A DNA stretch of 64,000 nt from Squalus acanthias (Eukaryota). The translations under genes were made by a program, and so were the position numbers. Positions 1 through 64,000 of the stretch are shown piece by piece (positions within the stretch are counted from its first letter, which is position 1; each line of letters starts with the position of its first letter). The DNA lies in the NCBI GenBank assembly GCA_030390025.1, contig CM059432.1, positions 80,726,001 through 80,790,000 of the forward strand, read 5' to 3'. Below the pieces are notes generated by a model. It had not been told where the DNA came from. It was given only the letters and a program-made list of their open reading frames with translations, and did not search any database.

Positions 1-83
1 AACAGATTAAACCAGCAGCGGAACCGGAACCCGCCGATCAGCCAACCCGACTCCAACCTGCCTCCACTCGGAAAATCGTGGCC
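1..83. mobile_element. End of a PIF/Harbinger-type MITE, truncated by the window edge
   Basis: GC-rich subterminal sequence ending GAAAATCGTGGCC then TAA; resembles the other Harbinger termini in the window. Confidence 0.5.
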
Positions 84-864
84 TAAAGATGAGTACTAAA
101 TCTAGTCTGATCTAAACTGATTCTTTGAGCATATTCTCATTTACTCTATTTGGATACAGGTTTAGAATCATGGAATGGTTACAGCACAGAAGGAGGCCAT
201 TTGGCCCGTCGAGCCTGTGCCGGTATTCTTCAAGAGCACTTCAGCCAGTCCCACTCCCCCGCCCTTTCCCCGTAGCCCTGCAAATTTTTTTCCTTCAGGT
301 ACTTATCCAATTCCCTTTTGAAAGCTGTGATTGAGTTTGCCTCCACCACCCTTTAAGGCAGTGCATTCCAGATCATAACCACTCGCTGAGTAAAAAAGTT
401 TTTCTTCGCCTTTGGTTCTTTTGCCAATCACCTTGAATCTATGTCCTCTAGTTCTCGACCCTTCTGCCAATGGGAGCAATTTCTCTAACTACTCTGTCCA
501 GACCCCTCATGATTTTGAATACCTCTATCAAATCTCCTCTCAACCTTCTCTGCTTTAAGGAGAACAACCCCAGCTTCTCTAGTCTATCCACGTAACTGAA
601 GTCCCTCATCCCTGGAATCATTCTCGTAAATTTTTTCTGCACCCTCTCGAAGGTCTTCAAATCCTTCCGAAAGTGCGGTGCCCAGAATTGGACACAATAT
701 TCCAGTTGAGGTCAGACCAGTATTTTATAAAGGTTCATCATAACTTCCTTGCTTTTGTACTCTATGCCTCTATTTATGAAGCGGAGATGCCGGTGTTGGA
801 CTGGGGTGGACAAAATTGAGAGGTCGCACAACACCAGGTTATAGTCCAACAGTTTTATTTGAAA

Positions 865-906
865 TCACAAGCTTTCGGAGCTATCGATTGCTCCTTCCTC
901 AGGTGA
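865..906 (-). ncRNA. Mirror copy of the minimal hammerhead ribozyme
   Basis: Reverse complement of 1800-1841. Confidence 0.78.
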
Positions 907-1799
907 AGTAAATTAGATACAGAATCGCCAAAGCATATATAGATAGAGAACAAAGCATGTGTACCTTACAATTGCAGACCACTAAATTAAATCATCCTGA
1001 CTATCTGCCGAGGTGTGATAAAGTTAATCAAGTCAGCCAGGAAGGTACCACATCAAAGACATAGCAAGATACAACTGAGACAATGAGGTGTAGTCGCAGG
1101 GGTTCTAACGTGTCAAAAGCTGCCGTCTGTATGTAAAACGAAAAGCTTTAAAATTTTTACTTTTTTACTGGGAAAATTTTTACTTTTTTACTGGGAATCA
1201 CATCTGTGAACAAGCCAACGACGACTCGAGTCCGGATCACGTCATGTATCGTGACATAAACCCAAGATCCCGGTTGAGACCGTCTTCATGAGTGCGGAAC
1301 TTGGCTATCAGTTTCTGCTCGATGATTTTGCGTTGTCGTGTGTTTCTAAGGCTGCCTTAGAAACACACGACAACGCAAAATCATCGAGCAGAAACTGATA
1401 GCCAAGTTCCGCACTCATGAAGACGGTCTCAACCGGGATCTTGGGTTTATGTCACGATACATGACGTGATCCGGACTCGAGTCGTCGTTGGCTTGTTCAC
1501 AGATGTGATTCCCAGTAAAAAAGTAAAAATTTTCCCAGTAAAAAAGTAAAAATTTTAAAGCTTTTCGTTTTACATACAGACGGCAGCTTTTGACACGTTA
1601 GAACCCCTGCGACTACACCTCATTGTCTCAGTTGTATCTTGCTATGTCTTTGATGTGGTACCTTCCTGGCTGACTTGATTAACTTTATCACACCTCGGCA
1701 GATAGTCAGGATGATTTAATTTAGTGGTCTGCAATTGTAAGGTACACATGCTTTGTTCTCTATCTATATATGCTTTGGCGATTCTGTATCTAATTTACT

Positions 1800-1841
1800 T
1801 CACCTGAGGAAGGAGCAATCGATAGCTCCGAAAGCTTGTGA
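1800..1841 (+). ncRNA. Minimal type I hammerhead ribozyme in the PLE pLTR
   Basis: tcac-CTGAGGA-a-GGAGC(aatcgata)GCTCC-GAAA-gctt-gtga: stem I tcac/gtga, 5-bp stem II, palindromic AAGCTT in place of stem III. Confidence 0.8.
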
Positions 1842-4800
1842 TTTCAAATAAAACTGTTGGACTATAACCTGGTGTTGTGCGACCTCTCAATTCTATTTAT
1901 GAAGCCCAGGATCCCGTATGCTTTTTTAACCGCTTTCTCAACCTGCCCTGTCACCTTCAGCGATTTGTGCACATGTACCCCCAGGTCTCTCTGTTCATGC
2001 AGCCCCTTTAGGATTGTACTCTTTAGTTTATATTGCCTCTCCTCGTTCTTCCTACCAAAATGTATCACTTCGCACTTTTCTGTGTTAAATTTCATCTGCC
2101 ACGTGTCCGCCCATTTCACCAGCCTGTCTATGTCTTCTTGAAGTCTATCACTATCCTCCTCACTGTTCACTATACTTCCAAGTTTTGTGTCACCTGCAAA
2201 TTTTGAAATTGTGCCCTGTACTCCCAAGTCCAAGTCATTAATATATACCAAGAAAAGCAGTGGTCCTAGTACCGACCCCTGGGGAACACCACTGTATACC
2301 TTTCTCCAGTCTGAAAAACAACCGTTCACCGCTACTCTCTGTTTCCTGTCACTTAGCCAATTTCGTATCCATGCTGCCACTGTCCCTTTTATTCCATGGG
2401 CTTCAACTTTGCTGGCAAGCTTATTTGTGCCACTTTATCAAACGCCTTTTGGAAGTCCAAATACACCACGTCAACCGCATTGCCCTCATCAACTCTCTCT
2501 GTTAACTGATCAAAAAACTTGATCAAGTTAGTTAAATACGATTTGCCTTTAACAAATTTAGCAGTTTGTTACAGAAATTGGCTGCATATATACACAAAGC
2601 AACAGCTTGTTTTCCATGCCAAATGTGCACACCAAGGGATTTAATTTGCTCTTAGTGTGTTAAATGAGTTAATTCTGTTTTATTTTCTAACACAATTAAG
2701 GGAGCAATCAAAAAAATTAGAATAATGGTACTGAATTACCTGTTAATTCCATTAATGGGCAAATGATTGCTTTAAATAATGCACAGTACTCAATCCACCT
2801 GTGAAGTACATAAAATTAACCACTGATAGAGTTAAGTGTAGAAAGACCCACATCACAGAGAGACCATGCAAATCACTGTAGATGGTATAAGGAAATGAAG
2901 AAATGCTGTCTATAGTTCAGAAGAATGACCCACAATAAAGCAGATGGGTGTATGAGATAATTGTGTGGAATGCTAACAACGTTTGGAAGAATGTGCAGAA
3001 GTTGCCCAGTTTAAGGAAAAGCAACAAGGTAAGCATTTAGAATCAGTCAATTATCTCATATTGTTGTATACGGGCATAACTGCCAGTTACTTTACATCGC
3101 TATATATGAATATGGGTCCCAATTATCCTACATTTTTAGAAATGCCTCTACAAGGAGGCTGCAGAGGTAACAGGCGACAGACACGTTTGGCTGTATAATT
3201 TCACAGAAGAGTATCGCTAACCTAAATTTAACAAGCACCTTGCTATGCAATACAAAAGAGAGCTGATGATGCTATTACAATAGCTTGAAAAGGCACATGC
3301 CTTTAAGAGGTTGCAAAAGATTTTCCCCCAACTTGTTTATATATAGATGTAACCGACTATATGAAAGTACTTAGTATGGTTTTCCATTTTCAACTAGCAA
3401 GATATTACAAATTTCATTCTGTGAGCCCTGCCAATTTATGTATACGTTGTGCAGCCTCTGCTTTTCTCTGCAAAGTTACATCTCAAGTAATGTAAATTAT
3501 TCTTTTCTTGGCAAAAGATGACGCCTTCAGTGGGCAATGCCATGTTGAGACTGGTGGTGACAGTCAGTGAATAAAATCCCTTACCCAATTTGAGCGGCCC
3601 ATTATGGATATTGTAGCCTGGGAATGTGTACACAGCATGGGGGATGCTGAACATTGTGGAAACAGCAATGCTGCTGGTTGGTGCAATGATAATTGCACAC
3701 ATTCACTATAGCAACGATTTTCACTGTCATCATATTCAAAGCAGTATTTGTGTTCCTTTACGAAACACAGTGTTTACTGTCATTGCCACAAAAATATGCA
3801 AAACAATGCCTTTTTGCTCAACTTGTGCCATCTTCTTTTTGCAGAATGGCTACAAGCCCGAAAGGAGGAAGCTGTTACAAGTGGAAATGTCACACTCCCC
3901 TCAGCACTCTGTGGCATTCACATTACTTTCAGCTTGGCACCAGCCCAGACATACACTTTTGAAGGTATTACTGTGTTTGACAAGGCAACACAGGCTGAAT
4001 CAAATAAAGAAGGAGGAAGGTGGCTGGTGAAGAAGGACTGGGTGTTGCTGTGTGGAGGTACAGCAGGACCTTGGGCACTTCGAACTTGCTTTGTGATTCT
4101 AGTCTCATGAAACCACAAATTAAATTTAGGATACTTTACAAGCATGAACTGGTGAGCAATTCACTTGTATCAATGCAGAAGACAATGCATCTGGTCTAGC
4201 TACACTTGTGGATTCTATCACCTGTCATGAAACGAGAGTTCTCTGCTCTGCAGCCTGTCATCGAGCAGCCTGCAGCCTCAGTGGCATCTCTGGTGAGACC
4301 TCTGGCACACGGTTGGCAGGCACACTTGGAACATCTCTTAGGAATGCTCCATTGATGATAGCGAGATATTGAGGTCTAAAGACCAAGATGCAATGAACAC
4401 CACTTTTGCTAGGAAATACATTTCAAAACACTCATGATGGAGGGATTCACAAACTTTGCAGCAATACTATGGTGGTCTATACGCACAAATCAGTGACTGC
4501 AGGTAGGACTTGGCCTCTAGAAGTACCATGCATGCCAAAGCACAGGAACAGGGGAGTACTCCTTGGGTCACCACCAGTCCCTTGCTAGCAACTGTTGCTG
4601 GGCAAGTAATGGGAGAAGTACAGCAAAGCTCCCAACTACTAGAAATGGACAAGTTATACCTGGCATGCAGGCAGGACTGTGTAGGCAGCCAGTGAAATTG
4701 TGCATCATGAGTATTCTTTGGGGAATGAGCACTGATTTGTATAATTTTTTTTGCCAGTGATTGTATACCATCTGAATATTGAGTAAACACTAACCTTGCA

Positions 4801-5199
4801 TCTTGATAAAATGCAAGGCATTATCTGCAGCATGATGGATGACAACTTGATTGCAATCAATGGTGCCTTGTACGAGGGGAATGCCACATAAATGGAAAAA
4901 TTGGGTCTACCTTTCCAGCTGTTACTGCTCTGCCTGCCGTATCTGTCACTTTACACTAGCTTCACATATTCAATTTAGTGCATTGTGTGATCCTGTAATT
5001 CCTAAGTAAATTTGCCAATATCCTATTAATTCCAGTTGAACAAACAGTTCACAAGCAAAAAAAACCTCTTAACATTGGATCAATACATTAATATATTTTA
5101 CAACTGTTTACTGCCAGGAGCAATTGAGCTGCATATACAAAAGGTAGCACTCGCTATATAAACACAACAAAATTACTTCTGTAACAACAATAACATTCC

Positions 5200-5870
5200 A
5201 TAGGTGCAGGAAAATGTTGCAAAGTGCTTTGTAATAAGGTGGCACCAAGCATGGGGAAAGGAGGAGATGGATGGGGAACCAAAGGCATTGATGAAGAGGA
5301 GGAATTTTGAAGTGGATTCGAAAGCACGGAGAGAGAGAGGGTAAGGTGGAGTGAAGTTGGAAGTGAATAAGAGAGGGCAGGAGCTTAGTGGATGAATAAG
5401 TGGCTACCACTGGTGAAACATAGGGGCAAGGAGCAAGGAAAAATCCGGTATTAGAGGTAAGGACAGTGCACACGGGCATAAAACAGGACGAGATTATTCA
5501 AGTGACAGGGGGTGACACCATGGAAAGATTTGACATGCTGGTGCATGGGGAGCTTGGAAATGATAGGGGCGATGGGAGTGTAGCATTTAGTATAGATGGG
5601 GATGTGAATTGCGATGTTTGGATGATGGAAGGTTGATGCGGGGAAGCCAGCTAGGGCAGGATTGGAGAAGTTAAGCCTTGAAGTGACGAAGGTATGGACT
5701 AGGGTTTCAACGCATAAGGGCAGAAGTGGCAATGTTGCAGAGGTGAAAGAAATCACTTTTAATAAGAGAGCATACATGGGGAAGAGTCTGATCTTGGCAT
5801 TGAACAGGGTGACAAGCTTCTGCACTCCATTTGAGGTGACAACCAGGGAGATTGATCTGTGGTCTGCACA
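5200..5870 (-). mobile_element. Degraded L2-clade LINE 3' fragment
   Basis: ORF 5451-5825(-): ETLVHTFVTSRLNFSNPALAGFP, resembling the L2 motif LVHAFITSRLDYCNSLLAGLP. Confidence 0.65.
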
Positions 5871-6094
5871 GAGTGGTCTTAAACGGAATGCATCTAAACA
5901 GAGTGTTAAAGTTGGGAATTTGGAGAGAGTGGGAATTCGGAGCAGAGGGGGAAGGAGGTGCTGGTTTTTGCCTCCAAAACTTGTAGTGCTTTGTTTTACA
6001 AGTAAATATTTAATTTCATCTACCTATAACATAAACTAGATCTAGTAATTCATTAAAAACTAAACTATAAGCTAAGTTAATTAAACACTTACGA

Positions 6095-7811
6095 AGCTCG
6101 GCGGGTCCGTGGCGGACAACGTCGGTGGCGGATCTCGACCCCGCTGCTGCCTCCATCCCGGCCTCTGAAATGACTTTCCGATGATTGGGCCAGCGCATTT
6201 CCCAGCCAATTGAAGGAAGTGGGTCTGATGACGTTATTTATGACGCGTCATCAGCCGGTTTCCTTAAAGGGGCCATGCCCAAATTTTAGTTTGACATTTG
6301 TGCTGTCAGTGTTCTACAGCATTGAGGTGCTGCAAACACGGACAAGCACTGCGCAGAGGTGCACGGCTGCACCCAGGCTTTCCCATGACTCCCTCCATAT
6401 GCTTATGGAGGGAGTCACAGCACAAAGGGAGGTCCTCTTCCCTTCCCATGAGTGGAAGAGACCTCCCCAGGACACCAATGTAGTCTGGTTTCACATTGCA
6501 CAAGAGGGCACAAGCAGGGATGTCGTCAGGAGGACCTGGCTGCCGTGGCGCAAACCTTTCAATGATCTCAGTAGATCACAAAATGTTACTGCAAAGCCAC
6601 ACTCAACCTCATCCTGCTGTGCCACTCATCACATCCCCATCACTCTGCCTTCCCTACCCTACTCCTGTACATCCTTACTCACACCAACTTACCTTGCACC
6701 TCCATCCATCCCTCTCTATCTACATTATCACTTCCCCATCTCACTAGCCACCCCTCACACTCACTCTCATCCTACTGCAAGCATACCAACTAACAACACA
6801 CAAGGGTAGGCACTTGGATGTTTTAGCCAATGTTCATGTAAAGTTTCTGTTAATGTGCTGTCAAACATTGAAACCTTTATTTTCAACACTTTGCGTTCTT
6901 GGAAAGATTTGTGTGCACCTTTAGAAGTGAATTAGTGAGTTGCAGTGAATGCTGATGAGTGTGAAAGGAATAGCTTGGGCATTGTAGGGATACTTTATGT
7001 TGTTGGTGTGGGATAGTGCCAACCTGGCACATCATGTGGCATCCAGGGTGTACACCGTCAAGTGAATTAAATGTGGCCATGGTGAAGCCATCCCTGGCCT
7101 CCCAGGCAGCAATGTGGTTGGGTTCTGATGCCCTGTGTCCTGTGCAGCATCAGGTGATTGCAGAGAAGGTTGGTGGTGTTGTTCGTGCTGCTGGTGTGCC
7201 TGGTGATGCTGGTGTTGGGGCTGATCGTGGTGAGATTCTGAAGACCAAGGTGAGAAGGTTTCAAGGGCACCCATGCTGATGGAATAGATGACAGGTGAAG
7301 TAGAGATGACAGAAGCGATCTGTCAATGGTGGGAGAGGTAATGAGGTCAGACTGGGTGGAGACTTGTGTAAAGACTTGCAGCGTGGTGAATCTGTAGTGG
7401 AAATGCAGTTTAGAGAAGCTAGTGGTTAAGGGAACATTTCTCAATCAGCTGGGAGCTATGACTTGACATTTGAAGCTGTCAACTCATCAGCTGATTCAAT
7501 GGCCACTGACCTCCCGCCTCAGCTTCAAGCCTCAGTTTCCCATCTAGGCACAGCGGGAAACTGGTGGGCGACCTGTCAAATCCAAAAAGCTGGGAAAAAA
7601 ACAGTTAAATGGCTGTAAACAAGCCACTAATTATTTTAATTGCCTCCCCTGCCGCTGCCTATCGGGTCTGCTCAGCGCTGGCAGAGCCGACATTGGGACA
7701 GTCCAGTGTGCGCGTTTTGACAGCGGGTTCCCGACCCGCTGTCAATCATTTAAAATTTAACAGCTGACCCACCACCCATCCCGTCCACTGAGCGCCGGCA
7801 AAATTCCGGCC
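6095..7811 (+). mobile_element. PIF/Harbinger remnant with the first exon of a Myb/SANT-like gene
   Basis: Peptide APRLSHDSLHMLMEGVTAQREVLFP...WFHIAQE...RRTWLPWRKPFNDL at ~6365-6580; right terminus AAAATTCCGGCC at 7811. Confidence 0.75.
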
Positions 7812-7855
7812 ATAAACTTTAATTAATTAAATAAATAAAACAAGGTTATATAGAG

Positions 7856-8775
7856 ATGGCAGTGCAGGTGGTGTGCCACAACTGCAGCATTGGGACTTTG
7901 TGGAGAGCGTCGCGATCCCGGACGATCATGTTTTCAGTAAGTGTCTGCATCTCGGGGAACTTCAGCTCATAGTTGTTGAGCTGGATTCTGAGGTGCAGAC
8001 ATTGCGGGGCATCAGGGAGGGGGAGACTTACCTGAACACTTTGATCCAGGAGGCGGTCACACCCCTTAGGTTAGGTAGTGGTACAGGTCTGGTTAGTGGT
8101 CAGGGACAGGAGGGTGTGACTGTGACTCAGGCAGGTAAGGGGACCCCAGGTTCAGTGCTGGAGGAAACTTGCCCTTTGCCCTTATCCAGCAGGTATGAGG
8201 TTCTTGCTGCCTGTGTGGATGAGCAAACTGACCATGGCACCGTGGTACAGGCGGCCATTCAAGCGGGGAGAGTGAAAAGGAATGTTGCAGTAGTAGGGGA
8301 TAGTATAGTCAGGGGGATATATGCTATTCTCTGCACCCGCGACCGGGAGTTCCGAAGGCTGTCTTGCCTGCTCGGTGCCAGGGTTAAGGATATCTCCTTG
8401 TAGCTGGAGAAGAATTTGAAGTAGGAGGGGAAGGATCCAGCTGTCGTGGTCCATGTTGGAACCAACAACATAGGTAGAACTAGGAATGAAGTTCTGCTGA
8501 GAGAGTTTGAGGAGCTAGGGTTCAAATTAAAACGCAGAACCTCATAGGTTCGGATTATTACCTGAGCCACGCGCAAATTGGCATAGGGACAAGCAGATCA
8601 GAGAGTTAAAAGTGTGGCTCAAACAGTGGTGAGGAAGGGGTTTCGATTCATGGGGCACTGACACCAGTACTGGGGAAAGAGGGAGCTGTTCCATGGGGAC
8701 GGGCTCCACTGATACTGGGCTGGGACCAGTGTCCTGCCGAATTGAATAAATAGAGCTGTAGATCGGGCTTTAAAC
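7856..8775 (+). pseudogene. CR1 ORF1 (Cys-rich N-terminus, coiled coil, SGNH esterase domain), disrupted
   Basis: Motifs VVGDSIVRG, LGARVKDI, VVVHVGTNNIG and DGLH; in-frame stops near 8401 and 8422. Confidence 0.8.
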
Positions 8776-11127
8776 TAAAAAGCGGGGTGGTGTGGTGGGG
8801 GGGTGGGGGGAGGTGTCAGGTGAGGGGAAATTTAGAAAACTAAAGAAAATACTCACTGCAATGGAGCAGTGTAGCGATTTGGGTAAAGATAAGCAGAGTG
8901 TGACAGGAAGGGACAGAGAGTTTAACGGTAAAAGTGCATCAGCCAATAAGGGAATAATAGTAAAAAGTTCAAATTAAAGGCTCTTTATTTGAATGCATGA
9001 AGCAGTCGTAACAATATAGACAAATTAGTGGCACAAATAGAGATCAATGGGTTTGATCTAATAGCCATTACAGAGACGTGGTTGCAAGGTGACCAAGGTT
9101 GGAAACTAAATATTTCAGGGTGCCTTACGTTTTGGAAAGACAGGCAGAATGGAAAAGGAGGGTGCAGCTCTGATAATAAAGCATGACATAAGGACAGTCA
9201 TGAGAAAGGATCTAGGCTTGGAAGATCAGGAAGTAGAATCAGTATGGGTGAAGATAAGAAATAACATGGGGCAGAAAACATTGGTGGGAGTAATTTATTG
9301 ACCCCCCTAACAGTAGCTATACCATTGGACAGAGTATTAACAAATAATAGGAGCTTGTAACAAAGGTAATGCAATAATCGAGTGAGATATTAATCTTCAT
9401 ATAGACTGGCCAAATCAAATTGGCAAAGGTAGTCTGGAGGACGAGTTCATGGAATGCATTCGAGACAGTTTCCTAGAACAGTACATCATGGAACCAACCA
9501 GGGAACAGGCTATTTTAGATCTTGTATTGTGCAATGAGACAGGGTTAATTAGTAATCTCACAGTAAAGGATCCTCTGGGGAAGAGTGATCATAATATGAT
9601 AGAATTTCACTTTAAGTTTGAGAGTGACATACTTCAGTCCGAAACAAGAGTCTTAAACTTAAATAAAGCCAATTACATAGGTATGAGGGGCAAGTTGGCG
9701 AAGGTAGATTGGGAAATTAGATTAAAAGGTATGACGGAAGATAAGCAGTGGCAAACATTTAAAGAAATATTGCAAAATTCTCAACGAATATATATTCCAT
9801 TGAGAAATAAAAACTCCACAGGAAAAGTGATGCATCCGTGGCTAACTAAAGAAGTTAAGGATAGTATTAGATTAAAAGAAGAGGCTTATAATGTTGCGAA
9901 GAATCGTAGTAAGCCTGAGGATTGGGAGAGGGTTAGAAACCAGCAAAGGTGACCAAAAAATTGATAAAAAGGGAGCAAACAGAATATTAAGAGAGTGAAC
10001 GAGTAAGAAACACAAAAACAGATTGTAAGAGCTTGTACAAGTATGTAAGAAGGAAAAGAGTAGCAAAAGTAAGCATTGGTCCCTTAGAGGCTGAGACAGG
10101 AGAAATTATAATGTGAATAAGGAAATGGCAGAGACTTTAAACAAATATTTTGTATCTGTCTTCATAGTAGAAGACACAAAAGCCATATCAAAAATAGTGG
10201 GGAATGAAGGGGCTAATAAGAGTGAGGAACTTAAAGTAATTAATATCAGTAGAGAAAAAGTACTTGAGAAACTAATGGGCCTAAAGGCTGACAAAACCAC
10301 TGGACCTGATGGCCTATATCCTCGGGTTCTAAAAGAGGTAGCTGCAGAGATAGTGGATGCATTTTTGTGATCTTCCAAAATACCCTGGATTCTAGAACAG
10401 TCCCAGCAGATTGGAAGGTAGCAAATGTAACCCCGCTATTCAAAAAAGGAGGGAAAGAGAAAACGGAACTACAGGCCAATTAGCCTGACATCTGTCATCG
10501 GGAAAATGCTGGAATCCATTATTAAGGAAGTGGTAACAGGGTACTTAGAAAATCATAATATGATTAGGCAGAGTCAGCATGGTTTTATGAAAGAGAAATT
10601 GTGTTTAACACATTTATTATAGTTTTTTGAGGATATAACTAGCAGGGTAGATGAAGGAGAAACCAGTGGATGTAGTATAATTGGATTTCCAAAAGGCATT
10701 CGATAAGGTGCCACATAAAAGTTTGCTACACAAGGTAAGGGCTCATGGGTTGGGGTAATATATTAGCATGGATAGAGGATTGGTTAATGGACAGAAAAGA
10801 GAGTAGGGATAAACGGGTCATTTTCCGGTTGGCAGGCTGTAACTAGTGGGGTGCCACAAGGATCAGTGCTTGGGCCTCCGTTATTTATAATCTATATTAA
10901 TGTCTTAGATGAAGGGACCGAGTGCAATGTATCCAAGATCGGGCAGGAAAGTGGAGTTGAGGTCGAACATCAGCCATGATCTTATTGAATGGCGGAGCAG
11001 GCTCGAGGGGCCATATGGCCTACTTCTGTTCCTAGTTCTTATGTTCTAAAGGCCAAATTCTCACAGGAGCTGGCAGCAGCTATAGAAGATGACCTCTTAG
11101 TTAATGCATAGATATGATGCCAGATAA

Positions 11128-11470
11128 GGGTATGGTAGCATAGTGATTATGTTACTAGACTAGTAATCCAGAGACCTGGACTAATGATCAGGAGATCTCA
11201 GTTCATAATCCCACCACCACAGCTGGGGAATTTAAATTCAGTTATTTAATAAATCTGGAATAAAAAGCTAGTATCAGTAATGGTGACCATGAAACTACCG
11301 AATTGTCGTAAAAACCCATCTGGTTCACTAATGGTTCCTTTAGGGAAGGAAATCTGCAGTCCTTACCTGGTCTGGCCTATATGTAACTCCAGACTCTTAA
11401 CTGCCCTCTGAAATGGCCTAGCAAGCCTCTCAAGGGTAATTAGGGATGGACAATAAATGCTGGGCTTGCC
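11128..11470 (+). mobile_element. tRNA-derived SINE with a conserved central domain and a LINE-derived tail
   Basis: A-box-like TGGTAGCATAGTG and B-box-like GTTCATAATCCC; core CTGGTTCACTAATG...AGGGAAGGAAATCTG...TGGTCTGGCCTA; tail matches the LINE 3' end at 12670-12727. Confidence 0.75.
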
Positions 11471-12727
11471 ATCAAGGCAGCATTTGACTGAATGTGGCAT
11501 CAAGGAGCCGTAGTAAAATTGAAGTCAATGGGAATCGGGGGAAAACTCTCCACTGGCTAGAGTCATACCTAGCACAAAGGAAGGTGGTTGTTGGAGGCCA
11601 ATCATCTCAGCTCCAGGACATCGCTGCAGGAGTTTCTCAGGGCAGTGTCCTAGGCCCAACCATCTTCAGCTGCTTCATCAATGACCTTCCCTCCATCATA
11701 GAATCATAAGAGGGGATGTTCGATGATGATTGCACAGTGTTCAGTTCCATTCGCAACTCCTCAGCTAATGAAGCAGTCCATGCCCGCATGCAGCAAGCCC
11801 TGGCCGACGTTCAGGCTTGGGCTGATAAGTGGCAGGTAGCATTCTCGCGACACAAGTTCCAGACAATGTCTATCTCCAACAAGAGAGAGTCTAACCAGCG
11901 CCCCTTGACATTCAATGGTATTACCATCACTGAATCCCCCACCATCAACATCCTGGGGGTCATCATTGACCAGAAAATTAACTGGACCAGCTGCGTAAAT
12001 ACTGTGGCTACAAGAGCAGGTCAGAGGCTGGGTATTCTGTGGCGAGTGTCTCACCTCCTGACTCCCCAAAGCCTTTCCAGCATCTACAAGGCACAAGTTA
12101 GGAGTGTGATGGCATACTCTCCAGTTGCCTGGATGAGTGCAGCTCCAACAACACTCAACACTATCCAGGATAAAGCAGCCCACTTGATTGACACTCCATC
12201 CACCACCTTAAACATTCACTCCCTCCACCGCCGGTGCATTGTGGCTACAGTGTGTACCATCTTTTTTTTCTTTATTCGTTCCTGGGATCTGAGCATCGCT
12301 GGCAAGGCCAGCATTTATTGCCCATCCCAAATTTCCCTTAACTGAGTGGCTTGCTAGACCATTTCAGAGGGCAGTTAAGAGTCAACCATATTGCTAGATG
12401 CACTGCTGCAACTCACCAAGGCTTCTTCGACAGCACTTCCCAAACCCGTGACCTCTATCAACCTAGAAGGACAAGGGCAGCAGATGCATAGGAAAACCAC
12501 CACCTGCAAGTTTCCCTCCAAGTCACACACCATCCTGACTTGGAAATATATCGCCATTCATTCGTTGCTGGGTCAAAATCCTGGAACTCCCTCCCTAACA
12601 TCACTGTTGGAGTAGCTTCACCTCACGGACTGCAGCGGTTCAAGAAGGCGGCTCACCGCCACCTTCTCAAGGGCAGTTGGGGATGGGCAATAAATGCTGG
12701 CCTTGCCAGCGACGCCCACATCCCTTG
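11471..12727 (+). mobile_element. Zenon-like CR1-group LINE, 5'-truncated, with an inverted SINE 3' fragment at ~12262-12395
   Basis: GVSQGSVLGPTIFSCFINDL, MFDDDCTVF and YKAQVRSVMAYSPVAWMSA. Confidence 0.8.
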
Positions 12728-13337
12728 AGTGGAGTTGGAGTATAAGAATAAGGAAGTCTTGCTACAATTGTACAGGGCCTTGGTGAGACCACACCCGGAG
12801 TACTGTGCACAGTTTTGGGCTCCTTATCTAAGGAACGATATACTTGCCTTGGAGGCGGTGCAACGAAGGTTCACTAGATTGATTCCTGGGATGAGAGGGC
12901 TGTCCTATGATGAGAGATTGTGTAGAATAGGCCTATACTCTCTGGAGTTTAGAAGAATGAGAGGTGATCTCATTGAAACATACAAGATTCTGAGGGGATT
13001 GACAGGATAGATGCTGAGAGGTTGTTTCCCCTGGCTGGAGTGTCTAGAACTAGGGGGCATGGTCTCAGAATAAGGGGTAGGCCATTTAAGACCGAGATGA
13101 GGAGGAATTTCTTCACTCAGAGGGTTGTGAATCTTTGGAATTCTCTGCCCCAGAGGGCTGTGAATGCTGAGTCTTTGAGTATATTCAAGGTTGAGATAGA
13201 TAGATTTTTGGACTCTAGGGGAATCAAGGAGATCGGGTGGGAAAGTGGAGTTGAGGTCGATGATCAGCCATGATCTTCTTGAATGGCGGAGCAGGCTCGA
13301 GGGGCCTACTCCTGCTCTTATTTCTTATGTTCTTATG
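12728..13337 (+). mobile_element. CR1 LINE 3' end
   Basis: LYRALVRPHPEYCAQFW...RRNFFTQRVVNLWNSLP; tail TTCTTATGTTCTTATG. Confidence 0.92.
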
Positions 13338-14995
13338 GAACGACTCCTCTAAAGATACAATAAGTGGTGTGTTTGTTTAAGAAGGGATGCAGAGTTGGTG
13401 TAGTGTTTTAGTGGTACATGCCTATTGTTGTGATAATTTGGGAGGTGCACATCTGAGTCTTGGTGATAGTGATAGAAACACCTTCAAGCTTCTGGTGTCC
13501 TGTTGTCCATTTCCTGACAGTCTGTCAGAGGCAGTCCTTGCTTCCAAATTGACTTTATTCTATGAATTATAGAGAATGTTAATTTTGAAACTTCTAATCC
13601 AAATATAAAGAAATGCTCATTCATAGAAATCAGTTCTGATCACCCTGAGTAAGTAGGACCTGTTAGTAACCTGAATGGTAGCACAAAACAAGGATAACTA
13701 AGGGTAATATAACAAAATTGTGCTCCCAGTTGGCAGCTTTGCCTGCCAGGAGCATATATTGAGAATTTGGGCACATGATCACCATGATTTTCTGTTTAAG
13801 TTTCCATTAACTTTTTCTTACTGTTTTGTAATACTTCTCGCTGTAATCCTTTTTACAATATGCCTTTGCAAGGCAGAGATGCAAACCAGTTGTTTGCACC
13901 GTGGCAAATAAATTTGAAAATTATGAATGACCCCTTCATTGATCTGTTTGAAGAGCAATCTCATTTAATTTCAATTCAGTTGTTCTGAAAATCATAGTTC
14001 AAACAAATATGACCAGTATAAGGATAAAATTAGCATCATTCATGGGGTAATAATACAACAATAATCACTGTGGCATGAAAAAAGTAACTGCTGGCAATAT
14101 AAATAGCAGTTACTTTGTGCTTTGGTGTAGAAAAGCATGTTTGGCAATGAAATGGAAGTTATATAAAACAATAATTTTGAGGAGAACCGTGCAGCAGCAC
14201 TGCAGAAGCAGTGGGGCTGAAACTTCTCCTCTTCCTTCCCACCCCCACCCCATGCATCCAACTGGAGTGCAGTTGAACCCAGTTGAGTTTCCAGGTTCAT
14301 CTCAGTTGCATGCTTTGGCCCTCATTTGGAGGTGATTCTGTCCCATGGAATGGAACAGGCCTGGCAGCAACCAGAATTTCTCCATCCTCACTGCTACTCT
14401 TTGCTGGCCTTAAAACTTGCATTTTTAGAGATGTTGGGAAGTTGCAGCTAAATCCTTTTCAGATCTTCCAATCTGAAAGTACAGGCCACAATCTCCAAAG
14501 CCCACTTTCTTTCGGCAACCTTCTTTTTTTGGTGTCTTCCAAATGGAAACCCAGGAAAATGATGCAAGGAGCATTCTGATGTCACTCTGGTGTCATTATC
14601 ATATGATTTAAATGCCTCACCTACTGGGTAATGTCCCAGGTAATGTACATCAATCACAAAGGGGATGGAGACCAGGTGTAATGACGTTGCCACATATCAT
14701 AGAAACATCTGACGCAAGCTCACTGCACTGAAATAGGAAAACTCCCAAATTCTAGTGATGCAACCAATGCCTATCAGGGACTGATACAGCAGACGAGCAG
14801 AGCAGTTCACAATAATGCCACTGCCACTTCCTGGAATTGGAGTGATCCACTACCCAAGCCACTTAGTAAGGCTCACTCACTAGCACAATGCCCACTGAAA
14901 GAGACGTGCCCAGAAGTAGGGAACGAACCAACAGCTTTGAGGTCTTCTGGCTGCTATTCAATATATACAATGAATTTGATCTATCACTATGTGTT

Positions 14996-15310
14996 CATAG
15001 AATCAAAGAAATTTACAGCACAGAAGGAGGCCATTCGGTCCATCGTGTCTGTGCTGGCCGAGAAAGAGCTATCCAGCCTAATCCCACTTTCCAGCTCTTG
15101 GTCCGTAGCCCTATAGGTTACGGCACTTCAAGTGCATATCCAAGTACTTTTTAAATGTGATGAGGGTTTCTGTCTTTACCACCCTTTCAGGCAGTGAGTT
15201 CCGGACCCCCACCACCCTCTGGATGAAATCATTTCTCCTCAACTCCTCTCTTATCCTTCTACCAATTACTTTAAATCTATGCCCCCTGGTTATTGACCTC
15301 TTTGCTAAGG
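14996..15310 (-). mobile_element. CR1 3' end fragment
   Basis: Homologous to the CR1 3' UTR at 163-480. Confidence 0.75.
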
Positions 15311-15422
15311 TCCTCCCCTCCAGGAGGAGGCTGCGCTGCTGCCCACCACCAGTTTAAGTGACATGTTTCGCCCTGTGTGAGGTCCTTGCTGCATGAACGC
15401 ATAGATATAGATTAAATTCATT

Positions 15423-16167
15423 GGGCTGGATTTTGATACTGGGGCGGGTTGGGGTCGTGTCATCCGCATTTCGTGTTATCCACCCGACTGCAATTGGATG
15501 TGGGAGATTGATGCAATTTTGACCTAATTTTGCAATTGAGTACCAGCATGTGGGAACCCATGAACCAATTAGTGGTTTGAGTCTGAAAGTCGCCTCTGAT
15601 GATGTCATCATTGTTGCTGCATTGCAGGTCAGAGACTGCCTGGCCTTTGCTGTGAGAGGACATGGACGCGGACGCAAAAGGAGCAGCAGCTCTAAGGAGA
15701 GAGAGATAGAGAGAGAGAATTTTTTTTTGCATCCAGGTCCTCTCCCAGCAAAGGCCAGGCAGTCTCTGAAGACCTTCAATGCAGCAGCATCAGAGGCGAC
15801 TTTCAGACCTAATACTACTACTTTCATCACATCTCTGTTGTAATAGTGGACCTGCAGCTGATAGTCAGCTATCCACTTGTGCTCCCGCCAGGTTTCACTG
15901 GCGTGTTTCACATCAGGCGTGCTTCACGTGGGAAAAGGGTTAAACTAGCTAAAAAGTTTCAAAATGGCATTACAGAGCCAATTTAGGGCTTGTTAAGGGC
16001 TTTAATGGCCTCTCCCGCCTCTTGGAGGCGGGACGGAGACGGGAACACCGCACACGATTTCTTCAAAATTGCATGGAGACGGGATCAGGTCCGCCCGCCA
16101 CTTTTTGCAATTTTAACCCCCCACACGCCTCCAAACCCGCCTCCACGGGTCTATGAAAATCCAGCCC
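15423..16167. mobile_element. PIF/Harbinger MITE, copy 1
   Basis: TIRs GGGCTGGATTTT...AAAATCCAGCCC; flanks ATT/ATA; highly similar to 17770-18473. Confidence 0.85.
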
Positions 16168-16878
16168 ATAGTATATATAGGATAGCAGCCAGAAGACCTC
16201 AAAGCTGTTGTAAACAAAGAAGAATTGCAATAGAAATTGGAGGGGGATAATCGTGACTACATTTTTCTGCCTGTTAGTGCTGCGATTTCAGAACAAAATT
16301 TAAGTATGTACCAGTGACCTATATCTCCAGTTTAGACCTATAATATAATATGAGGGATGATTTTAACCCCTTTTGCCGCTGAGATGAGGGAGTGTGGGGA
16401 TTTTAATAGAGGCAGCGTCCTCCCCTCTGGGTTGACACCGTGCTCATGTCTATCTCCAGTTTAACTGACATGTTTTGCCCTGTGTGAGGCCCTTGGTGCA
16501 TGTAGGCAAGGGCCTCATAAATATGGAAAAGTTGGGATCCTGTGATGTAAATAGGACCCTGACGTGATTTTAATCTGCAGTCACATGACCCATGCCTGGT
16601 GCCGGGCTTGCCAGATAAAGCTGGTGGCAGGCAGGAGCAGGCCCTGAGAAGGGCTGAGAAGGTAAGGTTTAAAACATTTTTACGATCTCCATGTGGACCT
16701 GAAGGAGCAGGTTTGCTCCTATCAGCCCCACAAGGAAACTTTGGACCTCCCTTGCCCTGGGCTTCTCCCACCCACCGGCCAGGCACTGATTCCTGCTGGG
16801 ATTTGTTGGGAGACTCAACTGAGAGATGGAAATGAGGCCCAGGAGTTAAAATGGCCTGGGCATCACTCCAGCGTGACC

Positions 16879-19800
16879 ATAGAACATAAGAACATAAGAC
16901 ATAGGAGCAGGAGTAGGTCATTTGGCTCCTCGAGCCTGCTCCTCCATTCAATAAGATCATGGCTGATTTGATCTTGGCCTCAACTCCACTTCCCTGCCCG
17001 CTCCCCATAACCCTTGACTCCCTTATCGTTCAAAAATCTGTCTATCTCCACCTTAAACATATTCAATGACCCAGACTCCATAGCTCTCTGGGGAAGAGAA
17101 TTCCATAGATTCACAACCCTCTGAGAGAAGATATTCCTCCTCATTTCCGATTTAAAAGGGTGCCCCCTTATTCTGAAATTATGCCCCCTATTTCTAGATT
17201 CCCCCACGAGGGGAAACATCCTCTCTGCATCTACCCTGTCAAGCCCCTTCAGAATCTTATATGTTTCAATAAGATCTCCGCTCATTCTGCTGAACTCCAA
17301 TGAGTATAGGCCCAACCCGCTCAACCTTTCTTCATAAGATAACCCCTTCATCTCTGGAATCAACCTTGTGAACCTTCTCTGAACTGCCTCCAATGCAAGT
17401 ATATCCTTCCTTAAATAAGGAGACCAAAGCTGTACGCAGTACTCCAGGTGTGGTCTCACCAACGCCCTGTACAGTTGTAACAGGACTTCCCTACTTGTAT
17501 ACTCCATTCCCTTTGCAATAAAGGCCAACACTCCATTTGCCTTCCTAATTAATTGCTGTACCTGCATGCTAACTTTTTGTGATTCATGTACAAGGACCCC
17601 CAGATCCCTCTGTACCTCAGCATTTTGTAATCTCTCCCCATTTAAATAATAATTTGCTTTTTTATTTTTCCTACCAAAGTGGATAACCTCGCATTTTCCC
17701 ACATTAAACTCCATCTGCCAGTTTTTTGCCCACTCACTTAGCCTATCTATATCCCTTTGGAGATTCTTTGGGCTGGATTTTGATACTGGGGCGGGTTGGG
17801 GTCGTGTCATCCGCATTTCGTGTTATCCACCCGCCTGCAATTGGATGTGGGAGATTGATGCAATTTTCACTTAATTGGGCAATTGAGTTCCAGCATGTGG
17901 GAACCCATGAACCAATTAGTAGTTTCAGTCTGAAAGTCGCCTCTGATGATGTCATCATTGTTGGTGCATTGCAGGTCAGAGACTGCCTGGCCTTTGCTGT
18001 GAGAGGACCTGGATGCAAAATGAGCAGAGAGAGAGAGAGAGCGAGAGAATGAATTTTTTTTTTCATCCAGTTCCTCCAAAGGCCCCGGCAGTCTGAAGAC
18101 ATTCAATGCAGCAGCATCAGAGGCGACTTTCAGACCTAATACTACTACTACCTTCATCACATCTCCGTTGTAATAGTGGACCTGCAGCTGATAGTCAGCT
18201 ATCCACTTGTGCTCCCGCCAGGTTTCACTGGCATGTTTCACATCAGGCGTGCTTCACGTCAGAAAAGGGTTAAACTAGCTAAAACGTTTCAAAATGGCAT
18301 TACAGAGCCAATTTAGGGCTTGTTAAGGGCTTTAATGGACGGAGTCGGGAACACCGCACACGATTTTATCAAAATTACGTGGAGGCGGGATGGGGTCGGG
18401 ACCCCCGAATCTGCAACGTTAACCCCCCACACGCCTCCAAACCCGACTCCACGGGTCATTGAAAATCCAGCCCTTTGTGTCCTCCACACAATTTGCTTTC
18501 CCACCTATCTTTGTATCATCAGCAAATTTGGCTACATTACACTCAGTCCCTTCATCCAAGTCATTAATGTAGATTGTAAATAGTTGAGGCCCCAGCACTG
18601 ATCCCTGCAGCACCCGACTAGTTACAGTTTGCCAACCTGAAAATGACCCATTTATCCTGACTCTCTGTTTTATGTTAGTTAGCCAATCCTCTATCCATTA
18701 CTCCCAACCCCGTGAGCTCTTATCTTGTGTAGTAACCTTTTATGTGGCACCTTATCGAATGCCTTCTGGAAATCCAAATACACGACATGTACTGGTTCCC
18801 CTTTATCTCCCCTGCTCGTTACATCCTCAAAGAACTCCAGCAAATTTGTCAAACATGATTTCCCTTTCATAAAACCATGCTGACTCTGCTTCACTATATT
18901 ATGATTTTTCTAAATGTCCTGCTATCACTTCCTTAATGATGGACTCCAACTTTTTCCCAATGACAGATGTTAGGCTAACTGGTCGATAGTTGCCTGCTTT
19001 CTGTCTCTCTCCTTTCTTAAATAGGGGCGTTACATTTGCAGTTTTCCAGTCCGCTGGGACCTCTCCAGAATCCAGGGAATTTTGGTAGATTACAACCAAT
19101 GCATCCACTATCTCTGCAGCCACCTCTTTTAAGACTCTAAGATGCAGGCCATCGAGTCCAGGGGACCTGTCCACCTTTAGTCCCATTAGTTTGCCTAGTA
19201 CTTTCTCTCTAGTGATAGTGATTGTTTTAAGTTTCCCCCCCCCCCCACCCCAATAGCCTGTTGATTATCCATTATTGGGATGCTTTTAGTGTCTTCTACC
19301 ATGAAGACCGATACAAAATATTTGTTCAAGGTCTCCGCCATTTCCCTGTTTCCCATGATTAATTCCCCAGACTCATCCTCTAGGGGACCAACGTTTACTT
19401 TAGCTACTCTCTTCCTTTTTATATACCTGTAGAAGCTCTTACTGTCTGTTTTTATATTTCTTGCTAGCTTACTCTCATCAGCTATCTTCTCTCTCTTTTT
19501 ATCATTTTTTTAGTTGTCCTTTGCTGCTTTTTAAAAAATTTCCCAATCATCTGGCCTTTCACCATTCTTTGCAACATTGTATGCTTTTGTTTTCAATTTG
19601 ATACCATCCTTTACTTCCTTAGTTAGCCACGGATGGTTCATCCTTCTCTTAGAGTCTTTCTTTCTCACTGGAATATATTGCTGAGAGTTATGAAATATCT
19701 CCTTAAACGTTTGCCACTGCTTTTCTATTGTCTTACCCTGTAATATATTTTCCCAGCCACTTTAACCAAGTCTGCCTTCATAGTTTTGTAATTACCTTTG
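16879..19800 (-). mobile_element. CR1 LINE (~2.2 kb of ORF2 plus 3' tail), split by a MITE
   Basis: ORFs 16980-17816, 18691-18894 and 18899-19186 carry RT motifs (NYRPVSLTS, YLDFQKAFDKVPH, KFADDTK); tail (CATAAGAA)n. Confidence 0.92.
17770..18473. mobile_element. PIF/Harbinger MITE, copy 2, nested in CR1
   Basis: Same TIRs as copy 1; exact TTT/TTT TSD; the CR1 sequence rejoins across it. Confidence 0.9.
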
Positions 19801-20099
19801 ACCAGGTGAGCTTGACACTCGTCTCGAAGCCCCCATGCCAAACTTGCACCCCGATTTAAGATCAGATCTATAATCTGTCATTTCTGCAAACTGTTACGAT
19901 ACTATTTCACCTTTATAGCTACATCGACTCAAGAATGTCACGTCTGTTACATCCTGCAAATGAAATAAATGTACATAATACAGTTGCAACTAGAAAATTA
20001 AATGATCAATTAACATAGTGGGAGCCAGAACAGTGAGTGCTGTGATAATAGGTTTTGAATACACGGCATAGGCATGGAAACAGCTTTTTCTTAAATGTC

Positions 20100-20520
20100 A
20101 TTATTCATGTCACCAGGGATGAGGTAACAGTTATGAAGAGAGACGTGAGAAGTTAGGGCTTTTTTCACTACACCTGAGTAGGTTAAGGGATAGAAATCTT
20201 CAACATTAGGGAGGATTGTGATAAGGTAAATGGTGATGGATTGTTTTCATTGGTCAGCCAGATAAGCAGGCAGAAATTTAAGGTAATCACAGAGAATTAA
20301 AGGGAAGGTTAGAAAAACTATCTTGACACTATTTTTATGATGTGGAATTTTCTGCCACAAAGTAGAGTCCATAAATTGTTTTCAAAAGGAATTAGATAGT
20401 TACTTGGAAAAAAAGTGGGGTGAGCAGGAGAGTGGGATTAGACTAGGTAGCCATGTGGTGAAAAACATTGGTGCAAATTACCTGGTTCTGTGCTATAACA
20501 TTTTATGATTCTATGTATAA
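20100..20520 (+). mobile_element. Old, degraded CR1 3' end
   Basis: Similar to other CR1 3' ends in the window; ends ...TTTATGATTCTATG. Confidence 0.6.
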
Positions 20521-22040
20521 GTATTTATATATGTATTGATCTGTGAGAGACAGGTAGTAGTAATGTTGGAGCTGATTTTCGGCTGCTCTGCACCCGAAAA
20601 TGTCTATTTCTTGGGCATAAAAGCAGAAGAAAAATGGGTCTTTGCAAGTCCTGTGCACTTCTGGGGATTTCCCTTAGGGGAGGCAGAGCACTTCTACCTG
20701 GACAAGCCTGTAAATGCTTGATGTGGGAATGATGTACACATGCCTCCCACCTGTGCCAACTGAACACTGGGGTCCTGGTAGTGACCTGAATCCACAAGCA
20801 TAAGCAGGTTGAGGGCACTTCAATTTGGGCTCAGGGAGAAAGTAGGGAGGCAGATCGACTCCCATCATATCTTTGGATGGACAAACGGTTAGATTATTGT
20901 AAATAAAAATCACTACAAATTTTTAATAATTCTGCTGTAAGAAACAGTTGAGGTTCATCAAGCTTTGACCGAATCTTAATGCCTCTTCGGCCATTTTTTC
21001 AGGGTCAGGGTCATTTAAGTAATTTGGGCAGGCTTCTTGTCTCTGTCAGGTTAAGGGGTTGGAAAATAGCTGTGGGAGGCCTCAGCATCATGCTGTGGCG
21101 TATTGTGGCCAATGCCCTCTGGGCCTGGCTAAAAAATGCCCTTAGCCGATGCAATTGATCTTCCCATGATCAGTTGCGAAGGCTGTCGTGGGCCACTAAA
21201 TTCTAAATTTCTGCCCTGTCATCATAACCACTCTACACACCTGGAACGTATGGGCATTCCCAGCAAACAGTGTTACTAGGGCACAAATGCTGGAAATTAT
21301 ATTGAATGATGTATTCCTGTAATTTTCATGGGCTTTGAATACCCTGCCCGTATTTGGCAAATGTATTCTATGTCCTTCATCACTTTAAGTGGAAAAGAGC
21401 AAGTATGTCATGGGAACACCTATCACCTCCAAGTCACCTGACATCCTGACTTGGACATATACTGCCGTTTCTTCATCATCGATGGGTCGGAATCCTGGAA
21501 TTCCCCACCAAACCCCATATTGGATGCACTATCACCACCACCATCATAACAGCTTGCATTTATATAGTACTTTTAACATAAGCGCCCCAAGGTGCTTCAC
21601 AGAGGTGTTGTAAAAGAAGGACAACAAGCCAAAAATTGCTGTACTTCTGGGAGTAGGCTGCCTACCTATCCCTCTGAGTCCTCATTGGTGTATTGCACAG
21701 GGAACCCAAAAGGGAAAGGGTAAAAATAGCTTAAAAGGAGGGATTATTCTCAAAAAAATCCAACACAGTATTATTGGAATCCCGTCACTATCTTTAGCTT
21801 TTAGCAGTGTTCAAACATAGAGGGTGATTTTAACCCTGCCCGCCTGGCACAAACCGTGGTGAGGTTGAGCAATGAAAATTGCCTGTGGGACTCACCCGGC
21901 AATGTCTCGGGCCTCACACTGCCAAATTCAGGATGGTTTGCCGCCTGCCTCCGCAGCTGGCCTGAGTTAAAATCGGGGCCATCATTAGAGTGAGGAGAAT
22001 CTGGTGACTTGCATTTACTTGGTTTTTCTGTTTCATGCAG

Positions 22041-22184
22041 ATAATCCTGTCACATACAAAGTAGAAGGAAATCGACAAGCCTTAAAAGTGTTTTTCTACC
22101 TTGAGAACTACAATTTTGAGCAGCTTCCTCAGAGGTTAAAGAATGGAAGCGGTTTTAAAGTTCACCCAGTGCTTTTTACACAAG
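22041..22184 (+). CDS. PREX2: PREX2 coding exon (IP4P-like C-terminal domain), (D)[47 protein letters not shown]
   Basis: Acceptor ttcatgcag| and donor |gtatgg; 144 bp, phase 1-1. Peptide matches my recollection of vertebrate PREX2 ([38 protein letters not shown]). Confidence 0.93.
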
Positions 22185-22294
22185 GTATGGGATACTTTCC
22201 ATATATCACAGTTTTGCTATTGCTGCATTTTCTCTGATCCTCCTTATTGCTTAGAATTCATAAAACGGAGTACTGAAATGTCTCTCCCATATAG

Positions 22295-22409
22295 CAATGG
22301 AAAGTATGGAGGGCTATTACTACACAGACAATGTGTCTGTGGAAGAATTCCAGGCACAGATCAATGCAGCTTCTCTGGAGAACGTAAAACGATACTGTCA
22401 AAAGCTCAG
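22295..22409 (+). CDS. PREX2: PREX2 coding exon, (A)[37 protein letters not shown](R)
   Basis: Acceptor cccatatag| and donor |gtaagg; 115 bp; in frame with the previous exon across a 110-bp intron. Confidence 0.93.
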
Positions 22410-22867
22410 GTAAGGGCACCATTTGTCGTATATTTTGTGATAAATGTTTCTAGTTGATAGAAGTGTTTTTAAATGTTGGGAATCATTCAAAAGAGGCATT
22501 CTTTTCTTGTAAATTATCTTGCAGTGCTATTCAGCAGTTAGTAAATAGAAGGAAGTACAGTAACTCCAATTGGTAGCACGGTTACATCCTGACAATACTG
22601 AGTGGGTCGCTCACTGAAAAGCAAATCAGTTTACAAAATAGAATGATAGACTATAGCAGTGCTGTAGCTAATTTGCTTTTTTCCAGGAATCTGCCAGAAA
22701 ATTCTACAGTCAGGCAATTAGCCAACTATAGCTAATTACCAAACTCCAAACCTGGACTTTCTGATGCCAGCCACCTGTTATTGCAGTGAAAATTGGGTGA
22801 CTGGCATCAGGAAATGGGCACCAGGGTCTGCCTGGTAGAACACCTTCCCTCTCTGCCCACTGACGTA

Positions 22868-23360
22868 TCTTCTCTCTCTCTCTTAGGCAGTCCCTCGGAA
22901 CCGAAGATGATTTGCTTCCACATTAAAAATGAGTTCTCAGGTGACTGATGAGTCCAATGCGGGACCTACAGTCTCTGTCACAGGTGGAGCAGACGGTGGT
23001 TGAAGGGGCGGGTGGGTGGGGTGCTTGGGTTGACGTGCGCTGCCTGCGCTTGGCTTCCGCTTGCTCCCGGAGAAGAGACTCGAGGTGTTCGGCGCCTTCC
23101 CGGATGCTTCTCCTCCACTTTGTACGGTCTTGGGCCAGGGATTCCCAGGTGTCGGTGGGGATGTTGCACTTTTTCAAGGAGGCTTTGAGGGTGTCCTAGA
23201 AGCATTTCCTCTGCCCACCTGGGGCTCTCTTGCCATGTCGGAGCTCCGAGTAGAGCGCTTGTTTTGGGAGTCTCGTATCGGGCATGCGGACAATGTGACC
23301 CGTCCATCGGAGCTGATCGAGCGTGGTCAAAGCTTTGATGCTGGGGATGTTTGGCACTGA
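22868..23360 (-). mobile_element. RTE-clade LINE 3' end
   Basis: LKKCNIPTDTWESLAQDRTKWR...CSTCDRDCRSRIGLISHLRTH, then a short 3' UTR and (GA)n tail. Confidence 0.8.
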
Positions 23361-24179
23361 TGTATATTCCCTGGGACGAGCTCAACAACGATGGTAGTTA
23401 CCACCTTAGATAGGCAGGTGCTTCATTTAAACATCAATATTTCAAAAATCTTGACTCGGGTCTCTTAGAATAAAATCCACCGAAATCTATTTAAAATTTA
23501 CCTAACTATGGCAGCAGTATTTAATCCTTTTTATAAAAAGTGTAAAGAGTTGTTGCTATATACAGCTGTGACATTGAGAGTGAAGTTCCTCCTGTTAATA
23601 ATTTTACTGAAAATGTTATGATGCTGTTTTGTACTCGGGCTCGCTTTTCACTATAATTATCTACAGAAGAAATTTCATCCCAAAGATTTTTGTAGATTTG
23701 TGTTTTAAAATGAATAGGAAACTGGATGGTGAGAGCAAGGATTCATAAAATCCAAAATTAAGGAAAGAAAGCTCCCCTTCATTATTTTTTACGGTATAAC
23801 AAATGTAAGACTAATTTTTTTAATTATTAACTTGTACTAAATTTTACAGATTGACTTGAGAGAAATATATAGAACCTCTGAATCTTCCAGATAATTCAGT
23901 CTTATGTGTAGTGTGCATCCATTTTATATTTTTCTAATGTTAAAGCTGCATTTGACATTTTCTGCTGTTTTGACTTTTTTTTGTACCATTCACTTATTGG
24001 TAAGGACATCTGCAGCTGACCTGAACAATAGGGCTGGCACTGTCATTGACGGTGAAGATCCCCATCTCCCTCATTTTTTTCTCTATGATTCCTTTCACAC
24101 TAGCAAAGAATCATCTGCAATATCAACCCCCTGTGCCCCCCGCCCCCCCCCCCCCCCCCACACATGTATCAAACGGGCA

Positions 24180-25960
24180 ATTGATGCATAGGTCAGGATG
24201 CCCAGAACTTTCATCTTTCCCATTGAATACCAATAGAAGCATGACATAGCTGCCCAAAATCAGCTTAGTGCTGCATTTCACAGATTAGATGGGTCATTAA
24301 TGGTAGACATGCGGCCATCTTCTGTTTCATGATGTAAACATTCATTGTGCAACTGGGTTGATTTTATGTGTGACGCCCTTTGACGTACCAAGGGTATCAA
24401 GTGAAAGTTCCAGCTTGTATGTGTGCGCTGTTGAAGTATTAATATACAAAAAAATGAAAGAGCCGTAAGATTTTGCGAGGACTTGGCATGGACTAGCAGT
24501 AAATGTGAAGCACATTGACAGGATAATTTAGTGGCATGGATACTTGAGCCTTCTACCTCGTAAATTGTAGTGTTGAATAATCTTATCCTGGCAACTTCCT
24601 TGATGTGTGTCATATTCTTGCACATCTGTTCCTAAGTCCTGTGGGTACAATACACATTGTTGACTCTGGCTTTCATCTTCTGCCAAGTACTCTGCATTGC
24701 CGTCCTGTGGAGCAGTGCCCTGGAAACCCAAACAGGGCAGCTCTCCTTGCAACTACCTCATGCAGCAACACCTCCATTTTACCGGCATCAAATGGGGTTT
24801 GAGTAGTCATCGCTCCATTACATGCCTCCAAATTCTGCTTCCTGCCTCCGCATTTATTTTGCCAACTTTTTTTTGCCCCTTATGGAATTTGTAATGGCTA
24901 AGTATAGTTTTAAGATACTTACAATCTTTGTAAAAGCTACAACAAGTTTCCCCCATTAAAGTTAAGCAGCATAGCTCACCAAAAAATGTGTGACTGCATT
25001 GCCACCATCCTCCTGAACAGAACTTGGATATATATACTACACTGAAACGTGGTTCAATAAGTTGTAGATGCGGAGCTTAGGCAACAGCTGCTTGTCTGTG
25101 CTGTTGAATTGTCAGTGTGATTGAGGGATTTATAAAGGACAACTAGCAACATGCCAGCCACCTTGATCTTCGTGACTCCAAGTGCAGTGCTGTGTACCAG
25201 GATTGCTCATCACCAACTGCTTAATCCAGGTCCTTATGTAATCACCAACCATTGCCAGCTCTAGTGGAAACAGCACAGATAAACACAGGGTGAGGCACCG
25301 AGTAGTGGTGATGGTTGATGAGCGGCCATACTAGTAGGGCAGATACTCGGCATGCTAAGTGCCCCTACTGAGTCATATGTGGTTACAGACCTTAGTGGAA
25401 CTACTTTGAAACAGAGGCTGGTAGAGCAGCATTGTATTGTGGGCTCACATGCCTCCTTGGACATGATAATAGAAGGTAGTCTGGCTGATGTGGAGGAGTC
25501 CAACTCCTAGAAATTCTCTGCTGATTTCCACTCAATTGATATCATGCAGCTCTGGTTATCTAGACTGCAGTCTTCCATGGAACATGTGGCAATGCCAATG
25601 GAATCGATGGTGGAGACCCCAGTTAGACAAGCCACTCGCATAATAGAATCAATTCTCATGAATGTTCCCACTGCTGCAATGGGGGCTTTACTTTGAAATC
25701 TCAAAATGCAGTCATGATCAACTTCAAATTGCATGAGGCAGGATTGCAGATAATTATGATAGAGGAATTCCAACACCTCATAGTTGCCCACTGTTATATA
25801 TTGATGAAGATCAGTGGGTGTTGTGAGGAGAGCAGTGACATGTATGAAATAACACAGGACCAGCTGGTTGGCACTCAAACAGTTCTGTACCATCATGTAG
25901 CCTACACAAGTGACAGTAGTGCCACCCTTGAAAGTACTAGGCCAGCAGAGGCCAACAAAG
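24180..25960. mobile_element. Possible ancient, heavily degraded Harbinger remnant
   Basis: GVINGRHAAI near 24292 resembles the transposase motif GAIDCTHVAI; the rest is only weakly recognisable and the boundaries are uncertain. Confidence 0.3.
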
Positions 25961-26784
25961 AGTCTTGGTAATGATGCAGGACTTCTATATTCCTAGTGTA
26001 CCAGTTGCCTATGCATCCACCACTTGACACCCTCAGCTAAGGAATGTGACACAAACACAACCAGAGAAGTTCACATCACGCAGGAAGCAAATGAGACAAT
26101 AAAACACATTAAACGTGTGCTCTAGTAGCAATGTACAACTTAATAAAATTAATTCACTTCTGATATATCCTGCAGTCTGTTATTCTGTGGGAGCCTAGAT
26201 GGTCCAAGTGCCATAAAAACTGAAGGCAATGATGAACCTCCCTGTCTCTAGTAGTGCATTCCAGAAGGTTGACTGCTTCTTATAATCCTAAGGCTAAGGA
26301 TTGCTCTTTTTTCCAGGGAACTCCAGGCTGCCTAAATAACTGATTGTTGCAGTACAACTACTGCCTGGGGCAGTATCTGCTGCAAGTCATATGCCCTCTG
26401 TGAGCTCTGCAGGCCCAGGTTGTTCTCTCCTCCGCCTGCTCAATTGTGATATATATGCCAATGGATGCTACACCCATGTTCTCAGACAGGAAATTCCTCA
26501 GTAGTATTCAGTTCTGTTATTACCATTGTGACAGTTAGAAATCTTTCCCTCTGTTAAACTCATTAGCTTCAGGTCTGACCTGGGAAAAAGAACTGCTTTT
26601 GGTTTGACTCTGCAGCTAAGGAATGTTGCTCAAAGCATTGGAAAGTAAAATTTCTTACTTTTTGCTGGGCTCTAACTATGTTTTTGTAGGGATATAAATA
26701 CTCAATCAATACTAAACATGTACCACTCATCCATTGGCGCTGTCTCCCAATATTCCACCACTTTTTAATCCACGTCAAAATGTT

Positions 26785-27055
26785 ATCTTGGCTCAGCGTT
26801 AGCACTCACACTGCTGGATCAGCAGGTTGTGGATTCAAGACTTACTGCAGCAGTTGAGAACATAACCGAGGCTGACACTTCTGTGCAGTACTGAGGGAGT
26901 GCTGTATTATCAGATCCTTCAGATGAGACACTAAACTGTGCTCATGTTCACGCAGACATTAAAGATCCTGTAGCAGTATTTGAAGAAGAGCAGGGTGTTC
27001 TCCTGGTTTCCGAGCCAACATTTATCCCTCGGCTAACGTCACCAATACAGATTAA
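26785..27055 (+). mobile_element. DeuSINE-type SINE (tRNA head plus Deu domain)
   Basis: TGGCTCAG...GGATTCAAG head; GTGCAGTACTGAGGGAGTGCTG; GAAGAAGAGCAGGG...GCCAACATTTATCCCTC. Confidence 0.7.
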
Positions 27056-27868
27056 CATGGAAGGAGCTGTATCAATGCAGGTTCTTTCCCCATTCGTGAA
27101 CAGAGGATTGTTGATCTTATCATGAAAAATAAAATCAATGATTGCTGAAGTTACTGCCAGATCATAGCTTCCAGTAGGTTTCAGTGGCCTATGGTAATGG
27201 TTACAAATAAGTTATTGAAAGTTAGTTACACCAACAGGATAGAACAGAATAGCAGTAATACTGTTAATTTAATTTTCCTTGATAATTTTTAGCATTACAC
27301 TGATATAAAGTACAGAATGAAGAATAATCTCATTCTGCGAGGCTGTATAATGCGAAGCTGATGCTGATAATTTAGGGACATATTTTATTCTGTTCACCAA
27401 TTTGGTGAAAAATGAGGATTATAAAGCAGTATTTCTGCTTTATGCTCATGCCCACGTTTTTGCTAAAATTGGAAAACAGAATAAGAAAGCTCCCATAGAC
27501 ATGTCAGAGGCGGAATCAGTTTACAAAGCCTTCGCCAGCCATGGAGTTTCTATAAGAAGGTTAAATGCTCACTAAGTGTGCCACTCTAAAATCACAGCAC
27601 CATCATTGTACCACAGACCAACACTGTCCAAGGGAACTACAACCACTCAGAGAAGTTAGATTTGCTCTGAGAAATTCAAGGACTCTAATTCTGTTTCAGA
27701 TTTCTCAAGTCTTGCCCTTTTTGTGGAGAACTTGTGGCGAAGTGTACAATCAACGTTTAATAATTCAAATACAATAGCAAAATACTGCAGATGCTGGAAT
27801 CTGAAATAAAAACAGAAAATGTTGGAAATACTTAGCAGGTCAGGCAGCATCTGTGGAGAGAGAAATAG

Positions 27869-27905
27869 AGTTAATGTTTCAGGTCTGTGACCTTTCGTCA
27901 GAACT
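27869..27905 (-). ncRNA. Mirror hammerhead ribozyme (PLE family B)
   Basis: Reverse complement of 28807-28843. Confidence 0.72.
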
Positions 27906-28806
27906 GGAAAAAGTTAGAGATATAACAGATTTTAACCAGGTGCAGAGGCAGGTAAAGGGGGAGGGGAAGAAAGAATAAAAGGGACGGTCTGTGATAGGGT
28001 GGAAGGCAGGAGTGGTTAAATGCTGCAAATGGGAATGGCAGAATCATCAACAGCTGCCGTCTGAAAAAATAGGGCCAGAGGTTATGGTCTGAAATTGTTG
28101 AACTCGATGTTGAGTCTAGAAGGCTGTAAAGTGCCTAATCAAAAGATGAGGTGCTATTCCTTGAGCTTCATTGGAGCAGTGTAAGAGGCCGAGGTCAGAG
28201 TGGGAGTGGAGCGGAGAATTAAAGTGATAGGCAACCGGAAGCTCGGGGTTACCCTTACGGACTAAACAGAGGTGTTCCGCAAAGCGGTCACCCAATTTGC
28301 GTTTGGTCTCCCCAATGTAGAGGAGACCACATCGTATACTGTATTCGCTGCTCACGATGCGGTCTCCTCTACATTGGGGAGATCAAACGCAGATTGGGTG
28401 ACCGCTCCGTGGAACACCTCCGTTCAGTCTGTAAGGGTAACCCCGAGCTTCCGGTTGCCTATCACTTTAATTCTCCCCTCCAATCCCACTCTGACCTCTC
28501 TGTCCTCGGCCTCTTACACTATTCCAATGAAGCTCAACGTAAGCTCGAGGAACAGCACCTCACCTTTCGATTAGGCACTTTACAGCCTTCTGGACTCAAC
28601 ATTGAGTTCAACAATTTCAGACCATAACCTTTGCCCCTATTTTTTTCAGACGGCAGCTGCTGACGATTCTGTCATTCCCATTTGCAGCATTTAACCACTC
28701 CTGCCTTCCACCCTATTACAGACCGTCCCTTTTGTTCTTTCCTCCCCTCCCCCTCTTTCCCTGCCTCTGCACCTGGCTAAAATCTGTTACATCTCTAACT
28801 TGCTCC

Positions 28807-28843
28807 AGTTCTGACGAAAGGTCACAGACCTGAAACATTAACT
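28807..28843 (+). ncRNA. Minimal type I hammerhead ribozyme (PLE family B)
   Basis: agtt-CTGACGA-a-AGGTC(aca)GACCT-GAAA-catt-aact; stem I agtt/aact. Confidence 0.75.
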
Positions 28844-28876
28844 CTGTTTCTCTCTCCACAGATACTGCCTGACCTG

Positions 28877-29600
28877 TGCATGAACAGAGAGACCTGGGGG
28901 TATATGTGCACAAATCGTTGAAGGTGGCAGGACAGGTTGAGAAAGCACATAAAAAAGCTTACGGGATCCTGGGCTTCATGAATAGAGGTATAGAGTACAA
29001 AAGCGTGGAAATTATGATGAACCTGTATAAAACACTGGTTCGGCCTCAACTGGAGTATTGTGTCCAATTCTGGGCACTGCACTTTAGGAAGGATGTGAAG
29101 GCCTTAGAGAGGGTGCAGAAAAGATTTACAAGAATGGTTCCAGGGATGAGGGACTTCAGTTACGCGGATAGACTGGAGAAGCTGGGGTTGTTCTCTTTGG
29201 AGCAGAGAAGATTTAGAGGAGATTTGATAGAGGTGTTCAAAATCATGAGGGGTCTGGACAGAATAGATAGAGAGAAACTGTTCCCATTGGCAGAAGGGTC
29301 GAGAACCAGAGGACACAGATTTAAGGTGATTGGCAGAAGAACCAAAGGCGACATGAGGAATAACTTTTTTACTCAGCGAGTGGTTATGATCTGGAATGCA
29401 ATGCCTGAAAGGATAGTAGAGGCAGACTCAATCACAGCTTTCAAAAGGGAATTGGATAAGTACCTGAAGGAAAAAAGTTTTCAAGGCTACGGGGAAAGGG
29501 CAGGGGAGTGGGACTAGCTGAAGTGCTCTTGCAGAGAGCCGGCACGGGCTCGACGGGTCGAATGGCCTCCTTCTGTGCTGTAACCATTCTATGATTCTAT
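28877..29600 (+). mobile_element. Young 5'-truncated CR1 insertion
   Basis: Open ORF2 C-terminus to its stop at 29517; tail ATTCTATGATTCTAT; TSD TGACCTG at 28870-28876 and 29600-29606. Confidence 0.93.
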
Positions 29601-30321
29601 GACCTGCTGAGTATTTCCAGCATTTTCTGTTTTAATAATTCAAAGTTGTTTTTTGCTGTACAAAATGGAATTAAGCAGTGCAAATAAGAGTAAGCTGGGA
29701 ATTTGGTGCTAATGATTAATGTTCAAATAATTTGAATGATACAATTTGGTATTAAAAGGATTGGATATCGATAAATTGAACTTTGCATATATGTTTGAGA
29801 TTGCCACAAATTCTAGAAGCAGAGGAAAACAGAACAAGGAAGGTGCACAGACAGTATAGATTAACTACTTCAAGCAATGGGAAGTGAACTTGTTGCACAG
29901 TTGTGCAAAGGCAGTGGATGCAGCTAATGTGAAGAAAATTAAGGGAGAATTTATTCGATATTTAGTCCATTGGCAATTAAGAGGTATTCGTTTTTGGGAC
30001 AGGACTGATAAGCTGCAGAATCCTATACTTTCCTATGTCCTTGCAACACAACTAGTCCACATTCCCAACCTCACAAACCAATTTACAATGAAAATGCAAG
30101 AAGCAAATAGTTGAGTGACCTGATTTAAAAAAAACTCAGCTTATTTATCTGTAGAATTGCAGTTCAGTTTGTTTTCTAATTAAGTTGGTTCTCTCCTTGA
30201 TTATACAATTGTAATCTTCCACCAACTTCTAATTTAACCATCTGAAAGATAGAAAACTTTCTAGTTCTGTTTTACAACCATCTCAGGTTGGTGCCAAACT
30301 ACAATGCCTTTTAATTTGAAA

Positions 30322-30447
30322 AAAAATGAGAAGTCGCACAACACCAGGTTATAGTCCAACAGATTTATCTGTTGGACTATAACCTGGTGTTGTGCGACTT
30401 CTCATTTTTGTCCACCCCAGTCCAACGCCGGCATCTCCACATCATGA
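30322..30447. mobile_element. PLE family A mini fold-back insertion
   Basis: 43-bp arms 30322-30364 and 30367-30409; tail 30410-30447 homologous (reverse complement) to 783-813; TSD CTTTTAATTTGAAA at 30308-30321 and 30448-30461. Confidence 0.88.
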
Positions 30448-32097
30448 CTTTTAATTTGAAAGCAGGCTTGAAGCTATCAGCGCGCCAGTTATCCATTTCT
30501 CTAAAGCAGACCTCAGTATAATTCCTAACCACATTACAGACTGTCTTTCATAACTATCCTATTCTCACCTGAATACTCATTGTTTATTTTGGACAATGAG
30601 CTGCAAAAATTATATTGAAAACAAATTCAGTAAATGATATGACAAGAAGGCAGATCAAGTGAAAAGAGGTCTCAGAGCTCACAGCTAGGTCTAGCTTGTC
30701 ATTCACACTCTGTCTTGGTTATGATAGAATTGTTCTTCTGTAGACATCAGTCTGAAATATCAGTCAGTCCCTGGAGAGCAGCTGTAATAATTATTCTGCA
30801 GTTTCAGCAACACAGATTCCAAACCCTGGAAAATTGTTTGTATCAGAATGCCTTAGGTAGTGCTATCATATCAGTAAAACACATCCCTAATCCTTGAGTG
30901 CTGGCAGTCTGGCACTGCATTAGGTATCCTTACATTAAATATAAGAAGCAGTGCTTAGTGCTGTTGTATCTGTTAACAGTATCTCAGATCTATTGGAGAG
31001 TAAGAACTCGAGGTTGCTTCAGGCTGGTCTATATACCCAGTAGAGTTACATATTGCTTTCTGTGAAATAAAAATTCAGTCCCCTCAATTGTATCATTTAT
31101 AAAACAAATCTATAGTATTGTTATTTAATATAATGCATAATATGGCCAGAAATACATACAAAATTACATAAAATACTGCTGTAACTTTGGCGGAACCTCA
31201 AAATGACCATTTTCAGCCATTTGCGCCATTTTTCAGGGGAATCCGCAGCTGTTTACATTGTTTCTCTAGGGGTCTGCTTAGTCTCCTACTGAAGTTATGC
31301 AGGGAGACTGGGAGACCTTCTACCCCGCCACCCCCACCGTACCCTGCATATGAGTCTCCACTTGGATCATTGGCCCGGATTTTGCGGTCAGCAGCGAACG
31401 AACGGCGCTAGCTGCTCATTACACTTACCCACAGACTTTCTGTGGGCTTTTGCACTGCAACTTGCGGTGATTGGAAATGCGAAACAGTACAGTGCCCTCT
31501 ACAGGGGATCTGGGACCTTTATAAATAGGGCAAGCAAATGTGTATCTCCTTAACCAATCAGATTGAAGAATCCTTAGTGTGACATACAGTGCGAAAACCA
31601 GGGAGTGTGAGTTAGAATATTTAATTCAATGCCAAATCATGTACAGAAAGCAAAATAAAGAGAGGGAAAGAAAGATGAGATTAAGAGAGAGAGATAAAAG
31701 AGACAGAAATAATTTTTTTTAAATAAATTTTTTAACTTTTTAAATCTCCAAGAATAATTAAAATCTGAAGGAATGCCGTTAATGATAGCTTTTTCTGGTG
31801 TGTTTAGTGGGTATCTAATGGGCAAGTACCGCAAGTTCACACCCTTCCATGTGTTTCAATGCTGAGTCTCTGGACAAGATACTGGTACAGCGAAGCTTCT
31901 GGAGGAGCAGATCATCTCAGACAGCAGCTTCCCGATTTCCGTGTTTAACTACGCGGATGCGGATGCTGGAAGTTACTGTCCAGTTTACCACTTAATAGTG
32001 GTGAGCGCTGATAGTTTCACCGTTATTTCTACTGCAAAATCTGGGCCAGTATCTTGAAATCTGATGTAATTATTTTCTGCTTCACCCCATCTCCAAG

Positions 32098-32348
32098 TAA
32101 TAAAAGATCCCATGTCACGGTTCAAAGAAGAGCAGGGCAGTTCTCCTGGCTAATATTTATCCAGCACTCAACATCACTGAATTTGGTCAATTATCTCACT
32201 GCTGTTTGTGGAACCTTGCTGTGTGCAAATTGGCTGCTGCATTACCCTATATTACAGTGACTAGATTTCAAAAGTACTTCATTAGCTGTGAAGTGCTTTG
32301 GGACAATCTGAGGTCATGAAAGGTGCTATATAAATCCAATTTCTTCCT
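32098..32348 (+). mobile_element. DeuSINE 3' half
   Basis: AAGAAGAGCAGGG...GCTGTGTGCAAATTGGCTGC...GAGGTCATGAAAGGTGCTATATAAAT. Confidence 0.7.
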
Positions 32349-32657
32349 TTGTTATATTTTAAAATTTGATAAAAATTACTGTGTTTTTCCACATGGTTAG
32401 AGTATCTTTATGTACGTTTAAGTAATCACATGTGGCTCCCACGACATGCAATGACAGCTGCAGTCAGTACACATTTTCAAGGCTCCCATGGCGATACAGT
32501 ATGGCAAAATACAATCAGAGACAGGTACTGGTGGATACCGGGGTGGATGGCTGATTAGTCTTGGTAGGAGAACTTTTGTCTTTATATTTACAATCTCAGA
32601 ACTTATATTTCATTTGTTAATAAGCTAAGGATGGAATTTAAGGGATAATTTTCCAAC

Positions 32658-32980
32658 TTTTTTTTATTCGTTCATGGGATGTGGGCGTCGCTGCCAAGGC
32701 CAACATTTGTTGCCCATCCCTAATTGCCCTCGAGAAGGTGGTGGTGAGCCGCCTTCTTGAATCGCTGCAGTCCATAAGGTGAAGGTACTCCCACAGTGCT
32801 GTTAGGGAGGGAGTTCCAGGATTTTGACCCAGTGACGATGAAGGATCGGTGATATACTTCCAAGTTAGGATGTTGTGTGACTTGGAGGGGAACTTGGAGG
32901 TGGTGGTGTTCCCATGCACCTGCTGCCCTTGTCCTTCTAGGTGGTAGAGTTCGCGGGTTTGGTAGGTGCTGTCAAAGAAC
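32658..32980 (-). mobile_element. Zenon-like LINE 3' end
   Basis: Reverse-complement homology to 12430-12727. Confidence 0.8.
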
Positions 32981-33714
32981 TTCAGTTCACAGTCAGGAGC
33001 TTTGCCTGCATATCAGAAATTAGGGGCACATATAGCACACAATTTTCTCATCATTAATTTAAATATTCAGAAAAACATACGTAACACGCACCCAAATTTC
33101 CAATGTGTACTCCTAGTGGGCAAGACTCCCAGTATTTAACCAATGTATGTAACCAATGCTCAGTTTTCTTATAGGTGTCGTGTTTTGTTGGATTTGAGCA
33201 GGTGTAAATTAATTACTGGTACACTGTTGGATTTGAGAAATACAAAAACCTTTTAATTTATGAGCCGGTGGAAGGCAGTTCTGACTTCTTTATAAAATTA
33301 GAATTATAGATTCTGATCTGAAAAAACGATGAAGCTCAACGCAAGCTCAAGGAACAGCACCTCATCTTTTGATTAAGCACTTCACAGCCTTCTGGACTCA
33401 CCATCGAGTTCAACAATTTCAAATCATAACCACTGCTCCCATTTCTTTGGACAGCAGGTGCTGGAAATGATTGTGCTGTTGATATTTAAACCTCCTCCAG
33501 ACCCATCTTTTATTTCTTTACTTGTTCCATTATCACTCATTTTTGCACCATCATTCCTTTTGTCATTTAATCACTCCTGCCTACTACCTTATCACAGACC
33601 TTCCCTTTTGTTCTTTCCTTCCCTCCCCTCTTTCCCTGGCTCTGTACTTGCTTAAAACCTGTTACATCTCCAACTTTTGCCAGTTCTGATGAAAGGTCAT
33701 TGACCTGAAACATT

Positions 33715-34991
33715 GGCTGGAACTTTCTGGAGGGAGACGGGTTGGGAGCGGGGGGCCTCCGAGGCGTGCGGGAAACCCGGGAGGCTGGGTTTCCCGCAGG
33801 CCCTGCCAACTTTAACGGCAGGGCCTGATTTGAATGCGAGGCCTCGGATTCCCACCCACAGCCAGACAGATTGAGAGGCTGGTGGCTGCGGGCGGGTCGG
33901 CCTCAGAAGCGAGGGGCCGGTCCGGGGGAGGGATTGTGGGAGTGGGGGGGGGGAGTCGGCAATCAGCCGGGATTGGGGGAGGGGGGGTCGGCAATCAGCC
34001 GGGATTGGGGGAGGGGGGGTCGGCAATCAGCCGGGATTGGGGGAGGGGGGGGAGGCAATCAGCCGGGATTGGGGGAGGGGGGGTCGGCAATCAGCCGGGA
34101 TTGGGGGGGGGGGGGGGGGGGGGTGGGAGAAGATCGTCTGGGGGTGCGGGAAGAGAGGATCGGCAGGGGTGGGGGATCTGGAGGTGGGGGAGAAGATCGG
34201 CAGGGGTGGGGAATGGGTGGAGAGAGGACTGGCAGGGGTGGGGGATCGGGAAGGGTGGGTAGAGGACCAGCAGGTTTCAGGGATCGGGGGAGGAGAGAGG
34301 ATCAATCAGGAATGGGGGTGGGGAGAGGAACGGTTGGGGTTGGGGGGGGTCGACCAGGGATCGGGGAGTGGGGGGGAGTTGTTGGCTAAGGATCACGATG
34401 GGGTGTGATCAGCCGGCGATCGCGGGAGGGGGTGTGGTGGGGGTTGGGGGGGTGGTTGGCTGGGGATCGGCAGGGGGGAGAGAGGATCGGGGCCGGCCAC
34501 TGGTGGATTGTGTGGCTGGCCTCATCATCGTTGGCGGGGGTGGCGGTGGGAGGCCTGAGGGGGTGATTGGAGGCTCGGGGGCGGTGGTCTCCGATCACGG
34601 GGGGTGGGTATGGTCGGGACCCTGGATCCAGGAGGTAGGTATAAAGCCATTTACCTCCTGAATGCAGCAGTCCCCACCTCGGTTTAATGCTGAGTTTCAC
34701 GAATTGTGTGAAACTCGTCCACAGGCAGTTAAACACAAAATGGACGGGGAAATAGAGGCTTCCAACCTCATTACAATATTTAAATTGAGTTAACGCCCGC
34801 AGGGAGTGGGTTGGTCGCCCGCCCGCCCCTTCCTGTCTCTGGCAAAATGTTAAAAACGGGATTCCCGACCTGATCCCGCCTCCAACCCACCCACGGGTTG
34901 GAGGCGGGATCAGGTTGGGAATCCCGTTTTTAACACTTTAACTGCCTCCACGCTCCAGACGCACCCGTTTTTTTAGGGGAAATTTCCGGCC
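33715..34991. mobile_element. G-rich PIF/Harbinger non-autonomous element
   Basis: TIRs GGCTGGAACTTTC and GAAATTTCCGGCC; 3-bp flanks ATT/ATG. Confidence 0.75.
33955..34125. repeat. G-rich minisatellite, ~32-bp unit (TCGGCAATCAGCCGGGATTGGGGGAGGGGGGG), about 5 copies, then a poly-G run
   Basis: Directly visible tandem units. Confidence 0.9.
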
Positions 34992-35064
34992 ATGAACTCT
35001 GTTTCTCTCTCCACAGTTGCTGCCTGACCTGCTGTGTATTTCCAGAATTTTCTGTTTTTATTCG

Positions 35065-36003
35065 CATAACTTCCTTGCTTTTGTACTCTATGCCTCTATT
35101 TATAAAGCCAAGGATCCCGTTTGCCTTTTTAACCGCCTTCTCAACTTGTCCTACCACCTTCAAATACTTGTGTATATACACACCCCCAGGTTTCCCTGTT
35201 CCTGCACCCTTTAGTTCATATTGCTTCTCCTCATTCTTCCGACCAAAATGAATCATTTCACACTTCTCTGGGTTAAATTTCATCTGCTATGTGTCTGCCC
35301 ATTTCACCAGACTATTGCTATCCTCCGCACTGCTTGCTACATTTCTGAGTTTCGGGTCATCTGCAAACTTTGAAATGATGCCCTGTATAGCCAAGTCCAG
35401 GTCATTAATATCTATCAAAAAGAGCAGTGTTCCTAATACTGACCCCTGGGGAACATCACTGTGTACTTCCCTCCAAACAACCGTTCATCACTGCTCTCTG
35501 CTTTCTGTCCCTTATCCAATTTCGTATCCATGCAGCCACTACTCTTTTAATCCCATGGGTTTCAATTTTGCTAACAAGTCTATTGTGTGTTATTTTATCA
35601 AACACCTTTTGAAAGTCCATATACACAAAACATCAACCATACTACCCTCATCCACCCACTCCGTTACTTGATCAGAACTCAATCAAGTTAGTCAAACATG
35701 ATCTGCCTTTAACAAATTCATTTATTTACCCATGTTTTTCCAAGCGCCAATTAATTTTCTCCCAGATTAATGTCTCTAAAGGTTTCGCCACCACCGACGT
35801 TAGGCTGATTGGCCTGTAGTTGCTGGCTTTATCCCTCTCTCCTTTTTTTGAACAAGGGTGCAACATTTGCAATCCTCCAGTCCTCTGGCACCACTCCCAT
35901 ATCTAAGGAAGATTGGAAAATTGTGGCCAGAGCCTCCGCAATTTCCACCCTTACTTCCCTCAGCACCCTAGGATGCATCCCATTCAGACCTGGTGACTTG
36001 ACC
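35065..36003 (-). mobile_element. CR1 RT-region fragment
   Basis: MKFNPEKCEMIHFGRKN...KANGILGFINRGIEYK; homologous to 1900-2560. Confidence 0.85.
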
Positions 36004-36540
36004 TGAGACCCTACGTTGTAAGACTAGATTAATCAAGATGAATTCTTCGCCAGCTGAAGTGGCTTAAACCAGTTTTACAGTTAAAGATTTTGTTTGCAAG
36101 AATGATCCCTGATACTCTTCACAAGACTGGAGTTTATTTAGCAAAAATAGGAAGCTTATTAAAAGAAACCTATATTGCTTCTATAAACAAGATTGTTTTT
36201 TAAAATGCAGTGTTACACCCAATTACTCTACTTCATTCAAATTGTGCCAAGTCTCATTCTTGAATTGCATTTCACAAGTATCTTTTTTTGTTTTCTTAAA
36301 TGGCCAGTATTGTGTCACATAATGTACAGTACACACTAAACATGTGCCTCATAATGAACAATGAATGTGTGATATGGAAAGTACAAAAACATAATAGCTG
36401 GTTGAAGATGAAATATTATGCAAAAGCAAGTTTGACATTCATGCATAGAAACCATAAGATTGGTGATTCAGCAAACCAGTGACTGATTTCCCTGGACATA
36501 TTTTATTGTACAATTGTTTTAGAATGGACATCATGTGATC

Positions 36541-39019
36541 CAGTGGCGGGCAAAGTACGGCCCACAGGCTGTATCCGGCACGCCAATGGATTCTGTCCGG
36601 CCCGTTGAGGCCTGGCTTTGAGCTGCAAACGTCCGCCGCACCTGACCCCGCCCCATGTGATGTCAGGAGGCGGGTCATTGTCTCCAAGTCAGCAGGGGAG
36701 TCAATATAGCAATGGGCTTTAGAGACGGGAGGCAAAGATACGGAGACTGAGGTGGACAGAAGGCGGCCGGGATCATCAATCCCACTTCACTTTAATTTTA
36801 GTTTCTCAGTGGGGTGCTTTAATGCTTTACTTTTTCATCGCTCTAAATGAAAGACTTGCTGCAAAAGTGGTGATGTAACTCCAAAGTCGGGTCCCCTCTG
36901 ACTCTGGAGTGTATGGATTGAAACTCCAGTGTGGTGTCCAGCCAAGTTTAAAAAGTGCTGAGGGATTCCGTTTACCTGGGCATATTATAAACTGAAGGAG
37001 AAGGATTTTTTTAATGCTTTGAGAGTTTGGGAGCTCCTGCCCACTCTCAAAACATTTCAACTTTAATTTCTGGCAGATACGTGTAACCATGCCTGCACAC
37101 AGCGCTCATGCCAGCACGAATGTTGATTTGTAGTCGTGCATAGTCCACAGTAGAACTCCGATGCTCCCAGTGCAACGATCAATCCCAGACCATTAATGTA
37201 GTAAAGCTGCAGTCTGTGTCTCACTCCATGAAAGTGAACAGAATTTCAGACAGATTAACTTTGCAAGAGACTTTCTGGGAGTTTGGGACATATTACCTCA
37301 TTGGGAACACATCAGCTATAGTTTCAGTATCATTTGTTTCAGCGACCAACCAACATGAGTGCCATTTTGATATTATCACTATTATTCAGAGTGTGCCATG
37401 CATTGGACAATTTTAGAGAAAGCACACGCTTGTACCCATATTGCAGAAAGTCTTCAGGCTTCTGTGGGATACATTGGGCCACGGCCCCACGGGGGAGGGC
37501 CTTTTACCGACGGCAGCGCAGCCCCTAGACCGGTGGAGAGCGGAGAGTGCAGCAGCGGGGAGGGCGCAGGCCCGTCCCCCCAGTCCAGGCCCAACCCCCA
37601 GTGATGGGGTGACTGATGGATGATACCTGTTAACCAGTTATTCACTACCATCGAACTAATTAATGCAAAACTGATTTGTGTTTGCTAATTAGTATTTTAA
37701 TTCTCTCAAAGGTATTTATTTAACACTGATTATTTATACTAACTCATAATTAGTAAATTAGTTAGCAGATTTATTCACTAACAACACCCTCTGTGTGTTA
37801 GAAAATTGGTGAGCAATTTAATTGTGCTCATTACTGTACTAATTACACAGCTATTAATAACAGCTTGCTGAGTTATTTATTTAACTAATTTTTACTAGTG
37901 TTCAACTAATTTACTGATTACAGACTATTTATTTACTACCTTAACACACGCCCTGCTCATCAAGCAATCGATGAGCAATTTAAATTGTGCTTATTAATTT
38001 ATTAATTGCACGACTATTGTCCCCTAATTTCGTAACCTCATACTGATATATTTACTAATGTGACACAAATTCTCTGCTCATGTTCAATCAGTTGAATGAT
38101 TATTACTTTAATGATTTCACGTTTAACAATTCACCCGTATAATAATCAAACACTTTATTTTTTTGCCAGTTACTCAATAATTGGCTGAGGGTGAAATTTT
38201 GAAAGAGGAAAAAAAATCTCTACGAGGATTTTGTGGAGCAATAGTGCTAACAATAAATTAAACATACTCTGAAATATGCTCAGGATTGAGCACATTCAGG
38301 AATCGCCGTGGTTAATGGACTGTAGTCTAATCTAAGCTTTCATCTTGACCTAACATCTTGTGTGAAAGGCCAGTTAATGTTAACTTGTGCTTGTGAATGA
38401 CAAGTTTCAGAGCCAGTTGCTTATAGTCAAGTTTTGACAGAAGCAAGTGGGGTAAATATTTTTTGCTTGCATAGAATGTACAGTACAGAAATAGGCCATT
38501 CGGCCCAACTGTTCTATGCCGGTGTTTATAAGAACATATAGAAATAGGAGTTGGAGTAGGTCATAAGGCCCCTTGAGCCTGCTCCGCCATTCAATGAGAT
38601 CATGGCAGATCTTGTCGAGTAACCAGTTTTACAGTTTTAATTATAGCATAATAATATCAATGGCTAAATTAAGTTTTGGGTAAACCTGTATCATGTTCGT
38701 TAACATTTTAATAAGTGCTATTTTTATTAAGTGTGGAAAAGACATGAAGGGTTCTTTATACAATAAATGCCATAATAAATTTTTATGGTATTTTTATTTT
38801 GTGTGCTGAAATGTTCCCGCTAATTTTTTTTGGGTGTGTGGCCCCTTTAGCCATGGCTGCGTGGCCCATTCAAATTTCCGCGCATGCGTGGTTTTTCCAT
38901 ATAAAAGCCGCTGCGCAAGACCTCCAGACCGCTGTGTGGCTGCACAGCTTAACGGAAACATTGGTGTGCTCACCAAAACTTGTTAACTGGCCCTTCAGCC
39001 CAAATAATTGCCCACCCTG
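36541..39019. mobile_element. Non-autonomous hAT (Charlie-like) DNA transposon
   Basis: Left end CAGTGGCGGGCAAAGTACGGCCC, right end ...GGCCCTTCAGCCCAAATAATTGCCCACCCTG; 8-bp TSD ATGTGATC (36533-36540) / ATGTAATC (39020-39027). Confidence 0.72.
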
Positions 39020-39439
39020 ATGTAATCCATTGAATTGCTGAGAAATGATAACACAACTCACCACTAGGTGGTCACTGCTGCAATAACTAATATAGCTGTC
39101 AATATTGCCAAACCTTATTTATCAAATATATAAAAGTGCTTTGGTAAGCATTTGGTATAGTCTGTATAATCAAATCAACTAAATTCAGATGAATATTACA
39201 GGCTTTTTTAAACTTTGGTAGTGCCCAGTTTTTAGAATTTATATTTTCATATATTTTATGGTACTCCTATATAACCTAAAACTATTTAAAGTAAATGCAG
39301 CAAACAGACAGAAAAGGACTTTCCATTTTTAATAGGTCAATTTTTAATACATCAATAGTATTATCATAAAAATTGTTCTTATTGAAGAAGGATTACATCT
39401 TGGGCTAAGTTGCGGTACATTTTGGTTCACACAAAACAT

Positions 39440-39862
39440 TTTCGGGATGTGGGCATCACTGGCAAGGTCGGGATTCATTGCCCATCCCTAGTTGTCCTGA
39501 AAAGGTGGTGGTGGGCCTTCTTCATGAACTGCTGCAGTCATTATTCTTTGCAGCAGTTTGACAGAAGTGAGTGGGTTGCCAAGTCACTTCAGAGGGCAGT
39601 TAAGAGTTAACCATGTTGGTGTGGGACTGGAGTCACATATAGGCCAGACCAGGTAAGGAAGGCAGGTTTCCATCCCTAAAGGACATTAGTGAATCAATTG
39701 GGTTTTTATGACAATCTGATAGCTTCATGGTCATTTTTTACTGACACCAATTTTTATTTCCAGATTTTTTTTAACTGAGTTCAATTCTCAAACTGTCCTG
39801 GTGGGATTTGAACTCACATTCTCTGGATTATTAGACCAGTAACATAATCACTACACCATCAT
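39440..39862 (-). mobile_element. SINE of the same family as 11128-11470
   Basis: Reverse-complement homology across head, core and LINE-like tail. Confidence 0.75.
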
Positions 39863-40224
39863 TGCCTAATCTTATTCAGATAGTCTAACACACTTAAACA
39901 TCACCATCCATTGAGGGCTTTTTTGTGAGAGGGCAAGGAATTTGTGCGGAGGTTCAGTGTGCTTTATTGTAAATTGTACTGTTATTTGCTGTTGGTGCCT
40001 TCTCATCTCTCCTCTGACGTTAGCTACGCCTTCCATCATTGAAAGGTGTTGGAGCATATGAGTGAGATCTAGTCAAATGGGCCACCAGTAATGGAGCTCT
40101 AACTGCTTCATATTTCATATGCTTTCATATAGTCAAAGCACATACTTAGTGCAACTGTTAACTTCCCTATGCTGTATCACAAATTGCCATTTTAGCAGAA
40201 ATAGCTTGCCTTAAGAATAATGAA

Positions 40225-40665
40225 GAAAGATTTGTATTTATATGGCATCTTTCATGTCCTCAGGACATCCCAAAGCACTTCACAGTCAATTAATTACTTT
40301 TGAAGTGTAGTCATTTTGTAGGCAAATGGAGCAGTCAATTTTTCACAACAAGGTTCCACAAATGGCAGTGAGATGAATGATCATTTAATCTATCTCTTTT
40401 GGTGGTGTTGGTTGAAGGATGAATGTTGGCCGGAACACTGGGAGGATGCCCTGCTCTTTTTTACAAAATTGCCATAAGATCTTTTACGTCCACTTGAACA
40501 TGATACGAGACCACTGTTTAATACCTTATCTGCAAGACAGCACCTCCAACAATGCAATCACTTCCTCAGTACTGCTTTGAAGCATCAGGCTCAATATTGT
40601 GCTCAGGTCCTGGAGTGGCGTTTAAACCCATAGCCTTTTGACTCCGAGGCAAGCATGCTACCATA
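40225..40665 (-). mobile_element. DeuSINE, near complete
   Basis: Reverse complement of Deu-domain motifs (CCTCAGTACTGC, CCCTGCTCTT). Confidence 0.7.
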
Positions 40666-40751
40666 GATCCATGGTGCCACTCCTAATAATTTGTATCCCG
40701 TGTAGTACCTAAAGCTCCAAATGAACCCTGCAGATATTTTATTCAGGCATA

Positions 40752-43700
40752 AAGCACATAGAGCAAGCAATAGGCATGCTGAAGATGCGCTTCAGATACC
40801 ATGACAGATCTAGAGGAGCCCTTCAGTACGCACCAGCCAGGGTGTCCAGAATCATTGGTGTTTGCTGCACGCTGCACCACATAGCGCTGCAGCGAGGATT
40901 GGAGCTGCAGGAGGAGCAAGGCGTAGAGCGCACAGCTTCTTCTTCAGAGGAGAAGGAACAGGTGGAAGTTGATAAGGAGGAGGAGGAGGAATCTGAGGTG
41001 GAGATGGCACCAGCAGTGGCACACATTGCTGCCCAGGAGGCCCGAGATGGCCTCATAATGACCAGATTTACTTAACTTGCTCCAATGCACCCATATGGCT
41101 GCCACATGCTGTACTTAATCCCCCCTCCCACAACAGCAGCATAAAGCAGGCCTACAATGACCAATCCATTTCTCACACCCAAACCCCCATTGCTCGAGGT
41201 TAAGTAATGTCTCACCATTCACTCCAAGTGACAAGGCCACTTCCCAGGTAGCAGGCAAAAATGGACAAGACCGGAAAGTGGTGCAAAGAAATACATTTAT
41301 CTGTGTCTACAGCCCTAGAGCAGTGTAGCGATTTGGGTAAAAATAAGCAGAGTGTGACAGGAAGGGACAGAGAGTTTAACAGTAGCAGTGCAGCAGAGAA
41401 TAAGGTCAAAGCAGGGAATAATGGGACAGAATATTAATCAAGAAATAGTAGGAGCTTGCAACAAAGGTAATGCAATAATCTTGGGGACTTTAATCTTCAT
41501 ATAGACTGACAAATCGAATTGGCAAAGGTAGTCTGGAGGACGAGTTCATGGAATGCATTTGCGACAGTTTCCTAGAACAATATGTCATGGAACCAACCCG
41601 GGAACAGGCTATTTTAGATCTTGTATTGTGTAATGAGACAGGGTTAATTAGCAATCTCATAGTAAAGGATCCTCTGGGGAAGAGTGATCATAATATTACA
41701 GAATTTCACCTTAATTTTGAGAGTGACTTGCCTAAGTTCGAAACTAGAGTCTTAAACTTAAATAAAGCCAATTACATAGGTATGAGGGGCGAGTTGGCTA
41801 AGGTAGATTGGAAAAATAGATTAAAAGATATGGCAGTAGTGGCTAGCATTTAAAGAAATATTTCATAATTCTCAACAAAAATATATTCTATTGAGAAACA
41901 AAAACTCCACAGGAAAAGTGATCCAACCGTGGCTAACTAAAGAAGTTAAGGATAGCATTAGATTGAAAGAAGAAGCTTATAATGTTGCAAAGAATAATAG
42001 TAAGCCTGAGGATTGGGAGCGTTTCAGAAACCAGCAAAGGTTGACCAAAAAATTGATAAAAAGAGAAAAAATAAAATACGAGAGAAAACTAGCAAGAAAT
42101 ATAAAGCAGATTGTAAGAGCTTCTACAAGTGTGTAAAAATGAAGAGAGTAGCAAAAGTAAACATTGGTCCCTTAGAGGCTGAGACAGGAGAAATTATTAT
42201 GGTGAATAAGGAAATGACATCATTGCCATCGCCTGCGAGATGGTGGTGCTCATGTTGCAAATGGACTCCTCCATTCTCTGCACATTTGCAGACATTGCGG
42301 CTGCAAAAGCTGCCAGAGCCTCATGCAATTGTTACTGCTCCTCATAGACCACCCTCTTCTCGATGGCCCCCGAGGTTCAGCATTTGCATGGAGCTCAACA
42401 GAGCTTGGAGCGTCCTGCGCCCTCCAGCGAGGAGTCTCCACTGCTGTCCCTGACAACACCACCTGCTCTTGCTCACTTGTGAATTGTGAGACACCAGGTG
42501 ACAACACTACTCTAGCTCGCACAGGAGCCACCGAGGTGTGCGTATCAGCGCTGGTGCTGGCTGCGCTTGGGTCTGCTGACGCTGCACCCTCAGAGGCTGG
42601 AGGTTCCTCTGAGGAGTCGTCTTCCTCCTCTGGCTGGGCAGTGGTGGTGGGGGGGGGGCACTTGATGGACCTGTGGGAGAGTAAAGAGATGAATTAAAAG
42701 TGTTATAATAAGAATGGGCAACGTTACCATTATGCTCATGATGACATTTCACTGGCTGCTGACAACAGTCACCATATGAGTGACTGCTGTATGCCATGTG
42801 GCTGTATGAGATGTAATTCTGTCACCAGGTTGCTGGGATGTCCCCCTCTCTCTGTCTCCCACCGCCAGCAGCTCTGCAACTCCAGAGATCTCCAGGGCCT
42901 CCTCCTCAGCTGGAGTCAATTGACTGAAGACTGGAGGGCCACCTCTGGTTCTCTGCCTCTCCCTATTGTTGTGGGCTTTCTTCTGCAAGTAGGGAAAGAA
43001 GAGAACTTTGAGTCAGAGTGATGGAATGAGTGTAAGGAATGGATGGTCTACATCTGTAGAGGGTGACTTTGAGGGAGTGGCGTGACATTGCTAAATGTCC
43101 TCCTGTGGTGTTACTTGCTATGATTGCATTAGGATGAGGGTGCGTGTCAGTGGTGGTTAGTCAGATGGGGATGTGAGTATGTACATAGACAGAGAGGATG
43201 GGTGGACCTGCAAGGTAGGTTGGTGTGAGGAATGATGTGCAGGGGTAGGCTTGTAAAGGCAGAGTGATGGGGTGGTAGTGACAGGCACATCAGGATGTAG
43301 GTGAGTGTGGCTATGCACTCAACTTTCCTGACCTCATGAGATCATTGAATCTTTTCCGGCACTGGATCCACGTCCTCGTGACCACATCCCTGCTGCTGAT
43401 CTCCTTTGCGATCTCCAACCATGCCCTTTTTGTGTCTTTGGGTGGTCGTTTGCGTCGATCGCCAGGGAAGAGGACCTCCTAGCATGCTCTTACTGCCTGC
43501 ATCTGAACTTCCAGCAATGCATCATTGAATCTAGACGTGGCCCTCTGCCTTGTCTCCATGACCCACAATTTTATCAGTTTTATCACGTTATTGAGACCTC
43601 TGGAAACCAACTTAGGCACTCCTACATCAACCTTCAAATGAGATGTGCAAGGCTGCTTTAAATATCAGCGCTGGAAACGAGTCATCGATGACGTCATCAG

Positions 43701-43859
43701 ACCCGCTCCATTTAATTGGGCCGGAAAACGCATGACTGTTTTAATTGGGGCTATTAAGTAAAAGATGCACTGGTGAACGCACTGTTCACATCTTCGGGTT
43801 CCCGACCTGCTATGCGGCCCGCAAGCACGCAACCCGACTCCAAGGTAAAGATTCCGGCC
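40752..43859. mobile_element. Decayed Harbinger element: transposase C-terminus (+, ~40755-41075) convergent with a 3-exon Myb/SANT gene (-, 43559 to ~42220); CR1 fragment nested at ~41305-42215
   Basis: IEQAIGMLKMRFR...VCCTLHHIA; METRQRATSRFNDALLE...WLEIAKEISSRDVVTRTWIQCRKRFNDL; terminus AAAGATTCCGGCC at 43859. Confidence 0.82.
41305..42215 (+). mobile_element. CR1 ORF2 endonuclease/linker fragment, same family as 8860-10130
   Basis: EPTREQAILDLVLCNETGLISNL...GKSDHNITEF. Confidence 0.85.
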
Positions 43860-44059
43860 ACTGTCTGATTAGATACTGAGATTGTGTTCATTTCCCTTGA
43901 GGATTGATTACGTTTATAATGGTCAAGTGTTTTGACTTATGAACTCACCATAACACGTCCTTTATTTATGACTTATCCTGCTGGTGCTTCAACTGCGTGA
44001 ATTGAAACTATTTTCATTTAGATGTGTTTAATTAAGTGTTCTCTATTGGCAAACATCAA

Positions 44060-44925
44060 GGGCTGGATTTTACCAGCCCTGAGGAGGCGGGTTTGGAGGC
44101 GGGACTGCTGGGAAAATCAAAAAGAATGGGAGCGGGTCCCGAACCCACTCCCAACCCACCTCCAACCAATCTTCCCGGGAGTCGGGTCCCCAATTTGCGC
44201 AGGGACCCGACTCCTAGAGGTGGGAAGAGGATTATAGCCACTTAACTGCCTGTTAATAGGTAGTTAACAGGCAGTTAAGAGGCTGTTTCCCATTTTGCCA
44301 CTTCTGCTGCGGGCTTCCCGATGTCGGGGAACCCCGCCAGGGTAAGTGAGGCATGCTGTGGGTCTGTTGTTATGTTTGTGTATAGATGACAGCTGTAGAA
44401 GTGGTGTGAAGGATGCAATGGGACACTGGTGAGTATCAGAGGTAAGGAAATGTTGGGAAAGTCATTTTTAATGTGTTTAGATTTTTCTGTAGGTGACAAG
44501 CTCAGAAGTGTTTGTGTGGCCTCACCTCAATGGGAGAAGTGACAGATCGCTTCTGTACCCTCACCTGCAGCTGCCATCTGTTTTATCCTAAGGAGAGAGT
44601 CATTGGAGAGTCTGGGTGCAAGGGCTCACCTTTGTACAGTGATCGTCAGTGTTTGACAGCACCTCAATGCTGTCAAACACTGTCAAATCACCTGTCAAAA
44701 ATATATGGTTCATGTGCCTTTAAGAAAACCGGCAGATGAAGCGTAATCAACTGACGTCATCTGACACCGGCTTTCCCTTAATTGGCCAGCAAGCCCACAG
44801 GGCGGTCTTAACAAGGCCAATCAGGGGAAATAGCTTATGTGCATTGGACGTCGCTGCGGGTGGGACTAGAACCCAAAAGGCAGCAGTCTCGCCCCCAACT
44901 CGTCTCGGTGAGTAAAATCCAGCCT
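44060..44925. mobile_element. PIF/Harbinger MITE
   Basis: TIRs GGGCTGGATTTTAC and GTAAAATCCAGCCT; TSD CAA/CAA. Confidence 0.85.
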
Positions 44926-46554
44926 CAAATGTTCCATCTGACCCTCCAGCAAAATTAAATTGGTAGGGATTGGGGGTGCTTGGCGCAGGAACACGTGGAT
45001 TTTGATTACATAGAAACATAGAAACATAGAAACTAGGAGCAGGAGTAGGCCATTCGGCCCGTCGAGCCTGCTCCACCATTCAATACGATCATGGCTGATC
45101 ATCCAAATCCAGTACCCTGTCCCTGCTTTAATCCCCACAGTACACATATCCCACCCTACCCCCGTAACCCCACGTATTTTAATTCCCCCTAACATTAGAG
45201 AATGTTTCTAAATTATTTAAAATTGTAGTCAGTCCAGCAGCCTTTGTTTTTGAAAAAAACATTCATTAGAAATCAGAATTTTATTTCCATCCATTCTGGT
45301 CAAAACACTAAAATATCTGGGTCACTTTTTATAATTTTGTTTTAAGATGTTACTAACTTAGGATTCAATGGAAAAAATATTGTCAGTCTTCCAAGTCTGA
45401 GCTTTCAATTCGTTGCAGAACTTGCATCGAAAGCCTGTTTTCATCCAGTGTAGTCCCTTTTATAAACTTTCCAGCATCTCCAAAATGGGCAGTGGGAACC
45501 AGAGAAAAAAAACAAGCTAGATAAGAGGTTTAAAGCTTAATGTTTATGAAAAAGTTAGAAAGGATAGGATGGGTTATATTAGTTTCAGAATGAAAAAAAG
45601 TAAAGATGGACAATTGGAAAAGAGAGGATGCTGGAAAAGTGGAGACGACAGCCTGAGCTATATTAAAGCAGGGTTTATCTTCATTTAAAATTGTATTTAG
45701 GCACATATGTTCATTGTATTAGGTTAATATTGCAGTAATAATAATAGTTGCATACGTAGCAACAGTGACTACACTTTAAAAAGTAATCCATCAAATGTAA
45801 AATGCTTTGGGCATTCTGCGGACATAATAAGATGCGATATAAATGCAATTTCTTTCTTGATAAAACTGCTTCTGTTGTGCGAGTAGTTATTTTACTATAT
45901 TAATACTGTTATTTTCAGTAACTGAATGTGTGAGCTGAAGCGAACTTAACCAGCTGGTCAGGAAAGACAGTGATTTCCTTGGTCCTTTTTAAGGTTAAAA
46001 TCGAGCGTGGGTCGGGGGAGGCCGGGCGGGGGGTACAAGGAGACAGCTCTGTTCTGATACCAGTCATGTGTAAACTGAAAAGCTATTTCTACATGGAATA
46101 ATAAATAGGTGTTGCATGAAGGGTGATGGGGAGGTGGATGGGAGAAGGGAACGGAGAGGAGAGAGTTAGAGGAGATTGAGATGAGGATGGGAAAGGTGAT
46201 GAACTCCCTCTCCCTCTGCCAGGCCTTCAGTTTTTTCTCAGTGATGAGCAGGGGAGGTGTGGAGGTGAATGTCTTTCCCCCAGCATCCAATTGCATACTG
46301 TACCGGGGTGGGGGATAACATGATACTGGGGAAGGAGGTAATCCCTCCCCTTGGCTCCACCAGTTTTTGTTCATTGGTGGTGGTGGGATGGCGGGGGTGG
46401 GGGATGGTTGGTGTGCTGGGGTTGAGGGACATTTATTCTCAGCAGGGTAGAAATGGGAACTAAAAATCACTCTCAAGATGACTGATGATAAATGCCTTGG
46501 ATTGTAGGACAAGCGGGTTCAGCACGGGAGGATCGAGATACGAGTTTTTTAAAA

Positions 46555-47270
46555 TTTGTTTTTATGGGATGTGGGCGTCGCTGGCAAGGCCAGCATTTAT
46601 TGCCCATCCCTAATTGCCCTCGAGAAGGTGCTGGTGAGCTGCCTTGTTGAACTGCTGCAGTCCATATGGTGAAGGTACTCGCACAGTGCTGTTAGGGAGG
46701 GAGTTCCAGGATTTTGACCCAGCGACGATGAAGGATCGGCGATATACTTCTAAGTCAGGATGGTGTGTGACTTGGAGGGGAACTTGGAGGTGGTGGTGTT
46801 CCCATGCGCCTGCTGCCCTTGTCCTTCTAGGTGGAAGAGGTCGCGGGTTTGGGAGGTGCTGCCGAAGAAGCCTTGGCGAGTTGCTGCAGTGCATCTTGTA
46901 GATGGTACACACTGCAGCCACGGTATGTCGGTGGTGGAGGGAGTGAATGTTTAAGGTGGTGGATGGGGTGCCAGTCAAGTGGGCTGCTTTGTCCTGGATG
47001 GTGTCGAGCTTCTTGAGTGTTGTTCGAGCTGAACTCATCCAGGCAAGTGGAGAGTATTCCATCACACTCCTTACTTGTGCCTTGTAGATGGTGGGAAGGC
47101 TTTGGGGAGTCAGGAGGTGAGACACTCGCCGCAGAATACCTAGCCTCTGACCTGCTCTTGTTGCCACAGTATTTATGTGGCTGGTCCAGTTAAGTTTCTG
47201 GTCAAATGTGACCCCCCAGGATGTTGATGGTGGGGGATTTGGCGATGGTAATGTCGTTGAATGTCAAGGA
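46555..47270 (-). mobile_element. Zenon-like LINE 3' end
   Basis: ORF 46610-47167(-): YKAQVRSVMEYSPLAWMS...LDTIQDKAA. Confidence 0.85.
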
Positions 47271-47379
47271 TAATGAAGTTATCTAGTAAACCATACATCA
47301 GAATGAGCAGATATAAATAAGGATTGTGGAGATCAGGGAGAAAATTTTGGACTTGTCATGAAGGAATGGAGGCAGAGTG

Positions 47380-47560
47380 CTGTCAAGTGCATTTAAGTGG
47401 AAGCTAGATAAGTACATCAGAGAGAAAGGAATAGAAGGTTATGCTGATAGGGTTGGATGAAGTAGGGTGGGAGTAGGCTTGTGTGAAGCAATAACACCGG
47501 CATAGACCAGTTGGGCTGAATTGCCTGTTTCTGTACTGTGGATTCTATGTAATTCTATGT
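47380..47560 (+). mobile_element. CR1 3' tail fragment
   Basis: Homologous to 51750-51910; tail ATTCTATGTAATTCTATGTA. Confidence 0.7.
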
Positions 47561-47617
47561 ATTGTTACTATATGGGGACAATACATGGGCAGTATTTTGT
47601 TGAAAGCAGAAATAAGA

Positions 47618-47890
47618 ACAAGATGCACTGCAGCAACTTGCCAAGGCTTCTTCGGCAGCACCTCCCAAACCCGCGACCTCTTCCACCTAGAAGGACAAGG
47701 GCAGCAGGCTCATGGGAACACCACCACCTCCAAGTTCCCCTCCAAGTCACACACCATCCTGACTTAGAAGTATATCGCCGATCCTTCATCGTCGCTGGGT
47801 CAAAATCCTGGAACTCCCTACCTAACAGCACTGTAGGAGTGCCTTCACCACATGGACTGCAGCGTTCAAGAAGTTGGCTCACCACCACAA
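47618..47890 (+). mobile_element. Zenon-like LINE fragment, inverted relative to 46630-46900
   Basis: Near-identical peptide KMHCSN.PRLLRQHLPNPRPLPPRRTRAAG. Confidence 0.8.
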
Positions 47891-48410
47891 AGAACAAAAG
47901 GGAAGGCCTGTGATAGGATGGAAGGCAGGAGAGATTAAGAGACAAAAGGGATGATGGTGCAAGGCAAAAGGAGATGGTAATGGGACAAGTTAAGAAACAA
48001 AAGATGACTCTAGATGAAGTGTAAATGGCAATGGCAGAATCCAGGGCCCCAAACACTCCTTCCAGGTGAAACAGCGATTTACTTGTACTTCTTGCATTTA
48101 GTATATTGTATTCGCTGCTCACGATGCGGTCTCCTCTACATTGAGGAGACCAAACTTAGATTGGGTGACCGCTTTGCAGAACACCTCCGTTCAGTCCGTA
48201 AGGGTGACCCCGAGCTTCCGGTCGTCTGTCACTTTAATTCTCTGCTCCACTCCCACTCTGACCTGTCCATCCTCGGCCTCTTACACTGTTCCAATGAAGC
48301 TCAACGTAAGCTCAAGGAACAGCACCTCATCTTTCGATTAGGCACTTTACAGCCTTCTGGACTCAACATCGAGTTGAACAATTTCAGACCATAACCTCTG
48401 CCCCTATCAT
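47890..48410 (+). mobile_element. PLE family B-related fragment: GIY-YIG endonuclease region preceded by an inverted UTR piece
   Basis: LVYCIRCSRCGLLYIEETKLRLGDRFAEHLRSV...GLNIE; 47890-48035 is antisense to sequence like 33520-33610. Confidence 0.8.
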
Positions 48411-49139
48411 TATTTTTTTTTCTCTCTCTCACATGGCAGCTGTCGATCCTGCAAAGTAACCCCATGTGATGTGAAACACAAAAGAACTAGTAGCTGCATG
48501 TAAAGACATTGCAATAAAGCAAATAAATCTTAGACTACCTGTGATAAGTATTTGGCACCTGTTGCCATCCTCTCACACAGGTTCACTCATTATGTGCAGC
48601 ACCTCCTCTTCGTGTGCACTCAGGGTTTTCAGCAATGCTGTTCCTACGCCGGTTGTATTTCTTTGGTGCTGGTTGTAGGTCATCTTTTTCTTTGGAGGAA
48701 AAGAAGACAATGTTAATTGGCAAATGGGTGGTACAGACACTTTCCCTCATATAAATGCATGCATTCTATGATGATGAGTTTGAGGTATATTCTCCATTTA
48801 AATTAAGTGATCTTGAACACTAGCTATAACCCTTGTGGCAGGCAATCTGAGTTGGCGGAACTGTTTTGAGTAAAGAAAGTTTGAGTTTTTGCAGAGGTTG
48901 ACCTTTGTAGAAGTGAGGTCCCCTGACACCCAGATGCTGAGACAGAAGGAGTATACGAGGTAAAGAGATCAGTGAAGACTGTCTGAGTGGTAGAGAATGT
49001 GTATTGGCAAGAGTGCCCAGACTTACCTTAGCTACCCTCATGAGGTCCTAGATCCACTTCCGGTGCAATGTGGAAGTTCTTGGGGTGGTGGAGGTTGCAC
49101 TGACTGCTTCTGCCACCTGGTCCATATAGTCTGCACAAT

Positions 49140-49545
49140 GCTCTTATGGGGCTTACTGATCTATATGCACAACAGTCTTGCTCTTTTGGCCTGACTTCTG
49201 CCAAAATGACATTCAGGAATGCATTTGAGAATCCCCAAGGTTCCTTGGTCACTTTGGCAGGAGTCAGGGCCAGAAGAGCAAGACTGGGCTGTGGTTGGAG
49301 CAGAGGAAGGCAATGTTACGGAGGTGGAAGTAGGTAGTCTTTGTGATGGAGAAGATATGGGATCAGAAGTTCTGCTCCAATTTAAATAGGATGCAATGGA
49401 TGTGAGCAGTCTGGTTCAGCATGAGACAGTGGCCAGGGGGGGATGGAGTGGGTAACAAGGGTATGAAGTTTGTGGTGGAGCTGAAGATAATAGCTTCGTT
49501 CTCCTTAATGCTTAGCAGAAGGAAGTAAAACTCATCCAAAACTGG
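49140..49545 (-). mobile_element. Degraded L2 LINE fragment
   Basis: Minus strand reads ITKTTYFHLRNIA, resembling the L2 motif AFFHLRNIA. Confidence 0.6.
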
Positions 49546-50531
49546 GGCCTGAATTTCCTTCCCATTGGTAGGTTAGTGGTAGAGCGGGAATACCACCACT
49601 AACCCATTACTATTTCATCTCGGGATCCTCATTGCCAGACAGGGCAGTTTTGGAGCAGGAATACTGCTCCAGCTAGGATTAGTGCTGGGATGGAGGGAAA
49701 TACAGTTGTGGTGCAGTTTCTGCATTCCCAAAGGCTGGGGAACAGGAGATAGGAAGCCGGGGAGCGGGAAAAAGGAGGCTGGGGATTGCTTCACCCCTCA
49801 ATGACAGAGCCTCTGACCATCACGTCTCTGAACCCTAAAATATTCTCTCCAAACCCCTTTGCCTTGCTACCTGTCTCCCCATCTTCAATAATTCCTCAAG
49901 CCTAACTCTTTCACATGTCTTCAGACACCTCCCATTACTGCTCTAATACTCAGTGTTCACCACTCTTCCTGTAAAGCACCTTGGGGAGTTTTATTAAATG
50001 AAAGGTGCTATAAAAACGTAAGTTACTACTATTGATGGTGAATTAGTGTTTGGACATTTACAATGAAACTACGCATTAGCAATTAGTGATCAGTAATTCA
50101 AGAGCTCATCAAACCCTAAGTTTAATTACAGTAGTTTCCGTAGGGGAATTCATGATCCAGTGCTCCCAGTGGAAGATGGTGGTTACAGATACTGCTCACA
50201 AAATCATGCTTGCAATTTCCTGGGATGCACTGTCCCTGCAAGTGCTGTTCCGCACTGGGAGCGCCAGATTGTGGAATCTGCTATAATTAACCGTTGAGGA
50301 ATTTGATAAGCTCTTGACTTATTGATTACCAAAATTTGCTGAGTGTACTAATAATGTAAGAACATGGGACCTGAAATGCCTGGAGGTGGAGAGCAGGCCC
50401 ATCACGCACAATTTAAGTTGGAGCCAGGTTTTTTTTTATTAATTCATTCTCGGGATATGGGCGTCATGAGCGAGGCCAGCATTTATTGCCAGTTCCTAAG
50501 GATAATGGGCAATAATCTTTGCTTGGTCAGA

Positions 50532-51912
50532 AGTTAATATAGACCAGTGAGCTTAACATTGGTGGTAGGAAAAGTAATGGAATCCCTACTAAAGGAGAAA
50601 ATAGAAGAACATCTAGAAGCCAAAAATATAATAATGAATAGTCAGCATGGATTTCAAAAGGAAAAGTCCTGCTTGACCAACTTCATTGAATTTTTTGAAG
50701 AGGTAACAGAGAGAATAGACAAGGGTAATGTAGTAGATGTAATTTATCTAGATTTTCAAAAGATCTTCGATAAGGTACCACATAATAGACTAATGAATAA
50801 GGTCAGAGTCAAGGGATAAGTAGCAGAATGGATAGCTAGCTGGCTTCAATACAGAAAGCAGAGAGTAGGGGTAAAGAGTGGCTATTCATCGTGGCAGAAG
50901 GTGGATAGTGGTGTTCCACAAGGATCAGTGCTGGGACCACTGTTGTTCACAATTTATATTAACGATTTAGACTTTGGAATCAAAAACACAATTTCTAAAT
51001 TTGCAGATGACACCAAATTGGGGGGATAGTTAATACTGAGGAGGACTGCAACAAATTACAGGAAAACATTAATAAACTTGCAGAATGAGCATATAATTGG
51101 CAAATGAAATTCAACACCGATAAATGTGAGGTATTACATTTTGGTAGGAAGAATAGAGAGGTCACTTATTACTTGGAGGGAGTGAGTCTGGGTGGGGTAG
51201 AGGAGCAAAGGGATCTCGGAGTACAAATACACAAATCACTAAAAGTAGCGACACAGGTTAACAAGGCCATAAAAAAAAGCAAACCAGGCACTAGCGTTTA
51301 TTTCTAGAGGGATAGTATTGAAAAGTAGTGAAGTTATGCTAAACTTGTATCAAACCTTGGTTAGACCACACTTGGATTACTGCGTACAATTCTGGTCGCC
51401 ATATTATAGAAAAGATATAGAGGCACTGGCGAGGGTGCAGAGAAGAATTACAAGGATGATACCAGAAATGCAAGGGTATACATATCAGGAAAGGATGAAC
51501 AGGCTGGGTCTCTTTTTGCTTGAAAAAACAAGGCTGAGGGGTGACCTAATTGAGGTCATTAAAATTATGAAAGGTTTTGATAGAGTAGATACAGAGAGAG
51601 TGTTTCCACTTGTGGGGAAGAGCATAACTAGAGACCATCAATATAATATAGTCACCAAGAAATCAAATAGGGAATTGAGAAGAAACATCTTTACCCAGAG
51701 CGTGATGAGAATGTGGAACTCGCTACCACATGGAGTAGTTGAGGAAAATAGTATAGATGCATTTAAGGGGAGGCTAGATAAGCATATGAAGGAGAAGGGA
51801 ATAGAGGGTTATGCTGATAGAGTTAGATGAGGAAAGACGGGACGAGGCTCGAGTGGAGCATGGACTAGTTGGGCCGAATGGCCTGTTTCTGTGCCATATA
51901 TCCTATGTAATC
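50532..51912 (+). mobile_element. CR1 LINE RT region and 3' end
   Basis: [33 protein letters not shown] and LVRPHLDYCVQFW. Confidence 0.93.
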
Positions 51913-52302
51913 TGGAGGGGATTAATTACCTTTATTTAAATGATTTATGACTCCCTTAGGGCTGAAGAACAATGTTTTTACTTTTACTTTTGATCTGGGA
52001 AGGGCCTCTGAGACCCTCTAGTGGATGGGCTGTAGGCCGCTCTGTGTTCCGCTGGCCAATCACCGGGTGGGTGCCTCTGTTGCACCCTTACAAGTGTGGG
52101 CTGCCCACTCTGACAGATGTTAATGATGCCATTCCCACAATTTAGGGCAGGATCTGTCCCCTTCACTGTGGGCAGACAGGACTTGCACTCCACTACACTT
52201 CCACCGGAAAAGCAGGACTCCTGGAATAACGGCTCTATTATCTTTTGTGCACTTTTTGGCTTTTTCTGGGAACTCTGTCTAATGGCTTTATTCCTTAAAC
52301 AG

Positions 52303-52366
52303 GGCTTTCTATCTGGACAAATCAAATTTGCCTCTGAATTCATCCAAAGCTGCCGCAATAGATAAG
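52303..52366 (+). CDS. PREX2: PREX2 coding exon, (R)AFYLDKSNLPLNSSKAAAIDK
   Basis: Acceptor ccttaaacag| and donor |gtaatt; 64 bp; completes the split AG|G Arg codon from the exon ending at 22409. Confidence 0.92.
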
Positions 52367-52646
52367 GTAATTAAGATAAACTTGAGAATCTTTATATTTA
52401 AATACATATAGAATTTACTCATTCACTGAATGGATTAAAATTTGTAGGATTGTTTTAATTTCTAACAAGTTTTTCTTTTAAAGTAGGCCCTAATATTGTC
52501 AAGCTTTTATAAGAAAATAAATGGCTTTAATTTCCTTGCACAGTCCAGAAAATTGTATATAGTTGTGGCACTGAACAATTTTTGTTCTTCATCAGCTTCT
52601 CTTGTTAACTTTTAGTCCCTAAGCTTCTCTAACTTTCTGCCTGCAG

Positions 52647-52837
52647 CTTATGCGGCCCCTTAATGCATTAGATGAACTTCATCGATTGATGGAATCCTTT
52701 ATCAGGTCGAAACGTACAGCAGCCTGTGCTTATACAGCCTGTAGTGCCTCTGGCGTTGGATTGTTGTCAGTCTCTTCCGAGCTCTGCAATCGATTGGGAG
52801 CCTGCCATATCATGATGTGCAATAGTGGAGTCCACCG
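52647..52837 (+). CDS. PREX2: PREX2 coding exon, [63 protein letters not shown](R)
   Basis: Acceptor ctgcctgcag| and donor |gtatga; 191 bp, phase 0-2; contains the CX5R-like motif CNSGVHR. Confidence 0.94.
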
Positions 52838-55325
52838 GTATGAGAGCCTTTATCTTTTACATTTATATTATAAACTGCGTGCTTAAAGTCATCTTTTTCT
52901 GGCACATGAGATTTAAATGGACATTTCCCCATTCAAAAAAAGTGAACTGAATTTCTTCACTTGTTATGCCAGTAAACCAGCATTGGGGGCTTGCCAGTGT
53001 AGGTGTGACAAATTGCGTGTAACCAGCATTTAAAAAGGGTGATGGGTAGATTGATGGAACCTTGTCAGGCAGGGGAGGAAAACTAGCCATGGAACCTATC
53101 CCGCTGGCTTTCTTCTGCTGCCTAACACCATTTCCATGATTTCCTGCCAGAAGGGATGTCGGTCATATAATGTGTCCAACAAATACACGTAGGCGTATTA
53201 TAATAGGACACAAATGATAGAATGATGTGCTACAGTATATTTCCCATCATTTGAACCTTTACAATGCTGGTGCATTCCTGCAACCCAGCAATGCTCTTGG
53301 CCGCAGGTGTTCAGAGAGTGGTGTCAAATTTTAAAGGGGTGCTTTGACTAAGGCAAATTGACTTCTTTAGTCAAAGCAATAAATTTAAAAGTTCATTCTT
53401 TTAAAAAGTTTTAATTTTCGGTCAACACCACCAGCCTTGCTGCACTGCACTGAATTTCTGCTCCCGTCACTTGAATCGGGCATCCGAGCAGGCTGTAAAT
53501 GCCCCAGTACCTGTCCTGGGGTGGGAATAGGATTGCAGGCTAGAGCCAGGCAAAAGTCTGTCCCCACCAAAGACCCGCCACCATTGTGGCTGAAGCGGAA
53601 AATTGACCATAATATGTTTGTCAAACCTTTTTTTATTTAGGGTGCGAGAAGAGCTATTAAAGTCTTGCATTAATTTTGTCAATGGTGATATTACATAAAA
53701 TGAAGTGATGATGTGTTTGTGCTGATGATTGTGACAGGTGGAGTGAATGACATAGAGTGCTGTGAAATGTTGGCATCATCTGAGGTACTGGCTGTATCTT
53801 GGCGGTTAGCAGTAGAAATAGAAGAGTTTTATCTGGCAGTATAATGTGGCAGCTCAAGCGCTAAGTGCACTGGCACACAAATTGGCTGCCCTCCCAGATG
53901 AAGTGAGGCCAACTCATTCACATAATTTACTGGAACTCAAGCCACATCTTCCATGACTCGTGAGTGAGTGAACAGCTGCTGACTGCCCATTGTGCACCAG
54001 GCCCTTTCCTGGAAGAGCGAATGTGAACCAGGCCAAGGGGGCAAGAGGCAGGGAGGATTGGGGAGGGGCACTTTACTTGAGTAGTAATGAAAATAATCGT
54101 TGCTTCAGGTTCAATACCTTTATTTCTTCCTTCAGCATGCAAAGCAATTTACAAGCGGAGTAGATTCACAGACAGAGTACAATAGATGTAAGCATGTATC
54201 CTAACATTGTACTAAACTTTAAAACACAAAATGTCTGTTTTTATATAATTCTGTGCCTGTGGTGAACTCGAATCTGTCTCTTTTCCCTTGATTGGATTCC
54301 TTCTGTCACCTGACTTGACATGGCCACTTCCCTCCAGTACATTTCCATTACAGCCAGCCTAGCTCAAAGACTAAGCTTCATGGCATGTAACATGTCCCTT
54401 ATCTCATCTGTTCCCAACTCTTAATTGGCCTGCTTTTCTGTGTGAACAGTGGAGTATTACTTATTACACTGTTTGCAGCTATATGTCCAATCTGGTTTCC
54501 AGGCAACTATCCAAAAAGCTCTTCTTTAGCAAGGTCTTTTTAAGGTCCAGGTACAATGTCTTTGTTCAGTTAACTGTTGCTAACAAACTTACACACACAC
54601 TATCTATGGATTATGAGGGTGCACCAATGTGCCTAGCCCTATCCTAATTAGACAGCTTTACTTATCTTTGTTTTTAGCTTCCTACAAACTTTCTTTATTC
54701 AACAGTTAATGGAGATCTTGAAATTAATGACCACTTTAGCATTAAGGAAATATTCAATTAAACACCATGCTAGTTCATTTCCCTCATAAGCTAATGCTAA
54801 GAAAGCCTTAATTTTCCATCTCCATGTTCCAACATGTCCCGTGTTCCAACACACAGTAAGCATTGTTGCGAGAGGTCGTCAAGAGGGGCAAGGGTACCCA
54901 ATTTTTGAATATATTTTATGGAGTTCAGTTGCTCCAGACACAGTATGGGGCGGTGTCTCAATCAAATACTACTCAGGAGCCCAATGAGCCAAGTGCATTA
55001 CATGTGCGCGACTTCCCAGCCCCCTCTGCACTCGTCATCTCCATTGGGGTGGGTTGAGTAACTCAGATATGTTGTAAGCCTCAGGATTCTGTGCACAATG
55101 TTCTGGAGAGCAGATGCCTTATTTGCTTTAGCACCTGCCATCATGTTATTGCTCCGAGTTTCATGCTATGGTGCTGAAGTGTATGCCTATATGAATGATT
55201 GAATAGAGGAGAATCACTCTATTGCCTATTATATATTAAAAACAATGGGTGGTCTCAAAATTCTAAAGCTATAACACCTATAAGGAACATTATAAACATT
55301 ACATTACATGAGCAATTGATTGCAA

Positions 55326-55542
55326 TGGTGTCCTGGCCAATATTTATCCTTCAACCAACATCACTAAAACAGGTTATCTGGTCATTATCATATTGCTGTT
55401 TGTGGGACCTTGCTGTGTGCAAATTGGCTGCCGCGCTTCCTACATTACAACAGTGACTACATTTCAAAAGTACTTTATTGGCTGTTAAGTGCTTTGGGTT
55501 GTTCTGAGGTCATGAAAGGCGCTATATAAATACAAGTTCTTT
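55326..55542 (+). mobile_element. DeuSINE 3' half
   Basis: GGTGTCCTGGCCAATATTTATCC...AAAGGCGCTATATAAAT. Confidence 0.75.
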
Positions 55543-55659
55543 AGCAATGAATTCGGACCTAACTTTACGTAACAGCCACAACCGAACAATAACTTGTATT
55601 TATATAGTGCCTTGAAATCTAAAACACCCTAAAATGGTTACACAGGAGCAAGAGTAAAC

Positions 55660-56195
55660 TATTCAGGCCCTCAAGCCAGTTCTGCCATGATAATTAGATG
55701 ATGGCTGATCTGTACCTTAACTCGCCTTTGTTTCATAACCCTTGATACTCTTACCCAACAAAAAAACCTATCGATCTCAGTCTTGAAAATTTCAACTGAC
55801 CCAGCATCCACAGACTTTTGATGGAGAGAGTTCATGACTTCCACTACCCTTGTGTGAAAAAATGTTTCCTTATTTTACTCCTAAATGGCTTAGCTTAATT
55901 TTGAGATTATGCCCTCTTGTTCTGGATTCCCCCCACCAGAGCAAATGGTTCCTCTATCTGCCCTATCGAATCCCTTTATCATTTTAAACACCTCGATTAG
56001 TTCACCCCTCAAATTCCTGAACTCAAGGAAAAACAGTTTATGCAACCTGTCCTCATAATTTAACCCTTTAAGTCTCGGTATCATTCTGGTGATCAGCTCT
56101 GTACCCGCTCCAAGGCCAATATATTTTTCCTGAGGTTCGGTGCCCAAACCTGAATATAGTTCTCCAGATGGGGTCTGACCAAGGCTCTGTACAAC
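55660..56195 (-). mobile_element. Degraded CR1 3' end
   Basis: ITRMIPRLKGLNYEDRL...LRGELIEVFKMIKGFDR. Confidence 0.8.
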
Positions 56196-56415
56196 TGTGT
56201 GGGAAACCCAGAAGTAAGTTCAGCGCGTCTGTCAGTGGCTTTTTAATTCAGCCACTTCATTATCATTTTACTTTTGCATTTCCCATCCAATCATCGGCAG
56301 CGGGCGTGATGTGGACCCACATGACGCAATCTCAACTCCAGTATTTAAAGGGTCAATCCAAATAAGCAATTTGGAGGAGTTAGGAGTTTGAACCAACAGA
56401 GGAAAAACTCTCAGA

Positions 56416-58202
56416 ATGGAATCAGGACGCACAAAAGCTGTGCCCCGCTATAATGACGCCTCCTTTGATGTGCTGCTGGGGGCTGTGAGGAGTCAGAGAG
56501 AGGTACTATTCCCCAGCAATGGGAGGAAGAAACCTGCTGCTGACACCAAGAAGGCGTGGTTGGAGGTGGCACAGGAGGTGAGCAGCAGGTGTCACGGTCC
56601 TGGATTCAGTGCAGGAAGTGATTTAATGACCTAAGCATGTCAGGAAAGGTGAGTACAGTTGCACATTCACCTACATCCTGCTGTGCGCATCACCCCAACT
56701 CCTCACTCTGCCTTCTCAAGCCTACTCCCTCACATCACTCCTCACACCCACTTACCTTGAAGGTGCACCCATCCTTCTCTGCCTCTGCACTTCCTCACAT
56801 CCGCATCTATCCATCCACCACTCCCACTCACCCTCATCCTTACGCAATTTCATACCTCTCCCTCATAGACACCCTCAACAAATGCACTCCATCCATTGGC
56901 TGAACACATGCCATTACACTCACTCAGAGTTCTTTCCCTCTTTGCAGGAGAAGAGAGCACAGAACACCAGGCAGAGGGAGAGAACTGGAGATTGCCCTCC
57001 ACGCATTTCGCAACTAACAACTGCAGAGGAGGAAGCACTGGAGGTAACTGGAGTTTTGGCATCCCTGGCTGTCAGATGGGGAGCTCCCTGCTACCTGATG
57101 ACACAATTAAATATAAGCCACCCACATGTCATACGGCACTCAGTCATGGTGCCTTGGTTTCAGCAGCGAGTGAAATATGATCATCTTCATAATGATAAGT
57201 TGCAACATATTCTTACCTTACCAGGACTAATTCATGCCTTTCATCTCCGATAGGGCCTTCACGTGTGCAGCAGAAGTCGGAGGTAGCCAATGACGATTCC
57301 TCAGAGGACCTTAGTCCTTCTGAGGGTGCACCGTCACAGAACTCATGCAGACCATGCGCCAGCTCAGATACTCGCTCTTCAGTGGGAGCAGTTACACAGA
57401 TAGTTGGGTTTTACCTGGTGACTCACACTTCACAAGTGAGCAAGAGCAGATGGTGGTGACAGGGACAGCAGTGGAGAGTCCGCCTCGGAAGGCACAGCCC
57501 TCTTCAAGCTCTACTCAGCTAGACACAGATGCTGTATCCCCGGGGCCATCGATAAAAAGGAGAATCATTGAGCAGCAGCAGATAATGTGCGATGCTCTGC
57601 CAGGCCTTTCAAGCACACTGACCCCGATTGCTGATAGAATGGAGTCCGCCTCAAGCATGAGTGGGTTAATGTTGCAGGCCATTGAGATGATGTGTTCTTC
57701 CATAGATAGAATGGCCAGTGTCGTGAAACATCAATCACTCCAATCAAATGAGTTCATGCACACCTTGACCACTGTCGTGCAATCTTTGAATGACAGATAC
57801 CTTAGCATTGGCCTTTCAGGGCTGCCCTGATCTGCACCAAAGTATTCTCCAGCGCAGTGGTAGCAGTGAAGTGCGGCTGACCCTTCAGAGGGATGATGGC
57901 GAAAGGGGTCATGGAAGTGCGAACTCCACTCAAAGTGCTCCCACTTCTCACCCACTGCCGCCGCCCCCTCCCCCCCCCCCCCCCCGAGCCAGTACCCGAC
58001 ATGCTGCCTCGTCTCCTGATGGCTGAATCTGCCCCTGCACAGGTGCAGGTGGAGCAGTCTTTGACGGGGCCCTCGGGCTCCAAAACCAAGAGCATCTCAG
58101 CAGTCAGTGCAGGGATCTGAGCAGCCTGTCTCTACCTCTGCTCAAGCTACAGGGCTTGCACCATCTAGGAGTAGTAGGAAAAAGAAGAGTAAGGCTTTGT
58201 AG
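56416..58202 (+). pseudogene. Harbinger Myb/SANT-like DNA-binding gene, 3 exons (~56416-56648, 56948-~57080, 57254-58202), frameshifted
   Basis: MESGRTKAVPRYNDASFDVLLGAVRSQREVLFP...KKAWLEVAQEV; donor GTGAGT at 56649; acceptors at 56947 and 57253; exon layout parallels the copy at 43559. Confidence 0.78.
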
Positions 58203-58517
58203 TTGAACATGGGTGTGCAGATGGTTGTCTGAGAAAATGTTGTGTTAATAAGTTTCTGGTGTTTATTTAGGTCACACAAATATTATTATTTTTCACCACT
58301 TTCCTGTCTTGTTCATTATTGGGTGCTGGGTGGTAAGTCGGTTTTTAACTTGTTTGATGATGAATAGGAAGACATGAATTGATGGGGACCAATGGGGGGA
58401 TGTTCAAGGGGTGGTTGGTTGTTTGCAGGACTGCTTTGTGTCAGTGGCATTGGTGGGGAAGGGGGGCGGGGAGAGTGGCTGTTGCATGTGCTTCTGACAT
58501 GGATCCACTGGTGCAAC

Positions 58518-59790
58518 CTAAGTGAACCTTGCATTAATAAGGGCAACCCTGGCAGTAGTGTGAGCAGCTGGGAATGCATAGCCCTCATCACCTTCCTTCT
58601 CCATGACTTCCTCTTCCTCTTCCAAATCGTCCGAGGAGGATCTGAGCTCTTTATCTTGTTTCTCCTCCAAGCCTCGCTGCTGCACAGTGTTGTAAGAGCG
58701 CAACAAACCACACCATTCTGGAGACCCTGGCTGGTGTGTACTGGATGGCACCTCCAGATCAGTCTAGGCACCTGAAGCGCATCTTCTGCTCACTGATGGC
58801 CTGTTCAATCACACATCTGGTGGTGATATGGCATTCATTGTAGCTCTGTTGGGCTTCATTGGTCGGGTTTCTGATGTGTGTCATGAGCCAAGTTTGAAGT
58901 GGGTATCCCTTGTCGACTAGCAGCCACCCCTTAAGTCTGCTTGCAGGTCCGAAGAGATCAGGGAGCTTGGACTGCCGCAGGACAAAAGCATTGTGGCAGC
59001 TGCCTGGGAGTCTTGCACACGCCTGTATAAAGATCTTTCTGTAGTTGCACACCAGCTGCACGTTGATGGAGTGGAAGCTCTTGTGGTTGACAAATACTCC
59101 TGGGTGATCTGTGGGTGCCCTGATTGCCACCCGCGCGCAGTTGATGATGCCCTGCACCTGTGGGAAGCCAGCCAGAGACGCAAACCTGAGCGCCCGCTCA
59201 TTCTGACTGGCGTCATCACAGGTGAAGTCCACATAATTGGTGGCCCTGTCAAAGAAGCCATCAGTCATCTGTCTTATGCATTTGTGGGCCTCTGACTGGG
59301 AGATCCTGGAATGTCTCCGGCAGAGCCCTGGAAGGATCCGGAGGCTAAAAAATTGGTGGTGACTTTGACAGCCACTAGTAAAGCATGGCTACCGGGTCCA
59401 GCAGGGAGCAGGTCTTATTCTAGGAGGCTGCAGATTTCTGCCACCACCTGATGTGACATCCTGAGCCTCCTGAGAAACTGCTGTTCAGACATGTCAAGGA
59501 AACTGAGCCTCTGCCTGTAGACCCTGTTTCACGGGTAGTGCCTCCTGCGAGCTGCACCCCTCTCTGCAGTTCCCCTCCCTGCAGCTCCCCTCCCTGCAGC
59601 TCCCCTCCCTGCAGCTCCCCTCCCTGCAGCTCCCCTCCCTGCAGCTCCCCTCTCTGCAGCTCCCCTCCCTGCAGCTCCCCTCTCTCCTGTGCAGCTACAG
59701 GTGTATGATCAGCAGGGTGCTGGTGGTGCTGCTGCTGCTGGTCATATTGCTCCTCATCTGAGGTCCAGTCTAAGGCAGCATCCTGATGTG
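58518..59790 (-). pseudogene. Harbinger (HARBI1-like) DDE transposase, disrupted
   Basis: RVYRQRLSFLDMSEQQFLRRLRM; GFPQVQGIINC; NHKSFHSINVQLVC; PGSCHNAFVL; LLVDKGYPL; RCVIEQAI...MRFRCLD. Contains stops, frameshifts and D->N at the first catalytic Asp position. Confidence 0.88.
59566..59685. repeat. 15-bp tandem repeat (GCAGCTCCCCTCCCT), 8 copies
   Basis: Directly visible units. Confidence 0.95.
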
Positions 59791-59829
59791 ATAGAACAAA
59801 GCTTCAAAGTGTAGATCAAACCTCCTAAG

Positions 59830-61236
59830 TGTGGGGAGGGTTTAAACTAATTTGGCAAGGGATGGGCTCCAGGATGTGTAGCATTAGAAAGGAGAAATAA
59901 GGTGCACAAAGGAGTGGGAGAGACAGATAGCACTAAAGTAAGAGACAGTACAGTATTAGGTGGGGTCAGACTAAGAGAGAATACAAGAAGGTCTAAGATA
60001 GGTTTACAGTTCATGTGTGTAAATAAGGTTGGTGAGCTGCAGGCGCAAATTGCCAAATGGGAATATGATGTCGTGGCGATAACGAAGACCTGGCTCAAAA
60101 AAGGGCAGGATTGGGTACTAAATATTCCTGGATATAAGGTGTTCAGGAAAGATATTGAAGGAAAGAAAGGAGGTGGGGTTGCAGTATTGATTAAGGAGAA
60201 TATTACAGTGCTGGAGAGAGAGGATGTCCTGAAGGGGTCAAAGACAGAATCTATTTGGTTACAGTTACGAAACAACAGAGGTGCCATTACACTACTAGGT
60301 GTATTCTATAGGCCACCAACCAGTGGGAAGGATATAGAGGAGCAAATTTGCAGGGAAATTACAGAGCGGTGCAAGAACTATGGAGTAGTGATAATGGGAG
60401 ACTTCAACTATCCTAATATAGACTGAGATAGTAATAGTGTAAAGGGCAGAGAGGGGGAAGAATTTCTGAAGTGTGTTTAAGAGAACTTTCTTGATCAGTA
60501 CTTTTCTGGCCAACGAGGAAGGAGGCATTGCTGGATCTGGTTCTGGGGAATGAGGTGGGTCAAGTGGAGCAAGTGTCAGTAGGGAAACATCTAGGGAACA
60601 GTGATCATAGTATCATATGGTTTAGATTAGCTATGGAGAAGGACAAGGAGCAGTCTAGAGTTAAAATACTTAATTGGAGGAGGGTCAATTTCAGTGGGTT
60701 GAGAACGGATCTGGCCTGGGTAAATTGGAATCAAAAATTGGCAGGCAAAACTGTGATCGAACAATGGGCTGCCTTTAAAGAGGAGATGGGTCGGGTACAG
60801 TCGAGGTACATACCCACGAGGGGGAAAGGCAGGGCAACCAAAGCCAGAGCTCCCTGGATGACAAAAGAGATAGAGAGTAAGATGAAGCAGCGAAAAGGGG
60901 CTTATGATAGATGTCAGGTTGCGAATACAAGTGAGAATCAGGCTGAATATAGAAAGTTCAGAGGGGAAGTGAAAAAGGAAATAAGAGGGACAAAGAGAGA
61001 GTATGAGAATAGACTGGCAGCTAACATAAAAGGGAATGCAATAGTCTTCTATAGGCATATAAATAGTAAACGGGTAGTAAGAGGAGGAGTGGGGCTGATC
61101 AGGAACCAAAAAGGAGACTTACGCATGGAGGCAGAGGGCATGGCTGAGGTACTGAATGAGTACTTTGCATCTGTCTTTACCAAGGAAGAAGATGCTGCTA
61201 AAGTCATAGTGAAAGAGGAGGTAAGAGAGACCCTGG
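59830..61236 (+). mobile_element. CR1 fragment: ORF2 APE endonuclease and linker
   Basis: YDVVAITKTWL, GGGVAVLIK, GVFYRPP, MGDFNYPNID and LGNSDHSII. Confidence 0.9.
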
Positions 61237-63877
61237 GGTGATGGGGGTGGGGGTGGCGGGAAGGGAAACCTAGGACAGCGGCGACTCACCTTATTTTTGT
61301 TCCTCCTGGCCCCACAAAAATAATTTCAACACTTAGCTTTTCGGGCCTCTTCTGCTGTTCTGCCAGGTTTTACTGAGCTAAACATCCGCGGTGGATGCTC
61401 CACCCAGTAAGCAGTTAAAATGGCCTCGGGTCATATTTACGTCATAGGACCCCAATTTATGAAGATTAATGAGGCTCCCGCCTGATTCAGGCAGGCACCT
61501 CAGCTGCCCAGTGGGAGACCTTGGGGAGAATGACAGCAGAGCAGGAACAGGGCAGTAAGTCTACCATTGAATAGCAAAAAGGTATTCTGTTATTCTAATT
61601 TATATATTATGTCCGATGCTACATTTCTTTGTGACAGTGGAGTCAGAAAATAATTGTTATAGCAATTGATGAAAAAGAGGCTAGGCCTCAGATTATCAGT
61701 TTCATGTGGGATCTAGGCACAATATTCCGCCTAGGCTTTCTTACTTATCGGCAATGACATCTTTCCTATAATCCAGCTGTTTTCTGTTCTCTACAAAACA
61801 CAGTATTCACTAAAGGCTTAATATTGCACTTAGTTGTTTCCTCTCATCGGAGTCCCAGAACAGGATTTGTTATTTGTGACCGACATTTTGATGAAATTCG
61901 GAGCAAAGACTGCCAGACTCCTAATCGAAAACCTTGGATGAGCTTTCAGATTTAGCCCTCTTTATTAACCTTAGGCATCATGCCAGCACAATTCATTGAC
62001 CACAAGTCAATATGAACAACACAACAGGAGCAGTGATAAATTAAGTGCAGCTGTATTACCGCCTCCATTTTAAGCCAATTTTCTTCATGTGTCACAGTAT
62101 TCAAGAGAAGCTTTTGTTGGCGGTAGCTGATGTATAGTTATGTTATTAATCTGACTGCACTATTTTATAATACCCCCAGAATTTACTAATCAGATTCGCT
62201 ATCTGTGGATTTTAAAGACAATACTATTTACTGCATTGGTGAACTGATTTAAAAGGCTATCAGTGGAACATTGGCAGCATTTTGCCCAGAGTCATTGATT
62301 TTAAGATATTTTTCTTCAAGTTAAAACTTTTTGTTAATGTCCAGGTAATTTTAACCGTAAAGACTGGAAGAGAATAAAGAACTAGATCAAGAAAAATATA
62401 ATATTGTAGAAAATTATTGTCATTAAAACACTGAAGAAGTAAAAAAAAATCCAACATTTCTCATTCTTTGAGTCTGAGCATCGAAGTGTTGGCTATTTTT
62501 AGTAATGTTGTAGCTGTTTGTCACTGGAGCGTTCACTATATCACTATGTTTATATCAAATGGCAGCAGACAGATCAAGCCTGTCATTGTGTTTGGAATGG
62601 TTAACTAGTGAGATCTTCATGTAGTAGTCTGGTAACAAACAGCTCACTGTCACAAACATCCTAAAATCGCTGTCCAGACCGGACTTACTATTGCATTTGC
62701 TATCTTTTTATTATTTGTAAGCAAGAAAATAGACAAACCTATTGCTTTAATGGTATAGAAGTATATGGTGGTATACAATACTTTTTTCCATGTACTTCTT
62801 GTTTTGGGCTCATTTGCCCTACTATAGATTATCGCAACTAAGAATTCATGTACGAATATTTATATGTTAATAATCAACCTGTGTTACATGGGATGACCTG
62901 GATATTATAGGATTGATTTTAGGAATGCTACTGGCAGATGGGGAGCTTTGCACGGTGGCTATACCTAATGGGAAATTGCTGCCTGTGATTTTTGATACGC
63001 ACAGCTAGCAGGCCAGGATCCCTGCTGGTAGTGCTCATTCATAAAATTGGCACTTTATAAATAAAACCCACATGTATGGTCAGCAGTTATGAATTAAATG
63101 AGCCATACCTTTGTAATAATGTCTGTATAGATTAATAACAATTATTTTTATCCCAAGTTTGTTTTTAAAAATATAAAATCCCCCATCTGACAGCGCTGTT
63201 TCAGATCATAACATTTTTCTCATTGCTTTGAAAGCTTAAATTTGGCATTTGGTATGAATTATAGTATTGATATCAGATTTTCATAGATGCCAGAATCTTT
63301 GTCAGACTTGAGTTGTTGAGTGAAAGGAACACCTCTGAAACTTAAGAAATCCTCTTATGATACTGGTAGACATACTTTTGCCAGTTAAGTACTATTTACA
63401 CCTGGTACAATTACAGTAAAGTGATTAACATAGCAGTGGATAATTGCTTTAAAACCTGGATTGCTCCCATCAACAGCACCACTGCCTCATCTAATATAAA
63501 CGTAAAGCTCCAAAAAGTGTTAATTCAACTTCAGGCAGCAGCAATTAGTATTAATAAAATCAATCCTGTGCAGCAGATGAGAAGCTAATCAGTCAGATAA
63601 GAAAGAACTGAAACAGGCCTCAGAGCATACTTTCCAGCAAGAAAGCAAAGAAAGAAGTAATTAAGTAGAGTGAGAAACACACCGGCTGAAAGATGCTGAA
63701 TTGCTTTGTATCATCACTCACTAAAATTGGAAAGTATCCCTGCCATTCTCTCCCCTATAGCTAGTTGGCAAGTAGCATTAGTCAATGCCAGCATCTATAA
63801 ACTTTGAATTATGGTTAGCTTCTGGCACCAGTGCTGACAAACTATCAGTAGATAATAAAACTCAAACAAAGAATAAT

Positions 63878-64000
63878 GGCCGGTAAATTCAATAATGGCC
63901 GGTAAATTCAATAAGGCCCAAAAACGGGCGGGGGCCCTGCGAGGCGAGATTTGCTCGTGCCCATTTAGAAAGCGCAGGCAGCACGTTAATTTGGTGCTGC
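63878..64000. mobile_element. Start of a probable Harbinger MITE, running off the window
   Basis: GGCCGGTAAATTC terminus followed by GC-rich subterminal sequence. Confidence 0.5.

What the first reader, a model, noticed from the sequence alone, without database searches (positions are those of the whole stretch)
769..1905. 1.08-kb palindrome: apparently perfect 539-bp arms with a 1-nt loop, made by a Penelope-like retroelement
Seen: 814-1352 and 1354-1892 are reverse complements around a single T at 1353, with no mismatch found by eye; both arms include a 23-bp internal tandem duplication. There is a 31-nt tail on one side only and a 14-bp TSD, and the host CR1 rejoins across the insertion. 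Known: PLEs often integrate with an inverted pLTR plus a short tail. Inference: a very recent insertion made by fold-back or self-primed synthesis. A spacer-less palindrome of this length should extrude cruciforms and, inside PREX2 pre-mRNA, form ~540 bp of perfect dsRNA.
Basis: partly seen in the sequence, partly recalled or inferred. Interest (0 to 1): 0.72.

Follow-up and report, generated by a model that had tools for sequence, protein, structure and literature searches.

The report
Head-to-head Penelope retroelement palindrome
The 1.1-kb mirror-image sequence is real in this assembly and is a well-preserved insertion of a Penelope-like jumping gene, which is known to land as back-to-back copies; the useful detail is that the turning point sits on a tiny hairpin already present in the parent element.

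Summary
Observation confirmed: arms 814-1352 and 1354-1892 match at 539 of 539 bases around T1353, with a 31-nt one-sided tail and a 14-bp target duplication, and the CR1-type host LINE rejoins without a gap. The arm is the 3' end of a Penelope-like element: endonuclease C-terminus (76% identical to an 881-aa RT/GIY-YIG protein with a Neptune/Nematis-type linker), UTR and minimal hammerhead motif. Inverted copy plus tail plus duplication is the published layout (PMC3846280, PMC8557442). Two more insertions in the window share it, each with a 14-bp duplication, and the scan reported the kind before, in this genome and others. Added here: two public contigs show the parent already held the 5-bp stem at the turning point (chance 0.4-2%). 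In the other two copies the loop comes from the tail-less strand, which suggests both target ends primed cDNA. 'Very recent' is not shown: the bound is 0.55% arm divergence. Cruciform, dsRNA and independent read support for the junctions remain untested. Verdict: new member of a known kind.

The parts
163..782 (-). Host CR1-type LINE, 3' part (left flank)
   Evidence: 90% identical over 723 nt to window copy 29599-28877 once the insertion is removed; the CR1 label is recalled from the ORF end and the microsatellite tail, not from a call
769..782 (+). Target-site duplication, left copy (14 bp, AT-rich)
783..813 (-). One-sided 31-nt Penelope 'tail'
   Evidence: outside the palindrome; matches the tail of the copy at 30410-30438
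814..1352 (-). Left arm: 3' end of the element, sense on the - strand, continuous with the tail
865..906 (-). Minimal hammerhead motif, left-arm copy
   Evidence: motif scan hit at 902 on the - strand; exact mirror of 1800-1841
1150..1195 (.). 23-bp tandem duplication in the left arm (mirror at 1509-1554)
1348..1358 (.). Turning point: AAGGC-T-GCCTT, a 5-bp stem that pre-exists in the parent element
   Evidence: 2 contigs of run X1 fit the sense sequence from 1348 onward and carry upstream ORF sequence as a loose end; that end translates to the same residues as homolog P0003
1350..1466 (+). Last 39 codons of the GIY-YIG endonuclease domain of the Penelope-like ORF
   Evidence: 27 proteins at E<=0.001; 76% identical to the C-terminus of 881-aa P0006
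1354..1892 (+). Right arm: 3' end of the element, tail-less, sense on the + strand
1800..1841 (+). Minimal type I hammerhead motif: helix I UCAC/GUGA, CUGAGGA core, unpaired A, 5-bp helix II, GAAA, palindromic AAGCUU in place of helix III
   Evidence: features as in PMC4209133; no Rfam match; activity not tested
1847..1852 (+). AATAAA in the element's 3' end
   Evidence: read from the sequence; function not tested
1892..1905 (+). Target-site duplication, right copy; T1892 is shared with the arm
1892..2540 (-). Host CR1-type LINE, RT part (right flank)
   Evidence: Pfam RVT_1 E 1e-14 for 1865-2434 on the - strand; continuity
30308..30461 (+). Second insertion of the same family: 43-bp perfect arms, 2-nt loop, 38-nt tail, 14-bp duplication
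27756..29644 (.). Older inverted insertion of a second Penelope-like family: about 520-bp arms 89% identical, 18-nt loop, about 36-nt tail, 14-bp duplication; right arm interrupted by a CR1-type fragment at 28877-29599
47889..48440 (.). Decayed inverted insertion of the second family with an unpaired spacer of about 390 nt
   Evidence: outer ends lost, no duplication looked for

Best explanation
One retrotransposition event of an endonuclease-bearing Penelope-like element (Neptune/Nematis type). Shown: the product's anatomy, its family, and that the turn lies on a native 5-bp stem. Inferred, step by step: (1) the GIY-YIG endonuclease nicks both strands of an AT-rich site 14 nt apart; (2) both 3' ends prime reverse transcription, one from the distal start (tail included) and one from the proximal start 31 nt inside (no tail); (3) one cDNA stops after about 570 nt at the native micro-palindrome, snaps back and copies itself, giving a sense arm; (4) the cDNA from the other end anneals to that sense arm and is extended through the hairpin, and gap filling gives the duplication. 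The result is a head-to-head palindrome whose arms are identical at birth, with a tail on one side. It has no function of its own; it is a 5'-truncated dead copy.
For: Anatomy. Family. Both strands of the product begin with target DNA followed by antisense element sequence, which is what priming from both ends gives. A Poseidon-clade PLE protein cleaves and extends both strands in vitro, is predicted dimeric, and starts at two sites that bracket the tail (PMC11167929, parts 1-2 of 4 read). Native stem at the turn: loose end before 1348 in 2 contigs of run X1; read by hand, 8 of the first 10 positions around the centre pair in the parent. Perfect stems of 5 bp or more occur at 2 of 539 arm positions with loop <=1 and at 11 of 539 with loop <=20. 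3 of 4 inverted junctions in the window have spacers of 1, 2 and 18 nt, although arms are 539, 43 and about 520 bp, which favours snap-back over two independent stops. In the 30.3-kb and 27.8-kb copies the loop bases continue the antisense of the tail-less strand, with 2-nt junction overlaps; that strand cannot template the tail, so a second cDNA is needed. All 3 duplications found are 14 bp and AT-rich.
Against: The parent junction rests on 2 contigs of 1 of 4 runs in a truncated table (2,721 loose ends not shown), and the parent's centre base was not displayed. The native stem is weak on its own (-0.7 kcal/mol). 1 of 4 inverted junctions has a spacer of about 390 nt, and the first search only accepted gaps up to 150 nt, so short loops were favoured. 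For the 30.3-kb copy the parent was approximated by the main copy, which differs at one base next to the loop. Sequence alone cannot separate snap-back from annealing of two co-terminal cDNAs. PMC11167929 concerns another clade and does not address inverted products in the parts read. n is 4 junctions.
Confidence: 0.55

Rival explanations
1. Twin priming without a hairpin: two cDNAs, one from each target end, copy the same 5'-truncated RNA (or two RNAs on a dimer), end at nearly the same place, anneal to each other through the self-complementary 11-mer and are filled in.
For: Gives the same final sequence. Explains why either strand can supply the loop and the 390-nt spacer. An 11-mer with one central mismatch is a better intermolecular anchor (10 pairs) than a hairpin of -0.7 kcal/mol. 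Both-strand extension and two start sites in PMC11167929.
Against: Needs both cDNAs to stop within 0-18 nt of each other in 3 of 4 cases, which requires a shared RNA end that is not shown.
Confidence: 0.22
2. Single-strand fold-back or self-priming on an antisense template, resolved by the endonuclease at the tail boundary (first reader; PMC3846280 Discussion; PMC8557442 passage on the tail).
For: Fits the main copy. The native stem lies at the turn. 5 of 6 aligned homologs have Gly where the window has Cys, so the loop T is most simply a C-to-T change at a CpG on the tailed antisense strand (inference). The tail-less end reads AATT, like the ATT cleavage motif of PMC11167929.
Against: In the other two short-loop copies the loop comes from the tail-less strand, which has no template for the tail.
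Confidence: 0.12
3. The insertion is older and its arms are kept identical by gene conversion or hairpin repair between the arms.
For: The only base that departs from the expected parent without a partner is the loop base (inference), while 21 CpG sites per arm show no asymmetry. The arms share differences from the majority of laid contigs, at 822 and 1285 for example.
Against: The 18-nt-loop palindrome at 27.8 kb has 33 substitutions between its arms, so arms do diverge here. The duplications are 14 of 14 identical. Shared differences are equally explained by the source copy.
Confidence: 0.07
4. Sequencing, assembly or polishing artefact (fold-back chimera, or arms made identical in consensus calling).
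For: 100% identity; no independent contig over the centre or junctions was displayed (table cut).
Against: A fold-back chimera would mirror the flank as well. Here the mirror stops at 814/1892, a tail lies on one side only, a 14-bp duplication brackets the insert and the host LINE rejoins in register. Two more copies show the same layout, one of them with diverged arms.
Confidence: 0.04

Closest known systems
Canonical EN+ Penelope-like insertion with inverted pLTR, tail and target duplication (Pen2a_Av, Pen2_Av, Pen3a of Adineta vaga; PMC3846280, passages and Discussion read)
   Same: Head-to-head inverted 3' ends, a 31-bp tail on one side only, a target duplication, and a palindrome at the inverted junction read by the authors as self-priming.
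   Different: Duplication 14 bp against 8-10 bp; junction palindrome 1,079 bp against 18-38 bp; no internal ORF copy; vertebrate host.
Neptune/Nematis clades of PLEs (PMC8557442, passages read)
   Same: [quoted passage not shown] The paper describes an adjacent inverted 5'-truncated copy and a 30-40-bp tail as typical of PLEs.
   Different: The window holds only the last 39 residues; clade placement is borrowed from a homolog, and no tree was built to separate Neptune from Nematis.
PAc, Poseidon element of Anolis carolinensis (PMC11167929, parts 1-2 of 4 read)
   Same: Two reverse-transcription starts bracketing the tail, AT-rich targets, both strands cut and extended, hammerhead near the tail.
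   Different: Poseidon clade lacks the linker zinc finger. The parts read give no model for inverted products. At the left junction here 5 of the last 7 target bases match the tail's continuation, whereas PAc starts without homology.
Minimal hammerheads of metazoan PLEs (PMC4209133, parts 1-2 of 4 read)
   Same: Core, unpaired base between positions 9 and 10.1, G10.1-C11.1 pair, 4-bp helix I, palindromic 15.2-16.2. The paper notes pairs of motifs 100-700 bp apart on opposite strands in Schistosoma.
   Different: Helix II is 5 bp, shorter than the 7-8 bp given for Schistosoma; sharks are not mentioned in the parts read.
Human palindromic AT-rich repeats, PATRRs (PMC7999016, passages read)
   Same: Near-perfect palindromes several hundred bp long, with little or no spacer.
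   Different: PATRRs are >90% AT; these arms are 41% GC and retroelement-made. Fragility is shown for PATRRs and untested here.

Membership tests
EN+ Penelope-like element | ORF with C-terminal GIY-YIG endonuclease | tested here: met
   The 39-aa end matches the C-termini of 27 proteins; P0003 hits PF01541 at E 0.0017, below the curated cut-off (19 of 22.6 bits); the window peptide has no GIY-YIG Pfam hit
EN+ Penelope-like element | Telomerase-like RT upstream in the same ORF | tested here: inconclusive
   Absent from this truncated copy; present in homolog P0006, 76% identical over the shared end
EN+ Penelope-like element | Inverted 5'-truncated copy, 30-40-nt one-sided tail, target duplication | tested here: met
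   tails of 31, 38 and about 36 nt in three window copies
EN+ Penelope-like element | Hammerhead motif in the terminal repeat | tested here: met
   Motif at 1800-1841; the same scan gave 7 hits in the window, 5 in PLE ends and 2 (7490, 42006) not assigned; Rfam negative
Minimal hammerhead ribozyme | Self-cleavage, as a dimer or with protein help | not testable with these tools
   No assay; the paper itself reports low in vitro activity (PMC4209133)
Neptune/Nematis clades | CX2-5CxxC zinc-finger-like linker between RT and EN | tested here: inconclusive
   Present in P0006, P0014 and P0013, not in the window; no phylogeny built
Penelope/Poseidon clade | No zinc-finger linker | tested here: not met
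   Nearest homologs carry the linker; tested on homologs only
DNA transposon or MITE with terminal inverted repeats | Outward terminal repeats around an internal region, no RT-family sequence | tested here: not met
   The whole insert is one mirrored retroelement end with an asymmetric tail
PATRR-type fragile palindrome | >90% AT and breakage at the centre | tested here: not met
   41% GC; breakage not testable

The most novel reading that the evidence does not exclude
Junction anatomy fixes the missing step of Penelope transposition: both target ends prime cDNA from the two known start sites, and one cDNA snaps back at a native micro-palindrome. A vertebrate genome rich in these elements would then keep receiving spacer-less palindromes up to a kilobase long, also in introns, and tolerate them for long periods. 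That would make it a natural test bed for palindrome decay and for intronic perfect dsRNA.
Probability: 0.35. Interest if true: 0.5.

Novelty: new member of a known kind. Interest (0 to 1): 0.22.

Why it matters
As a locus it matters little: it is a dead, truncated copy in a published layout, and the scan has met the kind repeatedly. Its value is as a clean mechanistic specimen. How PLEs make their inverted structures is stated as open in PMC8557442 and PMC11167929, and this copy gives two countable tests for a genome-wide survey: whether turning points fall on native micro-palindromes, and which strand supplies the loop. If many long perfect palindromes persist in this genome, that would also bear on how vertebrate cells tolerate cruciform-prone DNA and intronic dsRNA.

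Tried and rejected
No whole genome is held, so no genome-wide count of copies, spacers or the 23-bp duplication was possible. Sequencing runs (query 1906-9000): 24 runs listed, all kept as contigs, no raw or long reads; no RNA holder listed. laid 4 of those 24 runs on 1-1385 only, so the right junction was not examined. Its piece table was cut, so centre and junction support is undecided. An empty allele cannot be told from other LINE copies: the loose ends at 782 are the ordinary LINE continuation. No 23-nt gap appears in the indel table, but short contigs fit one unit without a gap and some differences were not counted, so this is inconclusive. A-to-G counts in the guessed-RNA run X22 (8) equal those in the two DNA runs of organism A (8 and 8) and come from family-wide contigs, so they say nothing on editing. 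Run X6 (another organism) has almost no cover at 894-1175 at 90% likeness; not used as evidence. Summed depths over the arm (0.7-1.7 million against 13-16 in unique flank, X1) show a very abundant family but are no copy number. Rfam: 0 matches in the window at gathering score; only a chance miRNA match at E 0.52 over 1700-1910. Metagenome scans: 0 matches to a 26-nt arm pattern and 1 unrelated 30% GIY-YIG locus, L001. None of the members read from 5 protein clusters carries a name. Other self-complementary stretches: one search gave 9 loci, 3 of them PLE; 5 of the other 6 were inspected and lack a tail and a matching 14-bp duplication. Earlier findings: none near this place, none by sequence, none for one longer word set. 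Paper searches returned no study of shark PLE palindromes or of turning points at native micro-palindromes; the library lacks most subscription papers, and Arkhipova 2006 and Evgen'ev & Arkhipova 2005 were not read. Supplements were not opened; Fig. S2 of PMC11167929 and the figures of PMC3846280 may bear on the tail and junction claims. Rejected: MITE or DNA transposon (asymmetric tail, ORF end); Poseidon membership (homologs have the linker); a functional RNA hairpin (no conservation evidence).
Full report
Observation. The palindrome is exact: 539 of 539 bases pair around T1353, and pairing fails at 813/1893. The 23-bp duplication is in both arms, the 14-mer lies at 769-782 and 1892-1905, and 783-813 is an unpaired 31-nt extension. 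T1892 counts for both arm and duplication. Removing 783-1905 restores the host LINE without a gap against two other window copies. The right flank encodes an RT (Pfam RVT_1); the label CR1 is recalled, not from a call. Exons of PREX2 lie downstream on the + strand; an intronic position is inferred, not shown.

What the arm is. Read on the + strand, the right arm starts with 39 codons that match 27 proteins among 1.84 billion representatives. [quoted passage not shown] By the criteria in PMC8557442 (passages read) the linker marks the Neptune and Nematis clades and is absent from Penelope/Poseidon; the placement is borrowed from homologs and no tree was built. After a UTR comes a minimal hammerhead motif at 1800-1841 with the features listed in PMC4209133 (parts 1-2 of 4 read); Rfam does not detect it and activity is untested. 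The tail continues the sense strand of the left arm. The insert is thus two 5'-truncated 3' ends of a Penelope-like element, head to head, one with the tail and one without.

It is not alone. The window holds 6 PLE-derived insertions of two families, 4 of them inverted. At 30308-30461 the same family left 43-bp perfect arms, a 2-nt loop, a 38-nt tail and a 14-bp duplication. At 27756-29644 a second family left arms of about 520 bp, 89% identical, with an 18-nt loop, a tail of about 36 nt and a 14-bp duplication. At 47889-48440 a decayed copy has an unpaired spacer of about 390 nt; my first search, limited to gaps of 150 nt, missed it. Earlier notes of the scan describe the same kind in this genome and in others; these are unchecked leads, not support.

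The turning point. Public contigs were laid on 1-1385 (4 of 24 listed runs). In run X1, 2 contigs fit the sense sequence from 1348 onward and carry a 22-nt loose end before it, which reads D-L-R-V-S-V-L, the residues found upstream in P0003. So the five bases left of the centre are native to the element: the parent holds AAGGC-n-GCCTT, and by hand 8 of the first 10 positions pair. Such stems occur at 2 of 539 arm positions with a loop of at most 1 nt and at 11 of 539 with loops up to 20 nt. The evidence is thin: one run, a truncated table, and the centre base not displayed. 5 of 6 aligned homologs have Gly at the centre codon, so the T is most simply a C-to-T change at a CpG on the tailed antisense strand (inference). 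In the two other short-loop copies the junction overlap is 2 nt and the loop continues the tail-less antisense strand (for the 30.3-kb copy the main copy stood in as parent).

Mechanism. Each strand of the product starts with target DNA followed by antisense element sequence, as expected if both nicked ends prime reverse transcription. PMC11167929 (parts 1-2 of 4 read) shows for a Poseidon protein that both strands are cut and extended and that two start sites bracket the tail. Spacers of 1, 2 and 18 nt in 3 of 4 junctions suggest that one cDNA snaps back and copies itself. A tail-less strand cannot template the tail, so the second cDNA must supply it. I put two-end priming plus snap-back at 0.55, annealing of two co-terminal cDNAs at 0.22 (same final sequence, and it fits the 390-nt spacer), single-strand fold-back at 0.12, later homogenisation at 0.07 and artefact at 0.04. 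That the insert is a Penelope-like insertion is much firmer, about 0.95. The native hairpin is weak alone (-0.7 kcal/mol), which counts against spontaneous snap-back.

Age and consequences. Zero differences bound arm divergence at 0.55%. With 7e-10 per generation (PMC10587355, passages read; 95% CI 1.4-14.1e-10; another species, and the host is a shark only by earlier notes) this allows about 4 million generations. The copy is young beside the 27.8-kb one (33 substitutions), but 'very recent' is not shown. Long spacer-less palindromes are a recognised risk (PMC7999016, passages read), yet these arms are 41% GC and the older 18-nt-loop copy has persisted. If the intron is transcribed the arms could pair, and this would also hide the hammerhead and the AATAAA; none of this was tested. 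One search displayed no contig across the centre or left junction, so independent support for the locus is open; the internal anatomy argues against a chimera.

Comparison and verdict. PMC3846280 (passages and Discussion read) describes inverted pLTRs, a 31-bp one-sided tail, 8-10-bp duplications and junction palindromes read as self-priming. PMC8557442 calls the adjacent inverted truncated copy and the 30-40-bp tail typical of PLEs. This locus differs in palindrome length and in its 14-bp duplication. Five searches found no paper on turning points at native micro-palindromes, but the library is partial and supplements were not opened. It is a new member of a known kind, with a modest and testable mechanistic lead. 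Interest 0.22.

Noticed in passing
window 769-813: The last 7 bases of the left duplication (ATGAAGC) match 5 of 7 bases of the tail's continuation in the 30.3-kb copy: either target-RNA pairing at priming or an uncertain boundary. One case only.
   Followed up: partly
window 774-817 (table 5): Contigs in runs X1, X5 and X22 join the host LINE at 774-778 to the tail-less element end at 810-817, i.e. other insertions at nearly the same LINE position in the opposite orientation. May be a preferred AT-rich site or chance, given two very abundant repeats; 291 joints were not shown.
   Followed up: no
window 28870-29606: A CR1-type 3' fragment sits inside the older Penelope palindrome with an apparent 7-bp duplication (TGACCTG), the reverse of the nesting at 769-1905.
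   Followed up: partly
window 47889-48440: In the decayed inverted copy the right arm ends within about 8 bases of where pairing with the left arm would begin, as if the complementary part had been deleted.
   Followed up: no
window 769-1905, 27756-29644, 30308-30461: All three measurable target duplications are 14 bp and AT-rich, across two Penelope-like families.
   Followed up: partly
window 34844-34939, 44236-44284, 49173-49286, 6386-6417, 15567-15823: Other imperfect hairpins, not Penelope-derived and without tail; 34844-34939 has 45-bp arms with a 6-nt loop. Possibly internal parts of MITE-like repeats.
   Followed up: partly
window 15416-16172 and 17763-18478: Two copies (about 91-96% alike) of a repeat with internal inverted parts, 2.3 kb apart, around a LINE fragment.
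   Followed up: no
window 58759-59388 (- strand): Open frame that resembles a Harbinger/PIF-type transposase (recalled resemblance, no search run).
   Followed up: no
window 59529-59700 and 33912-34147: Tandem arrays with 15-bp and 32-bp units.
   Followed up: no
window 22043-22183, about 22290-22410, 52647-52835: Late coding exons of PREX2 on the + strand (residues about 1370-1415, from about 1419, and 1477-1539 of the P-Rex2 chain).
   Followed up: yes

Follow-up and report, generated by a model that had tools for sequence, protein, structure and literature searches.

Insertions with the layout described here are known from several PLEs. In the account of Craig et al. (2021, PMC8557442), canonical complex insertions of endonuclease-bearing PLEs consist of a head-to-head inverted, truncated copy with a 30–40-bp tail at one end, the pLTR contains a hammerhead motif, the GIY-YIG is C-terminal, and the TSD length is called variable. 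For Pen2a_Av and relatives from Adineta vaga, Arkhipova et al. (2013, PMC3846280) described an inverted pLTR, a 31-bp one-sided tail, a TSD of 8–10 bp around the unit, and palindromic inverted junctions that were read as the result of self-priming on an antisense template. In vitro work on PAc, a Poseidon element from Anolis carolinensis (Frangieh et al. 2024, PMC11167929), identified two RT starts that bracket the tail; a dimer was predicted, and target–RNA homology was reported to be absent. Minimal hammerheads with type-I cores were found in the pLTRs of metazoan PLEs and include opposite-strand pairs 100–700 bp apart (Cervera and De la Pena 2014, PMC4209133). The texts of PMC11167929 and PMC8557442 still call PLE integration after first-strand priming unresolved.

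We analyzed a stretch of 64,000 nt from Squalus acanthias (the window), in which the initial annotation had recognized three fold-back insertions from two dissimilar PLE families, each with a 14-bp duplication, a one-sided tail (31, ~40, and 38 nt) and arms of 43 to ~550 bp. Reanalysis bore out this description. Direct repeats of 14 nt, the longest exact repeat for each pair of ends, lie exactly at the insertion ends (769/1892, 27756/29631, and 30308/30448 for insertions 1, 2, and 3, respectively); the arms are 539, ~530, and 43 nt long, and the unpaired tail, present on one side only, comprises 31, 39, and 38 nt. All three insertions contain a head-to-head inverted 5'-truncated copy, and in all three intact units the TSD flanks the entire unit in an AT-rich target. 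On both sides, the 3' ends of the target run into antisense element ends (3/3 insertions). The two arms of one insertion differ by only 1, 18, and 2 nt, compared with a range of 43–539 nt between insertions. In a random control with 3 nt slack allowed at each end, none of 20,000 position pairs reached a repeat of at least 11 nt. Somewhere in 64 kb, pairs of identical 14-mers 60–2500 nt apart occur by chance at a mean of 0.95 (20 simulated sequences); such pairs are thus no rarity, and the nonrandom part is their location at the element ends. These data confirmed the three hairpin-shaped PLE fold-back insertions as genuine. Their layout, with an inverted truncated copy, a one-sided 30–40-nt tail, a TSD, and a palindromic junction, is already published (PMC3846280, PMC8557442); the new hints seem to be a target duplication of up to 14 nt in all three and copying that was apparently begun from both cut ends. 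The copies differ from the PLEs described in PMC8557442 in being stumps without a full ORF and in having near-equal arms. Inspection of nine stretches at other 12–14-nt direct repeats of the window revealed no further fold-back PLEs. A Pfam scan of 98 of the 111 stop-free frames of at least 70 aa outside the window's repeats gave retroelement domains and subthreshold matches only, and no host exon at the lengths that such a scan detects, short exons escaping it. The intronic setting named in the initial annotation is therefore conjectural.

The longest DNA match between the two families, termed A (insertions 1 and 3) and B (insertion 2), is 16/17 nt. Family B is a GIY-YIG PLE and, judged by its homologs, probably of the Neptune type. 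Its ORF at 28223–28627 carries the GIY-YIG motif and is 63–70% identical to skate and ray proteins, and homologs of 813 and 816 aa carry RVT_1 together with GIY-YIG. Pfam gave no match for this ORF and a weak one (E 0.043) for a sibling ORF. The window copies are cut short within the endonuclease, and the RT is known from the homologs only. The CX2-5CxxC linker upstream of GIY-YIG, which according to PMC8557442 marks the Neptune and Nematis clades, belongs to a region that the window copies lack; the close ray/skate homologs P0002 and P0003 have it, as do 45 of the 88 homologs that extend far enough upstream. Of the C-terminal region in which a GIY-YIG endonuclease would be expected, family A retains just the last 37 residues (best match E 2e-5 among 154 PLE-type proteins) and is classified by its sequence as a hammerhead-bearing PLE end. 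Families A and B both have core boxes with a stem II of 5 bp, which we take to be hammerhead-like, and insertions 1 and 2 have them in each arm; an Rfam search gave 0 matches at the gathering score. Like the minimal hammerheads of PMC4209133, these putative cores are of type I, lie in pLTRs, and include opposite-strand pairs. The element ends gave 0 loci in the metagenome contigs and 0 in the viral contigs scanned, and two matches in prokaryote genomes were rejected, as only 24–37 nt matched and they look like chance. Family-B fragments at ~33.3–35.1 kb and 47.9–48.5 kb have lost their ends and have no TSD; they were excluded from the count of three.

Insertion 1 interrupts a CR1 LINE. Its left TSD copy (769–782, plus strand, 14 nt) is part of the CR1 target and is followed by the unpaired tail, the extreme 3' end of family A (783–813, minus strand, 31 nt), and by the tail-side arm (814–1352, minus strand, 539 nt), which comprises the last ORF codons and the pLTR with a hammerhead-like core at 872–902. 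At the turn (1348–1358), a native inverted match of 5 bp encloses a 1-nt loop (1353). The tail-less arm (1354–1892, plus strand, 539 nt; hammerhead-like core at 1804–1834) has its final base in common with the right TSD copy (1892–1905, plus strand). The arms are complementary at 539/539 positions. Contigs of four runs, two of them from one sample that is possibly the window's own source, were aligned to positions 700–1353. Contigs running from 782 on into CR1, as paralogous empty sites do, numbered 341, 339, 284, and 19 in the four runs; the contigs contained unpaired junctions only and hence gave no additional TSD lengths. In all four runs the depth over the tail was lower than that over the arm end, which is not evidence, as depth does not equal copy number.

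The perfect identity of the two arms and the fact that no contig of the four runs spans the turn would suit a fold-back artefact of sequencing or assembly. We consider this hardly credible: the target is present once in two other CR1 copies of the window (paralogous empty sites), and the TSD matches this empty target exactly; the tail is one-sided, the turn sits on a native inverted match, and insertion 2, an older insertion with 93% identical arms, has a like anatomy. The copy departs from a large share of the family depth at several sites, yet its arms are identical throughout, which supports, at the sequence level, the origin of both from one template. A common template for the arms would also follow if the palindrome pre-existed in it, either because a fold-back source was transcribed through or because an antisense RNA primed itself, as proposed for rotifer PLEs (PMC3846280), and was then re-inserted. 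Such an origin is very improbable, as the turning points of the two family-A insertions differ (43 versus 539 nt from the end), family-A contigs continue through the turn of insertion 1 into native sequence (past 1352 in 18 contigs of X3; a variant past 1351 in one contig each of X3 and X6), and a one-sided tail does not follow from a palindromic template by itself. No strand-switch joint was present among the 15 of 29 contig joints listed for 700–1353. Fourteen of these 15 listed joints link CR1 at 762–780 directly to family A at 810–817, though the sides are short (19–39 nt, 88% likeness) and such joints are prone to repeat artefacts. Together with the third family-B fragment, which likewise ends at the tail-less site (35064), these joints mark the tail-less end as a discrete site.

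Insertion 2 is flanked by TSD copies at 27756–27769 and 29631–29644 (both plus strand), with a maximal length of 14 nt and a true length of 11–14 nt. The tail, the 3' end of family B (27770–27808, minus strand), has 39 nt, or 42 nt if the three shared T are assigned to the TSD. The tail-side arm (27809–28337, minus strand) has a hammerhead-like core at 27876–27901 and leads to an 18-nt loop (28338–28355, plus strand) with a 2-nt match at the turn. The right, tail-less arm (28356–29633, plus strand) is interrupted by a later CR1 LINE 3' fragment (28877–29599, plus strand) with a 7-nt TSD of its own (28870–28876/29600–29606); its main part (28356–28876) comprises the GIY-YIG C terminus (to 28627) and the pLTR with a hammerhead-like core at 28811–28836, and its end (29600–29633) has the last three T in common with the TSD. 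Ungapped identity between the arms is 464/498 (93%). A pLTR segment of ~80 nt is absent from both arms and present in both sibling fragments; like the identity of the arms in insertion 1, this common gap supports a single template for the two arms. In insertion 3, the left TSD copy (30308–30321, plus strand) is followed by the tail-less family-A arm (30322–30364, minus strand, 43 nt), a 2-nt loop (30365–30366, minus strand), the tail-side arm (30367–30409, plus strand, 43 nt), the 38-nt tail (30410–30447, plus strand), and the right TSD copy (30448–30461, plus strand). Its arms are complementary at 43/43 positions and too short to contain the hammerhead motif.

As the probable route to all three structures, we favor ordinary 5'-truncated insertion of endonuclease-bearing PLEs by priming from both target ends combined with snap-back of a cDNA. 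First, nicks made by the GIY-YIG endonuclease in the two strands of AT-rich DNA, ~13–14 nt from each other, would produce two 3' overhangs. The geometry of the nicks is visible in the TSDs, and a constant distance between them would be an extrapolation from three insertions. Each 3'-OH would then serve as a primer for copying the element RNA: one would start at the distal site (the tail end) and the other at a U-rich site 30–40 nt upstream, and pairing of a few target-end bases with the RNA would help. Both target ends do continue into antisense element sequence from two discrete sites, and the priming enzymology of this step is taken by analogy from PAc, for which cleavage and extension of both strands, an AT-rich target, and two adjacent internal RT starts spanning the tail were likewise described (PMC11167929). 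PAc is a Poseidon element and belongs to neither family A nor family B, the latter probably Neptune-type by its homologs. Finally, either cDNA would stop early, pair back at a 2–5-nt inverted match, and extend on its own strand, and the resulting sense strand would anneal to the other cDNA before gaps are filled and sealed. This route should yield a palindrome of two head-to-head copies that has a very small loop, carries a tail at only one end, and is flanked by a TSD. The turns sit on inverted matches of 5, 2, and 2 nt in insertions 1, 2, and 3, respectively, so that all three centres are compatible with snap-back at such matches.

The origin of the loops argues for priming at both ends. In insertion 2, as judged against the sibling copy at 48104–48140, the loop is in sense orientation and collinear with the tail-less arm; the loop of insertion 3 is assigned to the tail-less arm as well, by about five bases and by comparison with the native family-A sequence in insertion 1. 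The loop of insertion 1 probably belongs to the tail arm, an assignment that rests on one base: the native antisense strand has C (T in two contigs), whereas the sense strand would give G/A. The initial annotation had proposed hairpin-primed second-strand synthesis, in which a single cDNA, begun at the tail end, forms a hairpin whose second strand halts 30–40 nt short and joins the other target end. Its hairpin component agrees with the short inverted matches at the centres and with arms copied from one template; self-priming at inverted junctions has been proposed in PMC3846280, and a single cDNA would account for identical arms and tiny loops and fits insertion 1 with its tail-arm loop base and native 5-bp inverted match. 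The restriction to one cDNA did not stand. In insertions 2 and 3, the collinear loops mean that the tail-less arm holds sequence that the tail-side cDNA never had, which contradicts a single cDNA in two of three cases, and the fixed stop is left without explanation, whereas a second RT start site explains it. A lone tail-primed cDNA is therefore unlikely. As the loops come from differing arms, no single folding cDNA suffices and priming at both target ends is needed; likewise, the tail cannot be copied from a cDNA begun upstream of it, so two primed cDNAs are needed. Unlike the self-priming on an antisense template proposed for Pen2a_Av (PMC3846280), the loop polarity thus points to cDNA snap-back from either primed end.

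L1 twin-priming inversions share with the insertions studied here priming from both ends of the target, microhomology at the joint between the halves, and a TSD around the unit. In L1, however, the second primer pairs with an internal stretch of the RNA, and the two halves are nonoverlapping copies of different RNA parts; the halves found here are mirror copies that both begin at the 3' end. Twin priming without snap-back, in which both cDNAs stop near a common 5' end left by RNA breakage and are joined through 2–5 nt of microhomology, would give the same product and allow loops from either arm, and extension of both strands was observed in vitro (PMC11167929). It would require two cDNAs to end within 1–18 nt of each other over 43–539 nt, so that both must copy the same RNA or an RNA broken at the same place, and we regard it as rather unlikely, though less so than the single cDNA. 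Snap-back in one cDNA and end-to-end annealing of two near-equal cDNAs give the same product and are indistinguishable here.

The fixed GIY-YIG stagger suggested in the initial annotation was not established, although the data lean toward it. Microhomology at the tail-less junction allows TSD lengths of 13–14 (insertion 1), 11–14 (insertion 2), and at most 14 nt (insertion 3), with some further overlap possible at the tail ends of insertions 2 and 3, where the native sequence beyond is unseen. In simulations with chance extension, the probability of three equal maxima was 0.004 for a flat range of 7–20 nt, 0.010 for 8–16, 0.038 for 12–15, and 0.146 for a fixed length of 14; a fixed length thus makes the observation ~15–33 times likelier than a broad one does. 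A narrow length, and with it a fixed stagger, is favored, and fixedness is unproven with three insertions and variable TSDs in the literature. There is perhaps a one-in-several chance that the equal lengths are a coincidence within a broad range, which would concern the stagger alone and not the rest of the mechanism: PMC8557442 has PLE TSD length varying with second-strand cleavage, in contrast to the three maxima of 14 found here, PMC3846280 gives TSDs of 8, 9, and 10 bp as well as copies without TSD, and the microhomology in insertion 2 permits 11–14 nt. The probabilities under broad ranges speak against it. The open literature searched contained no statement of a fixed or 13–14-bp PLE TSD or of PLE twin priming, though older subscription papers that defined the tail may have one. 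The main text of PMC11167929 yielded nothing on TSD length, stagger, or the second-strand step, nor did its supplement text, whose figures may show nick spacing; PMC9977147 and PMC12602865 were equally uninformative.

Tentatively, and with somewhat less than even confidence, the two families without alignable DNA may integrate by one concerted, dimer-like step, in which cleavage of both strands, with a constant stagger of 14 nt, precedes cDNA synthesis, each 3' end primes at one of the two RT starts, and snap-back can occur in either cDNA. That would bring PLE integration nearer to a measured double cut than to the sequential TPRT of LINEs, and the geometry of the complex could be read in genomes from TSD length and loop side. 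At present, three cases with a published anatomy make a tidy example rather than a discovery. If a length of 14 nt and loops from both sides proved to be the rule across the genome, they would be cheap genomic read-outs of two missing integration steps: TSDs would report nick spacing, contrary to the published statement of varying PLE TSDs, and the loop side would prove in vivo priming from both ends. These very abundant PLEs would also be a source of numerous long, perfect palindromes in the genomes of cartilaginous fish, with consequences for assembly and for genome stability.

A conserved terminal stem-loop, sought around the RT starts and not put forward here, was at best borderline (z −1.99, −0.60, and −1.27), with shuffled sequences equally stable in 4/200 cases for family B (borderline) and in 52/200 and 22/200 for family A (not significant). 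The A-rich target ends lie opposite the U-run at the tail-less site. In contrast to the absence of target–RNA homology reported for PAc in PMC11167929, the junctions show a few matching bases; the last 9 nt of the left TSD copy of insertion 1 match the native family-A tail end at 6/9 positions (binomial P 0.012).

The longest exact direct repeat at the ends of each of the three fold-back PLE insertions was 14 nt (copies at 769/1892, 27756/29631 and 30308/30448 for insertions 1, 2 and 3, respectively), and repeats of at least 11 nt occurred at none of 20,000 random position pairs (3 nt slack allowed). A 14-mer pair within 2.5 kb arises by chance at a mean of 0.95 per 64 kb (20 simulations); such a pair is thus unremarkable in itself, and its placement at the element ends is what counts. 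By these end-to-end repeats, the three insertions that the initial annotation had reported with 14-nt repeats at their exact ends are real. In insertion 1 (family A, a hammerhead-bearing PLE end), an unpaired tail (783–813) precedes arms (814–1352 and 1354–1892) that are complementary at 539/539 positions around a 1-nt loop. Insertion 2 (family B, a GIY-YIG PLE) has a tail at 27770–27808, arms of ~530 nt identical at 464 of 498 positions and an 18-nt loop; its right arm carries a later CR1 fragment with its own 7-nt TSD. Insertion 3 (family A) consists of arms of 43 nt each, a 2-nt loop and a tail at 30410–30447. This is already known PLE anatomy, aptly described in the initial annotation: an inverted 5'-truncated copy with a one-sided 30–40-bp tail appears in PMC8557442, and a TSD as well as a palindromic junction, the latter interpreted as self-priming, in PMC3846280.

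Insertion 1 lies in a CR1 copy, so that empty paralogous targets exist for comparison. The 14-mer was present once in two such copies inside the window and in 341, 339, 284 and 19 contigs across four sequencing runs, two of which represent one sample, possibly the window's own source. After accounting for element overlap, the true TSD was 13–14 nt for insertion 1, and 11–14 and at most 14 nt for insertions 2 and 3, the latter two set without native sequence past the tail end.

A TSD implies two 3' overhangs at the target, and in 3/3 insertions both target 3' ends run into antisense element sequence, which starts at the tail end and at a U-rich site 31–39 nt upstream. The family A tails of insertions 1 and 3 stop at approximately the same place on a common coordinate. 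The tail of insertion 1 falls 9 nt short, and the last 9 target nt match the corresponding native bases at 6/9 positions (P = 0.012), as though the end of the target had paired with the element there. CR1 762–780 was joined directly to family A 810–817 in 14 of the 15 joints listed (of 29 in all), which we read as further family A copies in further CR1 copies; with sides of only 19–39 nt and an 88% threshold, this clustering is only indicative of a discrete tail-less site. For an Anolis element in vitro, cutting and extension of both strands were reported, with two RT starts whose interval equals the tail (PMC11167929). Similarly, two priming sites bracketing the tail are inferred here from the insertion sequences. 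The AT-rich spot of the CR1 3' region at 745–782 of the window is apparently a repeated family A target and possibly a preferred PLE target within CR1: among the 15 of 29 joints listed, from contigs of four runs, 14 distinct ones lead from 762–780 (six of them from 777) to the tail-less end, and the 14 outside this list may include joints lying further upstream.

The palindrome centres of insertions 1, 2 and 3 coincide with inverted matches of 5, 2 and 2 nt, respectively, and native sequence past the turn of insertion 1 in 18 contigs identified this turn as a natural micro-hairpin. Arm lengths differ by just 1, 18 and 2 nt, respectively. The arms of insertion 1 are identical, yet differ at several sites from much of family A, and a segment of ~80 nt present in both sibling fragments is missing from both arms of insertion 2; both arms of an insertion thus share one template. 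Together, centres on inverted matches, near-equal arms and a common template make snap-back copying plausible. End-to-end joining of two cDNAs of nearly equal length is a rival that would yield the same product. Loop side distinguishes the models: the loops of insertions 2 (18 nt) and 3 (2 nt) are collinear with the tail-less arm, and the single loop base of insertion 1 agrees with the strand on the tail side (C in the native sequence, T in two contigs). The loops of insertions 2 and 3 are not obtainable from a tail-started cDNA, and the tail has no template in a cDNA started at the tail-less site; hence, two primed cDNAs are needed. Of the mechanism proposed initially, a fixed GIY-YIG stagger with hairpin-primed second-strand synthesis, the snap-back thus stands as plausible, and a single cDNA is insufficient. 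The corrected mechanism, which we consider fairly likely, is dual priming followed by snap-back: two target-primed cDNAs would be formed, either of which could fold back and copy.

The family B ORF codes for the C-terminal portion of a GIY-YIG domain. At E values of 0.001 or lower it has 2,253 relatives, two full-length ones containing both RT and GIY-YIG; the nearest named homologs, from a skate and a ray, point to a probable cartilaginous-fish source. A CX2-5CxxC linker marks Neptune and Nematis (PMC8557442). This linker was found in the closely related homologs from ray and skate and in 45 of the 88 family B homologs with room for it, and is seen in homologs only, the region being absent from the family B copies in the window. 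The family A coding remnant comprises only 37 C-terminal residues, which weakly resemble PLE endonuclease ends (best E 2e-5, 154 PLE-type proteins compared). By what we take to be the core pattern, the pLTRs of both families contain a putative minimal hammerhead-like core; an Rfam search for these cores gave no match. The longest DNA match between the families is 16/17 nt.

The probability of three equal maximal repeat lengths was 0.146 for a fixed 14, 0.038 for a flat 12–15, 0.010 for 8–16 and 0.004 for 7–20. A narrow TSD range is therefore favoured, 15- to 33-fold over the 8–16 and 7–20 ranges at n = 3. Variable published TSDs count against a fixed stagger: PLE TSD length is called variable in PMC8557442, and TSDs of 8, 9 and 10 bp and copies without any are given in PMC3846280. 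No statement of a fixed or 13–14-bp PLE TSD was found in the open-access literature, older subscription papers lying outside this scope. In its strong, dimer-like form, a fixed 14-nt stagger common to unrelated families is possible but less likely than not, and it is the single remaining testable point.

Self-matching sequence makes up 38% of the window, as in repeat-rich vertebrate DNA; other repeats include CR1, L2-like and Harbinger pieces, and no convincing host domain was found in 98 of the 111 candidate frames, so that the intronic setting named in the initial annotation is only a possibility. Two older family B fragments with lost ends, at which no TSD was seen and which still contain the pLTR segment of ~80 nt that insertion 2 lacks, were not counted. 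One (33329–33714 and 34991–35064, span 33329–35064) is interrupted by a GC-rich insert with a 45-nt hairpin at its end (34844–34939), and the fragment itself terminates at the tail-less site; the other (47889–48450) joins an antisense pLTR piece to a sense endonuclease piece. It adjoins the right end of a head-to-head inverted L2-like LINE (46566–47270/47618–47888) whose 246-nt core is 97% complementary and whose halves flank a CR1 piece. An inverted pair of ~70 nt (14929–14998 versus 15393–15423 and 16167–16210) is interrupted by the 3' end of a CR1 and by a MITE that has short terminal inverted repeats (~15421–16166; sister copy at ~17768–18473); the pair matched neither family A nor family B, and a TSD was not seen. 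Small imperfect inverted repeats at 49173–49286, 55516–55613 and 27375–27494 are non-PLE by sequence. Both arms of insertion 1 contain a 23-nt tandem duplication (1150–1197 and 1509–1556), which is unchanged in another organism's contig and is thus a subfamily trait rather than specific to this insertion. A weak, sub-threshold C2H2 zinc-finger match (22926–23195, minus strand; E 0.0012) may represent a host exon or the remains of a retroelement. A DDE transposase fragment (58762–59388, minus strand; Pfam DDE_Tnp_4, E 2.5e-22) is Harbinger-like by our reading.
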